From assembly GCF_022045235.1 (NCBI RefSeq), contig NW_027266330.1:16244001-16308000 (forward strand): DNA of 64,000 nt, given 5' to 3'. Position 1 is the first letter of the stretch; each line of letters begins with the position of its first letter. Source of the stretch: Haliotis cracherodii. Taxonomy: Eukaryota. The notes under the pieces are model-generated. The model ran no database searches. It saw nothing but the letters and a program-made list of their open reading frames with translations, and was not told the DNA's origin. The position numbers and the translations under genes were made by a program. This document shows, in pieces, positions 1 through 64,000 of this stretch.

Positions 1-115
1 CACGTAGATGGCTTTACCTAGTTACCACTTATGCAGCCTGAATACTGCGTACTTAACTCCCACAACAGTTTTATCGACATATGTGCCGTCCAAGGTGAGT
101 TAACCCCAACTTACT

Positions 116-960
116 CATTCACCGTTAGGATTCACGCATTCACTGTTAGGATTCACGCATTCACCGTTAGGATTCACGCATTCACTGTTACTACTCAAGC
201 ATTCACCGTTAGGATTCACGCATTCACTGTTACTACTCAAGCATTCACCGTTAGGATTCACGCATTCACTGTTACTACTCAAGCATTCACCGTTAGGATT
301 CACACATTCACTGTTACTACCCAAGCATTCACCGTTAGGATTCACGCATTCACTGTTACTACTCAAGCATTCACCGTTAGGATTCACGCATTCACTGTTA
401 CTACTCAAGAATTCACCGTTAGGATTCACGCATTCACTGTTACTACTCAAGCTTTCACCGTTAGGATTCACGCATTCACTGTTAGGATTCACGCATTCAC
501 TGTTACTACCCAAGCATTCACTGTTAGGATTCACGCATTCACTGTTACTACCCAAGCATTCATCGTTAGGATTCACGCATTCACTGTTACTACTCAAGCA
601 TTCACTGTTAGGATTCACGCATTCACTGTTACTACCCAAGCATTCACCGTTAGGATTCACGCATTCACTGTTAGGATTCACGCATTCACTGTTAGTACTC
701 AAGCATTCACCGTTAGGATTCACGCATTCACTGTTAGGATTCACGCATTCACTGTTAGTACTCAAGCACACACCGTTAGGATTCACGCATTCACTGTTAG
801 TACTCGAGGATTCACCGTTAGGATTCACGCATTCACTGTTAGGATTCACGCATCCACCGTTAGGATTCACGCATTCACTGTTAGGATTCACGCATTCACT
901 GTTAGTACTCAAGCATTCGCCGTTAGGATTCACACATTCACTGTTAGAACACCATCACAC
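116..960. repeat. 21-bp minisatellite (GCATTCACCGTTAGGATTCAC / GCATTCACTGTTACTACTCAA, often alternating as a 42-bp higher-order unit)
   Basis: About 40 tandem 21-mers are directly visible. ORFs 31..1032(+) and 115..933(-) are read-throughs of a stop-free repeat whose unit is a multiple of 3. Confidence 0.95.
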
Positions 961-1176
961 ACTGTCAGAACTCACTCATTCACTGTTATAAGATCCTGGA
1001 TCTTCCTTCGGTCATACTGCTTCAAAATATAAGGTAAATATACGTTTTCCGGAAACCTATTTCAGGGCAATCAGCATGTTTAGCGAACCAAAATCCCTAC
1101 CCACCACCCCCTGAATACCAAATGGTCGGTACCTCAGAGTAACATTTAATGTTGTTAACCTTTAAGATAGACTCGC

Positions 1177-4100
1177 CTGTTTTGGACACCTCTGTATTAC
1201 TTTGCACCCTCAAGATGAGCCAACTTATGCACGGACAAAGCACTGCTCCATACGACAAAGCAACACGGGCGTTGTAAAGATGGCGTTTTTCTGTAAATGT
1301 AAACCAGTGAATATTTCGCGGAGCTCTTGGAGAAATATACACCTTAAACATCGTTCTCTTCTGACAACAAACGAGTGAGTGAGTGAGTGAGTGAGTTGGG
1401 TTTAACGCCGCTTTTAACAGTATTCCAGTTATATCACGGCGTGTCAGCTTAATGTGGGAGGAAAGCCCGAAGTGATGCAGGTCTAAGACGTTTACCACTT
1501 GGTGAAACCCACGAGCACGGGTATGGTGCTAACAAACCTAGAAACATAATCGGGGCGAACCTGGATTCGAACCCACAATCATAGGTTTCTGGCGTGTCCA
1601 GGGGACGCAAATCTGCACAGCGAATCGCGGCGCCTTAGACGACTGGGCCGACCGTGCCCCCTCAACTGAGAGTGAAATATATGTTGTGTAATGGGCGTCT
1701 CATAACCGAAACGTGATTTGGTAAACACTATCTAGTATCGCGGAAAGTTCACTTCGTCGTCCACGTTTCTGTTTTCTAAAACATTCCAAACGATCCTTGG
1801 GTTATCGGCAACGTTTCAGATCATTGGTGATATGATAAATCACAGATTTTGAGAGGTCATTATCAGTGATTCTAATTTGCCTTAAATGACTGATTATGTC
1901 AAAACAGAGAAAGTGCGCAGAATGCAAAACTGGATATACATGTTTCGTGTAAAACTACCAACAGACTCGACATCGGTATACTTTAGTATTGAATGTGTGG
2001 AATGTTAAATGGCGGGTTACTCGGGGGATAAACGACGTGTGTTGTGTACTAAATCGACGAAACAAAACAACTACCGGGCTTCCTGATGTACACCACAACG
2101 CTCCGTAGCACTGCATATGTTAAAAGGATGGAACTCTCTATTGCCGCAAATGCCACATATCCTTAAACAAAAAAAATATGAAAATCACATTGCATATTTA
2201 GCATGGAACTTAAAGATCCCCATATCAATATACAGTTACAATGGTGTATCAATACATCACAGCTACATTTAAGCGGTGAAAATGTTATGGATGCATCACA
2301 TTACTTCAACAATATGACCCCTGCACATTTAACGACACGATTTTACCGTTTGCTAGCGGATGACGTCCATAGTCATAACATAGAACGACCCAGTATACGA
2401 AGAATGCAATACTCCAAAGAAATGACACGCAGCTTCGTAATATCCGTATATCGGTCCTCTCTGGAAAGAATAGAAACAAATCTATGAAATCATGATGATC
2501 GCTTTTAAGTATAAAACCATGTGATATTTTTCTTTCAAATCTAAGGGGCGGTCGGATACCTAGTGGTTAAAGCGTTCGCTTGTGACGCCGAAGACCCGGG
2601 TTCGATTCCCGACATGGGTACAATGTGTGAAGCCCATTTCTAGTGCCCCCCGCCGTGATATTGCTGGAATATTGCTAAAAGCGGCGTAAAACCATACTCA
2701 CTCACTCACTCACTCACTCACTCACTCACTTTCAAATCTAAAATGATCATTTAAAGGTCGAAGACCTCGACAACTCATTATTACACGAAAGGAATTCTTT
2801 ATTCAAACTGTGCAACTGGCCAGCCTTAAAACGAGGTAATGATTATACACGAAGTTTCGTTCGGCTCGATTTGTCAGAATGTATTTACAGTTTGTTTAAC
2901 CCTTATGTGTTTTATAATTCACGAGATGACTTCAAATAATTCATTACAAGGCAACAATCGGGAATGAAAACATACCAGGTCGCCTAATCTTTTTCAATCC
3001 ATTAGGGAAGCGTGTCCAGACGAGCGGAATGATGATAAATTGGATGTATACAAACAGGATGCTGGTGAGAAACAGGTGGAAGCTGAATGTTCCTACAACA
3101 GAACCTCCTGATATATGTTACAGTCAATGTGTAAAATCAGTCAATTTGTAAAATGACTGAAATTTTCATTGAGGCAAGTTAAAAACGTCAAAATATATCA
3201 GTCATTTTACAATTATTTTCCCGTCAGATTCACTAAAAGTTATTGAGAAGTTCAAAGGGCTTAAAAGCATCACAGCATATTTTAGTAAAATCCGCGAGTA
3301 CGGATCTGGTGTTAACAAACATTATCAGGGAAAATCTTGATTTTGAACCCACGATTTGTGGCACAGCAGTTCTGCAGAGCGAGTTACAGCGACCAAGAGA
3401 ACTCCCTTAAATAATTAAGATTTTGAATATACAAAATATAAATCAACAATGGAAGTTCATGCTTTGTCATAAATAAACTAGTTTACCTTTTAAATCTAAC
3501 ACTTCACTATGCACAGTACCAACTTCCATATTTCCAAGAAAACAACGGAATTGCAGTTGACCTTCAACAGTGGGAAGATATGTAAGCTGGCTTGTCGTGT
3601 GATATGCACACGAAACAAGGCGAGGTTGTGATTCACTGACGCCATCTTTGATGCTAAGCCAGTGGATTTCATGTGTAGAATTCTTCATCTCCCACTGCCA
3701 GACATGTGCCTTGCTGCCTTCAACAGCTTCACAGTAGACCGTGATTGAAGTCAGGACCTGGTGTATATCATGTACTGGATCTTTTCTGATGGACGTTGTG
3801 GGCTCAACTGGAATGAACGGTTAAATGTCCAGTAGTTTGGTTTGTTGGTTTGTTGTTTTACGCCGCACTCAGCAATATTCCAGCTATATGACGGCGGTCT
3901 GTAAATAATCGAGTCTAGACCAGACAATCCTGTGATTGATATCATGAGAATCGATCCACGCAATTGGGATCGATGACATGCTTCAACCAAGTCAGCGAGC
4001 CTGACCACCCGATCCGGTTAGTCGCCTCGTACGACAAGCATAGTCGCCTTTTACGGCAAGCATGGGCTGCTGAAGACCTTTTCTATCCCGGATGTTCACG

Positions 4101-5361
4101 GGTCTACTGTGTTTGTGTATAAGCCCCGAAATATATGTATGTAAGTTATAGGTAACGTGTCAAAAGCAACTTACCATGAAACTCAATTGCTGGTGAATAC
4201 GGAAGGTTTAAATAAGAAGTATGTCGATAGTTTCTCTTCATCCCAAACACTTCACACTGAATCTTGGTCACTTCTGTACAATTTAATCTGATGGTGGCAG
4301 TAATGATATTTTCATCAATCTTGTAAACATTCTCAACTCGGACTGTAGTATTCGGGACAGCTGCGAGGATTCCGTCTTTACCCATGTGAACTATCTGAGA
4401 TCCATTGTACACAATACTCCGAGTGTACACCTGGTAAAACTGTCCTACGTGACTGCTTCCATTACACGTCACATTGGCAACAGTGCAGGTTGTGACACTG
4501 ACTTTTAAAACTGAAACATAAGCATTTAAGCAAATATACAGTTTTGGTTCGACAGCATTCGGATCATACAAATAATATAATGTTGTTTGTTGGTTTGTTT
4601 GTTGGTAAGGGCCGCATTGAGTAATATTCCAGCTATATGTAGGCGGTCTGTAAATAATCTGGACTTGACAATCCAGTGATTGATATCATGAGCATCAATC
4701 TACGCAATTTGGATGCGATGATATGCATCAGCGAAGTCAGTGAGTCTGACCACCCGATCCCGTTTGTCGCCTCTTACTGAAGATGAATCTGAAGTGAAAG
4801 AGTTTAGTTTTATCTGAGCAGTGTTTCAGTTGAATCGTGTCAGCTGAAGTCAAAGACCAAAGTATTGTCAGTTATGAGTTTGGTGATTGATAAACAAAAC
4901 CAGGGTTCAAAATCGGGACGAATCGAAAATTCGAGCCATGGGATTCAGATCCTGGAACGACTAAGGACTCAATTTGTTGGGCTACCTGCCCCCTCCAGCC
5001 CGAGGAAATTCCAGGTCAGAATACGTCCCGATCAACCTATGCTTGTCGTTAGAAGCGAGCAAATGGATCGAGTGGTCAGACTCGTCGACTTGGTTAACAG
5101 CGTGTCATCGTCCCCGAAGGTGTAGGTCGTTGTTCACAATATGAATCACTAGGTGTTCTGGTGAAGACTCGATTATTTACAGGCCGCCGAGTGCAGTCAG
5201 CTGAGTGCAGCGTTAAACAACAAACAAACAAACCCGCTCCCGAAAAACAAGTCGATAATTCAAGGTTACGATCTGTCTGTGAAAGATAAACAGCTGTTAT
5301 ACATACCTAATGTCATCATGACACAAGACAGCAATGCCTCCAGCTGAGTCTTGTATTTCAT
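1177..5361 (-). CDS. Gene A: 2xIg + multi-pass membrane protein (pentaspan family), 3' end missing from window
   Basis: Exons (minus): 5361-5307 signal MKYKTQLEALLSCVMMTL; 4510-4175 Ig1 (..CTVANVTC..RLNCTEVTKIQCEVFG..IEFH); 3807-3487 Ig2 (..ITVYCEA..VWQWEM..FRCFLG); 3092-2976 TM1 GTFSFHLFLTSILFVYIQFIIIPLVW..RRP; 2460-2347 TM2 ERTDIRILRSCVSFLWSIAFFVYWVVLCYD; 2161-2075 TM3 GYVAFAAIESSILLTYAVLRS; 1290-1177 TM4 EKRHLYNARVALSYGAVLCPCISWLILR. All introns phase 1 and exon-by-exon homologous to genes D and E. The TM5 exon was not found, so it presumably lies left of position 1. Confidence 0.88.
1373..1661 (-). mobile_element. SINE family 2 (tRNA-like head, ~290 bp, (ACTC)n tail)
   Basis: A-box/B-box-like head (GGTTCGAATCC) and TTCCTCCCAC core. 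Other copies at 6787-7040(-), 21714-21950(-), 26388-26666(-), 30216-30499(-), 46374-46653(+), 51177-51454(-), 53862-54105(-); partial copies at ~8395-8570 and ~14530-14668. Confidence 0.85.
2545..2730 (+). mobile_element. SINE family 1 (tRNA-derived, ~170 bp, (ACTC)n tail) with target-site duplication
   Basis: GGGGCGGTCGG..TAGTGGTTAAAGCG..GGTTCGATTCCC head; direct repeat CTTTCAAATCTAA on both flanks. Confidence 0.9.
3836..4104 (-). mobile_element. SINE-like family 3 (~260 bp, Nin/Deu-like core TGCTTGTCGTAAGAGGCGACTAA, (AAAC)n tail)
   Basis: Near-consensus copy; more than 15 copies in the window, including degraded ones at 4585-4780, 5030-5232, 27433-27663, 27833-28058, 28502-28650 and 31460-31659. 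Confidence 0.85.
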
Positions 5362-5727
5362 TGTCCGATCTGTGTTGTTGTAGTATGGCAATCTGTAGAT
5401 CAAATTGCTGACTAACGGTAAGTATCACAAGGTAAAGAACATCTGTTGCCAGTGTAAAATTGATATGTATGTCGCAATGTCAATTCTCTCCCATTCGCAC
5501 ATCAAATACTTGTAAACTAGGACACATCGACATCTATGAAATGTATACTCACTGTTACAGAGAGAGCTAACTTCACATTTTTACAACAAACTATCTATTT
5601 GCACAAGGCATACGCAGTCCCTTGCCAGTTGCATTGCAAGTCGGCGAGGCTATATTCAACAGGCGCGCACTACATGTTGGCCAGACCAGTATATCCTCCG
5701 CTGTAGGTGCACAGTATGGTGATCCCG

Positions 5728-6412
5728 TGTATCCGCGGTATGATTGAATTGTCAGTTATACCACTGTTCTTCTTCTTGTATCCGCGGTACGATTGAATTG
5801 TCAGTTATGCCACCTCGCTCCTTCTTGTATCCGCGGTACGATTGAATTGTCAGTTATGCCACTTCGATCCTTCTTGTATCCGCGGTACGATTGAATTGTC
5901 AGTTATACCACTGTGCCCCTTCTTGTATCCGCGGTACGATTGAATTGTCAGTTATGCCACCTCGCTCCTTCTTGTATCCGCGGTACGATTGAATTGTCAG
6001 TTATACCACTGTGCCCCTTCTTGTATCCGCGGTACGATTGAATTGTCAGTTATACCACTGTGCCCTTCTTGTATCCGCGGTACGATTGAATTGTCAGTTA
6101 TACCACTGTGCCCTTCTTGTATCCGCGGTACGATTGAATTGTCAGTTATACCACTGTGCCCCTTCTTGTATCCGCGGTACGATTGAATTGTCAGTTATAC
6201 CACTGTGCCCTTCTTGTATCCGCGGTACGATTGAATTGTCAGTTATACCACTGTGCCCTTCTTGTATCCGCGGTACGATTGAATTGTCAGTTATACCACT
6301 GTGCCCTTCTTGTATCCGCGGTACGATTGAATTGTCAGTTATACCACTGTTCTTCTTCTTGTATCCGCGGTACGATTGAATTGTCAGTTATACCACTGTG
6401 TTCCTTCTTCTT
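5728..6412. repeat. 48-49 bp minisatellite (~14 copies; TTCTTGTATCCGCGGTACGATTGAATTGTCAGTTATACCACTGTGCCC)
   Basis: Near-identical tandem units are directly visible. They explain ORFs 5989..6476. Confidence 0.95.
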
Positions 6413-6457
6413 CAGGTTTCACGTGTTACTCTCAGCTTCCTATCGTACGTCTGATCA

Positions 6458-6720
6458 GACCGCCACCGTGGTCTAGTCGTAGAGCCGCCCGGGAGCGGAA
6501 GGTCGGTGATCGATCTACGGTCGCGTCATACTAAAAGACATTAAAAGCTGGTACCTGTTGTTACCTTGCCTGGCTCCCAGGATTAAGTGGATGAAAGAAG
6601 GAGTGTTCGGCTCAGTATCTGTATTTTGTATCTTAGTACGGTATTCATGTTAACACCGAGGCATGGCATCACACACACGCGTCGCTAATATAAAAGCAAT
6701 CATCATGAACGCGATGTTAA
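6458..6720 (+). mobile_element. SINE family 4 (tRNA head + Meta-domain-like core), degraded
   Basis: GACCGCC.CCGTGGTCTAGT head and GTCATAC.AAAAGAC.TTAAAA..TGGTAC core, homologous to 13826-14185. Confidence 0.7.
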
Positions 6721-6786
6721 TAAAAGCGACAAAACCATTTCCATATTCAAATAGAAATATCCAATATACGATTCCGTCTTTATCAT

Positions 6787-7040
6787 GAGTGAGTGAGTGA
6801 GTTGGGTTTAACGCCGCTTTAAACAGTATTCCAGTTATATCACGGCGAGTCAGCTTTATGTGGGAGGATAGCCCGAAGATATGCAGGTCTCAGACCGTTA
6901 TCACTTCGGTGAGACCCACGAGCACGGGTATGGTGCTGACAAACCTAGAAACATTATCGGGGTGAACCGGGATTCGAACCCACGATCATGGGTTTCTGGC
7001 GTGCTCAAGGGACGCAACTCTGCACAGCGAATCGCGGCGT
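6787..7040 (-). mobile_element. SINE family 2 copy
   Basis: High identity to 1373-1661. Confidence 0.85.
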
Positions 7041-7449
7041 CTTTATCATGATCATGTGTCAATGAATCACTATCAAATAGTGATGATACCAGGGCTTACC
7101 GAATAGGTGAATCCCCTTTCACCCCAGCTCAGTGTAATAAGGTGTGCCCATTTGAAGTGGAATTGTTGTGCAGTTGGGAGCCATGTACATTTTTAACTTG
7201 TACCGGACTTATCTCTCTGATGTTTCGACATGAAAATAATTTTACCCGAAAAAAATCCGAAAAGGGTATTTTTCAAGACATCCATTGGATACTTTCGTTA
7301 TTGTGAGAAGGAGAAATTACTTCTTTCCATAATTTTCTGGAACAAATTATCATTTTCCATGCAGCCCCCTCCCGGTGTCACCTGGCTCATTATGTGTCGT
7401 GGGTTGTTTTCCTTTAAGTGACCCTGTCCTTAATTTCACTCCTTGTTAC

Positions 7450-7617
7450 GGGGCGTTCGGGTAGCCAAGTGGTTAAAGCGTTCGCTCGTCACGCCGAGGA
7501 CCCGGGTTCGATTCCCGACATGGGAACAATGTGTGAAGCCCTTTTCTGGTGTCCCCCGCCATGATATTGCTGGAATATTGCTAAGAGCGGCGTAAAACCA
7601 TTCTGACTCACTCACTC
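7450..7617 (+). mobile_element. SINE family 1 copy
   Basis: High identity to 2545-2730. Confidence 0.88.
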
Positions 7618-7980
7618 TTTCTTACGATAACGCGGCTTTATTGCTGAAAGAAATAACTTGAGGGTTTTTACCTATACTTTCAGGGATATTCCAACAAAGG
7701 ACAGAGACGTGTTCCGGGTCTGTTGTTAAGCCACACAAGCCACACAATGCTATTTATTTACGTAGCGACACGCCACATACAGAACATGTTTCCCCACCAG
7801 TAACTTATTTGAATATTACTGGGAAAGAGGTGTAGTAGCTCGTCGTCAGAACGGTTTCGCTTTCAGTGATAGAAAACGCAACTGCGAGTGGGGAGACTTT
7901 GTCGACTATGAGCTTCCATACTTTGTGGATCAATTTAACCCTGACGCGGAGTGGAGGGGAAGGAGAAATACAGCTCTGAC

Positions 7981-8661
7981 ATGGATCTGACTTTCTTCCT
8001 CCTGTGTTCACTCCTATCATCAGTAACATGTAAGTATAACATTTAACATAGTACTCAGTGTGTTAGTTCCCTTCAATAGATTATGTTGTGTTTAATGGTT
8101 ACATTTCTGAGACAACAGATCCTACTTTCGGTTTGAACAATTGTTGGCGTATCTAGGTTAAATGTAAAATGTCCTAGCAAACGTGTAGGCCATGGCCTGA
8201 TGTCGGTTAATGTCGGGATAATGTCAGCCTGACCTAATGTATGCATGTCATACATGTGTACCTGTATTGGGGTCATGAGATTGTGATTATACAGCGTTGT
8301 GTACAGTTCTCTTATAACAAAGGGCCACGGGTAAACAAATCGTCTTATGCGCCGCCTTTCGCAGTGCAGACTGCGTCCTCCAGACGTTACAGAAACCGGA
8401 CTGGGTTCGAATCCCGGTTGCCCTGTTAACGTTCTTAGCTTTGTCAGAGCTAGAGCCGTGCTCGTGGGTTTCACCAAAGTGGTAAACGTCTGAGACCTGC
8501 ACCACTGCGGACTTTCCTCCCACATCAAACTGACACGCCGTGATGCAACATAATACTGTTCAAAGCGACGTTTTACTTTACTAACGGAATCGCAAATGTG
8601 TGTAGGTACCGTATTTCTTTTTAAACCTCTAATAAGCTTTCATATTTTCGCGTCATATACA

Positions 8662-8728
<67 letters not shown>

Positions 8729-11700
8729 GAAAGACAGAACTTAAATAAATATATATCCGCATGTATCTAAATGTTCACTGAGAGGAATCGAGCGGTTGTG
8801 TGGCTGCTTTATTTGTGAACGGTGAAGATTCATTCGTCTTTGTAATTTAAGTTCTGTCTTTCCGATATACTTTTCATTGCATCCACTACAAACAATCACA
8901 AGCCATATTTTGTTTTACAGCAAAGTTAGTGTTCTTTGTAACAAATGTCCTTCACCGTTCACAAATAAAGCAGCCACACAACCGCACGATTCCACTCAGT
9001 TAACATTTAGAAACATGTGGAAGCGGCATCTTTTTAGTTTTCCCGCTATATAAGCTAAATTTTGATCATGAACCTACATTGTTTCAAAAAGAGCAACATT
9101 TCATTCATAAATACGCGCATAGGTTAAATGTAAAGGCGAAAATTATTATGTATATAGTATACGCTTACAGTCTATTTGATCATCCGCATAGTTTGAGAGC
9201 AAAATATTTTATGTCTCAAGAAAATGATAAATTCAATATAAATGCATTCTGTCATTTCAGATTGTGCCATAGAGTTGACGGTTACCCCGGAGGCCATTAC
9301 GCTTGGAAATGATGCAAAGCTCGTTATCCGATGTAGCCTTAATTTGCGCTTGTCAAAAACTGACCAGGTGTATTCTGTTATGATGAAGAGAAGAAACACT
9401 GCACTCGTTGTTATATTTACAGACAGTACGACCAATGTGTATGATGAAACTTTGAAAAATGCCACAGTAAACTCATCCCTCTCAACATCGGATGCCTACG
9501 TACAGCTAACGTTTCCAACTGTCACGTGTAATGACAGGGGCAATTACTCCTGCAGTATGGCCGTCAGACAAAATCATAGAAGTCTGAAATTGGGTCCTGT
9601 TGAAGAATATCTGAAGATCACAGGTACATTGTCCATTCCTCTCTATTTCATACAGTTACTGGTAACCCAGTAACCAGCCTATGCAGAGCTGCGTCCCATA
9701 CAGGACAATATCCATTATACGAAGGTTCAAATTCCTGTTTTATCTTTATCATCACCGATAGGCTTACACACAATGTTGATTTGTCGCTTTCCTTGGCACG
9801 CAATGATATAATTTCAGTAGTTAAACCTTATTCCCTTTCTCGGTTTATCAGTTTCGGCTCCCTGCCAACAGTAAGGCACGCAGTTAGGGTCAGTTAGGGT
9901 CAGTAAAGGTCAGTAAAGGTCAGTTAGGTTCAGTTAGGGTCAGTTAAGGTCAGTTAGGGTCAGTTAGCGTCAGAGTCAGTTAGGGTCTGTTAGGGTCAGT
10001 TAGGGTTAGTTAGGGTCTGTTGGCCACGGAGTTATGTAATCTGAGATCTGTAATTCTTCTGACAGCTTGCCTTGGCCGTAACTGTAGCTCTGCGCAAAGA
10101 CAACAGTATAAATGGTACCAGTGCATGTATGTTTGTATTTATCACCTGCTTCAATGAAATATTGAAATAGCATGAAAGCCAATGGGAGAATGGCAACAGT
10201 TTGGTAACTTTTGTTGCATGAATGTAGTTAATTTGTCCCTGGTCGGGAGGTAGCCTGAAGAGCCACAGCTCGGCATCGGCTGGCATTAGCTGGCACGGTA
10301 ACACGGATGCCAGAATACTTTGCCCAAAGTCCTTGGTCGGGATGGGCCACAGTTACAGCCAAGGGTACTGGCAAGCAATACAGATGCCACATTATGTCGC
10401 GGCAAGATCAGTCAGGTCGCAACTGCTCATGTGTTAACTGGCTGCAAACTGAATGGTATTCGTACGTGTAACCTCTTTTATTTAGAAGTTTGAGTACTAA
10501 GTAAGGATAAGATATATGGATGAAAAACTTCTTTATTACAATTAGTAGAGACGTTTCGGTGTAGGTTCTTACCGTAGTCATTTTTCAAGCAATATGACTT
10601 GCTTGATAACGGTGTTAGAACCTACACCGAAACGTTCCTAATTGTATTAAAGAAGTTGTTCATCCATATATCTCATCCTTCCTTATTCTTATGCTGGTGT
10701 CCTTATGAAAGTAGTAGCGATACACAGAATAAATACATGACATTCAACGAATGTATCAATGATAAACTGCACGTTCATTTCAGGTGAATCTTGTCGGTTC
10801 ATCGACACATTCATTTACCCGATGAGTGCTTACAAGATTGGGGATATGGTGAGAATAACGTGTTTCATGCTGGTACAATATGCAACATCCGATTGGCATT
10901 GGTACTTGGCGAATAATGAAACAGTTTACAAATCGGAAGAAGGAGGATGCCAATTTGTTGCAGAGGGAGTAATGAACTGCTCAAGTCTTCTCGAATATGA
11001 AGTTTATATGAGTTCAACCGTTACTTGCCAACTGGGCAATGCGTACAGAACTGTCACAATTGATGTTGAAGATAATGTCGTCGAAGGTATACGTTTTATA
11101 TATTTTTTTAAAACAAAAGACCCGTGAAAATCCGGGGTAGAATAGGTCTTCAGCAACCCATGCTTGCCGTAAAAGGCGACTTTGCTTGTCGTAAGAGGCG
11201 ACTAACGTGATCGGGTGGTCAGGCTCGCTGACTTGGTTGATGCATGTCATCGTATCCCAATTGCGTGGGTCGATGCTCATGATATCAATCACTGGATTGT
11301 CTGGTCCAGACTCGATTATTTACAGACCGCCGTCATATAGCTGGAATATTGCTGAGTGCGGCGTTAAACAATCAACAATTTTAAACAAAAAAATGCATAT
11401 ATATAATTAGTCAAACCTTACTCTCGAAACACAATAACTTCGTTTTTTAAGTGTTAAAAAAATGAGTCTCGTCACCCAATTTTGTGTATTTACAAATTTT
11501 AGACACAGATTCAATGTCCATGAAACCGCAGCAGGTGGATCAAACACTCCCGTCTACACCAGGTGAGCAAATCTCGATTTATCGATAACCTGCTGGATGA
11601 ACTAATTTTTTTTGTATTAAGTATTCCTTCATTTAAGAAATTATGAATTATATACGTTCATCTAGAAATGCGATAATGAGTTAATGTCAGCCTTAAGATA

Positions 11701-13489
11701 ATGATTCAGTCACAATCTATGCACCGAAAGCCTTATTGAATGTTATAACTTTTAAATACTTGTCCTGTTTGATTCAGGTCATGTCACGCACATCAACTAT
11801 ACGACATACATGCTCGTCGGGCTGTGCTCTGTCGTGACTATCGCAACTCTACTCATAGTGCTGAGAACAATAAGTATGTATATTTTAATAAATGTGTATC
11901 CTTTTTCATCTTCTTGTAAGTTGCCCGTTTGGGTACATGGTAAGGTTTGTTTGTATTTGTTTGTTGTTTAACGCCCCACTCAGCAATATTCCAGCTATAT
12001 GACGGCGGTCTGTAAATAATCGAGCCTGGACCAGACAATCCAGTGATTGACATCATGTGCCTCGATCAACGCAATTGGGATCGATGACATGCATAAAACA
12101 AGTCGGCGAGCCTGACCACCCGATCCCCTTTGTCGCCAGTCGTCTTTTACAGGAAGCATTGGTTGCTGAAGTCCCATTCTACCCCGGATCTTCATGGGTC
12201 TAATGGTGTCTGAAACAAACATCAACAGTTACATTGGTTTACAACGGTTTGCATTTCTCAGGTTATTTATACTGTCATGAAATCGTATTTGGACAGCGTC
12301 TTTGTATTATCTACGATAATGTGTAATGTTTATACGATACAGTATCATAAAACCGACCATCGAATGCCCATTTTTAAATTTCAGAATCGCGTGCCACTAG
12401 CATATAATTCGTGCCAAAGTTGGTTTAATAATGTTGGAGCTTTTGATTTATTTACATGTTTCACGTGTATTGTTATGGATAATATTGATTGATTGACTGG
12501 TTTGTTGTTTTACGCCGCACTCAGCAATATTCCAGCTATATGACGGCGGTCTGTAAATAAACGAGTCTGGACCAGACAATCGAGTGATTGATATCATGAG
12601 CATCAATCCACGCAATTGGGATACGATGACATGCTTTAACCAAGTCACCGAGCCTGACCACCCGATCCCGTTAGTCGCCTTTTACTACAAGCATAGTCAC
12701 CTTTTACAGCAAGCATGGGTTGCTGAAGACCTATTCTACCCCGGAATCTTCACGGGTCGTTATTGATAATACCATATTCCAATCGGTATAAGTATATAAC
12801 ACCTTCCAAACTACACTCCTGACAAGGGAGGCACGGGTGACCGAGTCTCTGTCACAATTCGCTGAGCAGAGACGCGTGGTTTGGGGGTGTTAGAATTCCT
12901 TATTATGCTTCTACTTTCTACAATAACACTTTACGCATGCTACATGTTAACATTTCACAAGTCATATTTCTAATTGGCATTTAGTATTGGGATGGTTTCC
13001 AGATAAAATGTCTGTGTCCAACACTTTTACAACATGGCCACTAGCATAAACCGCCGGGCAAATGGAACTGTACCTTGCAAATTGGATGTGACAACCGTTA
13101 CCAAAACGGGACTAGGTTGAAAACAGTCGCCGAAACACTGCAAATGTAAGGTCCGAAAACGTCATCGAATAACCATTTCATGTTTGTTTTATTATTAGCC
13201 TCTACCACAATGTACATTCTTTCTTTTGCCCGGCAGTAAGTTACTTTATAAGAGCTATACTAGCTGTTGCAGAAACAATAACATGTGTATTTAACAGTTG
13301 GTATTTTTTCATATAGGCAATAGAAGACAATGTTCCAGTGAAGATAACCACATCGTCAAAGAGGAGGAGGTGCAACTGTCGAAACGTCACATTACCAACC
13401 TTCATTTATTTACCAAGGAGGAGGATACAATAGATATATGTGAAACGCTCCCTTTAACTTCTTCCGAAAAGAGTGACCATATTTTATGA
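7981..13489 (+). CDS. Gene B: single-pass type I receptor, V-like Ig + second Ig + stalk + TM + Tyr-free tail (~347 aa)
   Basis: Exons: 7981-8029 signal MDLTFFLLCSLLSSVT; 9261-9623 V-like Ig (IRCSL..VYSVMMK..VTCNDRGNYSCSMAVR); 10784-11086 Ig2 (VRITCF..DWHWY..VTCQLG); 11503-11562 stalk; 11778-11873 TM (MLVGLCSVVTIATLLIVL-RT); 13317-13489 tail SNRRQCSS..SDHIL*. Canonical GT-AG, all phase 1, total length 1044 nt in frame. Confidence 0.85.
8728..9020. repeat. Inverted-repeat (MITE-like) element in intron 1 of gene B
   Basis: 8757-8830 is the reverse complement of 8950-9020 (~70 bp, few mismatches). A further inverted pair lies at 8728-8745 / 8845-8862, next to a (TA)n(CA)n microsatellite. Confidence 0.75.
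9880..10020. repeat. 10-bp tandem repeat (CAGTTAGGGT)n in an intron of gene B
   Basis: About 14 imperfect copies, each containing a TTAGGG-like hexamer. Confidence 0.85.
10503..10680. mobile_element. Palindromic Penelope-like (PLE) terminal remnant
   Basis: Roughly 85-bp inverted arms around 10590-10600, each carrying a CTTGA(T)AAcggtg...caccGAAAcgt motif resembling PLE 3' pLTR / hammerhead-type ends. Confidence 0.55.
11119..11377 (+). mobile_element. SINE-like family 3 copy
   Basis: Starts GACCCGTGAA..CCGGGGTAGAATAGG; full length. Confidence 0.85.
11945..12200 (-). mobile_element. SINE-like family 3 copy (variant subfamily)
   Basis: Shares diagnostic variants and a 5' flank with 22515-22760. 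Confidence 0.85.
12492..12758 (-). mobile_element. SINE-like family 3 copy
   Basis: Near-consensus; shares variants with 20738-21008. Confidence 0.85.
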
Positions 13490-13632
13490 CATTTGCTGCG
13501 ACAAAGAATCAAAGTTACTAAAACTTTACATCAGTCAGTCGGTTTCTGGAGCAAGGTCAATTTCAGCCAGTTTCTTCTTTGTATGGTCGTTAACTACTTT
13601 AAGTTCCACACTTTCATCTATACATATCCATT

Positions 13633-13634
<2 letters not shown>

Positions 13635-13664
<30 letters not shown>

Positions 13665-13672
13665 TATCATTA
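13635..13672. repeat. (CAT)n microsatellite just downstream of the gene B stop codon
   Basis: Directly visible; gives the poly-H, poly-S and poly-D tracts in spurious ORFs. Confidence 0.9.
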
Positions 13673-13825
13673 TTCCATGTTTTGTTATGTTGTCCTTGTC
13701 GAATAAATGCCATCCAACTTACAATAACAATAGCAACTCTGATTCCTTGTGCTGCCATTGTGATTTTTCCAGCTTCACTTGGGCGTCTGTCTATTGCCAT
13801 ATCGCTTGATTTCATTTCACACCTG

Positions 13826-14185
13826 GACCGCCTCCGTGGTCTAGTGGTAGAGCGTCCGCCAGGACCGCCAGGAGAGCGGAAGGTCCGGGGTTCATCCTCG
13901 ACCGCGTCATACCAAAAGACGTTAAAAGATTGTACTTTTTGTTACCCTGTCTGGCGCTCGGCATTAAGGGACTAAAACAAGGACTGGTCGGCTCGGAGTC
14001 AGTATACTGTGTCTGTGAGGGGTATTAATGTTAAACTGCGGCATGGTATCTCAGTGAGATAGCACTATAAATCGGCATCAGTCCGGACTAGTACAAACAG
14101 CCACACAAACACACACACACGTACATGCACGTCGCTATGTAAGTGCAATAATCTTGGACGCGACGTTAAACCCCATTTCACCTCA
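13826..14185 (+). mobile_element. SINE family 4 (tRNA head + Meta-domain-like core), near full length
   Basis: tRNA-like head, core GTCATACCAAAAGACGTTAAAAGAT, internal (CA)n, tail GACGCGACGTTAAACCCCATTTCACCTCA; flanking direct repeat TTCATTTCACACCTG. Confidence 0.85.
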
Positions 14186-16219
14186 TTCATTTCACACCTG
14201 TCCTAAGCTACCTGTCTCCTGATTGGTCCTCTTCTTCCTTACTCACCTCCTACCCATTCTGCCTGAACTCTATTGGAGGGATGGCTCTTTGTGCATCCAA
14301 CACATCACTTTCAGCAATAAAAGTTCATCATCCAAGCCTGCTTCGTGTTTTGACAAGCAGCCTATTGGCTGGACATATATATTCCATGCCCGGCTACAAT
14401 AGTATAAGGGAATATCTGGATGTTGTAGGCTAAGGTGATAATAGCTACAGGAAATGTCTTGTTAACTACGTACCTCCCTCTGAGTAATATACTGTTTTAT
14501 GTGTGGAATGTGGTGGGCAATATATTTATTCCCGGTTCGCCCCGATTATGTTTCTAGGTTCGTCAGCACCATACTTCGGGCTATCCTCCCACATAAAGCT
14601 GACACGCCATAATGTAACTGGAATACTGTTAAAAGCGGCGTTAAACCGTACTCACTCACTCACTCACTCCACCATGATGACGTTGTAACAGGCACCGCGA
14701 TCTGTTGGTTCTCAGAGGGGTAAATGGGATACTGTGGTTGAGACGATTGCTGCAATGGAGTGCGACCTGTATCGGGATTCTTCACCGAACAATCAACTGA
14801 TTTCAAATAAAATAATGTCGGTCACCATATACCAGTTACCTCATTCAAATATCAAAATATAGAAAGTTTATCTGCTCGATGACAATAAAATATAATGAAA
14901 TCTGAAATCATTATTTTTATGTCATGAACAGCAACAAGTGGACATTACACTTCAGTCTCCAGGGAGCACCAGATCCGGATACTGAGAATGATGCAATTTT
15001 GTGTAATGGAAAGCTGCAAAATCGATTTATATATTCTGATTTACAGCTTGAAAACTTACAAGCGCATTTATTCCACATGACAAATACAGAGAGCAGAGCT
15101 ATAACGCAATTATCGATAATGCCGATTTTACAATGAAGAAGTTAAATTACAAATAATAATGTTGCAAACAAAAGTCCAGGAATGTAAAATATGGTGGTAC
15201 AAATTCTACTCTTACTTTTCAAAATAAGTAATGATTAATATGGATTAGAGAAAACATGGAAATCAATCGAAGGAAAACGTGCATATAAAACTTATGATGT
15301 GTGTAATACAGCCAAACTCAGACCTTGACGGGGTACACAAGTTACTTTTTTGGACATTCCGGCACACAGTCAATCACAAGGCCAAGTGCTGGTGCAACAA
15401 CGGATGTAGGTTTCTTGGCGGCTGATTGCTAAGAGTGGTGGAAACGTGAGCTGTATCAAGCAAGTACCCTTTGAAGTATTGCTAAATGACACAAACTGGA
15501 CGAATTGTTTCTATGCTTGATGTGTCGGATGCTTATGCTCAAACATAAATGTGAGGAATGAGGACAGGATAATTTAAAAAGGACATTTGCCACATGTTAC
15601 AAGCTGCCCAGATGACCCCATTATGTATCAGTGGGTATTGAATAAGTTCATAAGTGATGTGTTTTTCATTTTGGAAACTCTAGTTTGAAGGGTAAAATGT
15701 AGTATTGTGCCCCATGATAATTTATTCTGTTTGAAATAGACCAGGTAAATATATACTATATTTTTGTCACGTTAAAAATATTAAACACACTATTAACAAA
15801 ATACAATACAAAAATAATCTTCTATCTTGCCTTATGCATATGCTGGTGGCTGTAAATCAAACATGACAGACATAAATGCAAACACAATTTCATGATGTCC
15901 ATAAGCTATTAATGTCAACTTGGAAAGTCAAACAAGCTACCTATTTCAACATTGAAAACAAATCTGCACTGCCAAAGTATAGAAACACGTGTGCTCAGGT
16001 AGACAACCGTTTCTGCGGATAACCTTTGGCTGTGCTTGAGTGTTACGTCGATTCTCGTGTCATGCTTTATGCATGAAACCCCTTTCTCCTTCCCGTCAAA
16101 ACTGATATTGTACAGTTGAGCTATGTCACTCACACGTCTTGAAACATCAGATTTTAAGTGACAGCATGGTTGAATAATGAAACATCGTACAAGCAAAGAT
16201 CTACATCCTTAAGTGTTAG

Positions 16220-19200
16220 CTATTCAATTTCCTCATAGATGGGTTCAGTGTGAAGGCCTTGGTTCTGCAGCATGCTGCAATCGGTAGGATCTTCAGGATG
16301 AAGATAGGCTGCTTCATGGTCTCCGATGTCCTTGTGAGGAGGGACACTTGGCATGTTTCTGGCGTGAATGATTATCACTTTACTTCCTGCTCGCTTGATG
16401 CGGTGACTCTCGGTGTGATGCGACTCGGAACAGTTGTTTGAAGTAGAGTGTTGGCATTTACATTTCCGATCTAGAAATAGAAGAGCAAGATTAGTTGTAA
16501 AGCATTGAAGTCTTCAAGTACGTATACAAATGGTTGGTAACATATCTTTTAAAATCCGACTTAACAATTGACATTTCATTCTAGAATAAATCAAAATATT
16601 AAGTTTTGTTATTATCTTATGATAAACATTCTTTTTTTTTATCTAGATATCAATTATCTAACCAACTAATACATGACATTCCGTCTAAAGTTTCCTTGTG
16701 CCATGTTCACCAGACATGTTAATTGTGTTCCATGGAATATCGCACATCGTTAATGTTGCACAATATAAAGTTGTGGAAAAAAGAAAAAAAATGGTAATAT
16801 GTCACAGAAGCTTTTAAATAACCTTAAAAGTATAAATATGCTTTTCTCAAACTCATTTCTGTTAAAGATAATTGTGTTTCATTATGTTCATTTGGCAACA
16901 CATGTATCCTGGTATTCTAATTACTGAACTTCACTCCACTTTCGAATACTTTGCCTCTTTTTTGTAACATAAACTTTCGTCTTTCCAGATCCAAATCCCG
17001 TTAGTATAAACTTGGCCCATAAGAAACAAATCGATAAAAGCTTTTCGCAAAATTACCTGATAAAAAGAGATGGAGAAGTGTGAAAACCAGGATAACAGCA
17101 AACGCCGACACAAGAACATATAGCACCATCAGTCCTATTCCTCCACTGTCTGTTATGGCGAACAGAAAACAATATAATGGAGGATAATAACACATTGTAT
17201 TTTTCTCAAGAATAAACACATTGTTTCATTCAAGTAAAGGGACAACATTTATGTACTGAGTAGTATGGGATCAGTTAAGTGAGTGAGTGAGTGTGGTTTT
17301 ACGCCGCTTTTAGAAATATTCCAGCAATATCACGGCGTGGGACACCAGAAATGGGCTTCACACATTGTACCCATGTCGGGAATCGAACCCGGGTATTCAG
17401 CGTGACGAGCGAACGCTTTAACCACTAGGCTACCCGACCGCCCCTGGGATCAGTTTAAGAGATGTGAGTTACCATCGGATATTGTAACGGTTACGGCTCA
17501 GTGGTATGTTTCTCGAAATTATCTGCAATTACTTTTCAAAAAAATTTAAATTTTTATTTTAACATTTATTTTAAACATTGCCAGTCAGATATGATAAAAA
17601 GTATAAGTTTGTACATAGATGTATTTTTGATATGACATGATTTTGGAATGGGGACATTCAGGTATTCCGAAACTTACCTGGGTGTGTGATTGCTGAGGAG
17701 ACAATTGACTTGTTTGTGACTGTAACGTTGGTTGTCTGTTCTTTTGATGAATCTTGAAAGTAAGGTTAATTGTCATTGTATGAAGAAATTACTCTGATCT
17801 CATAGGATGGTGTTATGTCATTGCCTGTTACCGTTCCGTCACTTAGTTACATTTCGATATTCCCTGAACTCATCACTGGACCTTTGCAGGCACACAATTG
17901 TTGGCCTAATTTAAAAAGGAGTGATGACACTGTCCCGGCCGTCATTCATGACATTCAAACATCACTTACATATTTGGTGTGAGTGAGTATGGTTTTACGC
18001 CGCTTTTAACAATATTCCAGCAATATCACGGCGGGGGACACCAGAAATGGGCTTCACACATTATACCCATACGGAGAATCGAGCCCGGGTCTTCGGCGTG
18101 ACGATCGAACGCTTTAACCACTAGGCTGCCCGACCGCCCCTTACACATGTGGAGGACAAACATAATATTCGATGCAATTCCCGATTTTGACTTGTACCAC
18201 ATGTTCCCGTGTTGTTTTAGGTGAACAATTGACCTGCCTTTGCATGTGTTTGTGCCGGGTGCCACCGGTGGAGCAGGATACGCTCCCCTTTTCGCGAACA
18301 CCTTGTTTCATCACTATTTAATAGTGATTCATAAACACATGTTCAAGATATAGTCGGAATCAAACAATCGACTTTTTTATGAGTACGGAAAGGTTTTTGT
18401 CGCTTTTATGTTTATATACTGCACTATTGATACACGTCTGTTTTTCTGAAATATACATATTTTGAGTTCATGAACAATGCGATATTAAATGGACGTCGCA
18501 TTGTACAACGCAGTCATGGACAACACCGTTGACAGACAAACATCAACTATGAGAAAAGCATTGTAAGGGGTACATATCTAAGTATGTTATTTAGTTTAGG
18601 TATACTAATTGCAAATATTTAAAGGTTATAATCATCTCCATGATAAGTTCAAGATAGCCTCAGTCAGCTGTAATTGACATACGTGTATGCATTCTCATGT
18701 TTCAAATATCAAAATATTTTCGAAGCGACCAAATAGTGTTTGGTAAGGAAAGGGTCAGTCCAAATTTGGGCTTCAAAGGAATGATTTGTATAACATGGAG
18801 CCGTGAACGGAATCATTCGATATCCCTTTGTATAACTTTGAATGTATAGATACAGCATGAACAGGAGATGGATGAAAGCAAAAGTGCAATTACATTCATC
18901 TATGTATCGAGTTTCGATTTGGATCTTACCTGGAAATGACGTGGAGACGTTTGGATGTATGTGTTGGAGAGACACAAGATCTACCAAAAAAGAAAAGAAT
19001 GATATATTTTTTAACAGGTGTTTAACAGACAATATCCGCAAGCTAATTGCACCAAACGTGTTTTAAAATAAGAATAATGATCATTAAACTTATAACTCCA
19101 GTTGACTCGAGTCTTCCGTCCTTAAGAACCAGTACTAACCTTTAAGGTTTGGAGAATGTGACAGGTTTAATTTTATTTCATTTTTGAGTTCCCCATTTAG

Positions 19201-22200
19201 ACATTTGATAGGACCTCCGGCGTCTTTTCTTGTGACAGTATATTCTATAGAGCTTGAACACATGTGTAAACATTCAGATTCATCGTATGTGCAATTGTTC
19301 GATACATTGTGGTTGTTTTGATTTGGCAAAAACCACGACCAATCGGCTTCCTCGTAGTTCTTCAATACAGAGCAGGTAATGTTGACCACTTCGCCTTCAG
19401 TGTAGGCAGGTCTGTCCGGGGTCACTGTGAGGGAAATACCACTTGGGTCACCTAGATATAACAGAAGGTTTCACTTTCAGTCATCTGTTGTTCAAGTAGG
19501 AAATATAATATAACAGTGCCATTAAGAATTGACAGCCATACAACAACCAGCTAAATCGCGGGGTAAAATAGTTCCTCAAAAAGAGAGGTGACATGGGCGT
19601 ATGGATGCACAACTTGCTCTTCCGAAACATCTTACGCAGCAGATGTGTTCAAATCATATCATCAGATGAGAAAGGTCTGTAAAGAACTACCTCAGTAAGT
19701 CAGTCACAATGACAGCGCGTCGTAATACAATCACATCAAGTACAAGACGTCAAAATGGCCGACACGATAAACGTGACGGGAAAGATTTCCGAAGTTGTTA
19801 ATGAACGTGTGGCGGCTACATGTGTTAGTCATCATTGATCAAATGGCCGATCATTGAAAGGTGAATAAAGATGCGTCAAACAGACACAAAGGTAAATTCA
19901 TAGATTGCTGGAGACGGTCAATGTCAGCCTAGGCACGGATCGAGTCGATACTACGATAGTTTAGATGTGCATTTCTTCGTTTGTTCATTAGGATGGGCCG
20001 TAGCGAGAATATTCGTGAACAATCGTGCAGTCACGGTCTCTGATATTTCTCAATGTATACTGAAAGGCTGAGACCAAGAATGAAGGTTCTAAATGATCAG
20101 AAAGAACGCTTATTCATGTTTTCGTGCTAGGGAATTCCCAGGGGATTCCCCAGGAATGTGGATGTAGTCCGTCAGTGTTTACGTCATTTCAAGAACACGG
20201 GCTCGTGGAAAACGTATGAACGTCAAATTGTGTCGTTCATAAACTTCAATAAACGTCAATTTCGCGGTCATGTGACCGACCTCTCGTCCCGCAGAAAAGC
20301 CGTATATCGTGTTAACTTCAAATTAAAAAAATATTACAAAAAAAGAAATACTATGGGTCACTTCTATAAAAGTAAACGCCATAATATTTTCATTCACTGG
20401 TAATACATTATCTTCCCGATTATCATTCGAGTTCACTCGCTTGCAAGGCATTGGTGTACTTGTGACGTTATCTTTGTTTAGTGAGTGAGTGAGTATGGTT
20501 TTACGCCGCTTTTAGCAATATTCCAGCAATATCACGGCGGGGGACACCAGAAATGGGCTTCACACATTGTACCCATGTCGGGAATCGAACCCGGGTCCTC
20601 GGCGTGACGAGCGAACGCTTTAACCACTAAGCTACCCGACCGCCCCTATCTTTGTTTAAACAGACAAGCGGACACACGCCTCCAGAGACAGCGAAGAAGT
20701 GTTGTATTGTCGTTGACGTTTTGAGTATCAAATTCTAGTTTGTTTGTTTGTTTGTTGTTTAACGCCGCACTCAGCAATATTCCATCTATATGACGGCGGT
20801 CTGAAAATAATCGAGTCTGGACCAGACAATCCAGTGATTAATATCATGAGCATCGATCCACGCAATTGGGATACGATGACATGCATCAACCAAGTCAGCG
20901 AGCCTGACCACCCGATCCCGTTAGTCGCCTTTTACTACAAGCATAGTCACCTTTTACGGCAAGCATGGGTTGCAGAAGACCTATTCTACCCCGGAATCTT
21001 CAGGGGTCTCAAATTTACACTGCAAATTTACACAAAGTAAACTTCGAAATTTATGTAATTTTTGAAAACGAGTAATCGATGACATATATCCCTTAATCTT
21101 TTGTGAATGTTCTAAACATACTACCAATGTCTTATAAAAAAATATCAATTCTACGTGACGAATACTATTTGTACCTCTCCAAAGTGAAGTCTAAAAACCG
21201 TGTCCTGGAATTCATGTGGTAATTCTTTAGAACATTTTAACATCACTGACTAAAGGCCACATACATTATATTTGACGAATGCATGTACATGCTAGGGCCT
21301 CTAAGCCTTAAATCTAACTCATTATAAGGAGATATCAAAAGGCTGTGATCCAATGCATATTTGACATTTGGGTTGTGTGTAGTGCAATTCTACCTCGATA
21401 ATGTACTCCTGCAAATGCACTTATACAAAAGCACTTTTCAAACTTCCAGTTTACCATGGGATAAACAGACCGTGGGATTCGAGTGGAATGTGATCATGAA
21501 AAGTACCTTTTCTGTGAACTGTTCACTTAATCATGTAATGTGCTATTCGTGAAACTCTAGTATTTGTACTCTAAGACAGATAGAGTATCCGTGACAGTAC
21601 CATAACGTGATAAAAGAGAAACAGTTGCAAGGCCATTTTTATAAATGCTTCTGTTTCAGTTATGACGACACGTTGTTCCTTTCTTTATCAAACCTTAACA
21701 AGACGCGGATAATAGTGAGTGAGTGAGTGAGTTAGTTTGGTTAAAGGCCTCATTTAACATAATTTCAGGAAAGCCACGATGCAGGTCTCAGACGTTGACC
21801 AATTTGGTGAAACCCATGAGCACAGGTATGGTGCTGACAAACCTAGAAACATAATCGGGAAGAACCGTGATTCGAACCCACGATCATAGGTTTCTGGTGT
21901 GTCCAAGGGACGTAATGCTACACAGCGAATTGCGGCGCCTTAGACGACGGGTAATTAATAACGATTAATAACGCAAATAATAATCACTGAAGTCCGACAC
22001 ATTCTCAAACAAAACGTCGGGAGGACTCACCCTTGACTTCCAAACGAGATGTAACAGGTCCAAGCTCCATGCTGTTATACACATGTCGAACTGCCATGCT
22101 ACAAGAGTACTCTCCCTTATCCATACACGTGACGTCATCCAGAGACAATTGAAGAAAAGCAGTGGAAAAAGATTCTGTGGCCACCGAACCATTGGCAGTG

Positions 22201-22934
22201 AACTTTGATTCCGTCATCTCAATGCTTCCATCCTGAAATAAAATAGCCACGGAACTCCCTCCTTTCTTAAGCATTATCGAGTACACCGTGTCCGTCCTCG
22301 AGAGCACCATATCAAGGTGGCATCGTATAGTCACGGGTCGAGAACTGCCTGGACGAATTATCTTCGGCTTGATATCTAGGATGATCTGGCACCCTATAAA
22401 AGCATAAAACAATATGCAATCAGAATGAATTGACACGGTATAACTAACAACAAACGTAATGTATCACAAGCCACTATTTACATAAAAGTGAAATACGCCA
22501 ACATATATTTTTCGCTCGATTGTTGTTAAACACCGCACCCAACAATATTCCAGCTATCTTACGGCAAGCTGTAAATAATCAAGTCTGGACCAGACAATCC
22601 AGTGATTGACATCATGTGCGTCGATCAACGCAATTGGGATCGATGACATGCATCAACCAAGTCAGCGAGCCTGACCACCCGATCCCCTTTGTCGCTAGTC
22701 GTCTTTTACAGCAAGCATTGGTTGCTGAAGTCCCATTCTACCCCGGATCTTCACGGGTCTAATGGTGTCTGAAACAAACATCGACGATAACATTGATAAA
22801 CATTGAATATTGTAAGCATTGTTTTAGCGTTTGAAATAATCTATAGCTATCGACTTAGCTTTTTTGGAAAACGTACCAGCGAAACCCCACTCAGCGAGTA
22901 CGACGTAGAGTATTGTCCGAAAAAAGTACTCCAT
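16220..22934 (-). CDS. Gene C: single-pass type I receptor, V-like Ig + second Ig + S/T-rich stalk + TM + Tyr-motif tail (~400 aa); paralogue of B
   Basis: Exons (minus): 22934-22877 signal MEYFFRTILYVVLAEWGFA; 22393-22031 V-like Ig (363 nt, same length as in B; IRCHL..VYSIMLK..VTCMDKGEYSCSMAVR..LGPV); 19451-19140 Ig2 (VNITCSV..DWSWF..IKCLNG); 18980-18930 and 17752-17678 stalk; 17149-17057 TM (GLMVLYVLVSAFAVILVFTLLHLFL); 16470-16220 tail DRKCKC..AAYLHP..EPIYEEIE*. All phase 1. Confidence 0.88.
17278..17444 (-). mobile_element. SINE family 1 copy
   Basis: High identity to the family; TGGGATCAGTT direct repeat on the flanks. Confidence 0.88.
17978..18140 (-). mobile_element. SINE family 1 copy
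   Basis: High identity to the family. Confidence 0.88.
20480..20646 (-). mobile_element. SINE family 1 copy
   Basis: Consensus-like; TATCTTTGTTTA direct repeat on the flanks. Confidence 0.9.
20738..21008 (-). mobile_element. SINE-like family 3 copy
   Basis: Full length. Confidence 0.85.
21714..21950 (-). mobile_element. SINE family 2 copy (degraded)
   Basis: Homologous to 1373-1661. Confidence 0.75.
22515..22760 (-). mobile_element. SINE-like family 3 copy (variant subfamily)
   Basis: Homologous to 11945-12200. Confidence 0.85.
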
Positions 22935-23447
22935 GTTGCTGAATGGAAAGGGTCATGCACACTGCCTGTCGTACGTACAAACTCCGCTCCAAAAGGAAGG
23001 TTGTGTTATTGTTCAGAGGTACGTGTACATTATCAGGATACATAGGCGGAAATTATTTGTACAAAGATATAAATAGATTCATTTGTGACATTGACATTCT
23101 AGTGAAACAAACCCTGACTGTTTAGATGCATTAAACCTGGTTAGAACCAGGCTGCTTGTGGGAGAATTTGTGTTGATGTTTGTTCTGATATGTTATTAAC
23201 TGCTAAGTGCCCAGACTGATTGGATACACTCATTTCTCCATATTGGATCTTTAATAATTGCAGTGTACAAACCTTAATATAGTCCCATCATCAATTACCC
23301 GTTTGCCGTGCTCATTGTCAATAGTGCTTAACATAGGTCTGTAAGGTGTAACGCATACGTATGTGTGGAAATACATGTACATGTCATTATATTATGTCAA
23401 TTTGTATATAAAACCACAATAAGTACATTGACCCTGATAAATTACGA

Positions 23448-23706
23448 TACCCGTGAAGATCCGGTGTAGAATAGATCTTCAGCAACCCATGCTTGCCGTA
23501 AAAGGCGACTATGCTTGTCGTAAAAGGCGACTAACGGGATCGGGTGGTCAGGCTCGCTGACTTGGTCGATGCATGTCATCGATCCCAATTGCGTGGATCG
23601 ATGCTCATGATATTAATCACTGGATTGTTGTGGTCCAGACTCGATTATTTACAGACCGCCGTCATATAGCTGGAATATTGCTGAGTGCGGCGTTAAACAA
23701 CAAACC
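23448..23706 (+). mobile_element. SINE-like family 3 copy
   Basis: Full length. Confidence 0.85.
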
Positions 23707-23956
23707 AAGGACAAATCCTGACTTCGAAGCATGTCAGTGTGTGTGTGTTATGTATGTGTGTCGCAGAAAGAGGCCGTGAGACAATGATGGGCGCGATTTC
23801 AAGTAAATTCTTGGGCTTTTGATATTCTATTTCCATACATGCGAGTGAGTGAATATTGTTCATATTGTCGCATGATGTGTATTATTGATGCATGTACATA
23901 ATGTTTTAGTGTTTGAACTAATAAGTGTTTCATCCTCAAATCTAGGAGATATAAAA

Positions 23957-24680
23957 ACGCCTCCGTGGTGTAGTGTATTGAGCTAAAGGTTGGTGGTTCG
24001 ATCCCCGGCCGCGACGAACCATTAGATGGTGCTTGTTGTTACCCTGCCTGGGGCTCGCCATTAAAGGGACAGCAAGGACTGACCGGCTCGGAGCCAGAAT
24101 AAAGTGTCTGAGTGGAGTGTCCATGTTAAACTGCGGCATGGTATCATGGATATAGAACAGGGGGAGGAGTTTGAGCCTGATACTAAAGAACTGGATGTAG
24201 GACACAGGGAGTATTCTGAAAATAAAATATACGTTAAGAAAAGTATAGTAATTTAAGAGTGGCACCTGGAGTTTTTCCAAATAAAGTTAAATTTAAAACT
24301 GTAATAAAATAACTGGTACTAAAACATCTCACACACAATATTGAGGATTGCTGTTAACCTGACATTTCAGAATAGAAAATGAGGAAGAGGGGCTGAAAAT
24401 CTTCATAATACAAGATATGTTTGATCTTTTCTGTAATCATTTTAATGCAAAACAAGGGGAGTCATTTGGGCCCAGTAGGGGAGTTAGCTGTGCCTGGATG
24501 GAGTGTTTTGAGCCTGGGTAAGGGAGTCATGTGAGCCTAGGCTCAGATGACTCTAGAGTCAAATTTAGGGGGAGTCGTTTGAGCCTACTACACCGGTATA
24601 GACCCGGACTAGTACAAGCAGCCACACGCACATGTGCATGGAGGTTGCTGTACAAGTGAACTAATCGTGAACGTGACGAT
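23957..24680 (+). mobile_element. SINE family 4 copy interrupted by a ~450-bp insertion (~24150-24598)
   Basis: The SINE 5' half ends at ..CTGCGGCATGGTAT and resumes at CCGGACTAGTACAAGCAGCCACAC. The insert carries repeated GGGGGAGTC(A/G)TTTGAGCCT motifs and ends in ..TACACCGGTA, like a DNA-transposon end. Confidence 0.65.
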
Positions 24681-26387
24681 ATTAATGACAAGTCTTTTCA
24701 CATCTGTTCCCAAACACCTGTTCCCGTTGCTACAATGTTGAAACGCACATTTATTATACAGATAATATACCACTCCTATACAACAGCTGTTTGCGTACTA
24801 TTATAAATATTACATCTTTCGTTGTCAAAGCGAAGGTTTGGACACACCAAACAACAGAAACAAATATTGCCACAGTTGCGTGTACGAGGCGAATAATGAA
24901 TTATACATGCCTTGCAATTGACGATATTGACGAGTATTGATTCGAACGTTAATAAAGAGAACCAAATTATTCCGTCTTATGTAATGCGAGTGTTAGGAAA
25001 TCGTCTACGTTTTCAAATAAACAGAGCCAATGAATTGCGTCCGTGTTACCCTGCGTGAAACCAAAACAGTAAATATGTGGCCGCCTGGCTAATGTTATCA
25101 GGTAGATCCGTGTCATCTTGACCCGGCCTCCCCCAACACTGCACAGCTTGAAATTACGTTGGGACACAGCCAGACATATGTAGCCTTGAACTGCAGCCGG
25201 ATTGCACACTGCAACCATGAGTATGAGTAGTATACTGCGTGTTTCATACACGAAAATGATATGTTTGTTTTGTTTGTTTCTTGTTTCACGCCAAGCATAG
25301 TCACCTATTACGGCAAGCATTGGTTGCTGAAGACCTATTCAACACCAGATCTTCACGGGTCTGATACGGATATGAATAAAACTGCAGATAGAATTATCTC
25401 TAAATCATAAACAGGAACTGAGATGAATAACGATGTTATCCAAAGTGGTGTTTCGTTTGTTTGTCGTTTAATCGCGCACTCAGCTATATGACGGCGGTCT
25501 GTAAATATTCGAGGGCCAGGCAATCCAGTGATTAGGTTGCTGAAGACCAGTTCTAACCTGGATCTTCACGCTTGGCAAAGTGATGTAATATTACATTTAG
25601 AATGTTGTAGTACTACGCTATTAAAATGGCATACTCACAACTTTGTTGAAATGTTATTAATATTAAGTGCATGTCAAACGAGGCATCACTATACGTATTT
25701 ATCTTGCCTACGTATTTCAATCTAAAAGAAATAAAAAATGACAGAAAATAGCTGTTCCATTGAGCTGAGGTAAACTTGTGCCGTGTCACGTGACTTTCAT
25801 TGACTCGTAAACAGCCGGTAATTTGTTGCTTAGTCTCGTGATACAACGGATTTATTCGCCTCCTCAAGTGCAGATTGTTTTTGTCGTGTCGGGGCATAGG
25901 GGATTTCTCCCGCTCAGGCATGTATTACCTTCCCAGGCGGGATACGTAGTGTTTTATCAAGACTACGTGAGCCAATCAGATCAACAGTCTGACACGGAGG
26001 TAAGGTAAATGAGATTGTTGTTGGAGCAGGTACAAAACGTCCACTGTATTTCAATGCTGTATTGTACGGTGGCCCATAAGGGACATGGAGTCTGTTTTTC
26101 AATATTTTGATGTTTCACTTACTTTTATTGTAACCTTTTGCAAAGTTACTAAACTTTCTGTCTGTCTACATACATGTATGAGCGTTTCTGCATCTTGCGT
26201 GAGTTCCTGTGTTGGAACTTGTTATCATGATATGTTGCTGTGACAATTATACACATAAAAGGGGCCTAAAACATTCTGATAAACAAACGACTACATTATA
26301 ATTACGACTTCAGGGGCTATGTTAACTTCTATGTGCCTCACTTGTGTGACATATTGCAACTTATCTGCTGTACTCAGCCTACTGTTT

Positions 26388-26666
26388 TAGTGAGTGAGTG
26401 AGTTGGGTTTAACGCCGCTTTTAACAGTATTCAAGTTATATCGCGGCGTGTCAGTCTAATGTGGGAGGAAAGCCCGAAGTGATGCAGGTCTCAGACGTTT
26501 ACCATTTCGGTGAAACCCACGCGCACGGGTATGGTGCTGACAAACCTAGAAACATAATCGGGGCGAACTGGGATTCGAACCCACAGTCATAGGTTTCTGG
26601 AGTCCCCAAGGACGCAATTCTGCACAGCGAATCGCTGCGCCTTAGACAACTCGGCCACCCGTGCCG
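26388..26666 (-). mobile_element. SINE family 2 copy
   Basis: High identity to the family. Confidence 0.85.
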
Positions 26667-26906
26667 TCCCAGTGAGGAATGTCACCTAGAACGTTATCAG
26701 TACTGCGTCAGTTTGACCTGTGGGTTTTGACTGACTGTATTTTTTTACCTATGAACTTTCTATGCTACAGTTAAATATAACTATCGCGACTCTTGTGTAT
26801 AATGACGGCCTAAAATTCGTTCCTGATTCTGTGTTGAGGTGACTCACGTTATTGTTCACATACAATAAATGTATTACATGTGAGAGTGTTCTGTGCTTCA
26901 GACGGC

Positions 26907-29900
26907 ATGGAAATGACACGATTTGCAACGGGTTTGACAGCGCTGTATACAATATGTAAGTATGGACAAAATAAGACTAAACCGATAATGTGTCAACACA
27001 ATTACGTCTCAAATATTTCAGACATTTTTGTATGTTTTGTTGTTTAATGGAATGGTTCTGAAATTTCAGTTTGCACAAGTCACCTTACCGCTGGAATCCC
27101 CGTGCGTACCACTGTGGAGTGTCAGGCGTCTAAATATATCAATAGCTATCAGAAGATTTTCTCCATTTCTATTGAAATATTCAACGTGACAGTCGTTCAG
27201 TTGGAAAAAAAGAAAGACCCCGTAGTTGTTCCCAACGACAAATACACCATAAGCAACATTACCGGACAACTAACAGACAATGATGTGTACATCAGAGGAA
27301 CGACTTTCCTAGAGTGTGAACTCGCGAGTACTATATATTGTGTTTTGTATGGCTACTCAGATTCTGCTTACACGCATGTACGATTCAAGCCGGATACTGA
27401 ATTTGATGGTAAGACTATTATGCATCCTGTAAACGTGAAGATCCGGGTCAGAACAGGTCTTTGGCAGCTCATATTTGTCATAACGAAGCCGGGTGGTCAA
27501 GCTCGCTGACTTACATTCTAAAAAGTAATCTTCCATCAGATTCTGGTTAGAATTGGTCTTCAGCAACCCATTCCCTGGATAGCCTGGTCCAGACTCGTTT
27601 ACAAACCGCCGAAATATAGCTTGAATATTGCTGAGTGCGGCGTTAAATAACAAACAAATAAACAAATATATTGTGTTCACCTGTTAATCATTGTTTATAC
27701 ACAGAATTATTTTATAATCTCACATAATAAAATTCCATGTCCAATATTATCATAAATTGAGAAAATAAGAATTTATATGGAATTTAATTTCTGTTTGTTT
27801 ATGTGTTATTGTAATCATTCACTTGCCATTTTACCCCGTGAAGATGGGGTTGGAGTTAGCCTTCAGCAAACCATGCTTGTGATTAGTGGCGAAGGGTTGG
27901 TCAGGCTCACTGACTTGGTTGTCGTATCCAAATTGCGTAGGTCGATGGTCACGATGTCAATCATTGGATTATCTGGTCCAGACTCGGTTATTTCGGTTAC
28001 TCGTCGTCATTATAGGTGGAATGTTGCCGACTGTGTCGTTAAACATCAAACAAACAATTATCCATTTCAGTTACCTGGGAAAATGTCTCTATTACACGAA
28101 GAAGGGTTCTATTCAATGACAGCAGATACATCACACTTCTGACATGCGCATTAGAGGCTGGATCCAGAACAACGGAGATGTGGTGGCAATCTCGTTCGTC
28201 TGACGAGACTTTTTTAAAACTTGATCCACGTTCATATACTGTCACGAGAAGAGTCGGACCTGGTTGCCATGTGCACGTGCTCAGTGAACTAAGACAGGAG
28301 GCAGGCGAAGGGCAAACGCAGGTCAAGTGCATGTTTGGAGCATTTGAAGTGGGATCAGTCGCAGTTGGAGAAACTAACCAAGGTACCAACTATGCCTCAA
28401 CTTGCATCACGTTACCTCCAACTTGTTTTCAAAACCAGTAACAAATAGACCTACTGCATCAGATATATATATATACACACACATACACACCCATATATAT
28501 GGACCCGTGAAGGTCCGGGGTAGAATAGGCCTTCAGCAACCCATGCTTGCCGTAAAAGGTGACTAACGGGATCGGGTGGTCAGGTTCGCTGATTTGGTTG
28601 ATGCACGTCATCGATCCCAATTGCGTGGATCGATGCTCATGATTTCAATCATATTAGCATGTCAGCTTGATGCGGGAAGAAAGCAAGACTCACTCTGTTA
28701 CAGAAAATGTATTGACTGTTATGTCGTGTATGAGCTGATCATGTTATATTGAAAAAAAGGAATATACAGTCAAATACCGTTGTGTCAAACTTACGGTTGT
28801 CTCAAAGTAAATTCTTGGTCCCTGCGTATTCCTTTTTTATTCATCATTTTTGGTTGTGTCGAACTAGTGATAACCCGAAGTATTTACGCATGTCCCTTCA
28901 ACTTCGACACAACGATGTCTGACTGTACATGAATTCCTTCATGTTTCCGTTACACGATACACACTTGCATTCATGCTTACTGAAATAAAATGATTTACTT
29001 TACAGAACCTGACAATATACTTAGTTCCCATCTTTTCCTATCGACGGGGTTCTTGGTGTACCCACATTTTGTCATCCTGCCACCTTTCTGTGACTTTCTA
29101 CTGATGAAAAACATCATTCCGCAAAATTTCCGAGATCCAAGTAAGACGTTTTATTTCTTTGTGACACCATGCAAGTATTCACATTGACCGTGACTAAGTG
29201 AGTGAGGTAATATTTCACTCTCTATCCAACTAACGACGATAACATTTGATATATGTGCTAAAATTCTATTGTGAATAGCAACAGCCTTATATACGTACAA
29301 TTAAGTTCAATGGCGGAAAGTCTACAGATCTGCTAGTTGAAATTGTAATCTTTTAGGCACCATCAAACATGGGTGTATTCTTTTTTTGCCAGGCAGATTA
29401 GTTGTATTCCGTGTAAAGTTTTGATATCTGCAGAGTACATGTTAGGATGTGTCCCTTGGGAGTATTGACTATATGTCCATTTTTGGAGACAACCAGGTTG
29501 CAAATTTTAGACTGTAGTGCTGATATTTCTGTCGGAAAGTGAAGTGAAATCACCTATAAAACTACGTATTGCGATAATGGATTGTGAGTGTTTTTTTACT
29601 CCATGAACTCACATCACAATATTTCAGAAACAACGAAAAGTAGAAAGCGCAGAGCCTGGATTTCATTAATCACCGGCATTATCTTTCTTGTATGGTGGAT
29701 AATTGTGATTCAAGGTGCTCACACATCAGGTAATTGCATTTTGAAGTAAATTATTCTTTACGTAAGTTGTATAATGTTTTCTTTATCCAAGAGTTGGAGT
29801 CGGAGTTGACAACACTGATAAAATTTGATTTCCTGTTTTATTGAGACGATGTGGTGACAGGACACTTTCTGTAATCGATATATCATACATTGATTGAACT

Positions 29901-31070
29901 ATGTTTAATATTTCAATTTATTTATTTCCAGGTTACGTTTGTTTTTTGGTTATGGAATCATTGTTCTTCATTCTTTATGCTGTTGTCCGACTGCTGCCTG
30001 AAAGGTTCGAGAAAGACGGTAAGTAATAAGAATTACCGGTAATACACGCGTGTATGGGTTACTGACAAATCTTCACATATTGTGTTTTTTATACCTCTTC
30101 GCAGTTGTTAGGTAATACCATTGCGGCATTCTCATGGTATCATATGTAAAATATTACCTTATACCCCACTACCGAATTAAGGGATCAACAAGTCAGGTCC
30201 GGGTTATTAATATTAGTGAGTGAGTGAGCGAGTTGGATTTAACGCTGCTTTTAACAGTATTCCAGTTATATCGCGGCGTGTCAGCTTAATGTGGGAGGAA
30301 AGCCCGAAGTGATGCAGGTCTCAGACGTTTACCACTTCGGTGAAACCCACGAGCACTGGTATGGTGCTGACAAACCTAGAAACATAATCGGGGCGAACCG
30401 GTATTCGAACCCACAATCATAGGTTTCTGGCGTGCCCAAGGGACGCAACTCTGCACAGCGAATCGCGGCGCCTTAGACGACTGGGCCACCCGTGCCCCCG
30501 TTATTAATATTAACTGACACATCGTAAATAGAACAAAGCATCCTACTTCTTGTTTAATCTGTTATTATTTGTAAATGATCATGATCTGGTTCTGCATTTG
30601 ACTATCATTGTAGGTGAAAGACTTCTCTACAACTGTAGAGTATCACTATCCTGCGGAGCTGTCATAACTCCGGGTATCTGTTGGGTGATGATCAGAACTC
30701 AGATGCAACTAGCGTTCTCCATACAGGGTATTATATCTGTTACAGCTGTCATAACTCCGGGTATCTGTTGGGTGATGATCAGAACTCAGATGCAACTAGA
30801 GTTCTCCATACAGGGTATTATATCCAGAGACTATCATAAAGTCGTAGTCTGGACTAAATACATATGATTATTGTATTAAAATATTATATATAACTGTAAT
30901 ACAATATTAACACATGTGAACATATTCCTACGCCATTTATGTGCATATACTGAAACTTATATGTTATGTTTGCAGAATGTGTCTGGTTGGTGGTGACAGC
31001 CATTTCACTCATCACCTTCGTTTCTGTTTCCAACAAGAGAGAATGGAAGTCATGGGACAAGCGCAGTTGA
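26907..31070 (+). CDS. Gene D: 2xIg + five-TM membrane protein (~410 aa), complete
   Basis: Exons: 26907-26955 signal MEMTRFATGLTALYTI; 27070-27408 Ig1 (VECQ..FLECELASTIYCVLYG..TEFD); 28071-28382 Ig2 (LLTCAL..MWWQ..VKCMFG); 29006-29140 TM1 SSHLFLSTGFLVYPHFVILPPF; 29628-29729 TM2 RRAWISLITGIIFLVWWIIVI; 29932-30018 TM3 GYVCFLVMESLFFILYAVVR; 30614-30727 TM4 ERLLYNCRVSLSCGAVITPGICWVMIR; 30976-31070 TM5 + tail ECVWLVVTAISLITFVSVSNKREWKSWDKRS*. Total 1233 nt, in frame, all phase 1. Confidence 0.9.
28765..28928. mobile_element. Tc1/pogo-type MITE
   Basis: TA-CAGTCAAA...CGTTGTGTC and GACACAACG...TCTGACTG-TA terminal inverted repeats. Confidence 0.65.
30216..30499 (-). mobile_element. SINE family 2 copy with TSD
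   Basis: GTTATTAATATTA duplicated on both sides. Confidence 0.9.
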
Positions 31071-32445
31071 TTGTCTTACAGATTATCTAAGGCACTACAT
31101 ATGTACATTTTGATCTGAGCAAGACATGTAGATATAATCCATGTCACGAGGCTTAATATCGTGTATCATTTTCTTTGTAAAAGATATTCGATTAATACAG
31201 ACTAACAGTCATAACTGTGGCTAAAATTAAATGAATTCCCTTTTACGAAACGTCATCTTGCCTGGCGTTATACCACTGTATGGGATCGCGTTTTTATGTA
31301 TTATGTGTTAATAACTGCTCCTTCTCAATCGAATGTTCAGTGACTGTCTTCTTATTACAATGTACAATTACATCAATTCACAGTGGATTATGCACCAGCT
31401 GCAGGGAGAACACACATGTTGTTATGTTCACTAAACTCGGAACTATCACCAATACATACTGAAGATTCCGGGGTAGAATAGGTCTTCAGGAACCAATATT
31501 TGTCGTAAAAGGCGACTATGCTTGTCGTAAAGGGCGACTAACGGGATCGGGTGGTCAGACTCTGGTCCAGGCTCGATTATTTAACAGACCGCCTTTATAT
31601 AGCTGGAATATTGCTGAGTGCGGCGTTAAAAAACAAACAAACAAACAAACAAACAAACCTATTTTTTTCCTAAGTTTTATTCTAATATACAACAAGTGTC
31701 AGTTTCTAAAATAACCCAGGTCGATTATTCACATCCGCATTTTATTTTACAGAAACTGTGTACAGTCTGTTTTATTATTCTTTGTCCGGCACTTGTATGG
31801 AGAGGTCTCATTCCAACATAACGATATAGACAGTTATTGTTGCATTGGGAGTAATAAAATATTTTTTTAATATAATGGCTAGTGTTATCGATGCGATTAA
31901 GCAATCCGGTAAACTTGGTATCACGATCCGATAAATATGCAAATGAGGTCATGAAATCCCCTGGCAAGAACTAACTTTTAGTAAGCTCTGTACAACGATG
32001 CCGCGTTTATTTGCTGAAAAACTATTTTAAAACGTTCCCTCAATGAGAAGATAGCGGTTTCCCAATGAGTGAGTGGTTAAGTGAACAGTCATGTCTGCAA
32101 GTCATTTGGCACTATATAAAAAAATGAGGCAGTTCACTCAGTCTGTATAATCCTACGCGGTTTCTGAACTGACTATAGTGATGAGCAATATGTCTTAAAC
32201 TTCGATGCTCGCATAATACAATATTTAGTTCTAATAGTTAAAACTCATGATACAAAAACAGATCAGGCTAACAATCTCAATATCCTATCGTACCTTAGAA
32301 AGGCTTTCATACTTGTTTGTGTACGCCAGGCTGTTCGAAGTGAATCCTGATAACAGTTATATTCGTTGACAGTCAAACTGTTTCGTCTTTGCAATACAAA
32401 CTTTACCGTACATGCATGGGATCAGTGGTATCACGGTAGATTCAT

Positions 32446-32671
32446 GTTTTGTTTTGTTTGTTTGTTGTTTAACGCCGCACTCAGCAATATACCAGCTATA
32501 TAATGGCGGTCTGTAAATAATCGAGTCTGGACCAGACTATCCAGTGATTGACATCAAAAGCATAGGTCCACGCAATTGGGATTGATGACATGCATCAACC
32601 AAGTCAGCGAGCCTGACCACCCGATCCCGTTAGTCGCCTCTTACGACCTATTCTACCCCGGAGTCTTCACG
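32446..32671 (-). mobile_element. SINE-like family 3 copy
   Basis: Internal deletion; TCACGGTAGATTCATGT repeated on the flanks. Confidence 0.8.
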
Positions 32672-32759
32672 GTAGATTCATGTATGCTGCTGTGGTCAAG
32701 ACAGATGGTTGACAGCAGCAACACATGTACGGCCTGATGCGTCACTACACGACAGAAAT

Positions 32760-33400
32760 CGCCAAGCTGTAGGTAATGGTAAAGTAAACTGGGTTTCCAA
32801 AATTAGACACATTATCGTGTGAACGGGATTTGGTTTTATATGGGATCAACAATGTGTTGCAAATATACCTTTGTTTATAAAGGATTTTTTTGTGAGACTT
32901 AAATTATCGTACCAACAAGACTGGCATTCCGCTATACATGAAAGTTCGAAATGATATTATTATTCTTTGTTTAAGCAAACATTTGGTTTTGAAATGTATA
33001 TTACAAGGCTATCATGTGATACATTTAGAAGTATTATGGCTCGTTTCAGATGTAGTTCTCATCATCTAAGAATTGAATCAGGTAGACATGATAAGGAACC
33101 TAGAGAAGAAAGAGTTTGTACTGTTTGTAAACATGATTATATCGAAGATGAGTATCACTTTATTTTAATTTGTGATTGTTATCAAGTTTTGAGGTCAGAA
33201 TATATATCCTTGAATTATTATGAGTTCCCGACAAGACATAAGTACAATATTTTAATGTCATCCACCAACACATTTACTGTTAAGAAACTATTCTAAAAGC
33301 TATGAATCTAAGGCAAAGTCTGTTGGGATCTCCAACTCCCATCACCACACTGTAACTATTGTATCATGGGCCTATGCCCTACAATACATCTGAATAAAGT
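32760..33400 (+). mobile_element. 5'-truncated LINE 3' end (C-terminal CCHC-like domain)
   Basis: ARFRCSSHHLRIESGRH..REERVCTVC..IEDEYHFILICDCYQVLR, the typical C-terminus of RTE-X / CR1-group ORF2, followed by AATAAA. Confidence 0.85.
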
Positions 33401-33845
33401 GTATAATAACGCCTTTCTTTTTTTCTTTGCCAACGTGAAGCGACTGAAGTATCTAGTTGTTTTAATCGCAAAGGATGCGCTACGCCATTTTGTTTTAATT
33501 TCTATGTTTACAAGGAGCGCGTTCAAGGAAACAACAATGATAAAATCTTGACCTGAGATTTATTGGGTTATTTTCGATATAGGTCAACAGAACATTTTGT
33601 GCACTTCACATGTCGTTCGTTGTCAGCTGTTTTGAAAAAGCTTAGCGGAACATCGTGCAATGCCATTGAACGATATATAGTTTATTCAACCAAAAATGAA
33701 TAATACATTCAGGTACTTCACATGTCATTCACAAGTAGATCCTTTTATTAAAGTCCGTGAGAATATCTAAATGCACTCCTTTCATAAATGATCAGTCGGA
33801 TGTGTTCATGTGTTATGGCAACACGCAAGAACAACTTCATGCACG

Positions 33846-36800
33846 TCAATAACATTTTTCCGGTACTTCCCAATACTTTCCCTCTCGGCTCTTTGAGACG
33901 CAGACGAATCCAGTAAAGCATCCGATCGTCACCAACCAGAAAAAGACCTCTGAAATGTTATGTACACGAGACTGTGTAATGTCAACATATTTCTTTAGAT
34001 GATCTGATCATTATTTTTCCAAAATAATATTAATGTATCACTTTATGAAACAATGCTTTCCAAACGAAATTTGATTTTTTTGTTATCTAACGCCACAATC
34101 AGCAATATTCCAGTTATATGACGGCGGGCTGTAAATAATCGAGTCTGGACCAGACAACCCAGTGATTGACACAATGAGCATCGATCCTCGCAATTGGGAT
34201 ACGATGACATTCATCAACCAAGTCAGCGCCTTAACACCCGATCCCGTTAGTCGCCTCTGACGACAAACATATAGTCGCCTTTTACGGCAAGCATGGGTTG
34301 CTGAAGACCTATGGTGAACAGATGAAGCAAATAAATGTTTACCTACCAAGTCCTATGATGCTAGTGCCTCCATAACACCTGATCATAATCCAGCATATAG
34401 AGGGCGTCATTGTCGCCCCATAGGAAGTGGCTACTCTGATATTGTACAAATATCTCTGACCTGTGAACATGAAATGTATGAGTTAGAAAGGTCTTTGTGT
34501 CCACCTAAAAGCACTCTCCCTGCACACTGTCACCGTTGCGCTGCTTAAATAAAACACCCACAAATATTGACATTGTTATCACATTGTATTGTTTCATCAC
34601 TTGTGATACACAAAGGGTTGGGTCCTTTTTCCCGAACGGACATACAAGGTAAAAGATGTTATTATTTGCAAAAGTCTGTCAAAAAGGATGAGTGTGCATA
34701 AAATTAAATATTTGGGAAATAGTACAACGTTTCGTATACAAAGCCACAATGAACAATAAAGATCTTACGTTTTTTTTCGAAGCGCCTGGACAAGTTTGCA
34801 ATGAACCTCGTGAGGGTGTAGCCAAGTACGAAGACAAATTCGATCACAGCATACATGAAATAACCTGTGTACATGAATACACATGATTAGAAATAGGGAC
34901 AACAAAATCTAACTACAATAATTTGATAATTGAAAACTAATAATTTATATCGACCTGATAGTTTTCTGATGAAACAAAATAACTAACCTAATGATCTGAG
35001 AAGATGGTCTCTTAGAATTATGATCCACCATATGAAGAACGCGAGGCCCACAAGGAATGACATTGCCGTACGAAATCTGCGCATACACAATCGCTCTGAA
35101 AATATGAATAATAACGATTCTTACCTGAAACAAAATCATCATACAAAAATTTGTATGAACACCGATTGGACATGAAGAACAATGACAAGATATTTCAATT
35201 CTTAGTGCATTTTCAAGAACAGGGTACCTTATTTTAAATATATTCTCACCTGGTTTTCGAAATGTTACTTTGTCTCCGAACAGAGCAAATACACATGGCA
35301 AGATGATGAAATGCATGTACACTAACATGCTCGATAGAAACAGATGGGTACTGTGATTATCTGGAAATAGAAACTTAACCGGTGCATATCTAAATAATTC
35401 ATCTATCTTATTACTGGATGATAATGCTTGATTGAGCTATATCTCTTGATAATCGAGATATTAAGAACATCCACACGAACATATGCCCAACATATTCTTA
35501 GAGCCATTGAAATGAAACATGAAAGATATATGAAACATGAAAGATATATATGAAACGTCAACGCGCAAGAATAGCCAATCTCGATTATCGGACGAAACAG
35601 TTTGCATTAGTTGGCAATATAGCGATGAAAATAAAATGAATGGATCACTGGAAATCAGTAATGACACCAGGTGTTCGCGAAAAGGGTAAGTAACATCAAA
35701 ATGTTAACCCGATTTAGTCCTACACTGCAACTTTTCACAGTCATTAATGTCATTATAAATTCTTATAATGTATGTACTAGTCAGTGCATTATAACATTTC
35801 ATAGTTAGTAAGATAAAAAAATGACAAACCCCTGCCAGTTCTGATTGTGAGAGAAGTTGACCTTGACCTATCGTTTTCAGCGATACACTTCAGAGATATG
35901 TCCCCATGTTCTGCGGGCACGTGAACATATTTACTGACAGCATGGTAGGAACACTCTGATAGAGTCACAGTGCTTGCTTGAGGGCTGTCACCAGGAACGG
36001 GTTGGAAGCCTGTGATATCTGAGTGACTGATCATCCATTGCAGTCTAGTTCTGTTAACTCCAAACTGCGCAGAACATATGAACAGCACGACATCACCAAC
36101 GCCGTATGTCTCCTTCACAGGCGTCTGAGTGATTGAAACATTGCTTGTAGCAACTACAACATAAAAATACAAATAGCTATCATTCATTAGGCATTCATAA
36201 AAACAGTACCGTGGATTGCTGAACATATTATTTCAACTCATAACTGCTGCGTTGCATCTGTAGAGAAATATACAACATGCATAGATGGTGCTTCACCACA
36301 GAGTGATGCGTATACCAGATTTTGATCACTTTCACTTAAACATAAGCATATTATAAATAAAAGCAACAAAGCCAGTCAATAACCATAATAAATCTCTGCT
36401 AAGAGAAGAGTCCACTGTACGATATGGACCAAATCTTAAGCACATTTGATTATATACCAGATGTCCGCAAGAAGGTGAGCGTGAAATTGTTTTGAGCAAA
36501 GGTAGCATAATGCTCTTTGAAATCTTCGTGGAAATATTGCGTGATTGCACTGATCAATTCATTAATCAATGATACTTGTGAACATTTGTACCATTTAACA
36601 TCTAACAACATGACAGACAGACATGTACACGTACATTGTGGTCATTCGTCATGACAATGTTCACATAAATTGAATGCGGAAAGAATGAGTTAACTGTGTC
36701 CTACCATTAAATTCCAGCTGCGGCGTGATTGTCAAGTTAGTGTAGGATGTTGGGTTGTATACCATTCCAAATGATTTACATCGAATATGTTGGACATCGC

Positions 36801-38125
36801 TGCATTTGATGTTAAGGCTTGCTCTGAGAATTCCAACTTCATCGGTTATATGTCCAAAAGGACTGGAAACAATTCCACTGGTAACTTGAACATCGACCAT
36901 GTCGTTACTAAAGAACATCAACTGTGTCGTGTTGATAAATAGGTTCATTGAGAAAAGTCTAGAAAGTTGTTCACATTTACACTCGACGTTTACGTTTATG
37001 GCAGGTGCGGTTTTCGCCAGCAACACTGGAAAAAATAGAAGATATATGGCATGGCTAAACATTTTAAAGTTTAACTTCACCTCTGGAAAATATGCTCAGG
37101 GAAATAGTCCCAAAATAGTCCCAAGTGCACCAAGAAACTGTGTACATTTTTTTCTCATAACATTTGCTCATTATAATACAATGCAGGTTATAAAGTTTGA
37201 CATGATATTCCGTTGGTAAATACGAAGGTCGGAATCATTAAAAAGGTCAAGCAGCGTTTAACTTGATGTTTATGCCTTAGACGGGGGCGGTGGTGTAGCC
37301 TAATTGTTACTGTGTTATCTCGTCATGGCGAAGGCCCTGATTCGATTTACAGCATGGGTACAACGTGTGAAGAAAAACCTCCAACCCCTTTCCATATCCA
37401 ATAGAAAAGTCTGCTCAAAGCAGAGTCAATTGTACTATTCCGACTATAGCATGAGCACATGTTTATGGATCACTATTAAATAGTGCTGACACCAGGTGAA
37501 ACCCACCGTGATAAACGGCAGCTTTAACTAGCAAATGAAAGCGACAAAACCCTTTCCATATTCATAAGAATTCTCTGCTTAACACATTTCAATTGAATGA
37601 TATTCAATTTACATTCTGCTACTATTAACCAACTAGTATACCTTGCTCATCATTATTATCACAGCTGGTAGAATAGACCTATGCTTGCCGTAAAAAGCAA
37701 CTATGCTTGTCGTAAATGGCGACTAAAGGGATCGGGTCGTCAGGCTCGCTGACTTGGTTGATGCATGTCATCGATCCCAATTGCGTGGATCGATGCTCAT
37801 GATATTAATCACTGGATTGTCTGGTCCAGACTCGATTATTTACAGACCGCCTGTCATATAGCAGGAATATTGCTAAGGGCGCCGTTAAACAACCAGCCAA
37901 CCAACCAAAATGTTTAAGGCACATTTTAATTCTCTCTTACAGAATGGGTTATGTGTCCTTAAAATCATTGGAGTTATTGTAGCAACTATGCACTTATCTA
38001 AATCAAGGTATTGATATTTCAATGCAATTTAGAGTTTGAATAAACTATTTACATTGTAGATAAGACCAACGATCAAGTTAAACACACTCACGGCAAACAG
38101 CTACACACTTGTAAAATGCCGCCAT
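33846..38125 (-). CDS. Gene E: 2xIg + five-TM membrane protein (~403 aa), complete; paralogue of A and D
   Basis: Exons (minus): 38125-38092 signal MAAFYKCVAVC(LLLAKTAPA); 37025-36705 Ig1 (VECK..IKCSDVQHIRCKSFG..LEFN); 36153-35830 Ig2 (LFICSA..LQWMI..LKCIAE); 35360-35250 TM1 STHLFLSSMLVYMHFIILPCVF; 35095-34988 TM2 RFRTAMSFLVGLAFFIWWIIILR; 34864-34769 TM3 GYFMYAVIEFVFVLGYTLTR; 34460-34347 TM4 QRYLYNIRVATSYGATMTPSICWIMIR; 33949-33846 TM5 + tail EVFFWLVTIGCFTGFVCVSKSREGKYWEVPEKCY*. Total 1212 nt, in frame, all phase 1. Confidence 0.9.
34085..34311 (-). mobile_element. SINE-like family 3 copy
   Basis: Homology to the family. Confidence 0.8.
37665..37908 (+). mobile_element. SINE-like family 3 copy
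   Basis: Homology to the family. Confidence 0.8.
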
Positions 38126-38505
38126 GGCTGACGTTTCACTTTGTGACATTCAGCTGTGGAGTAATGATACTGTGTGTTAAAACAAGCAACAACAAAATAT
38201 AGCGTTGACAGCGTCAAAAACGTTTCATTGATAGATAAAACCTTGTAGGCGAACGTGAATGAAACTGCTTACCTCCTCTCTCGGAAACCGAGCTGCCGTT
38301 GATATTCTGACAGTGTCAAAGTGTATAGCTTAGGGTATGTACGGCACACTGTTTATGCCATAAAACACATGTTCTCGTAAGGATTATGTCCCAAGTTAAT
38401 CATGGTGATTACCTATTGCTAACAAGTATAAAAACATAAATGTTTTGCATTGAACACAAACTGACAGGCCACATAACGCTGTTTGTATATGTAGGAAAAA
38501 TAAAG

Positions 38506-38770
38506 ATTGGTTGGTTTGTTGTTTAACGCCGCACTCAGTAATATTCCAGCTATATGACGGCGGTCTGTAAATAATCGAGTCTGGGCCAGATAGTCCAGTG
38601 ATTAATATCATGAGCATCGATCCACGCAATTGGGATCGACGACATGCATCAACCAAGTCAGTGAGCCTGACGACCCGATCCCGTTAGTCGCCTCTTACGA
38701 GAAGCATAGTCGCCTTTTACGGCAAGCATGGGTTGCTGAAGACCTATTCTACCCCGGGTCCTCACAGGTC
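38506..38770 (-). mobile_element. SINE-like family 3 copy
   Basis: Full length. Confidence 0.85.
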
Positions 38771-39444
38771 AGATCTGAAGCATGTGTATGTGTACATATA
38801 TATGGGATAGGAGCACAGCGGCCATTTGAAGTGTTTCACTGTAGACAGAGATATACACACGTACTTGCAATTACCCTCAGAGTTTCTCAGAGAAACTGAA
38901 ATAGCTATTAAGTAAAATGGTCAGTGGAGTGGAGTACAAATGAATATGCAAGCCTACCAGAACGTTATTGAATCCTTTACATGTGTTCACAAAGTGATAA
39001 GGAAGCAGTCGATAACACAACTACATGTAGCATTCAATCTTTTGTACTTGTGCAACCATTGAAACACAGACAAGCCAGTTAATAATAGAACGCCTTGGTT
39101 TTGAAAACGCCTGTCGGTGCGGGGAATATATAGCAGTGAATGAATGTCAACATGACATAAGGCATGAGCGATGTCGATGTAGAATTGCACCCCCGAACAA
39201 AAACTTACCCCCGGTGAGTTGCCATGTCATAGTGTTGGGTGTTACCCGTCCAGTAAAATACAAAAAAATAATATAAATTGCATGATGATTATGAACTGTC
39301 CCGATGCAACTGTTGTCAAATGGATACACTACATGGAGTGTGATATTCTGTTAACTGGATGATCATTATATGATGAAGTATGGTGTATTATTGTGTATAA
39401 ATGAATGTGGATTGTTTGTACTCCAACATGCTCTCCCCTGTTTA

Positions 39445-39616
39445 GGGGGCGGTCGGGTAGCCTAGTGGTTAAAGCGTTCGCTCGTCACGCCTAAGACCCG
39501 GTTCGATTCCTGACATGGGTATAATGTGTGAAGCTCATTTCTGGTGTCCCCCGCTGTGATGTTGCTGGAATATTGATAAAAGCGGCGTAAAACCACACTC
39601 ACTCACTCACTCACTC
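39445..39616 (+). mobile_element. SINE family 1 copy
   Basis: High identity to the family; CTGTTTAGG on the flanks. Confidence 0.88.
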
Positions 39617-39705
39617 CTCTGTTTAGGCCAATCTTTAACTGTTGTTAATTTCCCAATCACTCAACTATCATTAACCGAATCGGATGTAAACCATGATCAA
39701 CTTCA

Positions 39706-39980
39706 AGAGGTAAGTGGAAATGGGGTTTTACGTCGCGTCCAAGATAATTGCACTTATATAGCGCGCGTGTGTGTGTGGCTTCTTGTACTACTCCGGACTG
39801 ATGCCGATTTATAGTGCTAGCCCACTGAGATACCGCAGGTTAACATGAATACCCCACTCAGACACAGTATACTGACTCCGAGCCGACCAGTCCTTGTTTT
39901 AGCCCCTTAATGCCGAGCGCCAGAGAGGGTAACAAGTACCATCTTTTAACGTCTTTTGGTATGACGCGGCCGGGGATCGA
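39706..39980 (-). mobile_element. SINE family 4 copy (5'-truncated)
   Basis: Homologous to 13826-14185. Confidence 0.8.
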
Positions 39981-40973
39981 ATCACTTTGAATACAGTAGC
40001 CTTGAACGTTAGCTTGAATCATCACTTTTTGAAAATGATTCATAAACGCATGATGATGATGTGATCGGAATCGTACTAAGGACATAATTTTAGTTTTATT
40101 TTATGTGAGATTTCTCATGGTTATTCGAATGTTATTTGTCGCTTTTATTATTTTTGTCATCCTCAACTTCCTTATACACGGGATATCAACATACACACAT
40201 GTACTTTGTGATTTATTAGAAACGTGAATATTTCAGTGAATATCAAAATAGTTTCGTTAAAACTATTTCACAGCGGCAATTGTGAAAGCGATATGAGGTG
40301 AACTAATGTCACTGTGTTGAGTACTTCTTTTCCCTGCATTCTATCACATGGAGATTCCTGGTAATTCCTATGCTGGCCACGGAATGCTCAGGTCCGCTGA
40401 CTTGGTAGATTGCATGTCATCGTATTCTATTACTTACAGGCCGGCGCCACTTTGCTTCAATATTGCTGAGTGCGGCAATTAAAAGAACACAGTACGTTAT
40501 GTTGTTGTGCAGTGCAAGGGAGATAAATCTTGATGGCAAACATGCATATCCACTGTCGACATCTGATATATGAGTGGCACGATTACGAAGACTCAGAATT
40601 AGTTCAAAAGATGATAACCAGGATCCATGCGTTGTTTATTTGTACATATAGTCAATACAAGACAGACAGCATGTGATCATAGGGATCAACAGGATGTTAT
40701 AAATCTTTGTGTTTATCTCCATTTATTCGCATCAAGATGGTAGACATGTCCGGCGACTATACACAAAGCATATGAGCAAGCTGTGTGTTGACTTATAACA
40801 CGTAGTTCTGGGGGCCGCCATCAGTCACACAGCTCTCTTTCTTCTTCTTGGAGCTCTCTCATATGTTGCCGGTAGAAGTTCACAATTCACTGTGAAGGCG
40901 CTTCTTTTTATTTGGATTCCACCGAAATACAGTTCCTGTTTTAATGCCTTTTCCTACAATGTAAGCAACAATG

Positions 40974-41140
40974 AGTGAGTGAGTGAGTATGGTTTTACGC
41001 CGCTTTTAGCAATATTCCAGCAATATCACGGCGGGGGACACCACAAATGGGCTTCACACATTGTACCCATGTCGGGAATCGAACCCGGGTCTTCGGCGTG
41101 ACGAGCGAACGCTTCAACCACTAGGCTACCCGACCGACCC
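40974..41140 (-). mobile_element. SINE family 1 copy with TSD
   Basis: TGTAAGCAACAA duplicated on the flanks. Confidence 0.9.
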
Positions 41141-41977
41141 TGTAAGCAACAAATCTCCCAATAGTTACGAGCATGTTATAACTACCCCAGTGTCGCTCGC
41201 CATGTGTTCCAAGCAAGAAGATAGACATGTCCTGCGACCATATACAAATCATATAAGCAAGCTGCGCTTTGACTACTTACACGTAAATTTGGAACCCGCC
41301 ATCATTTACACACGTCGCTCTTTGAACCTACTCAGTAATATACATTTCTATGTGAGTGCGTATCTTCCAATTTAGATTCCGGCGAAATACATTTTAACTA
41401 TACTAATGTTTTACCTATAATCTAAGCGACATAACCTTTTTTAAAATTATAAGAATTCCCTAAAACAAAACAAAAATACAAAAAACACAGACTATTTTAC
41501 GATTCCGACTATGCCATTAACAGAGGATTTACCCGAGTCTATCTTTTTTGGAGTCTAAAAGGATTCCCAGTAATAACTTTTCGAGGTCAAAGGCTAGCGA
41601 TTTGTGGCAGGCTTCGCTAGATTTCCAAGATATATTGCTGTCAATTCATCGGCCGTAATAGATAGAGATGGAAAACCATTTCCATAATCAGACGTAATCT
41701 CTGCAGGAGTCCATTGCACAATTCCGCCCATAGCATAATTATAAGTACATAGCATAGCGAGACTGGAATACTGTTAAAAGCGGCGTTAAACACAACTCAC
41801 TCTCTCCACGGCACTACAGTCGACGCCTGTGCTGGTCGTAAGAGTTTACTATTGGATCGGGTTGTCAGCCACAAACACATGCAAAGGCAAGTCAATTGTT
41901 CACCTAAAACAACACATGTGGTACAAGTCAAAATCGGGAATTGTATCGGACATTATGTTTGTCCTCCACATGTGGAA

Positions 41978-42147
41978 GGGGCTGTCGGGTAGCCTGGTGG
42001 TTTAAGCGTTCGCTCGTCTCGCCGAAGACCCAGGTTCGATTCCCGACATGGGTACAATGTGTGAAGCCCATTTCTGGTGCCCCCTCCGTGATATTGCTGG
42101 AATATTGCTAAAAGCGGCAAAAAACCATACTCACTCACTCACTCACT
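41978..42147 (+). mobile_element. SINE family 1 copy
   Basis: Homology to the family. Confidence 0.85.
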
Positions 42148-42569
42148 CTGTAATATCAATTACAGGATTCTCAGGTTCAGACTCGGTTATTTACAAATAG
42201 AATATTGCTGAATCGAAAACAAACGTTTAATAGCGGCCCTATTAATCGTTTCACAGTAAAATATGGTAATGGCAGATGCTAATGATTCAAATATATAACG
42301 TTTTCCAGACAGGAAACATGTGTTGTGAACAGGAGGTTGATATATGATTAGGTAGCATGTCCATTGAATAATCCCAGGCTGTTGGAATGCATCTAAACAT
42401 GGTGGTGTGATGATTGCAAAACCTTGCGTCTAACAATCCTATGAACACTCATATGGATGCCTCAGAAACTTTGTGTAAATGAATAAACAGACATGTACAT
42501 TATAAACATATTTTTGATACAGCCGATCGATAACTTGAACAGCTATTCGTGTATATTTTCATTAAAATA

Positions 42570-42745
42570 GTACCGTATTTCATTGATTAAACGCCGGGTC
42601 TCGAAAGAGCGCCTAGGCCTCGAGTAAATGCTTGGTATTTTTTACACATGGAATTCTCCCCATTATTATCTCTGCGATTATACGCCGGGGGTAAAGAGTG
42701 TTGGACAGAAATATACACCCGGGCGTTTATTTGAATAAATACGGC
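42570..42745. mobile_element. MITE (TACCGTATTT... TIR type)
   Basis: CCGTATTTCATTGATTAAACGCCGGG versus CCCGGGCGTTTATTTGAATAAATACGG imperfect terminal inverted repeats. Confidence 0.6.
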
Positions 42746-42862
42746 GCGTATGATTAAATAAGGATATATAGTTTAATATCTATAATTCACATATAGTTGA
42801 TCTAATGTACATAAGCATGCCACTGTGACCGTTCATGAGTGGACGGTCCCATTGTTCATATT

Positions 42863-43102
42863 GACCCGTGAAGATCCGGGGTAAAATAGGTCTAAACAGC
42901 CACCATGCTTGTCGTAAGAGGCAACTAACGGGATTGGGTGGTCAGGCACGCTGACTTGGTTGCTGCATGTCATCGCATCCCAGTTGCGTGGATCGATGCT
43001 CATGATATCAATCACTGGATTGTCTGGTGCAGACACGAATATTTACAGACCGCCGTCATAGAGCTGGAATATTGCTAAGTGCGGCGTTAAACAACAAACA
43101 AA
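42863..43102 (+). mobile_element. SINE-like family 3 copy
   Basis: Homology to the family. Confidence 0.8.
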
Positions 43103-43268
43103 AATCATGTGGCTTTTGCAACGGTTCTCTAAATATTAAACTGCCACAATGTAAATCTTCCTCAAACTCAGGATCAAAACAGGAAACATCTTCATGCCGA
43201 ATAAAAGTAGTCTCCATTGAATAGTGACGTGTTTCACTATGGACTTAACTATTGTTCTAAGCCACAGG

Positions 43269-43506
43269 GACCCGTGAAGATCCGGGGTGGAATAGGTCTT
43301 CAGCAACCCATGCTTGTCGTAAGAGGCGACTAAGGGGATCGGGTGGTCAGGCTCGCTGACTTGGTTGAAGAATGTCATCGATCCCAATTGCGTGGATCGA
43401 TGTTCATGATATCAATCACTGGATGGGCTGGTCCAGACTCGATTATTTACAGACGGCCGTCATATAGCTTGAATATGACCGAGTGCGGCGTTTATCAACA
43501 AACCAA
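43269..43506 (+). mobile_element. SINE-like family 3 copy with TSD
   Basis: CTAAGCCACAGG duplicated on both flanks. Confidence 0.88.
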
Positions 43507-46373
43507 ATCTAAGCCACAGGACACTTATTTACTGGATGCATTGGAAACGGAAAATCAAACGGAAAGACAACAGTTTATTTCACAAACGCAAAACTTATGC
43601 TTCATATCAACTTATGTCACACGTAGGAGTGCCCCAATGAATCGGTTAGTCCGTCTGGTGCCATCGTACCCCCAAGGGCACAATATATGATCACTGGATT
43701 GTCTGAAAACGACATACCTTATAAACAGCAGGATACTAGACAATCATGAATAATTCAGGTGTTTTGTGTTCAGAATATTCGCACACATGCACAAGACCGT
43801 GAGCCCACCAACAACCGCAACACATGATGTGAACCAGGCGATCGCTGTAGACCGCGAGAATAAAGGATTGTATCCGTGGAACTGCAGCATAAAGATCTGT
43901 GACTGCTCTGTGTCGGCGCGCCCTTGACCGAGGAGCTCATGCCCTCAAGGACAGTTTACTGACCACGCTCTGTCTCGCCTGACATATTGACGATTCCTGG
44001 TCTACGAAGGTTCACGTGAGTTCTCACATGTTGTTTGTAAGTTGCTGCGACATTTTATTGGAGAGCCGTTGGTAATATTTGAGAACTTGCAGTAGTGCGT
44101 GCTTATAATATCAAAGGTGATTATATCTTGAAACATTAGTTACAGTAATATATGTCTGTGATGAGCAAATTATTTCGAAGGCAACCGAGAACGATTATTC
44201 AAAGCAGCTTTGTGCTGTACGCTACATTATTTGTCTAAACGCGCGATCGTGATGTGACTATAATATTTATTACAATTGTTCAATGTCAATTCTAACCACG
44301 TCACTCGACGCTTTCAGTGGCGAATTCCCAAAGAAACATTGTATCTTCTGTCCACACAATGTGACCCAATGTAGGTACCTCGAACATGATTCCTCCACAA
44401 CGCGCGTCTACATTCCCAAAGCATTGTCAATTGTCACTTCAGCAAAACGTGTTACATGTTACACAAATGTAGGTTTCATGTTTGTTAAGTTTCTTTCTGG
44501 TCTAACGCTCTCAGCGATATTCCAGCGACATGATCTGTAAATAATCGAGTCCAGGTCAGGCAATCCAATGATTCATTTTACCCTTTTTACTAACGTATAT
44601 ATATTTATTCCATATTTTATGTCTGTGTATCATTTTACGTTCTATAGTCTCTCATAATCCCATACGGGATGGCTTATCACATGTATTTTTTTACGTGACC
44701 TGTATATATGTTTTTATTTGTATGAGGTGAGACATGAAATAAATTTACTCTACCTTACCTTACCATGATCATCGCCGTCGAGGTGTGATTACACGCGATC
44801 AACCAAGTCAAGGAGCCTATAAGCATCGGATACATTTAGTCGCCGCTTATAGCACGCATAGGTTCCTGCGGAAAAATATTCTTCTAATACAGTCATAACC
44901 TGTGTTTTCTGGCGAAGTTATAACATTTTTAACATAAAACTATTGTCAGAACCATGTTTTTTCATGACCATGTTTCTAGCCCAAATTAATATTCGAGACA
45001 TACTATATTCGTCTTCTATTGCCGCCTTAACCACATAGTTGTGCATGTTCAAGGCGAATACTTTATATAAGTTACATCCCTTGATGAAACTGAATCGGTA
45101 CAAACCGAGCTGAGTTCAGGGAGTGTATAATTGCCCAAATAGCAACATTACAGAATATATCTCAGAATATACGTTTATTCCATGAAGTCATTAAATGGAA
45201 TAGGTCGTCTGGGTAATTGTGTGTAAAAATAGATTAGTTACATGGCGTTCGCTCGTCACGCCGAAGACCCGGGTTCGATTCCCGACATGGGTACAATGTG
45301 TGAAGCCCATTTGTGGTGTCCCCTGTCGTGATATTGCTGGAATATTGCTAAAAGCGGCGTAAAACCATACTCACTCACTCAAAATTGATTAGGTTACAAC
45401 ATTCAAGGCCTCATTTAGGGATTCAGAATGATTTATGGTAGACATGTGGAGGACATTTCCAAATATGACACTATAGGGGCCGATGCAGTTCCCTTGTTTT
45501 ATATAGCAAATGTTATATTTGGTATAAAGTCAGCACAAAGTCAGCAATCTTACCCACTCAGTCACCGAAGCTTCCACATAAATGAAAGTCCGACAACTTG
45601 TACCCGAGATGACGAATTGTGCGTATCCCTCTGACAAGTGTAAATTGGCACGGCTCCCAGGGCCGAAAGCTACGAACAAACAATGCCATTTTAGAAAGTG
45701 GTCAAATGTAAGAAATGTTATATTTGGTATAACACTTTCTAAGTAAAGTACACATGCTTTGTGTGCTGTACACTGGGATGCATGTTACACACCAAATACC
45801 ACCTTGTTAATATTGTAATGTATATTTTGAAGATGTTGTTAGAACTTTTTCACGTGGAAACAAAAAAATAAAAACACAACAACAAAACATGTAAAACTCC
45901 AAAACAAAAACATCTTTGATTATGACAATACTGGCTTCACTTATATTATACTTACATTGTGTATCTAATTATAACTGGCCCAATATTAATCAATTAAAGT
46001 AAAAATATAATAACATGATGGATTTATGATCATGTGGAAATTTGTAAATGATCCTTTTAGAATAATAAAACACGGGGTGCTGTCTAGTTAAATTCAATTA
46101 CAATGTTAGTAAACTATGGTTATAACGAACCAAAAGAGTTATATGCATATCTACAACATATATACTGCAAACGGTTGGGACAAATATACTGGATGCAATG
46201 AAAATAAAGTAAAATGTGATCAATATTTTTCTTCGATGTCATCGTCAGGACACTTGGCAAAACAGCCGCCAACCACCGACATTCCTATTGTCAGCACATT
46301 GTGGAAAACAATGATGTTTCGCGAACACCTGGTGTCGTCACGGTTTAATAGTGACGAATTCTCAAGATAAAAT

Positions 46374-46653
46374 GGGGCACGGGTGGCCCAGTCGTCAAAG
46401 ACGCCGCGATTCGCTGAGCAGACTTGCGTCCCTTGGGCAAGCCAAAAACCTATGATTGTGGGTTTGAATCCAGGTTCGCCCTAATTATGTTTCTAGGTTT
46501 GTCAGCACCATACCCATGCTCGTGGGTTTCACCGAAGTGGTAAACATCTGAGACCTGCATCACTTCGGGCTTTCCTCCCACACTAAGCTGACACGCCGTG
46601 ATATAACTGGAATACTGTTAAAAGCGGCGTTAACCCAACTCACTCACTCACTC
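46374..46653 (+). mobile_element. SINE family 2 copy
   Basis: Full length. Confidence 0.88.
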
Positions 46654-48310
46654 AGGATATAATCGGAATCGTACAATCAATTCATGTTTTGGACAGAGGT
46701 TTCAAATGAATATGGAAGTAATTATCGCATTTATTTCAACATTAAACATGTATAAAAAGGTAGGGGGAGAAGGGGGCTGGAATAGAAATAGTCTTGAAAC
46801 CTCGTTACAATTGGAAATAATTAAAAGATGCCATTGTGAAAAAAGAGTCATGTATTCATATTCTTCCAATTATATATAACTATAAGAAACGTAATTATAT
46901 GTTATGTCCCTTTACATTTTAGACTTGATTTGAATTTTTCCCTATGCTCTTAAATTACCTCTGTTAAATGCTAGACTGATGAAAATAAATTGTGGAATGC
47001 ACATTACTTCTCATTTATGGATTGATTGTGTATTTTGTTCGGTTTATTGAGGTTTGAATAGAAAAACCGATGTGCAAACTTCTGTAAGATTCCGCTACGC
47101 GGATTCATACAGTTTGCATTACAAAACAGTCAAAAATGACGAGATTGATAAACATTCCAGGTATAGGATTAGATACTGTGGCGTGACATGAATCAGGTGA
47201 TTGTTTAATTTATGCGCATATCTTGACACACCTACAAAGTCAGTTGTCAATCAACGGAGAGTAGAGTCAAAACAAAGTTCATTGGACCTGTCGATCAAGG
47301 TAAGAGGCGAGAAGAACTGCAAAAGTCAGACTGTAACGAACCGGAACAAATATGTCCGGGAGAAGGCGGCTGTTTCAAACGACATGGTCAGTTGTCGCCA
47401 GATTCGAACATTAGTTCCCTGAGAACCGGAAGACACAGTTGGATAAATGCTGGTTAGAAATGAAGCCCGAAGACATGAAAGTTGTGGAACTGAGGCGAGC
47501 GGGAATAAAGGCGAGTGAGCCTGCACGTTTGCTGTTTCATTCCTTCTCGGCCTTCGGTCCCAAAGGGTTCTTTGGACAAGAATATGCATGCATTTCGCTA
47601 TATGTCCTATGCATGACGATACACGTGAGCGGAGAGGGAATTCCCTCGACTGTAATTGTGGGATTCCCCGACATTCTGCAGTAATAAAAGTAGTCCGCTT
47701 CGGTGGACGTGGCTTAATATTTTTACATTCATAGGGAAATGAATGCAATAACACGTGACCAATACAGCTAATCAGAATGTTGAAATTTCAATGAACACAA
47801 CGAAAATTTAATTATAATGACATAGACAATTGTTCAAATAATAGTGTTTTTTGTACGTCAGTATTACTAATCAGAATTATATCAAATTTCACAGAATGTT
47901 GGAACATCGTATTTCCAAGAGCCACAACAATGAAACTTCTGGATGATTATGATTATATATTCAGATCAGATATTCAATGTTATTCCATCACCGGTGCGTG
48001 GTGAGAAAAAAATCCGTATTATTCATTGTATACCTGTACAGGAGATATGTTCAGTAACACGCCGATAACGTCTAAGGTGGTCACAGTACCCACAGTTGTT
48101 GACACGTCAAAAACAGATGTTCACCATCAGCTGTTGCATTCCCGTATCATTTATTGCTACAGGTATCACAAGTATTAAATAATTAATTAATTAACTCCAA
48201 GCCCTGGAGCGTGCTCAAAGCGCTACACCCTTTGTTTTAATATTAACCTGACAAATAGATTCAATGTTTATGGTGATTTATGTCCTGCTTTTGTTGCAAT
48301 GTGTATACCG

Positions 48311-48637
48311 ATACCGTATTCGACGTAATAAGCGCCCACATTTGCAAAGATATTGGCTAGTGAACAATCCCGAATAGCACCCCTTCCGATTGATCAATGT
48401 ACACAAGACTTATTTATTCGCGTATTATACGCATTCGTGTGTTATATGCACCCTTAATTATGGGCAATTAATTTTTTTTTAAAAATAGTATCTATGTGTC
48501 GTACATGAACATTTCAGGTTGTCCCATAAACCATGAAATTTATCTATCAACTCTGTTTTTTTCCCCACCAAAATATTATTCTTATAATATTTTTAATTTT
48601 GAGAGCGCCCTGGGCGCTTATTACGTCGAATACGGTA
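48311..48637. mobile_element. MITE with near-perfect ~27-bp TIRs
   Basis: TACCGTATTCGACGTAATAAGCGCCCA ... TGGGCGCTTATTACGTCGAATACGGTA with TA ends. Confidence 0.85.
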
Positions 48638-48779
48638 CATTCTATTTCCGACGTCATTTGAATATTGTTCAGTGGGGCGTTAAGCAGAAGCCACAGCTTA
48701 TAATAGTCCAACTTCCAGCAAAAACATAGCTACACATGTTTTAATATTTCAGATATTTAGCCCTTCATGAAGCAGTATT

Positions 48780-51700
48780 ATGGAATTTGACGGAGTGTAT
48801 TCCTACGTTGTGCTTGCTGCCTCCTTTGTCGTAATGATGATCGGCCCCAGTCTCACCTACGCCACTGGCGTATTCCATGTCGCCATGTTGGAGGAGTTCC
48901 AGGAGGACCTGGTTCTTACCACCTGGGTAGGATCGACCTTCGGCTGCATGTTCGCCCTGTCAGGTACGGCGTAGAGTGAGTGAGTGAGTGAGTGAGTGAG
49001 TGAGTGGATGGGTGGGTGGGTGGGTGAGTGAGTTAGTAAGTAGTGAGCCCAGATCTTTCCTCCATTGAACACGTCTGTTACGACGTGTGCGTCAACGTAA
49101 GCGTCTGCATTTGGCCAGGCGCTACACGAGGACTGCGGCATGTACATGACTCCCTCAAATCACCATGGCGAGACTATTGTAAGCAGTATGCCTCGTCGAT
49201 CGAATGAATGTTTGACAAATTGTGGCGGCATTACGCACTACTGATCCAAAAACATCAACGTAAAACTTCACATCGTATGGTCGTTGGCGGTCGTAAAATC
49301 TAATGTCATACTTCGTCACCTGTAGTAATCTTTTTCAAATGCGTTCATTTTATCATACAACTATATGTATTATTAGAAACTAATTTCACTTACAATTTTG
49401 GAAATTTAAGTTATTTCCTAGCACCCCCTACTTTTTGAAAGAGTATATACTCAACGATGACCTAAGTGAGCCAACGAACTTTGTGATTTACCATCGTATG
49501 TTATGGAAACGCTTTACAGGGCTGTTATAAGAAAAAAATGACTAAATGTTCGTCTTCTACTTCAGGACCAGTAGCCAGCTTCATAATCAACGTGTTTGAC
49601 TGTAGAACGTGTGTGGTGATGTCTGGATTTGTGATGATGATTGGTTTGGCGACCAGCTGTCTGGTGACGGACATTAAATCGTTATTCATAACATTTGCCC
49701 TCGTAGCAGGTACGTATCGAATGGTCTATACAATGGTCTTTTATGGTCGTCATCGAGATAGGATAAAAACATATCCTAATGTGAGTGAGTGAGTGAGTAT
49801 GGGTTTACGCCGCTTTCAGCAATATTGAAGCAATATCACGGCGGGGGACACCACAAATGGGCTTCACACATTGTACCCATGTCGGGAATCGAACCCGGAT
49901 CTTCGGCGTGACGAGCGAACGATTTAACCACTAGGCTACCCGACCGCCCCTATCCTAAGGTAGCCCAACTGACATTAAGTACTAATGCGGCGGTTCTGCA
50001 AATTTTAAAAGACCTATATTTACAATTTACAATATTATTGTGAGTGAGTGAGTGAGTGAGTGAATATTATTGTTTACTCTCCCGTTACTCTCCAGTTACA
50101 GTTAACTACGGTTATAACGAACTCGAGGGGACCACTAATTTAAGTTCGTAATAACCGTAGTTCGTTATAAGCATACATACAGCATATCTACAACAAATGG
50201 TCGGGACTAAAAACTAAGTTCGTTATAAGCGTGTTCGTTATAAACGTAGTTTACTATACAGCATTTGTGATGTAATGATGCACAGTTAAAGTGAGTCCGA
50301 CTTACTAGCACATCCACCAGTATTCATGCCTCTAAACTGAAAGTATGTGTTTGTGAACATCATTTTCAGGTTTGGGCACGGGTCTGGCAGGAACTGGAAC
50401 AGTAGTCATTCTTGGATACTACTTTCCGAAACCTGCAGTCGTCGCTTCAAGTATTTGCTTCACCGGAGCAGGATTCGGAATATTTGTTCTCCCAGCACTG
50501 GTTCAGTTTCTCCTTGAAAAATACGGATTTCATGGAGCCTATCTTATAACAGGAGGAATAACATTTCACGCCTGTGCTGCCGGCATGCTGATGCGCCCTG
50601 CTGGCACTGAGGTGAACAGACAAAGAAATATACTTGGCGGTCAAACACTTAGACAAAGGATTACGCTTCCAATGTGGGGAGACTTTACGAGGATTGTCAG
50701 TGTCATTCAAAATGTATCATTTCTACTTTATACAGTCAGTATATTGTGTTTTTCGCTCGGTGTCTCAACACAATACCAATTTGTTCCAAATTTCTTTGTG
50801 ACACATGGATCTTCACAACAGGAAGCATCGTTTGTGTTATCAATGTCCGGCATAGGTGGTATTCTCTCTCGTATACTCACTGGATTTGCCGCGAATGATA
50901 AGAACATTGGAAGTTGCACTATACATTCTTCTGTCAATGGCATCATGGCTGTATTCTCACTCCTTATAACGCTTTTCGAATCAGGGACACACCTCAACAT
51001 GATATATGGCTTTATTCTCGGACTGTACACGGGAGGTGTGTGGGTCCTTATGACCCCTTTAACACTTGACCTTCTTGACCTGCAGGACTTTGCAACAGGT
51101 GTAGGGGTTGTTCGGTTTGCTTGTGGCACTGGCTTCTTGGTGGGTCCTCCCATTGCAGGTACGTATTGGCGCAAATGAGTGAGTGAGTTGGGTTTAACGC
51201 CGCTTTTAACAGTATTCCAGTTATATCGGGGCGTGTCAGCTTAATGTGGGAGGAAAGCCCGAAGTGATGCAGGTTTCAGACATTTACCACTTCGGCGAAA
51301 CCCACGAGCACGGGTATGGTGCTGACAAACCTAGAAACATAATCGGGCCGAACCGGGATTCGAACCCAGAATCATAGGTTTCTGGCGTGCCCAAGGGACG
51401 CAACTCTGCACAGCGAATCGCGGCGCAACAGACGACTGGGCCACCCGTGCCCCCGGCGCAAAGGAAGAACATTTAATTCGATCGTTAGCCTACATCATTC
51501 AACTCTCTATTCAACTTACTGTTTTAATTTCCTTTGAAAAAACATAGTATTGCATGGCAATGGTAAACGTCTCCCCCCTAACAATACCATTAGGCATATT
51601 TTGCTATGACATAAATATGCAAACCAACATTGATTTTTTCTTAAATATTAATGTTTACCAGTACATAGTAAACTGCGAACGTTGACACATTGCTCAAATG

Positions 51701-54700
51701 AATGTAGATAAACTACGAAATTAAACACCTGACATTTTCATTGTTGTGCCAAATGCCAAGGCCAATATATAGGTGTTACACTAAGGGAATGGGCCCGTGA
51801 AGATCCGGGGTAGAATAGGTCTTCAGCAACCCATGCTTGCCGTAAAAGGCGACTATGTTTGTCTTTAGGGGCGACTAACGGGATCGGGTGGTCAGACTCG
51901 CTGGCTTGTTTGATGCATGTCATCGATCCCAATTGCGTAAATCGATGCTCATAATGTCAATCACGGGATTGTCTGGTCCAGACTCGATTATTTACAGACC
52001 GCCGTAATATTGCTGAGTGCGGCGTTAAACAACAAACAAACAAAAAGAAAAGGAAAAAAAGAGGGGATGAGAATTGATGACAAGCAAAGGACACGTTCGC
52101 AAAAGATCGTATTGTAACACATGAACTTAGACTTTACCAGTTGTTTTACCAAACCCGGATTTGATTTCATTCCGCAGGAAGTATATGTGTACTTCTGGCA
52201 CATTTTGTGTGATAGCTTGAAGCATAGTCAAAGAATGTAGAAACTACTAATGTACATTTCTATTACGGGATGTCATTGATACCTTCTAATATACACATTA
52301 TGCTTATACCTTTAGTGTTAAAGCATCACTTAGTAAAAATGAAAATTCCTTTGGTGCATACCTTTTACAGCTTTTGAGGCACATTCGAGCTTGATCGTAC
52401 AGCTCTTGCTGAGATATTGTTTACTCAGAATTACAGCATTCAAGGACTTAGTAAAGCTTTCAAAATGTTTTATGGTAGATTTGTGGGGGACATTTCCATA
52501 TTGGACCATCAGTGACAACAGTGATGACCACTGCAATTTCCTATTTTGACTTGTGACACATGTTCCCGTGTTTTTATCAGGTGAACAATTGACAATTTGC
52601 ATGTGTTTGTGGTTGTCTAGTTTTCAACCATTGGAGCCGTGCCAATTTACACTTGTCCGAGGGGTACACAAAGTACGTGATCTAGACTACCAGTTGTCGG
52701 ACTTTCATTTTTGCAGAAGCCTCGGTGGCTGAGTGGGATAGACTTTATGTGCTGGCGATTAGGTGCCTCACAATCTGGCAGTGTGGGTTGGAATCCCGGA
52801 CGGGACTCAAGCCAAAAACATACAAGAACCTGTACTTTACTATGAAAATGTTATCCCAAATATAACATTTGTTACGGTAATCACTGGACTGTTTGATCCA
52901 GACGATTGTTTATGGACGGAACTTTTTTTGGGGGTGTGGTGTTACGCAACAAACAAACACTTAATTATTGTTTGAAGGACAAGTGTGTGATTGGTGGGTT
53001 CTACCAGTTGGGTCGCGCATCCCTACCCGTTTCTAGAACAGGTGGTGTTATCACTGAGTTTCAGTGATCCGTTCACATAGTTTTCATTGCCTTTACCGAC
53101 AACGCAATGCTTCACCAGATAATTGGGACTGATAATAATCTCGATCGATGACGTTTTGAATTTACACATTCATGTACACATATTTAAACCTTTTATTATA
53201 TGACAAGATCTATCATTCGCTGTACAACAGACTTCAGAACCTATAAGGAATATTCCACATTTTTATCCTCTCAAAAGAAATGACTTTCAAGAATATAAGC
53301 TGATTATGATACCTTATCTTACACATTTTAAAACCAAACACTATACTATAATGGCATACTTCTTATAATCTGAATTGGTGTTTCCTTGTAGGGGCCATAG
53401 TTAAAGGATGTGGTCAGTATTACAGTGCATTTCTGTTTTCAGGTAGGTCATATTTTTTATGTTTATACCTTCTGTTTTACACATATAACATATTTATGTT
53501 CCCATATCTAATTGTAAAGAAATATATATCATTCGCTGCAACGCCACTCTTACAAAATATTAAAAAAACGAAGCTAAATAGTATTAAATGTGCTACTTCG
53601 TTTAATCATAATGAATTTCAAGTCAGATAATAATCTTATCACTACATGTGTTCGTATAACCATTTTGTAATTATGAATTAAATAGATTTCGTTTTGACAT
53701 TATTCGCTGGGGTTACAATAATACATTACTCATTTTTATCACACTTTATTTTGGTATTACTCATGTTTGTCTCATTTTGGATGTTCTTGCTACTTGAAGC
53801 TGAAAAAACTGGAATATCTTTCAACACACTCATCCACGCATCTTATAGTGGCCACCTGTAACAGTGAATGAGTGAGTTGGGTTTAACGCCGCTTTTAACG
53901 GTATTCCAGTCATATCAAGGCGTGACCGCTTAATGTGGGAGGAAAGCCCGAAGTGATGCAGGTCTCAGACGTGTACCACTTCGGTGAAACCCACGAGCAC
54001 GGGTATGGTGCTGACAAACCTAGAAACATAATCGGGGCGAACCGGGATTCGAATCCACAATCATAGGTTTCAGCCGTGCCCAAGGGACGCAACTCTTCAC
54101 AGCGAGGTAAATATTTGCACACTCGAAGAGGGATGCAGGAGAGAGATTTTATTCAAAGAATAGTTCATTTAGAAAAATGTCCACAATGAACAGTTTGTTG
54201 GCAGCGTTAAAACTTAAAACTTAAAAACCGAATAGTTTGTTTTGTGGAACTTACCCAAACGTCAGAAATGTTGTGTGAAAATGAATTGACTTATAGGCGC
54301 TCAGTAAATAGATAGTTTGTTGGTTACAGGTGAGGTGAAATGGGATTTTACGTCGCGTCCAAGATTATTGCACTTATATAGCGACGTGCATGCACGTGTG
54401 TGTGCGTGCGTGCGTGCGTGCGTGTGGGTATGTGTGTGTGTGTGCGTGTGTGTGTGTGTGTCCAGCTGCTTGTACTAGTCCGGACTGATGCCGATTTATA
54501 GTGCTAGCACACTGAGATCTTATGCCACAGTTTAACACGAATATCCCACTCAGACCCAGTATACTGACTCCGAGCCGACCCGTCCTTGTTTTAGCCCCTT
54601 AATGCCGAACTCAAAACAGGGTAACAACAAGCACAATCTTTTAACGTCTTTTGGTATGACGGGGCCGAGTATCGAACCCCGGAACTTCCGCTCTCCGGGC

Positions 54701-55019
54701 GGACGCTCTACCTCTAGACCACGGAGGCGGTCTTGTTGTTTATACATAATCTGAAAAAAAGATCATTCTTACCCAGCCACCCTCACACCCATCCCTGCCC
54801 CATCAACTAGATACATTGTACGCATGCTGCTGAGTTTATAGTTTCTTTTTTTCAGGTGCAATGTTCTTCTTGGCCACTGTATTCGGGTTTCTGTCAACTT
54901 TAAAGACACAGGCATCGGTACCATCAAACGATGCTCATCCTAGTATGGTATCTAACTGTGAAAATGCTACTGGCGGGTCAGTTCGAGAAGCTCTCGTTGT
55001 GGCTTCGGGGTCAACTTGA
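48780..55019 (+). CDS. Monocarboxylate transporter family (SLC16/MCT-like MFS) protein, ~443 aa
   Basis: Exons 48780-48963 (MEFDGVYSYVVLAASF, matching the MCT 'DGGWGW' TM1 region), 49566-49709 (GPVASFIINVFDCR), 50370-51158 (GYYFPK..GAGFG..EKYGFHGAYLITGG..AAGMLMRP..GFLVGPPIAG), 53392-53442, 54856-55019. GT-AG introns, 1332 nt in frame. Subfamily cannot be assigned by eye. Confidence 0.9.
49781..49950 (-). mobile_element. SINE family 1 copy
   Basis: High identity to the family; TATCCTAA on the flanks. Confidence 0.88.
50097..50259. mobile_element. Tc1/pogo-type MITE
   Basis: TACAGTTAACTACGGTTATAACGAAC ... GTTCGTTATAAACGTAGTTTACTATA TIRs with internal GTTCGTTATAA repeats. Confidence 0.75.
51177..51454 (-). 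mobile_element. SINE family 2 copy
   Basis: Full length; GGCGCAAA on the flanks. Confidence 0.88.
51793..52043 (+). mobile_element. SINE-like family 3 copy
   Basis: Homology to the family. Confidence 0.82.
53862..54105 (-). mobile_element. SINE family 2 copy (5'-truncated)
   Basis: Homology to the family. Confidence 0.82.
54328..54732 (-). mobile_element. SINE family 4 copy with expanded (TG/TGCG)n
   Basis: Full-length homologue of 13826-14185. Confidence 0.85.
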
Positions 55020-56229
55020 AATGTCTAAGGACATGATATTGAATTAGTGAAGATGAAAACGTACGCACAAACTGCAAAACATTGTTATGTCCACGTTGCC
55101 GTGAGTAAGTAAAGAGTAAGAGAAAGTAAAGTCTGTATGTTGTTGAAGACAGACAGTTACTCCTATTGGCACGAAGCGTCGTGGACAACATCACAGCAGG
55201 CTTACGTGAGACATGGACATTGACATGAGTGATAAAGACTTGCTCGTGTCCGCCTCATGAACATGAATGGACGATACTAGAAGATTGACAATACATCTAC
55301 GCCGCAAAACCCTCTCATATATGACCTTTGTCACTCCCCCGGGAAATAAAAATCCCTCATCCATATATTTAAGATAACGTAGAACTTGTTATGTGGGAGT
55401 GTAAAATATTATGAAACGAGGTTATAATTGTATTACACTGTTTCCGTTGAGATTCAGTAGAAGTGCATAGCATTGTATTTTGACCATGGTTAGTTGTCCG
55501 GAATGTAGAACTATCTAATGTAAGCAGTGGCGTGGAAGTTACTATATTTAGATGCTTTTCGGGTCAAAAGAATCTGGAACTTCAAGAACTGACTTTTTAG
55601 AACCTTCTGGAAGGTATTTAGACTATATAATTGAGCAAACGCATGCCTCTTTCACCTCACATTACATCACGACCAGCGGTTGTGTGAAGATCACGTTTTG
55701 ACCCTAGGCCTTTGTTTGGAAGCTTGACCACTGTTGCTGATTGGTAAGTAAGAATTATTATCACTGACGTTTTGTTATCACCACTGCTATTACATTGAAA
55801 TTGTACTGCCATTGATATTTGTACTGCCTCTATATTGTGTACTGCAAATGTAATTACATTTTGCTGGAGTTTGTATTGATTTCTTAAGCTAATTCATTTT
55901 GTATTCCACTTGTTGATATTACACTTCTTTGTTTTTTGTTCTTTCGTTGAGACTGAATTCTTTACGAATATATTCATGGTTTAATTATTGTCTTGATTTG
56001 GAAGTCGACAAACTGAACTGTGGTCTTTCTACTGAAGAATATGACATCGTATTTATTTGGTAATCACATTTATCATATAACTAAAGCATTTATCCATGAC
56101 GTAATCTTATGACATAAAAACATGCATGCCATACCCCAATGACATAAGCATGCAACTTAGATATCAAATTAGATAAACGGAAGTGGGACTTTTTTCGCCG
56201 GTGCACGTGAGTAGGTGTTTGCAAGCAAC

Positions 56230-57560
56230 ATGGATACCTTTGATGTTGGAGACAATGTTTTAATAGATCTAAGGGGAAGTGCTACAGTGATATCCGTGTT
56301 GACAAATGGTTATTACAGGTTACAGGTTGACAGTACCAAATTTGAATTTTACTGTGATGAAGGCAGATTATCAAAAATTCCCTGTGACCAACGTTTCATC
56401 ATCGAAACAACATCGCCGACCACGGTGAAGCAGATGCCCAAGGTAGATTTGTGGCTGTTGAGGACGGCATGATCGATGACATCAATACAAAAACACAGCC
56501 AAGAAAACTTTGTACGATTTGAAACTATTTGATAACTTTTTAAAAGTCCAAAGTGAAATTCGCCAAATGCATGAAATCCCCCCAAACGAACAAGATATAT
56601 TTTTATGCAAGTCTTTCATTAGAGTTCGAAAATCAAATGGGGAAAATTATGAACCAAACAGTCTCACAGGTTTTCAGAGCAGCTTTGAGAGGTCACTAAA
56701 ACGAAGGGGGTATGGCTCTAAACTCACGTAATCTTTAGACTTTTCACGATCACGGGAAGAATTAAATGGGAAAAAAATGAACTAAAGAAAGAAGGGCGTG
56801 GCAACCAAGGAGAGCCGACCCGATTGGTGATGAAGAGATCGAGTCGTTGTGGCAGTCCGGATCAGTTTGAATCAATAAACCAATGAGCATAATAAACTGT
56901 CTATGGCTCCACAACACAATTCATTTCGGGTTAAGAGGTGTCAATGATCACTACAACCTGTGTTGGGGGGACCTCACTTCGCATGTTGATGGAGACGATC
57001 AAGAATATCTTGAACTGTCCATGAGACAAGAAAAGAATAGGTCCGGTTAGAAACCTCGTGATTGTCGCGACGTAAGGCCCAAAATGTGGTCTAATGTTGC
57101 TGATCCCTCTCGGTGCCCTGTGTAGGTGTATCAGTTGTATGCCTTCACGCGTTCACTGGACTTCTGTCGCGATGACGATCCCTTTACAGGGACACACACT
57201 TTAGGCATGCCAAAGCCTGAAACACGAAACACTCCATCCCACACAGTGACATCCCACTTTGTTGCTGAAACCCTCGTAATGCAGTGCGGACCCTCGCGTA
57301 ATGTCCATATCGCCAGTAGAGAACACAGTCAGCGGTCTAACATTATAAATGTTTCTGGTGGTGTCAACGTTAGCACTATGTTTGCTGGCAACATTACCAA
57401 ACGATTAATCTGGGTAAACCCCCAAGCCCGGTTCCAGGCAAAAGACGCCGGATTGTCATTGAAAGTGGTAGTGACACCGACTAAAGCATACTCTCACCTC
57501 TCCTCCGCGGGACATTCTTCAAGTGAGAGAGCGGTTAGATTCGAAAGCTATATATAAGTA
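56230..57560 (+). pseudogene. Decayed Crypton-like tyrosine recombinase (DUF3504 / KIAA1958-ZMYM-QRICH1-like)
   Basis: Fragments across frameshifts and stops: LFDNFL..IPPNEQDIFLCKSFIRVRKSNGENYEPNSLTGFQSSFERSL; ELKKEGRGN; DEEIESLWQSG; LWLHNTIHFGLRGVNDHYNLCWGD; YLELSMRQEKNRSG; PKMW..RCPV*VYQLY..R..DDPF. Intronless, with the C-terminal catalytic part missing. Confidence 0.8.
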
Positions 57561-58922
57561 AAATTACACCAGAGATATAATCACATTACACAGAATCGTT
57601 GTTGTTACCGTTATTAAAGTTTCAATTATTCTGCAAAAGTCTGTTCAAGTATTTTGTTTAAAATAATCCGAGAAACATTTTTGCTCAGCGAAGGAATATG
57701 CCATGAAGGAGTTAAGACGTTGTTTATTTTGGTTCCCAGTAACTTCACATGGCACTGGAAAACATGTATCACTACACACGTTAATTACGTAAGATTTCGA
57801 CAAGTTGCTGTTAAGTTAATGCATTTATTCCTTAAACGGGAGACAAAAATGTGAAAATGATAATAGAATTTCTCACGAGTGTTTTTTTTTAATATGGGAA
57901 ATATTAACCTCGTCCTGTTAATCGGGAAACAAAATTAACTAAGACTCGGTTGGTATTGCCCCTATTAAAAAAACACTCGAGATGAATCTCCACCACCTTT
58001 TGCAGAGAAGTAAACATTTATCCATTTGAATGTTTGATGGAGGATCCACGGTATTAAGTGAAAACGTATTATTACAGTGACCATAAAATTTATTCCAGCC
58101 ATTTTGGCATCGTGGCACAACGGCTGACACTGGAGCTAAATCTTTTCTTGAGAAACCATTTCTGTGCAACTACACTTTCTAAGCAATACATTCATTATGA
58201 ACCTGTTATACCAGTATTCTGGATCTCATTCGACAAAGATGTAGGGGGATGCTCATGAAAGTATCAATAAACGTGTATACATTGAATTAACATAATTATT
58301 ACTACCCGTATGGGCGAAAGTATGCAGTGTAATATCTTTTTGATATTTGCACAGTGTGCAATTAGTGATTCTCGAAGCTGATTAGTCAGTTGAACAAAGA
58401 TCAATTTTCATTGGACAAGGGGACTATATTTTCTCTCATCCCATTCATTAACAAATCCACCCCATTCATTCACATGTTTTATGTGTAACAATCTCATTGA
58501 TTCGATATTTCGACCTGATGAACCTTTTTGGAAACTTGTCTTCTTTATCAATGAGAGGTAATGTATGCTGTGTAAATCAGACAGAAATATAATTGCAATA
58601 ATGTGATCTTTATAGTATTTTTGAAGGAACTATATTTTTCACGCGTAACAATACGTTACGTGGGTAATGCGATTGGATTGAGTGGACAATGTTTTTCACA
58701 AGCGGATGGATACAAAACAGTTGATTCTTGATCGGCGACAGTTATTTTTCCTTGAAACGTCTTTGAAATGATTTTGGGTAATAAATAGAAAACCCCACTC
58801 GGTACGAATGATTACGGAAAATATATTACCAACAGTGTCCACTTACATATGTTGTAGTTTCGTTGTTTGACGTGGTTGCATGACCTTTATGTGACCGACA
58901 GGTGACTCATAAATGTAAGAGT

Positions 58923-59243
58923 AGTATTTCGGGATTACACTGGATTTGCTTTTACGTACCGAATAAGGATACCGTAGAAAGTTTTGATTCATTCGGTTTG
59001 AATAATGCGCTTATGTATGCTGAATTCAATAGTTTTAAATATCTATACTGAAGACGCGTCTTCAAATATTCTAGTAGAAAGCTTCAATGTTACGATAGCG
59101 TTGTTTGCGATTACTATTGGCTGTATTTTCTATATTATCGGTGTCGACACAACTAGATGAGTCGCATTTTAAACAGTTTCACCGATGATTGTACCATAAA
59201 CGATGATATCGTACACTCTTGGTATTGGAATAAAAAACGTTAA
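58923..59243 (+). pseudogene. Polinton/Maverick (adenain-like) cysteine protease remnant
   Basis: Translates SISGLHWICFYVPNKDTVESFDSFG..Y*RRVFKYSSRKLQCYDSVVCDYYWLYFLYYRCRHN*MSRILNSFTDDCTINDDIV. Shows the GxHW / FDSFG / Q..S..C motif order of adenoviral-type proteases; two in-frame stops. Confidence 0.8.
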
Positions 59244-59630
59244 AAACGTATATGCTACTAATTTGTTGTTTATTCGGATATTCAAGCCACGTACGGTAAT
59301 GGGTTAAACAGCTGATAATAAGTATGACATGTTCGTACATTCGATGTAAGTGTGTGTGAATAGCTCCTGTCAACGGGTCGGTCAGACGTATGGTGAAGCG
59401 CGCATGCGTGAGGCGGGGAGAAGGCTGACATTTTGAGAGCTCCGACAAAAGTTAAGAAAATTGTGTGTTTCAACCGAAATATTTGCTTTAGGCGAGACAT
59501 ATCCTGCATGACCATTCTCCAGGGACAATTCCCATAACGCTCAGCGAATATTTGAAACTTTTAACGTTGCAACTGCCATATTTTCAACTCTGTGTGTGAG
59601 TGAGCGAGAACCGTCACAAATAAGACCGCC

Positions 59631-62600
59631 ATGTCGACAACTCGTGTTGAGCTAACATCAGACTCTGAGACTCTCTCCAGAAAAAGAGAGTTGGAGGAGA
59701 AAAGTGACTTTGGTGAGGCAGAGGACGATAATATGGATACGGCGTGTACAAAACGGTTAAAACATACATCGGTGGAAAACAGTGGAAATGATGTGAGTAA
59801 ACAAAATGATGTAAATAACTCTGTCCTTCTGTTTGCCATTCGCGAGGTTGGTGATAGTTTTGGTGCCAGAATTAGTTCCCTAGAAAACACTTTATCCGAT
59901 AAAATTAGAGAAGTTGTTCTTGAAGAAATGCAGAAACTCAGGGATGAGGTCGAGGATAAAGTGCGACATATCTCCGAGAAACTTCAACATCTCGAGCAGA
60001 AACAAGTAGCAGACGACGCACATCTGAGGGACAAGGTTCAGGTTTTAGAAAAAAACCTATGCTTCAGCTACTGCCACTAACTGTGATAATGTGATCGTTA
60101 TAAAAAATCTACCACTTCAAGCTAATGAGGAAAAGAACACAACCATCACAGAAAACAAAGTGTCTGCACTCTTCAAAGATGGTCTTAAATTAGGGGACAT
60201 CTCTGTTACTGGTGTGGAGCGAAAGAAAAGCGCCAGTAAAAGACCAGGCATAGTGATTGTGCTCAGGAGCTCAGGAGGCGTAGGATTCCTTATCAAGAAC
60301 AGCTTAACCAATGTGTTCAAAATCTCAGTTTTAGATGATACACTTGAAGATATTTTATGTCTAAAATTAGAAGCCCGTGACATCACCCTCTGTGCATGTG
60401 CGTGCTATCTCCCACCTGCAGGATCATCTCGTGCAAGGGACCCGGATCTGTTCTTCAGTGTCTTGCTACACCAGGTGTACATATATCAGAATGAAGGTAT
60501 CTTGTGTGTGTGTGTGGCGATTTCAATGCTAGATGTGGAATTCAAATGGATTACATTGAGGGAGTGGACAAAATACATCCCAGATCAGTCATTGATTGCA
60601 ATGAAAATAGCTATGGAGCTATGTTTATCGACTTCCTTTGTGATGTCAACTTCTGTATGTTGAACGGGAGGGTTGGTGACAGTAACGACTTTACGTATGT
60701 GTGTACTTCAGGGCGATCAGTCGTTGACTATGTTGTGGTACCGCACGAGCACATTTGTCACTTCACAGATTTTAAAGTTAAACCTATGTCAAGTATTATA
60801 TCTATGCTTAATATTCCTGTGCCTGACAAAATCCCAGATCATTCTGTACTCGAATTCAAAGTTGCTATCAATGTTTTTGATCGGTATACTGTTGGTATTG
60901 CCCCAGATCGTCCTGAGAGACCCGCTCATAGACCAGATATCCCTTACGATTTCTTCATATCTCAGGACGATGTGGTTCGTTTACAAGACTGTATCAAACG
61001 CATTGAATCCAGTTTGAATGCACACAATCGTCTGGATGAAGCTTACGACAGATTCACATCTCTTATTCAACACGAGCTTAATAAATGCGAAAAACCTAAA
61101 CCGGTTAATAATCATAATGTTAAAAAACGTAAACCATATTGGAACGACGAGTTACAGCGTCAGTGGACACTAACATGCGCTCGAGAAAGGGAGTGGTTAG
61201 CATGTAGATCACCAGGCGTGAAACGAGCCAGTCATCAGTTATATATCAGTCAGAGAAAATACTTTGATAAACTACATAGAAAATATAAACGTTCCTATCA
61301 GCTAGAAAAGCAGAAGAAACTGACAGACTCGTTTGATAATACTGACACAAGAGATTTCTGGAAAATGATTTGTAAATTAGGTGTAGGTAAAGACCGTACA
61401 GGTAAGTTGCCCTTTGAGGTCAGAGACAACGAAGGAAATATTGTTTGTGATACTAGTTCTGTCCTTGAAAGATGGAAGGATGACTTTGAGAATTTATACG
61501 GTTACGACCCACACCCTGATAGAAATTGTGATAATGAACACCTGGATAATATAGTGCATGAATTATCCAATTTTGTTATAACAAAGGAAGATAAAACAAA
61601 CTGTAATCCCCTGAACGTCCCTATTAGGTTGGTGGAAGTAGTGAAGGCAATAGAACGCGCTAAATCCAGAAAGGCGGCGGGTATTGACAATCTTCCTGCT
61701 GAGTGTCTGAAAAATCCTGTCTGCGTTGACATGTTGTTTAAAATAATGACTCATTGTTTTAATAATGGTTTAGTACCTGATGCTTGGCAACAGAGTATCA
61801 TTAATCCTATTGCTAAATCTGACACCGATGTTCACAATCCTCTGTCATACAGGGGTATCTCGCTTATTTCTGTACCCTGTAAAATTTATTGTGACATATT
61901 GAGTGAGTGGTGCGAAATAAATAATATTTTATCTGAAGAGCAAAATGGCTTCAGAGACAAAAGGAGCTGTTTGGATTACCTCTACAGCATTTGTACAATA
62001 ATCAAAAATAGAAAACAATCAAAATTATCAACATTTTGCTGTTTTATTGCCATGAAAAAGGCGTTCGATAATGTAAACAGAGATTGTTTATGGTTTAAAA
62101 TATTACAAAATGGCATAAACGGAATAATGTTTGAAGCTGTTAAAAGTTTATACAGCAATGTGAAGTGCGATGTGAGAGTAAATGGTTTGTTTTCACCCTG
62201 GTTTAAGGCCCCACGGGGACTAAAGCAAGGATGCCTTGTCTCTCCATTATTGTTCTCTATTTACATCTGGCGGCCAATATAAAAAGCATGAACTGTGGTG
62301 TTGACGTAAATGATTTAAATATTGGTATTATGTTATATGCTGATGATATTTTATTATTGGCGCCCACGGAGGACAAACTGCAAAATATGTTAAACGCGGT
62401 CAATGAATGGTGTCAAAAGTGGAGACTTACAGTTAATCCTACAAAAACTCAGATTGTTCATTTTAGGCCTACCAATACAATTTGCTCCACAACCAACTTT
62501 TCAATTGGAGAAACTCTTTTGAAGTATAGTAAGAATTATAAATATCTTGGTTTGTGGATCAACGAACACATGGACTTTAAGTTCACAATTAATGAACTGG

Positions 62601-63544
62601 CTAAATCGGCAAGCCGAGCTTTTGGTGTTTTATGTACAAAATATTTTGATGCTGGGGGTTCTACTTATGCAATTTACACTAAATTGTATGAATCCTTGGT
62701 TCAGCCTTTTATGCATTATGGTACTTCCATCTGGGGGTTGTATGAACATAAAAAGTTAAACACTCTGCAAAACAAAGCATGTAAATTCTTCCTCGGCCTT
62801 AGACGTAATGCGTCAAATGTCGCCGCCAGGGGAGACATGGGTTGGAAATCATGTGTCACTAAGCAACGCATAGAAGTATTTCGTTTATTCTTCCGCCTTA
62901 ACAGTATGGAAATTACAAGATTGCCCCGTGTCATTCATGCTTGGTCAAGTAAAAGAGGGCGCTCATGGAAAAAGGAGGTTTACAAGCTAGCTTGAAACTT
63001 AAACGTCGTCGACTTGATCGATGTCCATTCGATGACACGTGGCCAGTTCACTCTCATTAAGCAAAAATTATTTCAATTGGATGAAACTGTTTGGTTTTCA
63101 GAGCTGTGTAATGATGCTAATAACCCTAATGGTAATAAGCTGAGGACCTATAGATTGCTTAAGAAGGATCTAGCGCCCGAGCCCTATGTCTTATCAAATT
63201 ATATCCATAGAAACACCTGAAAATATTTGGCACTTTTACGCAGTGGCAGCCTCCCCATTAACATTGAAAAAATGAGGTACAGTCGTCCCCCTGTCCCCCT
63301 TCAGGATAGAACTTGCCCTTTTTGTTTTAACTCAGTAGAGACTGAGGTCCACTTCTTAATTGATTGTTACATGTATGATGATTTACGTTATGATGTAATG
63401 AACGCTATGTGTGAATGTATGCCAGATTTTAAAAACTTATCTTCAACCGAGAAATTTATAACATTACTCAGATGTGAACACGGGTGTTACACTCTTTGTA
63501 AGCTAATTGATCAAATGTTCCAAAGACGTTTGTCACTCATTTGA
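59631..63544 (+). mobile_element. Non-LTR retrotransposon (LINE; ORF1 coiled-coil + APE endonuclease + RT + CCHC), inactivated
   Basis: ORF1 59631-~60257 (coiled coil, VIKNLP..RPGIVIV). APE motifs SGGVGFLI, CYLPP, CGDFNAR, GRSVVDY, PDHS. RT motifs KAAGID, YRGISL, QNGFR, KAFD, GLKQGCLVSPLLF, LYADD. C-terminal RTCPFC..ETEVHFLIDC. Frameshifts near 60055, 60510 and 62270 and stops near 62995 and 63220. The clade is probably RTE-X / CR1-group, but this is not resolved. Confidence 0.93.
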
Positions 63545-63646
63545 TTCTGTGTGCGCTTTTCCTCACGTATGTCATTAGGCTTGCGAATTGTAGTATTTTT
63601 TTCTTGTGATCAATGTTATACTTGTAATGCTTATGTTGAGTGTCGG

Positions 63647-63790
63647 NNNNNNNNNNNNNNNNNNNNNNNNNNNNNNNNNNNNNNNNNNNNNNNNNNNNNN
63701 NNNNNNNNNNNNNNNNNNNNNNNNNNNNNNNNNNNNNNNNNNNNNNNNNNNNNNNNNNNNNNNNNNNNNNNNNNNNNNNNNNNNNNNNNN
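63647..63790. other. Assembly gap (N run) followed by (TG)n-rich low-complexity sequence
   Basis: Run of Ns. Confidence 0.99.
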
Positions 63791-64000
63791 ACGTATGGTG
63801 TGTGTGTACTTGTGCGTGTGTGCGTGGTATGGTGTGAGGTGGGTGTGGGGGTACCTACGTGTTTGTGTATGATTGTGTGCGTGACTTTATAAGTAATTTG
63901 GCGTGTGTGTGTGTGTGTGCGTGTGCGTGTGCGTGTGCGTGCGAGCGTGCGTGTTCATAACCTAACCTTAATTTTAAACATTGTGTTAGTATATGTCTTA

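Follow-up and report, generated by a model that had tools for sequence, protein, structure and literature searches.

A 64,000-nucleotide stretch of the Haliotis cracherodii genome (C67:16244001-16308000, hereafter the window) holds five spliced membrane-protein genes of the immunoglobulin superfamily (IgSF), which lie in the order A(-), B(+), C(-), D(+) and E(-). Genes A, D and E encode predicted five-helix proteins, here called pentaspans, while B and C encode single-pass proteins. We give an even chance to the reading that these genes form an abalone-restricted, fast-evolving IgSF surface cluster of two kinds, in which variable ectodomains would serve in recognition, next to a conserved helix bundle, and in which signalling would fall to one of the two single-pass types, the C-type.

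Gene models in the window

The ATGs of A to E lie at 5361-, 7981+, 22934-, 26907+ and 38125-, and each begins a short hydrophobic signal-peptide exon that ends in a phase-1 GT donor (5/5). The exons that follow the signal exons were located from their resemblance to paralogues and orthologues together with splice signals; searches were done exon by exon, with the full-length comparisons being made with database proteins. All 24 internal exons modelled in A to E are of phase 1-1, have lengths divisible by 3, are stop-free and follow an AG acceptor, with the donor being GT in all but one, the TM4 exon of gene A, which has a GC donor at its end at 1177. A preliminary description of this DNA had reported five spliced IgSF genes in the same order and with the same ATGs, and our exon models agree with it. 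Its statement that the genes keep open frames holds for 24/24 internal exons, and its statement that they keep canonical splice sites holds apart from the single GC donor. Also upheld are the two divergent pairs that it recognized, A/B (ATGs 2.6 kb apart) and C/D (4.0 kb apart), each joining a gene for two Ig domains and several membrane spans to one for two Ig domains and a single span, as well as its third pentaspan gene, E, for which we obtain a model with two Ig domains and five TM helices and find spliced transcript contigs.

The pentaspan genes A, D and E each encode a signal peptide, two Ig domains, five TM helices and a short, basic tail, with one exon per domain or helix, all in phase 1. 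Gene A (minus strand) starts with a signal-peptide exon at 5307-5361 (ATG 5361, phase-1 GT donor), followed by exons for Ig1 (4175-4510, 336 nt), Ig2 (3487-3807, 321 nt), TM1 (2976-3092, 117 nt), TM2 (2347-2460, 114 nt), TM3 (2075-2161, 87 nt) and TM4 (1177-1290, 114 nt); its last exon, for TM5, lies just to the left of the window at C67:16243825-16243923. A 42-bp minisatellite at 116-947 falls inside the intron between the TM4 and TM5 exons. Gene D (plus strand) consists of a signal-peptide exon at 26907-26955 (ATG 26907) and exons for Ig1 (27070-27408, 339 nt), Ig2 (28071-28382, 312 nt), TM1 (29006-29140, 135 nt), TM2 (29628-29729, 102 nt), TM3 (29932-30018, 87 nt), TM4 (30614-30727, 114 nt) and TM5 (30976-31070), the last of which ends in ...SNKREWKSWDKRS and the stop codon. 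An 87-bp tandem repeat at 30657-30824 duplicates the 3' end and the donor of the TM4 exon of this gene. Both A and D agree exon by exon with full-length RefSeq models of Haliotis asinina.

The splicing of gene E (minus strand), the only one of the five genes for which transcript support was examined, is proven by transcript contigs from four runs, which follow the path 37026-36705, 36153-35830, 35360-35250, ..., 34458- and 33949-33557, and whose lengths agree with exon lengths of 111+108+96+114. Its first exon (38092-38149) has its ATG at 38149 in the RefSeq model, with the ATG of the preliminary description, 38125, being in the same frame. The Ig1 (36705-37025, 321 nt) and Ig2 (35830-36153, 324 nt) exons are covered by spliced RNA contigs and the TM1 exon (35250-35360, 111 nt) by one such contig. 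The TM2 exon (34988-35095, 108 nt) fits the contig sums in length and its predicted peptide is the same as in the H. cracherodii RefSeq protein XP_071086068 (P0017). Then come the TM3 exon (34769-34864, 96 nt), which bears the conserved Glu of the family, the TM4 exon (34347-34460, 114 nt) and a last exon (33557-33949) encoding TM5 and a tail ending in ...SKSREGKYWEVPEKCY, with the stop at 33846-33848 and a 3'UTR reaching to at least 33557. The exons are 99-100% identical to XP_071086068, TM2 and TM3 having no separate exon-level match among those listed. Candidate exons of this gene were concatenated locally only as a check of frame continuity.

The single-pass genes B and C each have a signal exon and one hydrophobic exon for the membrane span, with H = 2.5 for B and 2.8 for C. 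Gene B (plus strand) comprises a signal-peptide exon at 7981-8029 (ATG 7981) and exons for a V-like Ig1 (9261-9623, 363 nt), Ig2 (10784-11086, 303 nt) and the TM helix (11778-11873, 96 nt). A putative cytoplasmic exon of B at 13317-13489, which is free of Tyr, is purely a prediction based on a phase-1 acceptor and on a basic, Cys-containing start like the DRKCKC of gene C; a search for downstream exons by conservation between B and its paralogue B2 returned repeats only. Gene C (minus strand) comprises a signal-peptide exon at 22877-22934 (ATG 22934), a V-like Ig1 exon (22031-22393, 363 nt), an Ig2 exon (19140-19451, 312 nt), a TM exon (17057-17149, 93 nt), which is 81% identical to that of its paralogue C2, and a cytoplasmic exon (16220-16470) that starts with DRKCKC, contains AAYLHP and ends in a C-terminal EPIYEEIE followed by the stop. 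These models are supported, at the level of sequence, by the Ig1 exons of B and C, which are 38-40% identical, and by paralogues on contig C40, where 4/5 exons of C2 and the two Ig exons of B2 were recovered. An orthologue search with exon-sized B and C queries, whose size restricts how long a candidate can be, gave one match, P0016, an unspliced Logan contig of a C2 orthologue.

We interpret B and C as probable V + C2 single-pass receptors, which belong to two old subtypes, with their V-set status resting on sub-threshold scores. The Ig2 domain of C matches Pfam C2-set_2 (PF08205) above threshold (23.0-23.4 bits, cut-off 21), and that of B aligns with it while having no Pfam match of its own. 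The Ig1 domains of B and C score 22.1 and 18.4 bits against the Pfam V-set family, under the cut-off of 26, and a profile of them finds weak matches to VH and JAM-A in the PDB (E 1e-4 to 1e-2). The tails of C and C2 are only 37% identical, yet both keep (A/T)AYLHP and EP(I/V)Y(E/D)EI(E/D)-COOH, so that the C-type tail has two conserved Tyr motifs, 23 residues apart. In C these are EAAYLHP, with P at +3, and EPIYEEI, with P at -2; in C2 they are ETAYLHP and EPVYDEI. Tyr motifs are confined to this tail and are of the YxxP and YEEI types. Neither ITIM ([ILVS]xYxx[ILV]) nor ITSM (TxYxx[VI]) was found in the C and C2 tails or in the predicted tail of B.

The pentaspan architecture and its likeness to CD47

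We predict that the pentaspans have five helices in an N-out/C-in topology. The hydropathy profile has K/R-rich loops 1-2 and 3-4 and a K/R-rich tail, which fits this orientation, with TM4 being weakly hydrophobic, and an AlphaFold2 model of the E orthologue built from 8 sequences contains five helices at a mean pLDDT of 56; as this model is poor and TM4 weakly hydrophobic, a four-helix topology is also possible. The alignment of the family has an invariant Glu in TM3 and another at the start of TM5, along with the motifs FxIWW and PxxCW. An internal repeat relating TM2 to TM4 and TM3 to TM5 is suggested by profile comparisons (P = 0.004 and 0.013) over 19-23 columns. A model with a mean pLDDT of 56 gives the fold searches little power: Foldseek placed V-C proteins at the top for the pentaspan model, among them butyrophilins (BTN), PD-L1 and Fab chains, which fit two tandem Ig domains; the VIA wide search gave generic helix bundles only, with Z about 10; and the Atlas fold search gave no usable match.

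The preliminary description had called the pentaspans CD47-like. What stands of this is the architecture, as predicted, of Ig, five TM helices and a short tail; what falls is kinship in sequence or fold, and the pentaspans have two Ig domains as against one in CD47. An hmmscan of P0001, P0002, P0003 and P0007 (E<=1) found no match to the Pfam CD47 families V-set_CD47 (PF08204) and CD47 (PF04549), and V-set_CD47 is also absent from the matches of the Ig1 exons in the window. Likewise, CD47 was not recovered when a profile of the pentaspan alignment was searched against all PDB sequences (E<=10), and neither the top Foldseek matches nor the top VIA matches listed for the pentaspan model include it. 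Since there is no Pfam, PDB-profile or fold match, the likeness to CD47 is architectural, and the design appears to resemble CD47 by convergence, without detectable descent. CD47 of vertebrates and poxviruses shares with the pentaspans the N-terminal Ig, five helices, a short cytoplasmic tail and the N-out/C-in topology, which is predicted for the latter. In contrast, the pentaspans have TM motifs of their own (Glu in TM3 and TM5, FxIWW and PxxCW), and we find their family in Haliotis only. To our knowledge, CD47 in vertebrates and poxviruses is the only other case of Ig fused with a five-helix bundle.

The likenesses of these genes to other receptor systems are of a similarly limited kind. 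B and C share with SIRPalpha and other ITIM receptors an Ig ectodomain on a single membrane pass, and the C-type has two Tyr motifs; however, the SIRPalpha ectodomain is V-C1-C1, as against V + C2 in B and C, and the AYLHP (YxxP) and EPIYEEIE-COOH (YEEI) motifs of the C-type differ from the ITIM of SIRPalpha-type receptors, with no sequence relation being detected. The comparison with Tyr-signalling SIRPalpha in the preliminary description is upheld for the C-type tail as regards Tyr motifs, though these are not ITIMs, and it does not extend to B, the predicted tail of which is Tyr-free. The B7, butyrophilin, nectin and JAM proteins share with the abalone proteins an ectodomain of one V-like and one C2-like domain, but the likeness goes no further than the generic Ig fold, without orthology, and the pentaspans have a five-helix bundle in place of a single TM helix. 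The Hydractinia Alr and Biomphalaria clusters resemble the abalone cluster in being lineage-specific, strongly diverged, clustered membrane IgSF genes with cytoplasmic Tyr motifs; the abalone family is small (4 + 4 genes) and no homology with either is shown. We know of no multi-span members in these two systems.

Distribution, divergence and the second locus

The pentaspan family is, in the searches made, limited to Haliotis. It consists of 'uncharacterized proteins' of H. asinina, H. rubra, H. rufescens and H. cracherodii, as found by an all-against-all HMMER comparison of 1.84 billion representatives and by word-based searches, and no Pfam family was matched; the profile behind this restriction was that of the exon which evolves fastest, and the other searches were limited by words, so that distant relatives in other gastropods could have escaped. 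The preliminary description knew of no account of such proteins in molluscs; our literature search likewise finds no paper on the pentaspan family, in line with the annotation as 'uncharacterized protein'. The A-, E- and D-like proteins of H. asinina have consecutive accessions on one 83-Mb chromosome, which is a hint regarding synteny.

Within the family, comparison of orthologues shows that the TM bundle changes far more slowly than the pentaspan ectodomains. The exons for TM2 and TM4 are the best conserved. Between H. cracherodii and H. rubra, gene E is 61% identical in Ig1, 69% in Ig2 and 85% in the TM region, and between the sister species H. cracherodii and H. rufescens the pentaspan gene F (see below) is 62% identical in Ig1, 91% in Ig2 and 90% in the TM region. 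The listed differences between the gene E RNA contigs and the window point the same way, with 7 non-synonymous to 2 synonymous changes in the Ig exons and 1 to 4 in the TM exons, in a sample of 14 sites that mixes species and alleles.

In the 1.18-Gb genome of H. cracherodii there are 4 pentaspan genes and 4 Ig1 exons of the B/C type, all of which fall in two loci. The second locus, on the 0.6-Mb contig C40, has C2 and B2 head-to-head with each other and the fourth pentaspan gene, F, about 20 kb downstream, so that each locus has a B-type gene, a C-type gene and at least one pentaspan. The pentaspan tree is {A,E}|{D,F}, and the closest single-pass pairs are B-B2 and C-C2, a pattern that speaks neither for nor against the old inverted duplication earlier envisaged. 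The Ig1 domains are 53-57% identical within the single-pass subtypes (B-B2 and C-C2), and D and F are about 30% identical. The Ig1 profiles of the pentaspan and single-pass families are unrelated, and their Ig2 profiles give a weak alignment over the full domain (P = 0.009). Because the Ig1 profiles are unrelated, the two families are not recent tandem copies of each other. Both loci probably go back to a single ancestral arrangement, so that the linkage of the gene types counts as about one independent observation.

A functional coupling of the pentaspans with the single-pass genes is suggested by this linkage only, and two rival readings stand beside our preferred one. In the first, there is no coupling: the genes would form a lineage-specific tandem IgSF cluster, the ancestral neighbourhood of which was copied once, with adjacency being historical and the genes acting independently. 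We consider this possible though clearly less probable than our preferred reading. It is in keeping with the paralogy of the two loci, since the closest pairs D-F, B-B2 and C-C2 bring co-location near to a single event, with the differing gene order and orientation at the two loci, with the phase-1 exon design, which is common in IgSF genes, and with the weak alignment of the Ig2 profiles. It sits less well with the unrelated Ig1 profiles and with the joint retention of the three gene types at each locus in the face of very deep divergence.

In the second, A-B and C-D would be cognate ligand-receptor or co-receptor modules, expressed from shared promoters and functioning in self-recognition or allorecognition after the manner of CD47 and SIRPalpha, which we regard as unlikely. 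The CD47-type layout of Ig, five TM helices and short tail, the divergent arrangement with its 2.6- and 4.0-kb spacings, the presence of both families at both loci, the fast-evolving Ig1 domains and the Tyr motifs of the C-type tail would all suit such modules. Against them stand the lack of any detected sequence or fold link to CD47, motifs that are not ITIM, and a predicted B tail free of Tyr. Moreover, the head-to-head partners on C40 are C2 and B2 rather than a pentaspan and a single-pass gene, and neither E nor F belongs to a head-to-head pair. The pairing proposed in the preliminary description is therefore not kept at the C40 locus, the only paralogous one, and what recurs is the linkage of the three gene types. 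Nor do its bidirectional promoters fare well: the ATG spacings are wide for the classical type, and a comparison of the A/B and C/D intergenic regions for a promoter or duplication signal found only interspersed repeats in common. A complex prediction for Ig1 of A with Ig1 of B gave an ipSAE of 0.00, a neutral result that speaks neither way.

Possible functions of the cluster

In our preferred reading of a fast-evolving surface cluster of two kinds, the variable ectodomains would recognise changing ligands, which may be self, non-self, pathogen or gamete, while the conserved five-helix bundle would give lateral association or anchoring. The C-type would provide phosphotyrosine signalling, with the B-type being apparently Tyr-free. 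Among SH2 domains, those of the Crk/Abl/Nck type bind YxxP and those of the Src type bind YEEI; the C-type sites, once phosphorylated, would dock SH2 domains of these two types, respectively.

A dedicated role of the fast-evolving Ig ectodomains in sperm-egg recognition seems to us improbable, and the most doubtful of the readings considered here. Abalone sperm-egg recognition by lysin and VERL drives rapid protein evolution, and abalone fertilization proteins are a classic case of rapid divergence; the restriction of the family to the genus and the 62% identity of F Ig1 between sister species, as against about 90% for the rest of the protein, would be in keeping with such a role. However, nothing ties the genes to gonad or gametes, and immune receptors have the same evolutionary pattern.

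A bolder proposal, which we likewise hold to be a long shot, is that abalones independently evolved a system like CD47/SIRP or like those of allorecognition, wherein the linked V-C2 receptors would read, in trans or in cis, markers of the Ig-Ig-5TM design that diversify rapidly, with the C-type signalling via YxxP/YEEI and the B-type acting as a non-signalling partner. If this were true, the locus would control self/non-self discrimination or compatibility with pathogens or gametes.

A genus-restricted family that has the CD47 design yet is unrelated to CD47 would offer a clean example of convergence in receptor architecture. The fast-changing N-terminal Ig domain, along with linkage to receptors with Tyr motifs, makes this small set (4 + 4 genes) a candidate surface-recognition system in a mollusc, which may have roles in immunity in the endangered black abalone or in species or gamete compatibility.

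Gene structures and gene E transcripts

The Ig1 and Ig2 exons of genes A, D and E, which code for the five-helix (pentaspan) proteins, form three paralogous sets with 22-30% identity in the ORF listing and ORF-versus-ORF comparison, which also unite the single-pass genes B and C as one paralogous pair (Ig1 38-40% identical). Each of the five ATGs named in the preliminary description starts a short hydrophobic exon closing with a phase-1 GT donor, and the Ig exons of the three pentaspan genes share one end column, with G|GT. Exon placement drew on splice signals and orthologous proteins. The 24 internal exons are all stop-free and have lengths that are multiples of three, phase 1-1 and AG acceptors. 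GT donors are found in 23 of the 24, the sole exception being a GC donor at the end of the A TM4 exon (1177; CAG|GCGAGT), a candidate GC-AG intron at what had been taken as the left border of the cluster. Exon sizes are kept among paralogues: in A, D and E, respectively, Ig1 measures 336, 339 and 321 nt, Ig2 321, 312 and 324 nt and TM4 114 nt throughout, and Ig1 of both B and C measures 363 nt. The A and D models are backed by full-length H. asinina RefSeq proteins matching them exon by exon, with the A TM5 exon (ending in SHDREGKDWEKED and a stop) located 77-175 bp to the left of the window. The B and C models are predictions from splice phase and conservation with paralogues, the B cytoplasmic exon being only predicted. 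Window sequences entered searches as individual exons, and database proteins served for full-length analyses. The earlier account of five IgSF genes was right in detail, and its interpretation is supported in part.

Gene E is transcribed and spliced as modelled, since contigs from four runs of four studies (Logan contigs, with the type 'RNA?' assigned by guess) lack the introns, with junctions exactly where predicted. One contig of 1558 nt comprises 37026-36705, 36153-35830, 429 unlisted nt and 33949-33557, and the gene E TM exon lengths (111+108+96+114 = 429) fill its unlisted part; in another, 36025-35830 is spliced to 35360-35250. The gene equals RefSeq XP_071086068, which shows 99-100% identity to its exons among the exon-level matches listed.

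Several repeats were observed in and around these genes. A 42-bp minisatellite of about 20 copies (116-947) lies in the last intron of gene A, between the TM4 and TM5 exons. An 87-bp tandem duplication (30657-30824; 1.9 copies, 98% identical) copies the 3' end of the D TM4 exon with its GT donor, and this second donor, if used, would add 29 in-frame residues. A SINE-like interspersed repeat with TAGTCGCCTCGTACGACAAGCA is very abundant in the window, filling introns and spacers of the cluster (e.g. 3940-4119, 11195-11407, 20717-21037, 34086-34352 and 38399-38900), and dominates the read depth and the false 'joints' in RNA contigs.

The pentaspan proteins and their likeness to CD47

In an alignment of eight full-length pentaspan members, the signal peptide is followed by two beta domains with Cys residues and then by five hydrophobic segments. 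Invariant positions include Glu residues in TM3 and at the beginning of TM5, as well as FxIWW in TM2 and PxxCW in TM4. Before TM4, which is itself weakly hydrophobic, comes a conserved cytoplasmic stretch, RxLYNxRVA. Loops 1-2 and 3-4 are K/R-rich and the tail is basic, features that fit a predicted N-out, C-in topology. The TM2 and TM4 exons resemble each other (R.A.S…I.W.I), as do those of TM3 and TM5, both in gene E (34347-35095) and in the alignment; profile comparisons gave P = 0.004 and 0.013, respectively, over 19-23 columns. An internal hairpin duplication is possible, if weakly supported.

The AlphaFold2 model of the pentaspan protein, though of poor quality (mean pLDDT 56), has two beta sandwiches and five helices, its top Foldseek hits being two-domain V-C proteins, namely butyrophilins, PD-L1, Fab and TCR chains. 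The label 'CD47-like' given to these genes earlier holds for this architecture, with no kinship detected. In Pfam at E<=1 no CD47 family was matched, the matches being one weak generic Ig_3 (E 0.0026, below its cut-off) and others at chance level; CD47 was likewise absent among the listed matches of the family profile to all PDB sequences at E<=10. A wide VIA search recovered generic helix bundles only, with Z of about 10, under the tool's stated noise for helical models, and the ESM Atlas had no usable match. Given that neither sequence nor fold searches link the two, the likeness to CD47 is architectural, and was reached without detectable homology.

The single-pass proteins and a second locus

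The Ig1 domains of B and C have sub-threshold Pfam V-set matches and weak PDB-profile matches to VH and JAM-A; Ig2 of C lies above the Pfam C2-set_2 cut-off, and a single strongly hydrophobic exon is present in both genes. The C tail reads DRKCKC…EAAYLHP…EPIYEEIE followed by a stop, and that of its paralogue C2 is 37% identical, retaining DRKCKC, ETAYLHP and a terminal EPVYDEID. By established SH2 specificities, we take these motifs to be YxxP (Crk/Abl/Nck-type) and YEEI (Src-type) sites rather than ITIMs. Comparison of Ig1 profiles found no relation between the pentaspan and B/C families; their Ig2 profiles gave a weak whole-domain alignment (P = 0.009).

A search of the whole assembly (1.18 Gb) recovered only four pentaspan genes, A, D, E and a fourth, F, on contig C40 (C40:91819-98784, + strand; equal to XP_071078678), and no more than four B/C-type Ig1 exons, those of B and C in the window and two on C40: the C-type C2 (68750-69112, - strand) and the B-type B2 (70838-71200, + strand). 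The C40 locus (66464-98784) consists of C2(-) and B2(+) head to head, then transposon ORFs (piggyBac-like and others), and F(+) about 20 kb downstream. Ig1 identity is 53% for B-B2, 57% for C-C2 and 38% for B-C, and the pentaspan tree splits {D,F} from {A,E} with support 99/98.

At each of the two loci a B-type gene and a C-type gene occur together with one or more pentaspans. The loci resemble copies of a single ancestral block, and therefore their linkage counts as roughly one independent observation. The preliminary description had proposed a ligand-receptor module built from head-to-head pairs of pentaspan and single-pass genes. The linkage of these gene types recurs at both loci, but the head-to-head unit is not conserved, as C2 faces B2 on C40, and the paralogous locus leaves the idea of cognate head-to-head partners unsupported. 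The tree is compatible with an ancient inverted duplication (A-B | C-D), as proposed there, without demonstrating it.

Interspersed repeats are all that the A-B spacer, the C-D spacer and the other upstream ones have in common. The A-B spacer carries a 49/145-bp minisatellite of 14 copies (5728-6409). Elsewhere in the window, a large exon of an unrelated neighbour gene (50372-51178, +) codes for a segment of a Major Facilitator Superfamily transporter (Pfam MFS_1, E = 8e-16), and an ORF at 60091-62995 (+) belongs to a non-LTR retrotransposon and includes a reverse transcriptase (Pfam RVT_1). At about 63650-63790 there is a run of 144 N, an assembly gap or masked sequence.

Distribution and evolutionary rates

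The IgSF cluster is real and, within the searches made, undescribed and restricted to abalones. An Ig1 profile run with HMMER against 1.84 billion cluster representatives matched 7 proteins at E<=0.001, of which four are family-sized (387-409 aa), all Haliotis 'uncharacterized proteins', and the other three longer; word-based searches brought in more proteins, again solely from Haliotis. No description of the pentaspan family was found in the literature searched.

Between H. cracherodii and H. rubra or H. asinina, gene E retains 61% identity in Ig1, 69% in Ig2 and 85% in the TM region, and against H. rufescens 95, 94 and 98%. For F against H. rufescens the values are 62, 91 and 90%, the F differences lying in patches within Ig1. 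For gene E, the listed mismatches of RNA contigs to the window comprise 7 non-synonymous and 2 synonymous changes in the Ig exons and 1 and 4, respectively, in the TM exons, a small sample that mixes species and allele differences. Such a pattern is consistent with a membrane module under constraint that bears a variable recognition surface. The favoured reading is of a fast-evolving gene set for surface recognition, in which the C-type proteins would provide phosphotyrosine signalling; coupling between the pentaspan and single-pass families is plausible but unproven.

What the first reader, a model, noticed from the sequence alone, without database searches (positions are those of the whole stretch)
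26907..38125. A family of signal peptide + 2 Ig + five-TM proteins, one helix per exon (genes D, E, and partial A)
SEEN: after two Ig exons come five short phase-1 exons, each with one hydrophobic segment. Conserved motifs in A, D and E: TM1 HLFL(T/S)..VYx(Q/H)F(I/V)I(I/L)P; TM2 R...S..........W; TM3 GY......E......Y...R; TM4 RxLYNxRVxxS(Y/C)GA...PxIxWxxxR. In D and E only: TM5 E.....VT....FVxVS..RExKxW. Loops after TM1 and TM3 and the C-tail are basic, which fits N-out/C-in topology by the positive-inside rule. Most of these exons are absent from or off-frame in the ORF track. KNOWN: Ig fused to a five-pass domain is rare; CD47 and its poxviral homologues are the textbook cases. INFERENCE: either a remote CD47 relative or a convergent new architecture. 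I see no convincing primary-sequence match to CD47 beyond a weak ILFVYIQFII-type resemblance in TM1.
Basis: partly seen in the sequence, partly recalled or inferred. Interest (0 to 1): 0.9.

Follow-up and report, generated by a model that had tools for sequence, protein, structure and literature searches.

The report
Abalone two-Ig, five-helix membrane receptor family
Three neighbouring abalone genes, at least one of them transcribed, encode surface proteins with two antibody-like domains on a five-helix membrane anchor, a design otherwise known only from the vertebrate "self" marker CD47, but I found no sign that they are related to CD47.

Summary
Genes D (+, 26907-31070), E (-, 38125-33846) and A (-, 5361-1177, with its last exon just outside the window) share one plan. 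Each has a signal-peptide exon, two Ig exons and five short exons with one hydrophobic helix each. All introns are phase 1, with AG acceptors and GT donors (one GC donor in A).

Spliced contigs from four public runs reproduce gene D's exon chain. One of them is 1811 nt long with no mismatch.

Full-length orthologues of 387-414 aa exist in Haliotis asinina, H. rubra and H. rufescens. All are named "uncharacterized protein". An exhaustive HMMER search and three word-seeded searches found nothing outside Haliotis.

Hydropathy, loop charges and two AlphaFold models agree on a V-like Ig domain, a C-like Ig domain and five helices, N-terminus outside and C-terminus inside.

No test supports CD47 kinship: no Pfam hit, no match to solved-structure sequences, and no CD47 among the listed fold matches. 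The membrane part of the models is low-confidence, so remote homology is not excluded.

Verdict: a real, undescribed family that looks restricted to abalone. It resembles CD47 in architecture only, and its function is unknown. Moderately interesting.

This scan had not reported the family on other DNA.

The parts
26907..26955 (+). Gene D exon 1: ATG, signal-peptide start, 16 codons + 1 base (phase 1)
   Evidence: ORF and donor. A contig of run X5 joins 26824-26955 to 27070.
27070..27408 (+). Gene D Ig1 exon (339 nt, V-like)
   Evidence: tttcag acceptor and GTAAGA donor. Spliced contigs in X1, X5, X7 and X12.
28071..28382 (+). Gene D Ig2 exon (312 nt, C-like)
   Evidence: Splice sites. Spliced contigs.
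29006..29140 (+). Gene D TM1 exon (135 nt)
   Evidence: Splice sites. Spliced contigs. Hydropathy.
29628..29729 (+). Gene D TM2 exon (102 nt); basic stretch KSRKRR precedes the helix
   Evidence: Splice sites. Depth of the X1 contig at 29674 and 29683. Hydropathy 2.5.
29932..30018 (+). Gene D TM3 exon (87 nt) with the conserved intramembrane Glu
   Evidence: ttccag acceptor and GTAAGT donor. The length sum fits the X1 contig.
30614..30727 (+). Gene D TM4 exon (114 nt), the most conserved motif of the family
   Evidence: Splice sites. Contig depth at 30643 and 30653. Alignment A1.
30657..30824 (+). 87-bp tandem duplication (1.9 copies, 98% alike) that repeats the 3' half of D's TM4 exon together with its donor
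   Evidence: The lengths of the X1 contig fit use of the first donor.
30976..31070 (+). Gene D TM5 exon, basic tail and stop; the 3' UTR runs to at least 31477
   Evidence: tttgcag acceptor. Contig piece 30975-31477.
38092..38125 (-). Gene E exon 1: ATG at 38125, 11 codons + 1 base, GTGAGT donor
   Evidence: The peptide equals the N-terminus of the H. rufescens orthologue P0014.
36705..37025 (-). Gene E Ig1 exon (321 nt)
   Evidence: 95% identical to P0014.
35830..36153 (-). Gene E Ig2 exon (324 nt)
   Evidence: Weak Pfam Ig_3 hit, E 0.011. 93% identical to P0014.
35250..35360 (-). Gene E TM1 exon (111 nt)
34988..35095 (-). Gene E TM2 exon (108 nt)
34769..34864 (-). Gene E TM3 exon (96 nt)
   Evidence: Found letter for letter in P0014.
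34347..34460 (-). Gene E TM4 exon (114 nt)
   Evidence: Found letter for letter in P0014.
33846..33949 (-). Gene E TM5 exon, tail and stop
5307..5361 (-). Gene A exon 1 (ATG at 5361, 18 codons + 1 base, GTATGT donor)
   Evidence: Matches the N-terminus of P0013.
4175..4510 (-). Gene A Ig1 exon (336 nt)
3487..3807 (-). Gene A Ig2 exon (321 nt)
2976..3092 (-). Gene A TM1 exon (117 nt)
2347..2460 (-). Gene A TM2 exon (114 nt)
2075..2161 (-). Gene A TM3 exon (87 nt)
1177..1290 (-). Gene A TM4 exon (114 nt) with a GC donor (GCGAGT). A's TM5 exon lies outside the window, beginning 87 bases before position 1 (locus L005)

Best explanation
A, D and E are three tandem paralogues of a family found so far only in abalone (Haliotis). 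D is shown to be transcribed and spliced; A and E are intact and conserved.

Shown:
- A cleavable signal peptide puts a V-like and then a C-like Ig domain outside the cell. Both carry N-glycosylation sequons.
- A compact domain of about 175 residues with five helices follows, with short loops and a basic cytoplasmic tail of 11-17 residues. The N-terminus is outside and the C-terminus inside.
- Each helix has its own symmetric phase-1 exon.

Inferred mechanism:
- The protein works as a cell-surface recognition receptor.
- The ectodomain evolves fast (60-69% identity between distant Haliotis species) and binds a ligand in trans or in cis.
- The helix bundle and its cytoplasmic face are better conserved (74-92%). 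They carry a Glu in TM3, an R.LYN.R motif at the inner end of TM4, a Glu at the outer end of TM5 and an RE(G/W)K.W motif in the tail. This part would associate laterally with a conserved membrane or cytosolic partner and pass on the signal, as proposed for CD47.

It works like CD47 in layout. Membership of the CD47 family is not shown.
For: - Exon models with canonical sites and uniform phase 1 in all three genes.
- Spliced contigs from four runs in four studies match gene D's exon chain. One 1811-nt contig has no mismatch.
- Full-length orthologues with the same layout occur in three Haliotis species. The window's exons are 89-100% identical to the H. rufescens proteins.
- Five hydrophobic peaks and alternating loop charge.
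- Two AF2 models each give two beta sandwiches and five long helices.
- Foldseek matches the ectodomain to V-C two-Ig proteins (TCR gamma, antibody light chains, B7-1; BARF1, CAR, butyrophilins, PD-L1) at E down to 7e-7.
- The ectodomain diverges faster than the membrane exons.
- The neighbouring genes B and C are V-set plus C2-set Ig genes.
Against: - There is no functional datum of any kind: the tissue of expression, the ligand and the partner are all unknown.
- TM4 is only marginally hydrophobic in the E type (about 1.1). No dedicated topology predictor was available.
- The AF2 models have mean pLDDT 53 and 66.5, so helix packing cannot be trusted.
- The faster change of the ectodomain could reflect relaxed constraint rather than ligand-driven selection. 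No dN/dS was computed, because I had no coding DNA from the other species.
Confidence: 0.6

Rival explanations
1. The family is a true but very remote homologue of CD47. On this view an Ig + five-helix 'marker of self' type receptor predates the split of protostomes and deuterostomes, or was acquired by transfer, and gained a second Ig domain in abalone.
For: - Same order of parts and same topology, with a membrane domain of about 175 residues.
- In CD47 exon 2 encodes the IgV and exons 8-13 the tails. That leaves five constant exons for the membrane domain (PMC10902115). Here there are five exons, one per helix.
- A nearly invariant Gly sits at the outer start of helix III. CD47's G191 occupies the same kind of position and is one of only seven residues conserved in the poxviral forms (PMC8410850).
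- An invariant Cys lies near the outer end of TM4, and two invariant 'extra' Cys lie in the ectodomain. This recalls CD47's C15-C245 bridge.
Against: - No Pfam hit to any CD47 family at E<=10 in 11 members.
- No CD47 chain in the PDB profile search.
- No CD47 in the top 50 rows of Foldseek or VIA-align for either model, and no named CD47-like poxvirus protein in BFVD.
- Two Ig domains instead of one IgV.
- No Cys in the TM4-TM5 loop of the D and A types.
- No relatives in any taxon between abalone and vertebrates.
- The window's own gene A has Ser at the 'invariant' TM4 Cys position.
Confidence: 0.12
2. The five-helix domain is the working part, and the Ig domains only regulate or tether it. 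It would be a small ion- or solute-handling unit, or an obligate subunit of one, built around the buried Glu of TM3 and the polar inner end of TM4.
For: - The helix domain is the best conserved part.
- Invariant charged or polar residues lie inside or at the ends of helices: E in TM3, N and R at TM4, E at TM5.
- TM4 is amphipathic rather than plainly hydrophobic.
Against: - No match to any transporter or channel family in Pfam or PDB.
- A five-helix monomer is small for a transport path.
Confidence: 0.1
3. The genes are decaying copies or annotation artefacts without a protein product.
For: - Proteins are known only from automatic annotation.
- A fourth copy on another contig has a weaker TM4 motif and lacks the tail motif.
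Against: - Open frames, canonical splice sites and conserved phase in all three genes.
- Spliced transcripts of D.
- Conservation of the full layout across four Haliotis genomes, with 74-100% identity in the TM exons.
Confidence: 0.03

Closest known systems
CD47 (integrin-associated protein) and the poxviral CD47-like proteins
   Same: - An Ig ectodomain followed by five membrane helices, N-out/C-in, with short loops and a short cytoplasmic tail.
- A signal-peptide exon, then Ig exon(s), then five exons for the membrane domain.
- A Gly at the top of helix III.
[quoted passage not shown]
   Different: - Two Ig domains (V-like plus C-like) instead of one IgV.
- No detectable sequence or profile similarity.
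- No SWF linker motif.
- No Cys in the TM4-TM5 loop in two of the three subtypes.
- Conserved charged residues (E in TM3, R.LYN.R at TM4) that are this family's own.
- Found only in Haliotis.
Two-domain V-C cell-surface Ig proteins (B7/CD80, butyrophilins, PD-L1, CAR, nectins, SYG/Rst)
   Different: Those proteins have a single membrane helix. This family has five and no long cytoplasmic domain.
Window genes B and C (V-set + CD80-like C2-set Ig genes in the same cluster)
   Same: They lie in the same cluster. C's second Ig exon resembles E's Ig2 weakly (E 4e-4 in a pairwise test). All have two-Ig ectodomains on phase-compatible exons.
   Different: B and C are 38-40% identical to each other but barely alike to A, D or E. 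C ends in a tyrosine-motif tail (...EPIYEEIE), not a five-helix domain.

Membership tests
CD47 family | Match to the Pfam models of the CD47 membrane region and the CD47 V-set domain (accessions PF04549 and PF08204 recalled from memory) | tested here: not met
   hmmscan of 11 full-length members at E<=10 lists no CD47 family at all. Exon-by-exon scans of the window genes also list none.
CD47 family | Five membrane helices, N-terminus outside, C-terminus inside | tested here: met
   Five hydrophobic peaks, loop charges 6-9 / 0-2 / 2-9 / 0-2 / 3-5 K+R, and sequons only in the ectodomain. Five long helices in two AF2 models. No dedicated topology predictor was available.
CD47 family | A single N-terminal IgV domain | tested here: not met
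   Two Ig-fold domains, V-like and C-like.
CD47 family | Inter-domain disulfide between the Ig domain and the loop after helix IV (C15-C245; PMC8410850) | tested here: inconclusive
   A Cys near the outer end of TM4 and two extra ectodomain Cys are invariant in the 11 public members. The loop itself has a Cys only in the E type. The window's gene A has Ser at the TM4 position. The models are too weak to read pairings.
CD47 family | Helix-bundle fold like the solved full-length CD47 structure | tested here: inconclusive
CD47 family | Gene structure: Ig exon followed by five exons for the membrane domain, with matching intron positions and phases | not testable with these tools
   The count of five exons agrees (PMC10902115). 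No non-human CD47 gene sequence was available to compare positions and phases.
Immunoglobulin superfamily | Ig-fold domains recognisable by profile or fold | tested here: met

The most novel reading that the evidence does not exclude
The abalone proteins are genuine, extremely diverged CD47 homologues, or the first sign of an older and wider Ig + five-helix receptor class. If so, the CD47 'marker of self' fold, now held to be unique to vertebrates and their poxviruses, would have a protostome counterpart, sitting in a cluster with Ig receptors that carry tyrosine-motif tails.
Probability: 0.12. Interest if true: 0.85.

Novelty: new variant of a known kind. Interest (0 to 1): 0.5.

Why it matters
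CD47 is described as the only five-helix receptor of the immune system, with a fold seen nowhere else (PMC8410850). A second family that is independent as far as I can tell, and that joins Ig domains to a five-helix anchor, gives a natural comparison: what does such an anchor offer that a single helix does not?

If the family turns out to be related to CD47, it moves the origin of that receptor type far back in animal evolution.

The family also shows a clean case of modular gene building. Every domain and every helix sits on its own symmetric phase-1 exon, next to two-Ig genes with ordinary tails.

For abalone biology it is a candidate recognition receptor with a fast-changing ectodomain. Its practical weight is limited until a function is known.

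Tried and rejected
- Pfam, exon by exon and on full-length orthologues: only sub-threshold Ig_3.
- PDB sequence profile search: best hit SYG-2 Ig at E 0.14, nothing for the helix domain.
- Exhaustive HMMER search of 1.84 billion representatives with the TM4-exon profile: only the three Haliotis clusters, plus two low-complexity false hits, P0004 and P0005.
- Word-seeded searches with the family alignment, with the helix domain alone and with the D-type protein: Haliotis only.
- ESM Atlas on the helix domains: no usable hit.
- Viral contigs: no relative. BFVD fold search: generic viral Ig proteins only.
- Fold searches of both models: covered under the membership test; no specific match for the helix domain.
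- Own-genome search: all exons of A, D and E, plus one diverged fourth copy on contig C40.
Not robust.
- Literature searches for CD47 in abalone or in invertebrates: nothing relevant.
- Allelic differences in gene D from the read table: 5 non-synonymous to 3 synonymous in the Ig exons, 3 to 3 in the TM exons. Too few to read, and the list was truncated.
I reran it by reference.
- Left out on purpose: I did not stitch the exons into spliced proteins for any search or fold. Exons were searched one by one by reference, and public full-length orthologues stood in for the joined models.
- The N run at 63647-63790 was left as it is.
Full report
**What is in the sequence.** A scan for phase-1 acceptors and donors then gives one consistent model per gene.

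- Gene D (+): 26907-26955 (ATG plus 16 codons and 1 base), 27070-27408, 28071-28382, 29006-29140, 29628-29729, 29932-30018, 30614-30727, 30976-31070 (stop).
- Gene E (-): 38125-38092, 37025-36705, 36153-35830, 35360-35250, 35095-34988, 34864-34769, 34460-34347, 33949-33846.
- Gene A (-): 5361-5307, 4510-4175, 3807-3487, 3092-2976, 2460-2347, 2161-2075, 1290-1177.

Every acceptor follows a pyrimidine-rich tract ending in AG. Every donor is GT, except a GC donor (GCGAGT) after A's TM4 exon. Every internal exon is a multiple of three and starts and ends in phase 1. D and E are convergent, with their stops 2.8 kb apart.

**Gene A is complete in the genome.** I fetched the 8 kb before the window (L005). 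A's fifth helix exon begins 87 bases before window position 1, behind a ctatattgcag acceptor. It reads ...IVFWVIAAPSLVLSIFVSHDREGKDWEKED-stop, which carries the family's TM5 and tail motif. A's last intron holds the minisatellite at 118-954.

**Transcripts.** The run search listed 18 small data sets guessed to be RNA. Each held 0.19-0.31 of the stretch's words, and D's exons make up 0.30 of the stretch.

I laid four of them, from four studies, on 26500-31500.
- Run X1 has one contig of 1811 nt with no mismatch. It lies on 27070-27407, 28070-28380 and 29004-29140, then carries 302 letters that were not listed, then lies on 30975-31477.
- The three middle exons sum to 303 nt. The same contig's depth (31.1) appears at 29674, 29683, 30643 and 30653, inside the TM2 and TM4 exons.
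- Run X5 has a contig that joins 26824-26955 to 27070, which fixes exon 1.
- X7 and X12 show the same Ig1-Ig2-TM1 chain.

Contigs that skip the introns at the predicted sites can only come from spliced RNA, so gene D is transcribed as modelled. A minor form retains the TM1-TM2 intron (29111-29657, depth 6-16 against 31-63).

**Relatives.** Each exon was used by reference.
- A profile of the three TM4 exons (A1) was run by HMMER against 1.84 billion representative proteins. It found three real hits and two low-complexity false ones.
- The three are full-length proteins of 388, 409 and 387 aa from Haliotis asinina and H. rubra, named "uncharacterized protein". They correspond to D, E and A and have the same layout.
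- Searches with the family alignment, with the helix domain alone and with the D-type protein added H. rufescens and more isoforms, but no other genus.
- The window's exons are 89-100% identical to the H. rufescens proteins, though few are identical. The window therefore comes from a close relative of that species.
- The orthologues' locus numbers and contigs indicate that the cluster is kept together in H. rufescens and H. rubra.
- In the window's own genome (1.18 Gb) a family profile finds every exon of A, D and E. It also finds one further, diverged copy on contig C40. That copy has two Ig exons about 32% identical to the D type. It has recognisable TM2, TM3 (with the Glu), TM4 (P..CW...R only) and TM5 pieces, but no tail motif.
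- No relative was found in viral contigs.

**Fold and topology.**
- Pfam finds only a sub-threshold Ig_3 match.
- Two AlphaFold2 models built on the 11-sequence alignment have mean pLDDT 53 (E type) and 66.5 (A type; Ig1 blocks 75-87). Both show two beta sandwiches followed by five long helices. In the A type these are 238-266, 281-309, 313-341, 347-376 and 382-406.
- Foldseek matches the ectodomain to V-C two-Ig chains at E down to 7e-7. Examples are TCR gamma, antibody light chains and B7-1 for model 2, and BARF1, CAR, NTB-A, butyrophilins and PD-L1 for model 1.
- Kyte-Doolittle windows give five peaks behind the Ig domains in the D and A types. The E type gives four clear peaks plus a weak TM4 (about 1.1).
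- Loop charges alternate as the positive-inside rule demands: 6-9 K/R after TM1, 0-2 after TM2, 2-9 after TM3, 0-2 after TM4 and 3-5 in the tail. All N-glycosylation sequons counted lie before TM1.
- Together these support N-out/C-in with five spans. TM4 is the least certain span.

**Conservation pattern.** Positions invariant in the 11 public members include S..LFL....VY..F...P in TM1 and R.P and R..R in the first inner loop. They also include F...W in TM2, and G, E, Y, R in TM3. In TM4 they are R.L.N.RVA.S.GA...P..CW, and at TM5 an E at the start and VS..RE.K.W after it.

Between the window and H. rubra or H. asinina, gene E keeps 60% (Ig1) and 69% (Ig2) identity but 74-92% in the helix exons. 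Between paralogues the Ig exons fall to 22-30%, while TM4 stays at 46-47%. The outside changes fast; the membrane domain and its inner face are held.

[quoted passage not shown] In the CD47 gene exon 2 encodes the IgV and exons 8-13 the tails, which leaves five constant exons for the membrane domain (PMC10902115).

What the abalone family shares:
- the topology and the compact size;
- the five-exon membrane domain;
- a nearly invariant Gly at the start of helix III;
- a Cys near the outer end of TM4.

What it does not share:
- any detectable sequence or profile similarity;
- any listed fold match;
- the single-IgV ectodomain.

There are no intermediate relatives in any other taxon. The structural negatives are weak, because the helix parts of the models are poor and could not be folded alone. 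I rate homology at about 0.12 and file the family as CD47-like in architecture only.

**Most likely function.** The setting is a cluster of Ig genes. B (9242-11124, +) and C (22463-16223, -) are V-set plus CD80-like C2-set genes, 38-40% identical to each other. C ends in a tail with tyrosine motifs.

The layout and the conservation pattern fit a surface recognition receptor. Its variable ectodomain would bind a ligand. Its conserved helix bundle and short basic tail would hold a conserved partner. This step is inference. Nothing here shows tissue, ligand or partner. A role of the helix domain itself in ion or solute handling is a lesser rival. Decay or artefact is nearly excluded.

**Verdict.** The family is real, D is shown to be transcribed, and the layout is conserved across four Haliotis genomes. 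The family is unnamed in the databases and absent from the literature I could search. It is a new variant of a known kind: an Ig-superfamily surface protein with a CD47-style five-helix anchor. Interest is moderate.

Noticed in passing
window 30657-30824: An 87-bp tandem duplication (1.9 copies, 98% alike) repeats the 3' half of gene D's TM4 exon together with its donor site, so a second in-frame donor exists at 30814. Contig lengths fit use of the first donor. One run shows a 'goes back 86' joint, which may be copy-number variation.
   Followed up: partly
window 118-954: A minisatellite lies inside gene A's last intron. It is open in several frames (e.g. NSECVNPNGECL repeats), which could mislead ORF-based gene calls.
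   Followed up: no
G000 contig C40, about 91.8-98.8 kb (L018 5819-6946; L019 1295-4760): A fourth, diverged copy of the family on another contig. It has two Ig exons about 32% identical to the D type and recognisable TM2-TM5 pieces, but a weak TM4 motif and no tail motif. It may be a diverged member or a decaying copy.
   Followed up: partly
window 9242-11124 (+) and 16223-22463 (-): Genes B and C are paralogous two-Ig genes (V-set plus CD80-like C2-set; first Ig exons 40% identical). C's last exon ends ...AAYLHPEDPTDCSMLQNQGLHTEPIYEEIE, and YEEI is the classic Src-family SH2 target (from my own knowledge). C's second Ig exon resembles E's Ig2 weakly.
   Followed up: partly
protein P0012 (H. 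rubra isoform X2, 372 aa): A predicted isoform lacks exactly the TM1 exon. Because all exons are symmetric in phase 1, skipping keeps the frame but would invert the topology of the rest of the protein. It may be splicing noise.
   Followed up: no
window 1171-1177 (- strand): Gene A's TM4 exon ends at a GC donor (G|GCGAGT), the only non-GT donor among the family's introns in the window. The H. rufescens gene model uses the same junction.
   Followed up: partly
window 26500-26666, 27502-27668, 27836-28002, 28504-28670, 30174-30507 and many other places: Copies of short interspersed repeats (frames such as ...GSMTCINQVSEPDHPIPLV...) fill the introns. In the RNA-like runs they reach contig depths of 1e4 to 1e6, so they are abundantly transcribed somewhere in the genome.
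   Followed up: no
window 49487-51175 (+) and 60495-62992 (+): A major-facilitator transporter exon (MFS_1, E 6.5e-17) and a LINE-type reverse transcriptase (RVT_1, E 2.3e-15) lie downstream of the Ig cluster.
   Followed up: partly

What the first reader, a model, noticed from the sequence alone, without database searches (positions are those of the whole stretch)
34347..35095. The pentaspan domain contains an internal exon repeat (TM2 exon resembles TM4 exon)
SEEN: gapless alignment in E of ERLCMRRFRTAMSFLVGLAFFIWWIIILR with RQRYLYNIRVATSYGATMTPSICWIMIR (R9, A11, S13, F/Y14, I22, W24, I25, I27). In A, ERTDIRILRSCVSFLWSIAFFVYW aligns with EKRHLYNARVALSYGAVLCPCISW (E1, R9, S13, F/Y14, W24), and both exons are 114 nt. 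INFERENCE: the 5TM domain arose as 1 + 2x2 by tandem duplication of a phase-1 two-exon helical hairpin. That would favour an independent origin and predicts 3-TM or 7-TM relatives.
Basis: seen in the sequence. Interest (0 to 1): 0.7.

Follow-up and report, generated by a model that had tools for sequence, protein, structure and literature searches.

The report
Abalone five-helix receptor's hairpin repeat
An uncharacterised abalone gene family encodes a likely cell-surface protein with two predicted immunoglobulin domains and five predicted membrane helices, one helix per exon, and a faint likeness suggests that helices 3-4 likely arose as a copy of helices 1-2, which would show how a CD47-shaped protein can be built by exon duplication.

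Summary
The stretch holds the TM2, TM3 and TM4 exons of a spliced abalone (Haliotis) Ig-Ig-5TM gene, one of four paralogues. The quoted alignments are real: R9, S13 and W24 lie at the same distance from the acceptor in TM2 and TM4 exons in 3 of 4 paralogues. Equal exon length holds in only 1 of 4, and every exon is phase 1, so neither point singles out these two exons. Alone the likeness is weak (HHalign 5.7%, P 0.0066). Best reading (0.5): an ancient duplication of the TM1+TM2 exon pair (2x2+1), probably on a V-C2 receptor like the single-pass neighbours. No 3-TM or 7-TM relative was found. Kinship with CD47 is open: a language-model lead only, no profile or fold match.

The parts
38092..38149 (-). 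Gene E first coding exon (signal-peptide-like)
   Evidence: P0013 residues 1-19 map exactly to 38149-38093, followed by C|gtgagt
36705..37025 (-). Gene E Ig1 exon (321 nt, phase 1-1), predicted V-like
35830..36153 (-). Gene E Ig2 exon (324 nt, phase 1-1), predicted C2-like
35250..35360 (-). Gene E TM1 exon (111 nt); its 3' end FRKP is the left part of repeat copy 1
34988..35095 (-). Gene E TM2 exon (108 nt); R9, S13, W24; right part of repeat copy 1
34769..34864 (-). Gene E TM3 exon (96 nt); its 3' end FEKK is the left part of repeat copy 2
34347..34460 (-). Gene E TM4 exon (114 nt); R9, S13, W24; best conserved exon; right part of repeat copy 2
33846..33949 (-). Gene E TM5 exon with short tail and stop; not part of the supported repeat
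1177..4510 (-). Paralogue A: Ig1 4175-4510, Ig2 3487-3807, TM1 2976-3107, TM2 2347-2460, TM3 2075-2161, TM4 1177-1290 (GC donor); TM5 exon lies just left of the window (L004:9913 downwards)
   Evidence: 70% identical to P0012
27070..31070 (+). Paralogue D: Ig1 27070-27408, Ig2 28071-28382, TM1 29006-29140, TM2 29628-29729, TM3 29932-30018, TM4 30614-30727, TM5 30976-31070
   Evidence: 68% identical to P0009
30657..30824 (+). Recent tandem copy (81 nt, 99% identical, period 87) of the 3' part of the D TM4 exon with its donor
9242..11900 (+). Neighbour B: V-set + second Ig exon + one hydrophobic exon (approximate bounds of open frames)
16223..22463 (-). Neighbour C: V-set + C2 exon + one hydrophobic exon + tail ending IYEEIE (approximate bounds of open frames)

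Best explanation
The stretch holds three of the five membrane exons of a spliced abalone gene for two predicted Ig domains and five predicted helices, and the in-register likeness of its TM2 and TM4 exons is likely the remnant of an old tandem duplication of the TM1+TM2 exon pair (2x2+1), not of TM2+TM3. Shown: one helix-length hydrophobic segment per exon, all introns phase 1, so exons can be copied or skipped in frame; the likeness covers about the last 10 residues of TM1/TM3 plus the first 28 of TM2/TM4, centred on the two basic loops, with the introns in register. Inferred: a V-C2 receptor of the kind that sits beside it (genes B, C) gained membrane exons; the out-in/in-out hairpin was copied once before the four paralogues split; TM5 is a separate or unrecognisably diverged exon. 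Predicted topology: N-terminus out, loops 1-2 and 3-4 inside, short tail inside. Function is untested: most likely a cell-surface recognition molecule that works like CD47 or SKINT1, binding a partner through the V domain and signalling through membrane partners, since the tail is short and no enzyme domain was found (about 0.35 for this step).
For: Splicing of E seen in contigs of 4 runs. R9/S13/W24 in both exons in E, A, D. HHalign TM1-2 vs TM3-4: 54%, P 1.3e-4, 52 columns across the junction; reversed target 0.4%. Intron-anchored profiles: junction 1|2 vs 3|4 p 0.0008 in a 7-residue block shuffle, the other 5 of 6 junction pairs p 0.07-0.43; shift scan -8 at shift 0 against -25 to -47 at the 12 other shifts. 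Against unrelated loops allowed their best shift, E, A and D sequences at shift 0 were reached by 0-7 of 109 E. coli and 0-8 of 105 abalone loops. Cross-paralogue tests p < 0.03 in 6 of 8. K+R counts 3-7 in loops 1-2 and 3-4 against 0-2 in loops 2-3 and 4-5, windows of 19 and 12 residues. A recent tandem copy of part of a TM exon exists in D. Family Ig2 profile hits the second Ig exon of C (E 2.5e-4) and B (E 3e-3) among 5776 frames.
Against: Only four paralogues of one genus (Neff about 3). Single exons: TM2-TM4 5.7%, and TM2-TM5, of opposite orientation, scores as well (8.1%, 7 columns); against 264 unrelated helices TM2-TM4 p 0.02-0.20. HHalign P-values are inflated here: 2 of 3 reversed controls reached P about 0.001. 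The 20+28 window was chosen. Junction 1|2 of paralogue F fails (p 0.67). The helix bodies of TM1 and TM3 show no shared invariant residue. Unanchored exon HMMs do not find the partner exon at E <= 5. Both loops are basic and both even helices end in Trp, which topology alone favours.
Confidence: 0.5

Rival explanations
1. No duplication: TM2 and TM4 look alike because both are inside-to-outside helices that follow a basic loop and end in Trp; the register match is luck picked from many pairs.
For: Per-gene p 0.03-0.28; TM2-TM5 as good as TM2-TM4; signal weak without reader-named columns; F does not fit; no DNA likeness (1 of 7 comparisons p < 0.05).
Against: Block shuffles and decoy loops keep this topology pattern and are still beaten; sharp peak at shift 0; the left side matches as well.
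Confidence: 0.3
2. Serial multiplication: several or all five helices descend from one phase-1 membrane exon, odd and even copies then diverging by orientation.
For: All TM exons are symmetric phase 1 and 84-144 nt; weak TM2-TM4, TM2-TM5 and TM1-TM3 scores; public isoform models skip single TM exons (P0002, P0011).
Against: TM3-TM5 and TM1-TM5 show nothing; the TM exons of B and C match no TM exon profile at E < 1.
Confidence: 0.12
3. One reading: TM1 plus two copies of a TM2+TM3 hairpin (1+2x2).
For: TM2~TM4 likeness; an E in TM3 and at the start of TM5 can be aligned with a 6-residue gap; self-comparison shows a weak off-diagonal at this spacing (6.9%).
Against: TM3-TM5 1 column, shuffle p 0.10; two-exon test 1.5%, below its reversed control; junction 2|3 vs 4|5 p 0.19, starts of TM3/TM5 p 0.29; reached by 24-67 of 67 and 48-117 of 117 decoy loops.
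Confidence: 0.08

Closest known systems
CD47 (integrin-associated protein; Pfam PF04549 + PF08204)
   Same: Ig ectodomain, five membrane helices, short tail (PMC8410850, passages and section 10; PMC9319280, passages). Top two ESM Atlas feature hits for paralogue A are CD47 clusters (0.88, 185 of 256 features; a lead only). One phase-1 exon per helix in CD47 is recalled, from no call.
   Different: Two Ig domains, not one. No Pfam CD47 or V-set_CD47 match. The membrane part of E alone gave no Atlas hit. PMC8410850 reports CD47 from mammals, birds, reptiles and poxviruses; the word 'symmetry' does not occur in its main text.
SKINT1 (butyrophilin family)
   Same: IgV + IgC + several membrane helices (three; PMC4382165 and PMC5960712, passages). 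SKINT1-like cluster among Atlas hits (0.84); butyrophilin and B7 ectodomains among top fold matches of the Ig pair (Z 9.3-10, rmsd about 7).
   Different: Five helices here; mammalian family; no sequence match found. That some mouse Skint proteins have many more helices is recalled, from no call.
Cytochrome b561 / generic four-helix up-down bundles
   Same: Best fold matches of the predicted membrane domain (Z 9-11, rmsd 3-4, mostly helices 1-4).
   Different: Z is within the range the tool calls common for helical bundles; no invariant His in the membrane domain, so no heme role is suggested.

Membership tests
CD47 family | Five membrane helices after an Ig ectodomain, short C-terminal tail | tested here: met
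   Five helices in both AlphaFold2 models (pLDDT 61 and 67); hydropathy per exon 1.3-2.5, TM4 weakest; prediction only
CD47 family | Single IgV ectodomain | tested here: not met
   Two Ig exons and two predicted Ig folds in all four paralogues
CD47 family | Match to Pfam PF04549 (membrane part) or PF08204 (V-set_CD47) | tested here: not met
   No match in 3 + 4 proteins and 7 membrane parts at E <= 10 with HMMER filters; none at these loci in genome searches
CD47 family | CD47 5-TM fold with helix III central | tested here: inconclusive
   Model pTM 0.55; coordinates not available; fold searches gave generic bundles
CD47 family | Disulfide between Ig domain and the loop after TM4; SWF linker; GLG at helix III | tested here: inconclusive
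   Invariant extra Cys in Ig1 (C94) and Ig2 (C194) and an invariant Cys near the end of TM4 (C362), but distances not measurable and gene C shares the Ig2 Cys; no SWF or GLG at those places by eye
CD47 family | One phase-1 exon per helix, as in vertebrate CD47 | not tested
   True of the abalone genes; the CD47 side is recalled; searches gave no confirming passage
CD47 family | Binds a SIRP-type inhibitory receptor | not testable with these tools
   No experiment; no complex job was run
SKINT / butyrophilin family | IgV + IgC followed by multiple membrane helices | tested here: met
   Architecture only
SKINT / butyrophilin family | Sequence kinship with butyrophilins | tested here: not met
   No such hit; fold matches at 6-13% identity
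Internal two-exon repeat, 1+2x2 | TM3 resembles TM5 | tested here: not met
Internal two-exon repeat, 2x2+1 | TM1-2 resembles TM3-4 with introns in register | tested here: inconclusive
   p 0.0006-0.0008 with all columns, 0.06-0.16 without reader-named columns; met in E, A, D, not for junction 1|2 of F
Internal two-exon repeat, 2x2+1 | Hairpins superpose with equivalent residues | not testable with these tools

The most novel reading that the evidence does not exclude
These genes are true invertebrate relatives of CD47, and the abalone copies still show the TM1-2/TM3-4 duplication that built the CD47 five-helix fold; the cluster pairs them with single-pass V-C2 receptors as a mollusc self-marker system older than vertebrates.
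Probability: 0.12. Interest if true: 0.85.

Novelty: new variant of a known kind. Interest (0 to 1): 0.45.

Why it matters
PMC8410850 calls CD47 the only five-helix receptor of the immune system, with a fold unlike any other protein, so its origin is unexplained. An expressed mollusc family of the same shape either dates that design to before vertebrates or shows it was built twice. A readable exon-pair duplication would give the route, and a direct test for CD47: look for TM1-2 ~ TM3-4 there. As it stands the repeat is a moderate signal in one genus, and the function is untested.

Tried and rejected
tblastn of exons over 184 kb: no TM2 exon hit a TM4 exon at E <= 0.5. Alignment of exon fragments with full proteins was unusable. 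Three word-based searches and one full HMMER search found only Haliotis members; P0007, a bacterial-type repeat protein, was dropped as spurious; searches covered only about 214-721 residues, so longer many-helix forms are only partly excluded (one search had no length limit but used a 3-sequence profile). PDB sequence searches gave only E > 0.1. CD47 was not among the rows shown in any fold search; its membrane part may not be the library's representative, so this is no evidence. No listed run is on record as RNA. Joints of gene D were crowded out by a repeat. DNA-level comparison of exons and introns: nothing convincing. One search timed out and was rerun smaller. Earlier findings of the scan: none in 3 look-ups. 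Papers: no description of this family or of a mollusc CD47 in the listings of searches (listings only; most subscription journals are not held; supplements of PMC8410850 were not read). Equal exon length and phase 1 were rejected as evidence. No complex prediction was run.

Full report
What the locus is. The window carries three genes of one kind: E (minus, 33846-38149), A (minus, running off the left end) and D (plus, 27070-31070). Each has two Ig exons and five membrane exons; all internal exons are multiples of three and all introns phase 1. The E model is 100% identical over 391 residues to a public Haliotis protein, P0013, and A and D are 70% and 68% identical to H. asinina proteins. Contigs of four runs (guessed RNA, three studies, with substitutions against the window) join E's exons at these sites: three joints in 4 of 4 runs, one in 3 of 4, and TM4-TM5 in consecutive pieces of two runs. 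A fourth paralogue, F, lies at G000:C40:91.8-98.8 kb with the same exon plan. All relatives found are Haliotis and are named 'uncharacterized'. AlphaFold2 gives two Ig folds and five helices at modest confidence (pLDDT 61; membrane part alone 67, pTM 0.55).

The observation. The coordinates and both quoted alignments are right. R9, S13 and W24, counted from the acceptor, occur in both exons in E, A and D. F breaks the pattern in TM2. Equal length is true for A only: TM2 108/114/102/108 nt against TM4 114 in 4 of 4. Per gene the likeness is near chance (p 0.03, 0.10, 0.28; 1 of 30 pairs under 0.05).

I cut ten sequences (four from this genome, six orthologues; isoforms P0002, P0005, P0006, P0010, P0011 left out) into exons. 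HHalign gives TM2-TM4 5.7%, P 0.0066, 27 columns in register; TM2-TM5 8.1%, P 0.0042, 7 columns; TM3-TM5 one column. Against 264 unrelated helices, TM2-TM4 scores p 0.02-0.20, with the best shift 0 in 7 of 8 comparisons; TM3-TM5 p 0.46-0.97.

Which unit repeats. Two-exon profiles decide between the models. TM2-3 vs TM4-5: 1.5%, reversed control 20.9%. TM1-2 vs TM3-4: 54%, P 1.3e-4, 52 columns, reversed control 0.4%. Reversed controls reaching P 0.001 show that these P-values are generous. I therefore compared ungapped profiles fixed at the introns (20 residues left, 28 right; window chosen). The score peaks at shift 0 (-8 against -25 to -47). The left side alone gave p 0.013. The exon ends read FRKP/FEKK in E, IRRP/IRKP in A, FRDP/FEKD in D, and do not match in F. 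Against 109 E. coli and 105 abalone loops (34 and 39 proteins; the abalone ones are GPCRs and MFS carriers, related among themselves; helices called by hydropathy), each allowed its best shift, E, A and D at shift 0 were reached by 0-7 and 0-8 loops; F's junction 3|4 by 8 and 13; F's junction 1|2 by all.

Limits. The signal leans on W24, R9, I22, I27, I/T18, S13 and the hydrophobic residue at -4. Unanchored exon HMMs do not find the partner exon among 5776 frames. The helix bodies of TM1 and TM3 share no invariant residue. I could not superpose hairpins, as model coordinates are not provided.

Mechanism. Best reading, 0.5: the TM1+TM2 exon pair was copied once in tandem before the paralogues split, giving 2x2+1. 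Phase-1 symmetry makes such a copy frame-neutral (shown), and a pair keeps the downstream topology (inferred). That membrane exon DNA does get copied in tandem here is shown by an 87-nt-period, 99% identical repeat in D's TM4 exon. The family's Ig2 profile hits the second Ig exon of the single-pass neighbours C and B (E 2.5e-4, 3e-3; HHalign 17.5%), their V exons only at E 0.3-0.4; this hints, weakly, at a local V-C2 ancestor. Basic loops 1-2 and 3-4 fit N-out, C-in. The role as a surface recognition molecule is inferred from architecture alone.

Comparison with known systems. CD47 has one IgV, five helices and a short tail, and its fold was reported to resemble no other protein (PMC8410850: passages and section 10; PMC9319280: passages). 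SKINT1 has IgV, IgC and three helices (PMC4382165, PMC5960712: passages). The Atlas feature search with whole paralogue A ranks two CD47 clusters first (0.88, 185 shared features), a lead below the 0.9 mark that may reflect architecture; the membrane part of E alone found nothing. Pfam CD47 models do not match. The membrane model matches generic bundles at Z 8-11. So it works, at most, like CD47 or SKINT; membership of neither is shown. The repeat does not settle the origin, because CD47 was not tested for it. PMC9652883, PMC12065747 and PMC7349405 (passages) added nothing.

Verdict. Interest 0.45, mostly for the family.

Noticed in passing
window 30657-30824 (+): Recent tandem copy (81 nt, 99%, period 87) of the 3' part of gene D's TM4 exon; the frame stays open to a second donor at 30814, which would add 29 residues. 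Absent from H. asinina P0009; contig depth in three runs drops after about 30725.
   Followed up: partly
window 9242-11900 (+) and 16223-22463 (-): Two single-pass V + second-Ig genes (B, C) sit between the five-helix genes; C's tail ends in IYEEIE, like a Src-SH2 site (motif recalled). Possible partners or ancestors.
   Followed up: partly
P0002, P0011 (public isoform models): Isoforms that skip one membrane exon (TM1 in E, TM3 in D), which would give four helices and flip the downstream topology.
   Followed up: no
window 1177: Gene A's TM4 exon appears to use a GC donor, keeping the 114-nt length; inferred from the orthologue and the frame, not from reads.
   Followed up: partly
G000:C40:214989-215081 (L017): A second copy of F's TM5 exon with no other family exon found in the 19 kb before it.
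   Followed up: partly
window 50357-51175 (+): Long exon of a major facilitator carrier (Pfam MFS_1, E 6.5e-17).
   Followed up: partly
window 59600-63540 (+): Frameshifted LINE-like element with endonuclease- and reverse-transcriptase-like frames, judged by eye.
   Followed up: no
window 118-954 and about 5670-6470: Two minisatellite arrays with long open frames.
   Followed up: no
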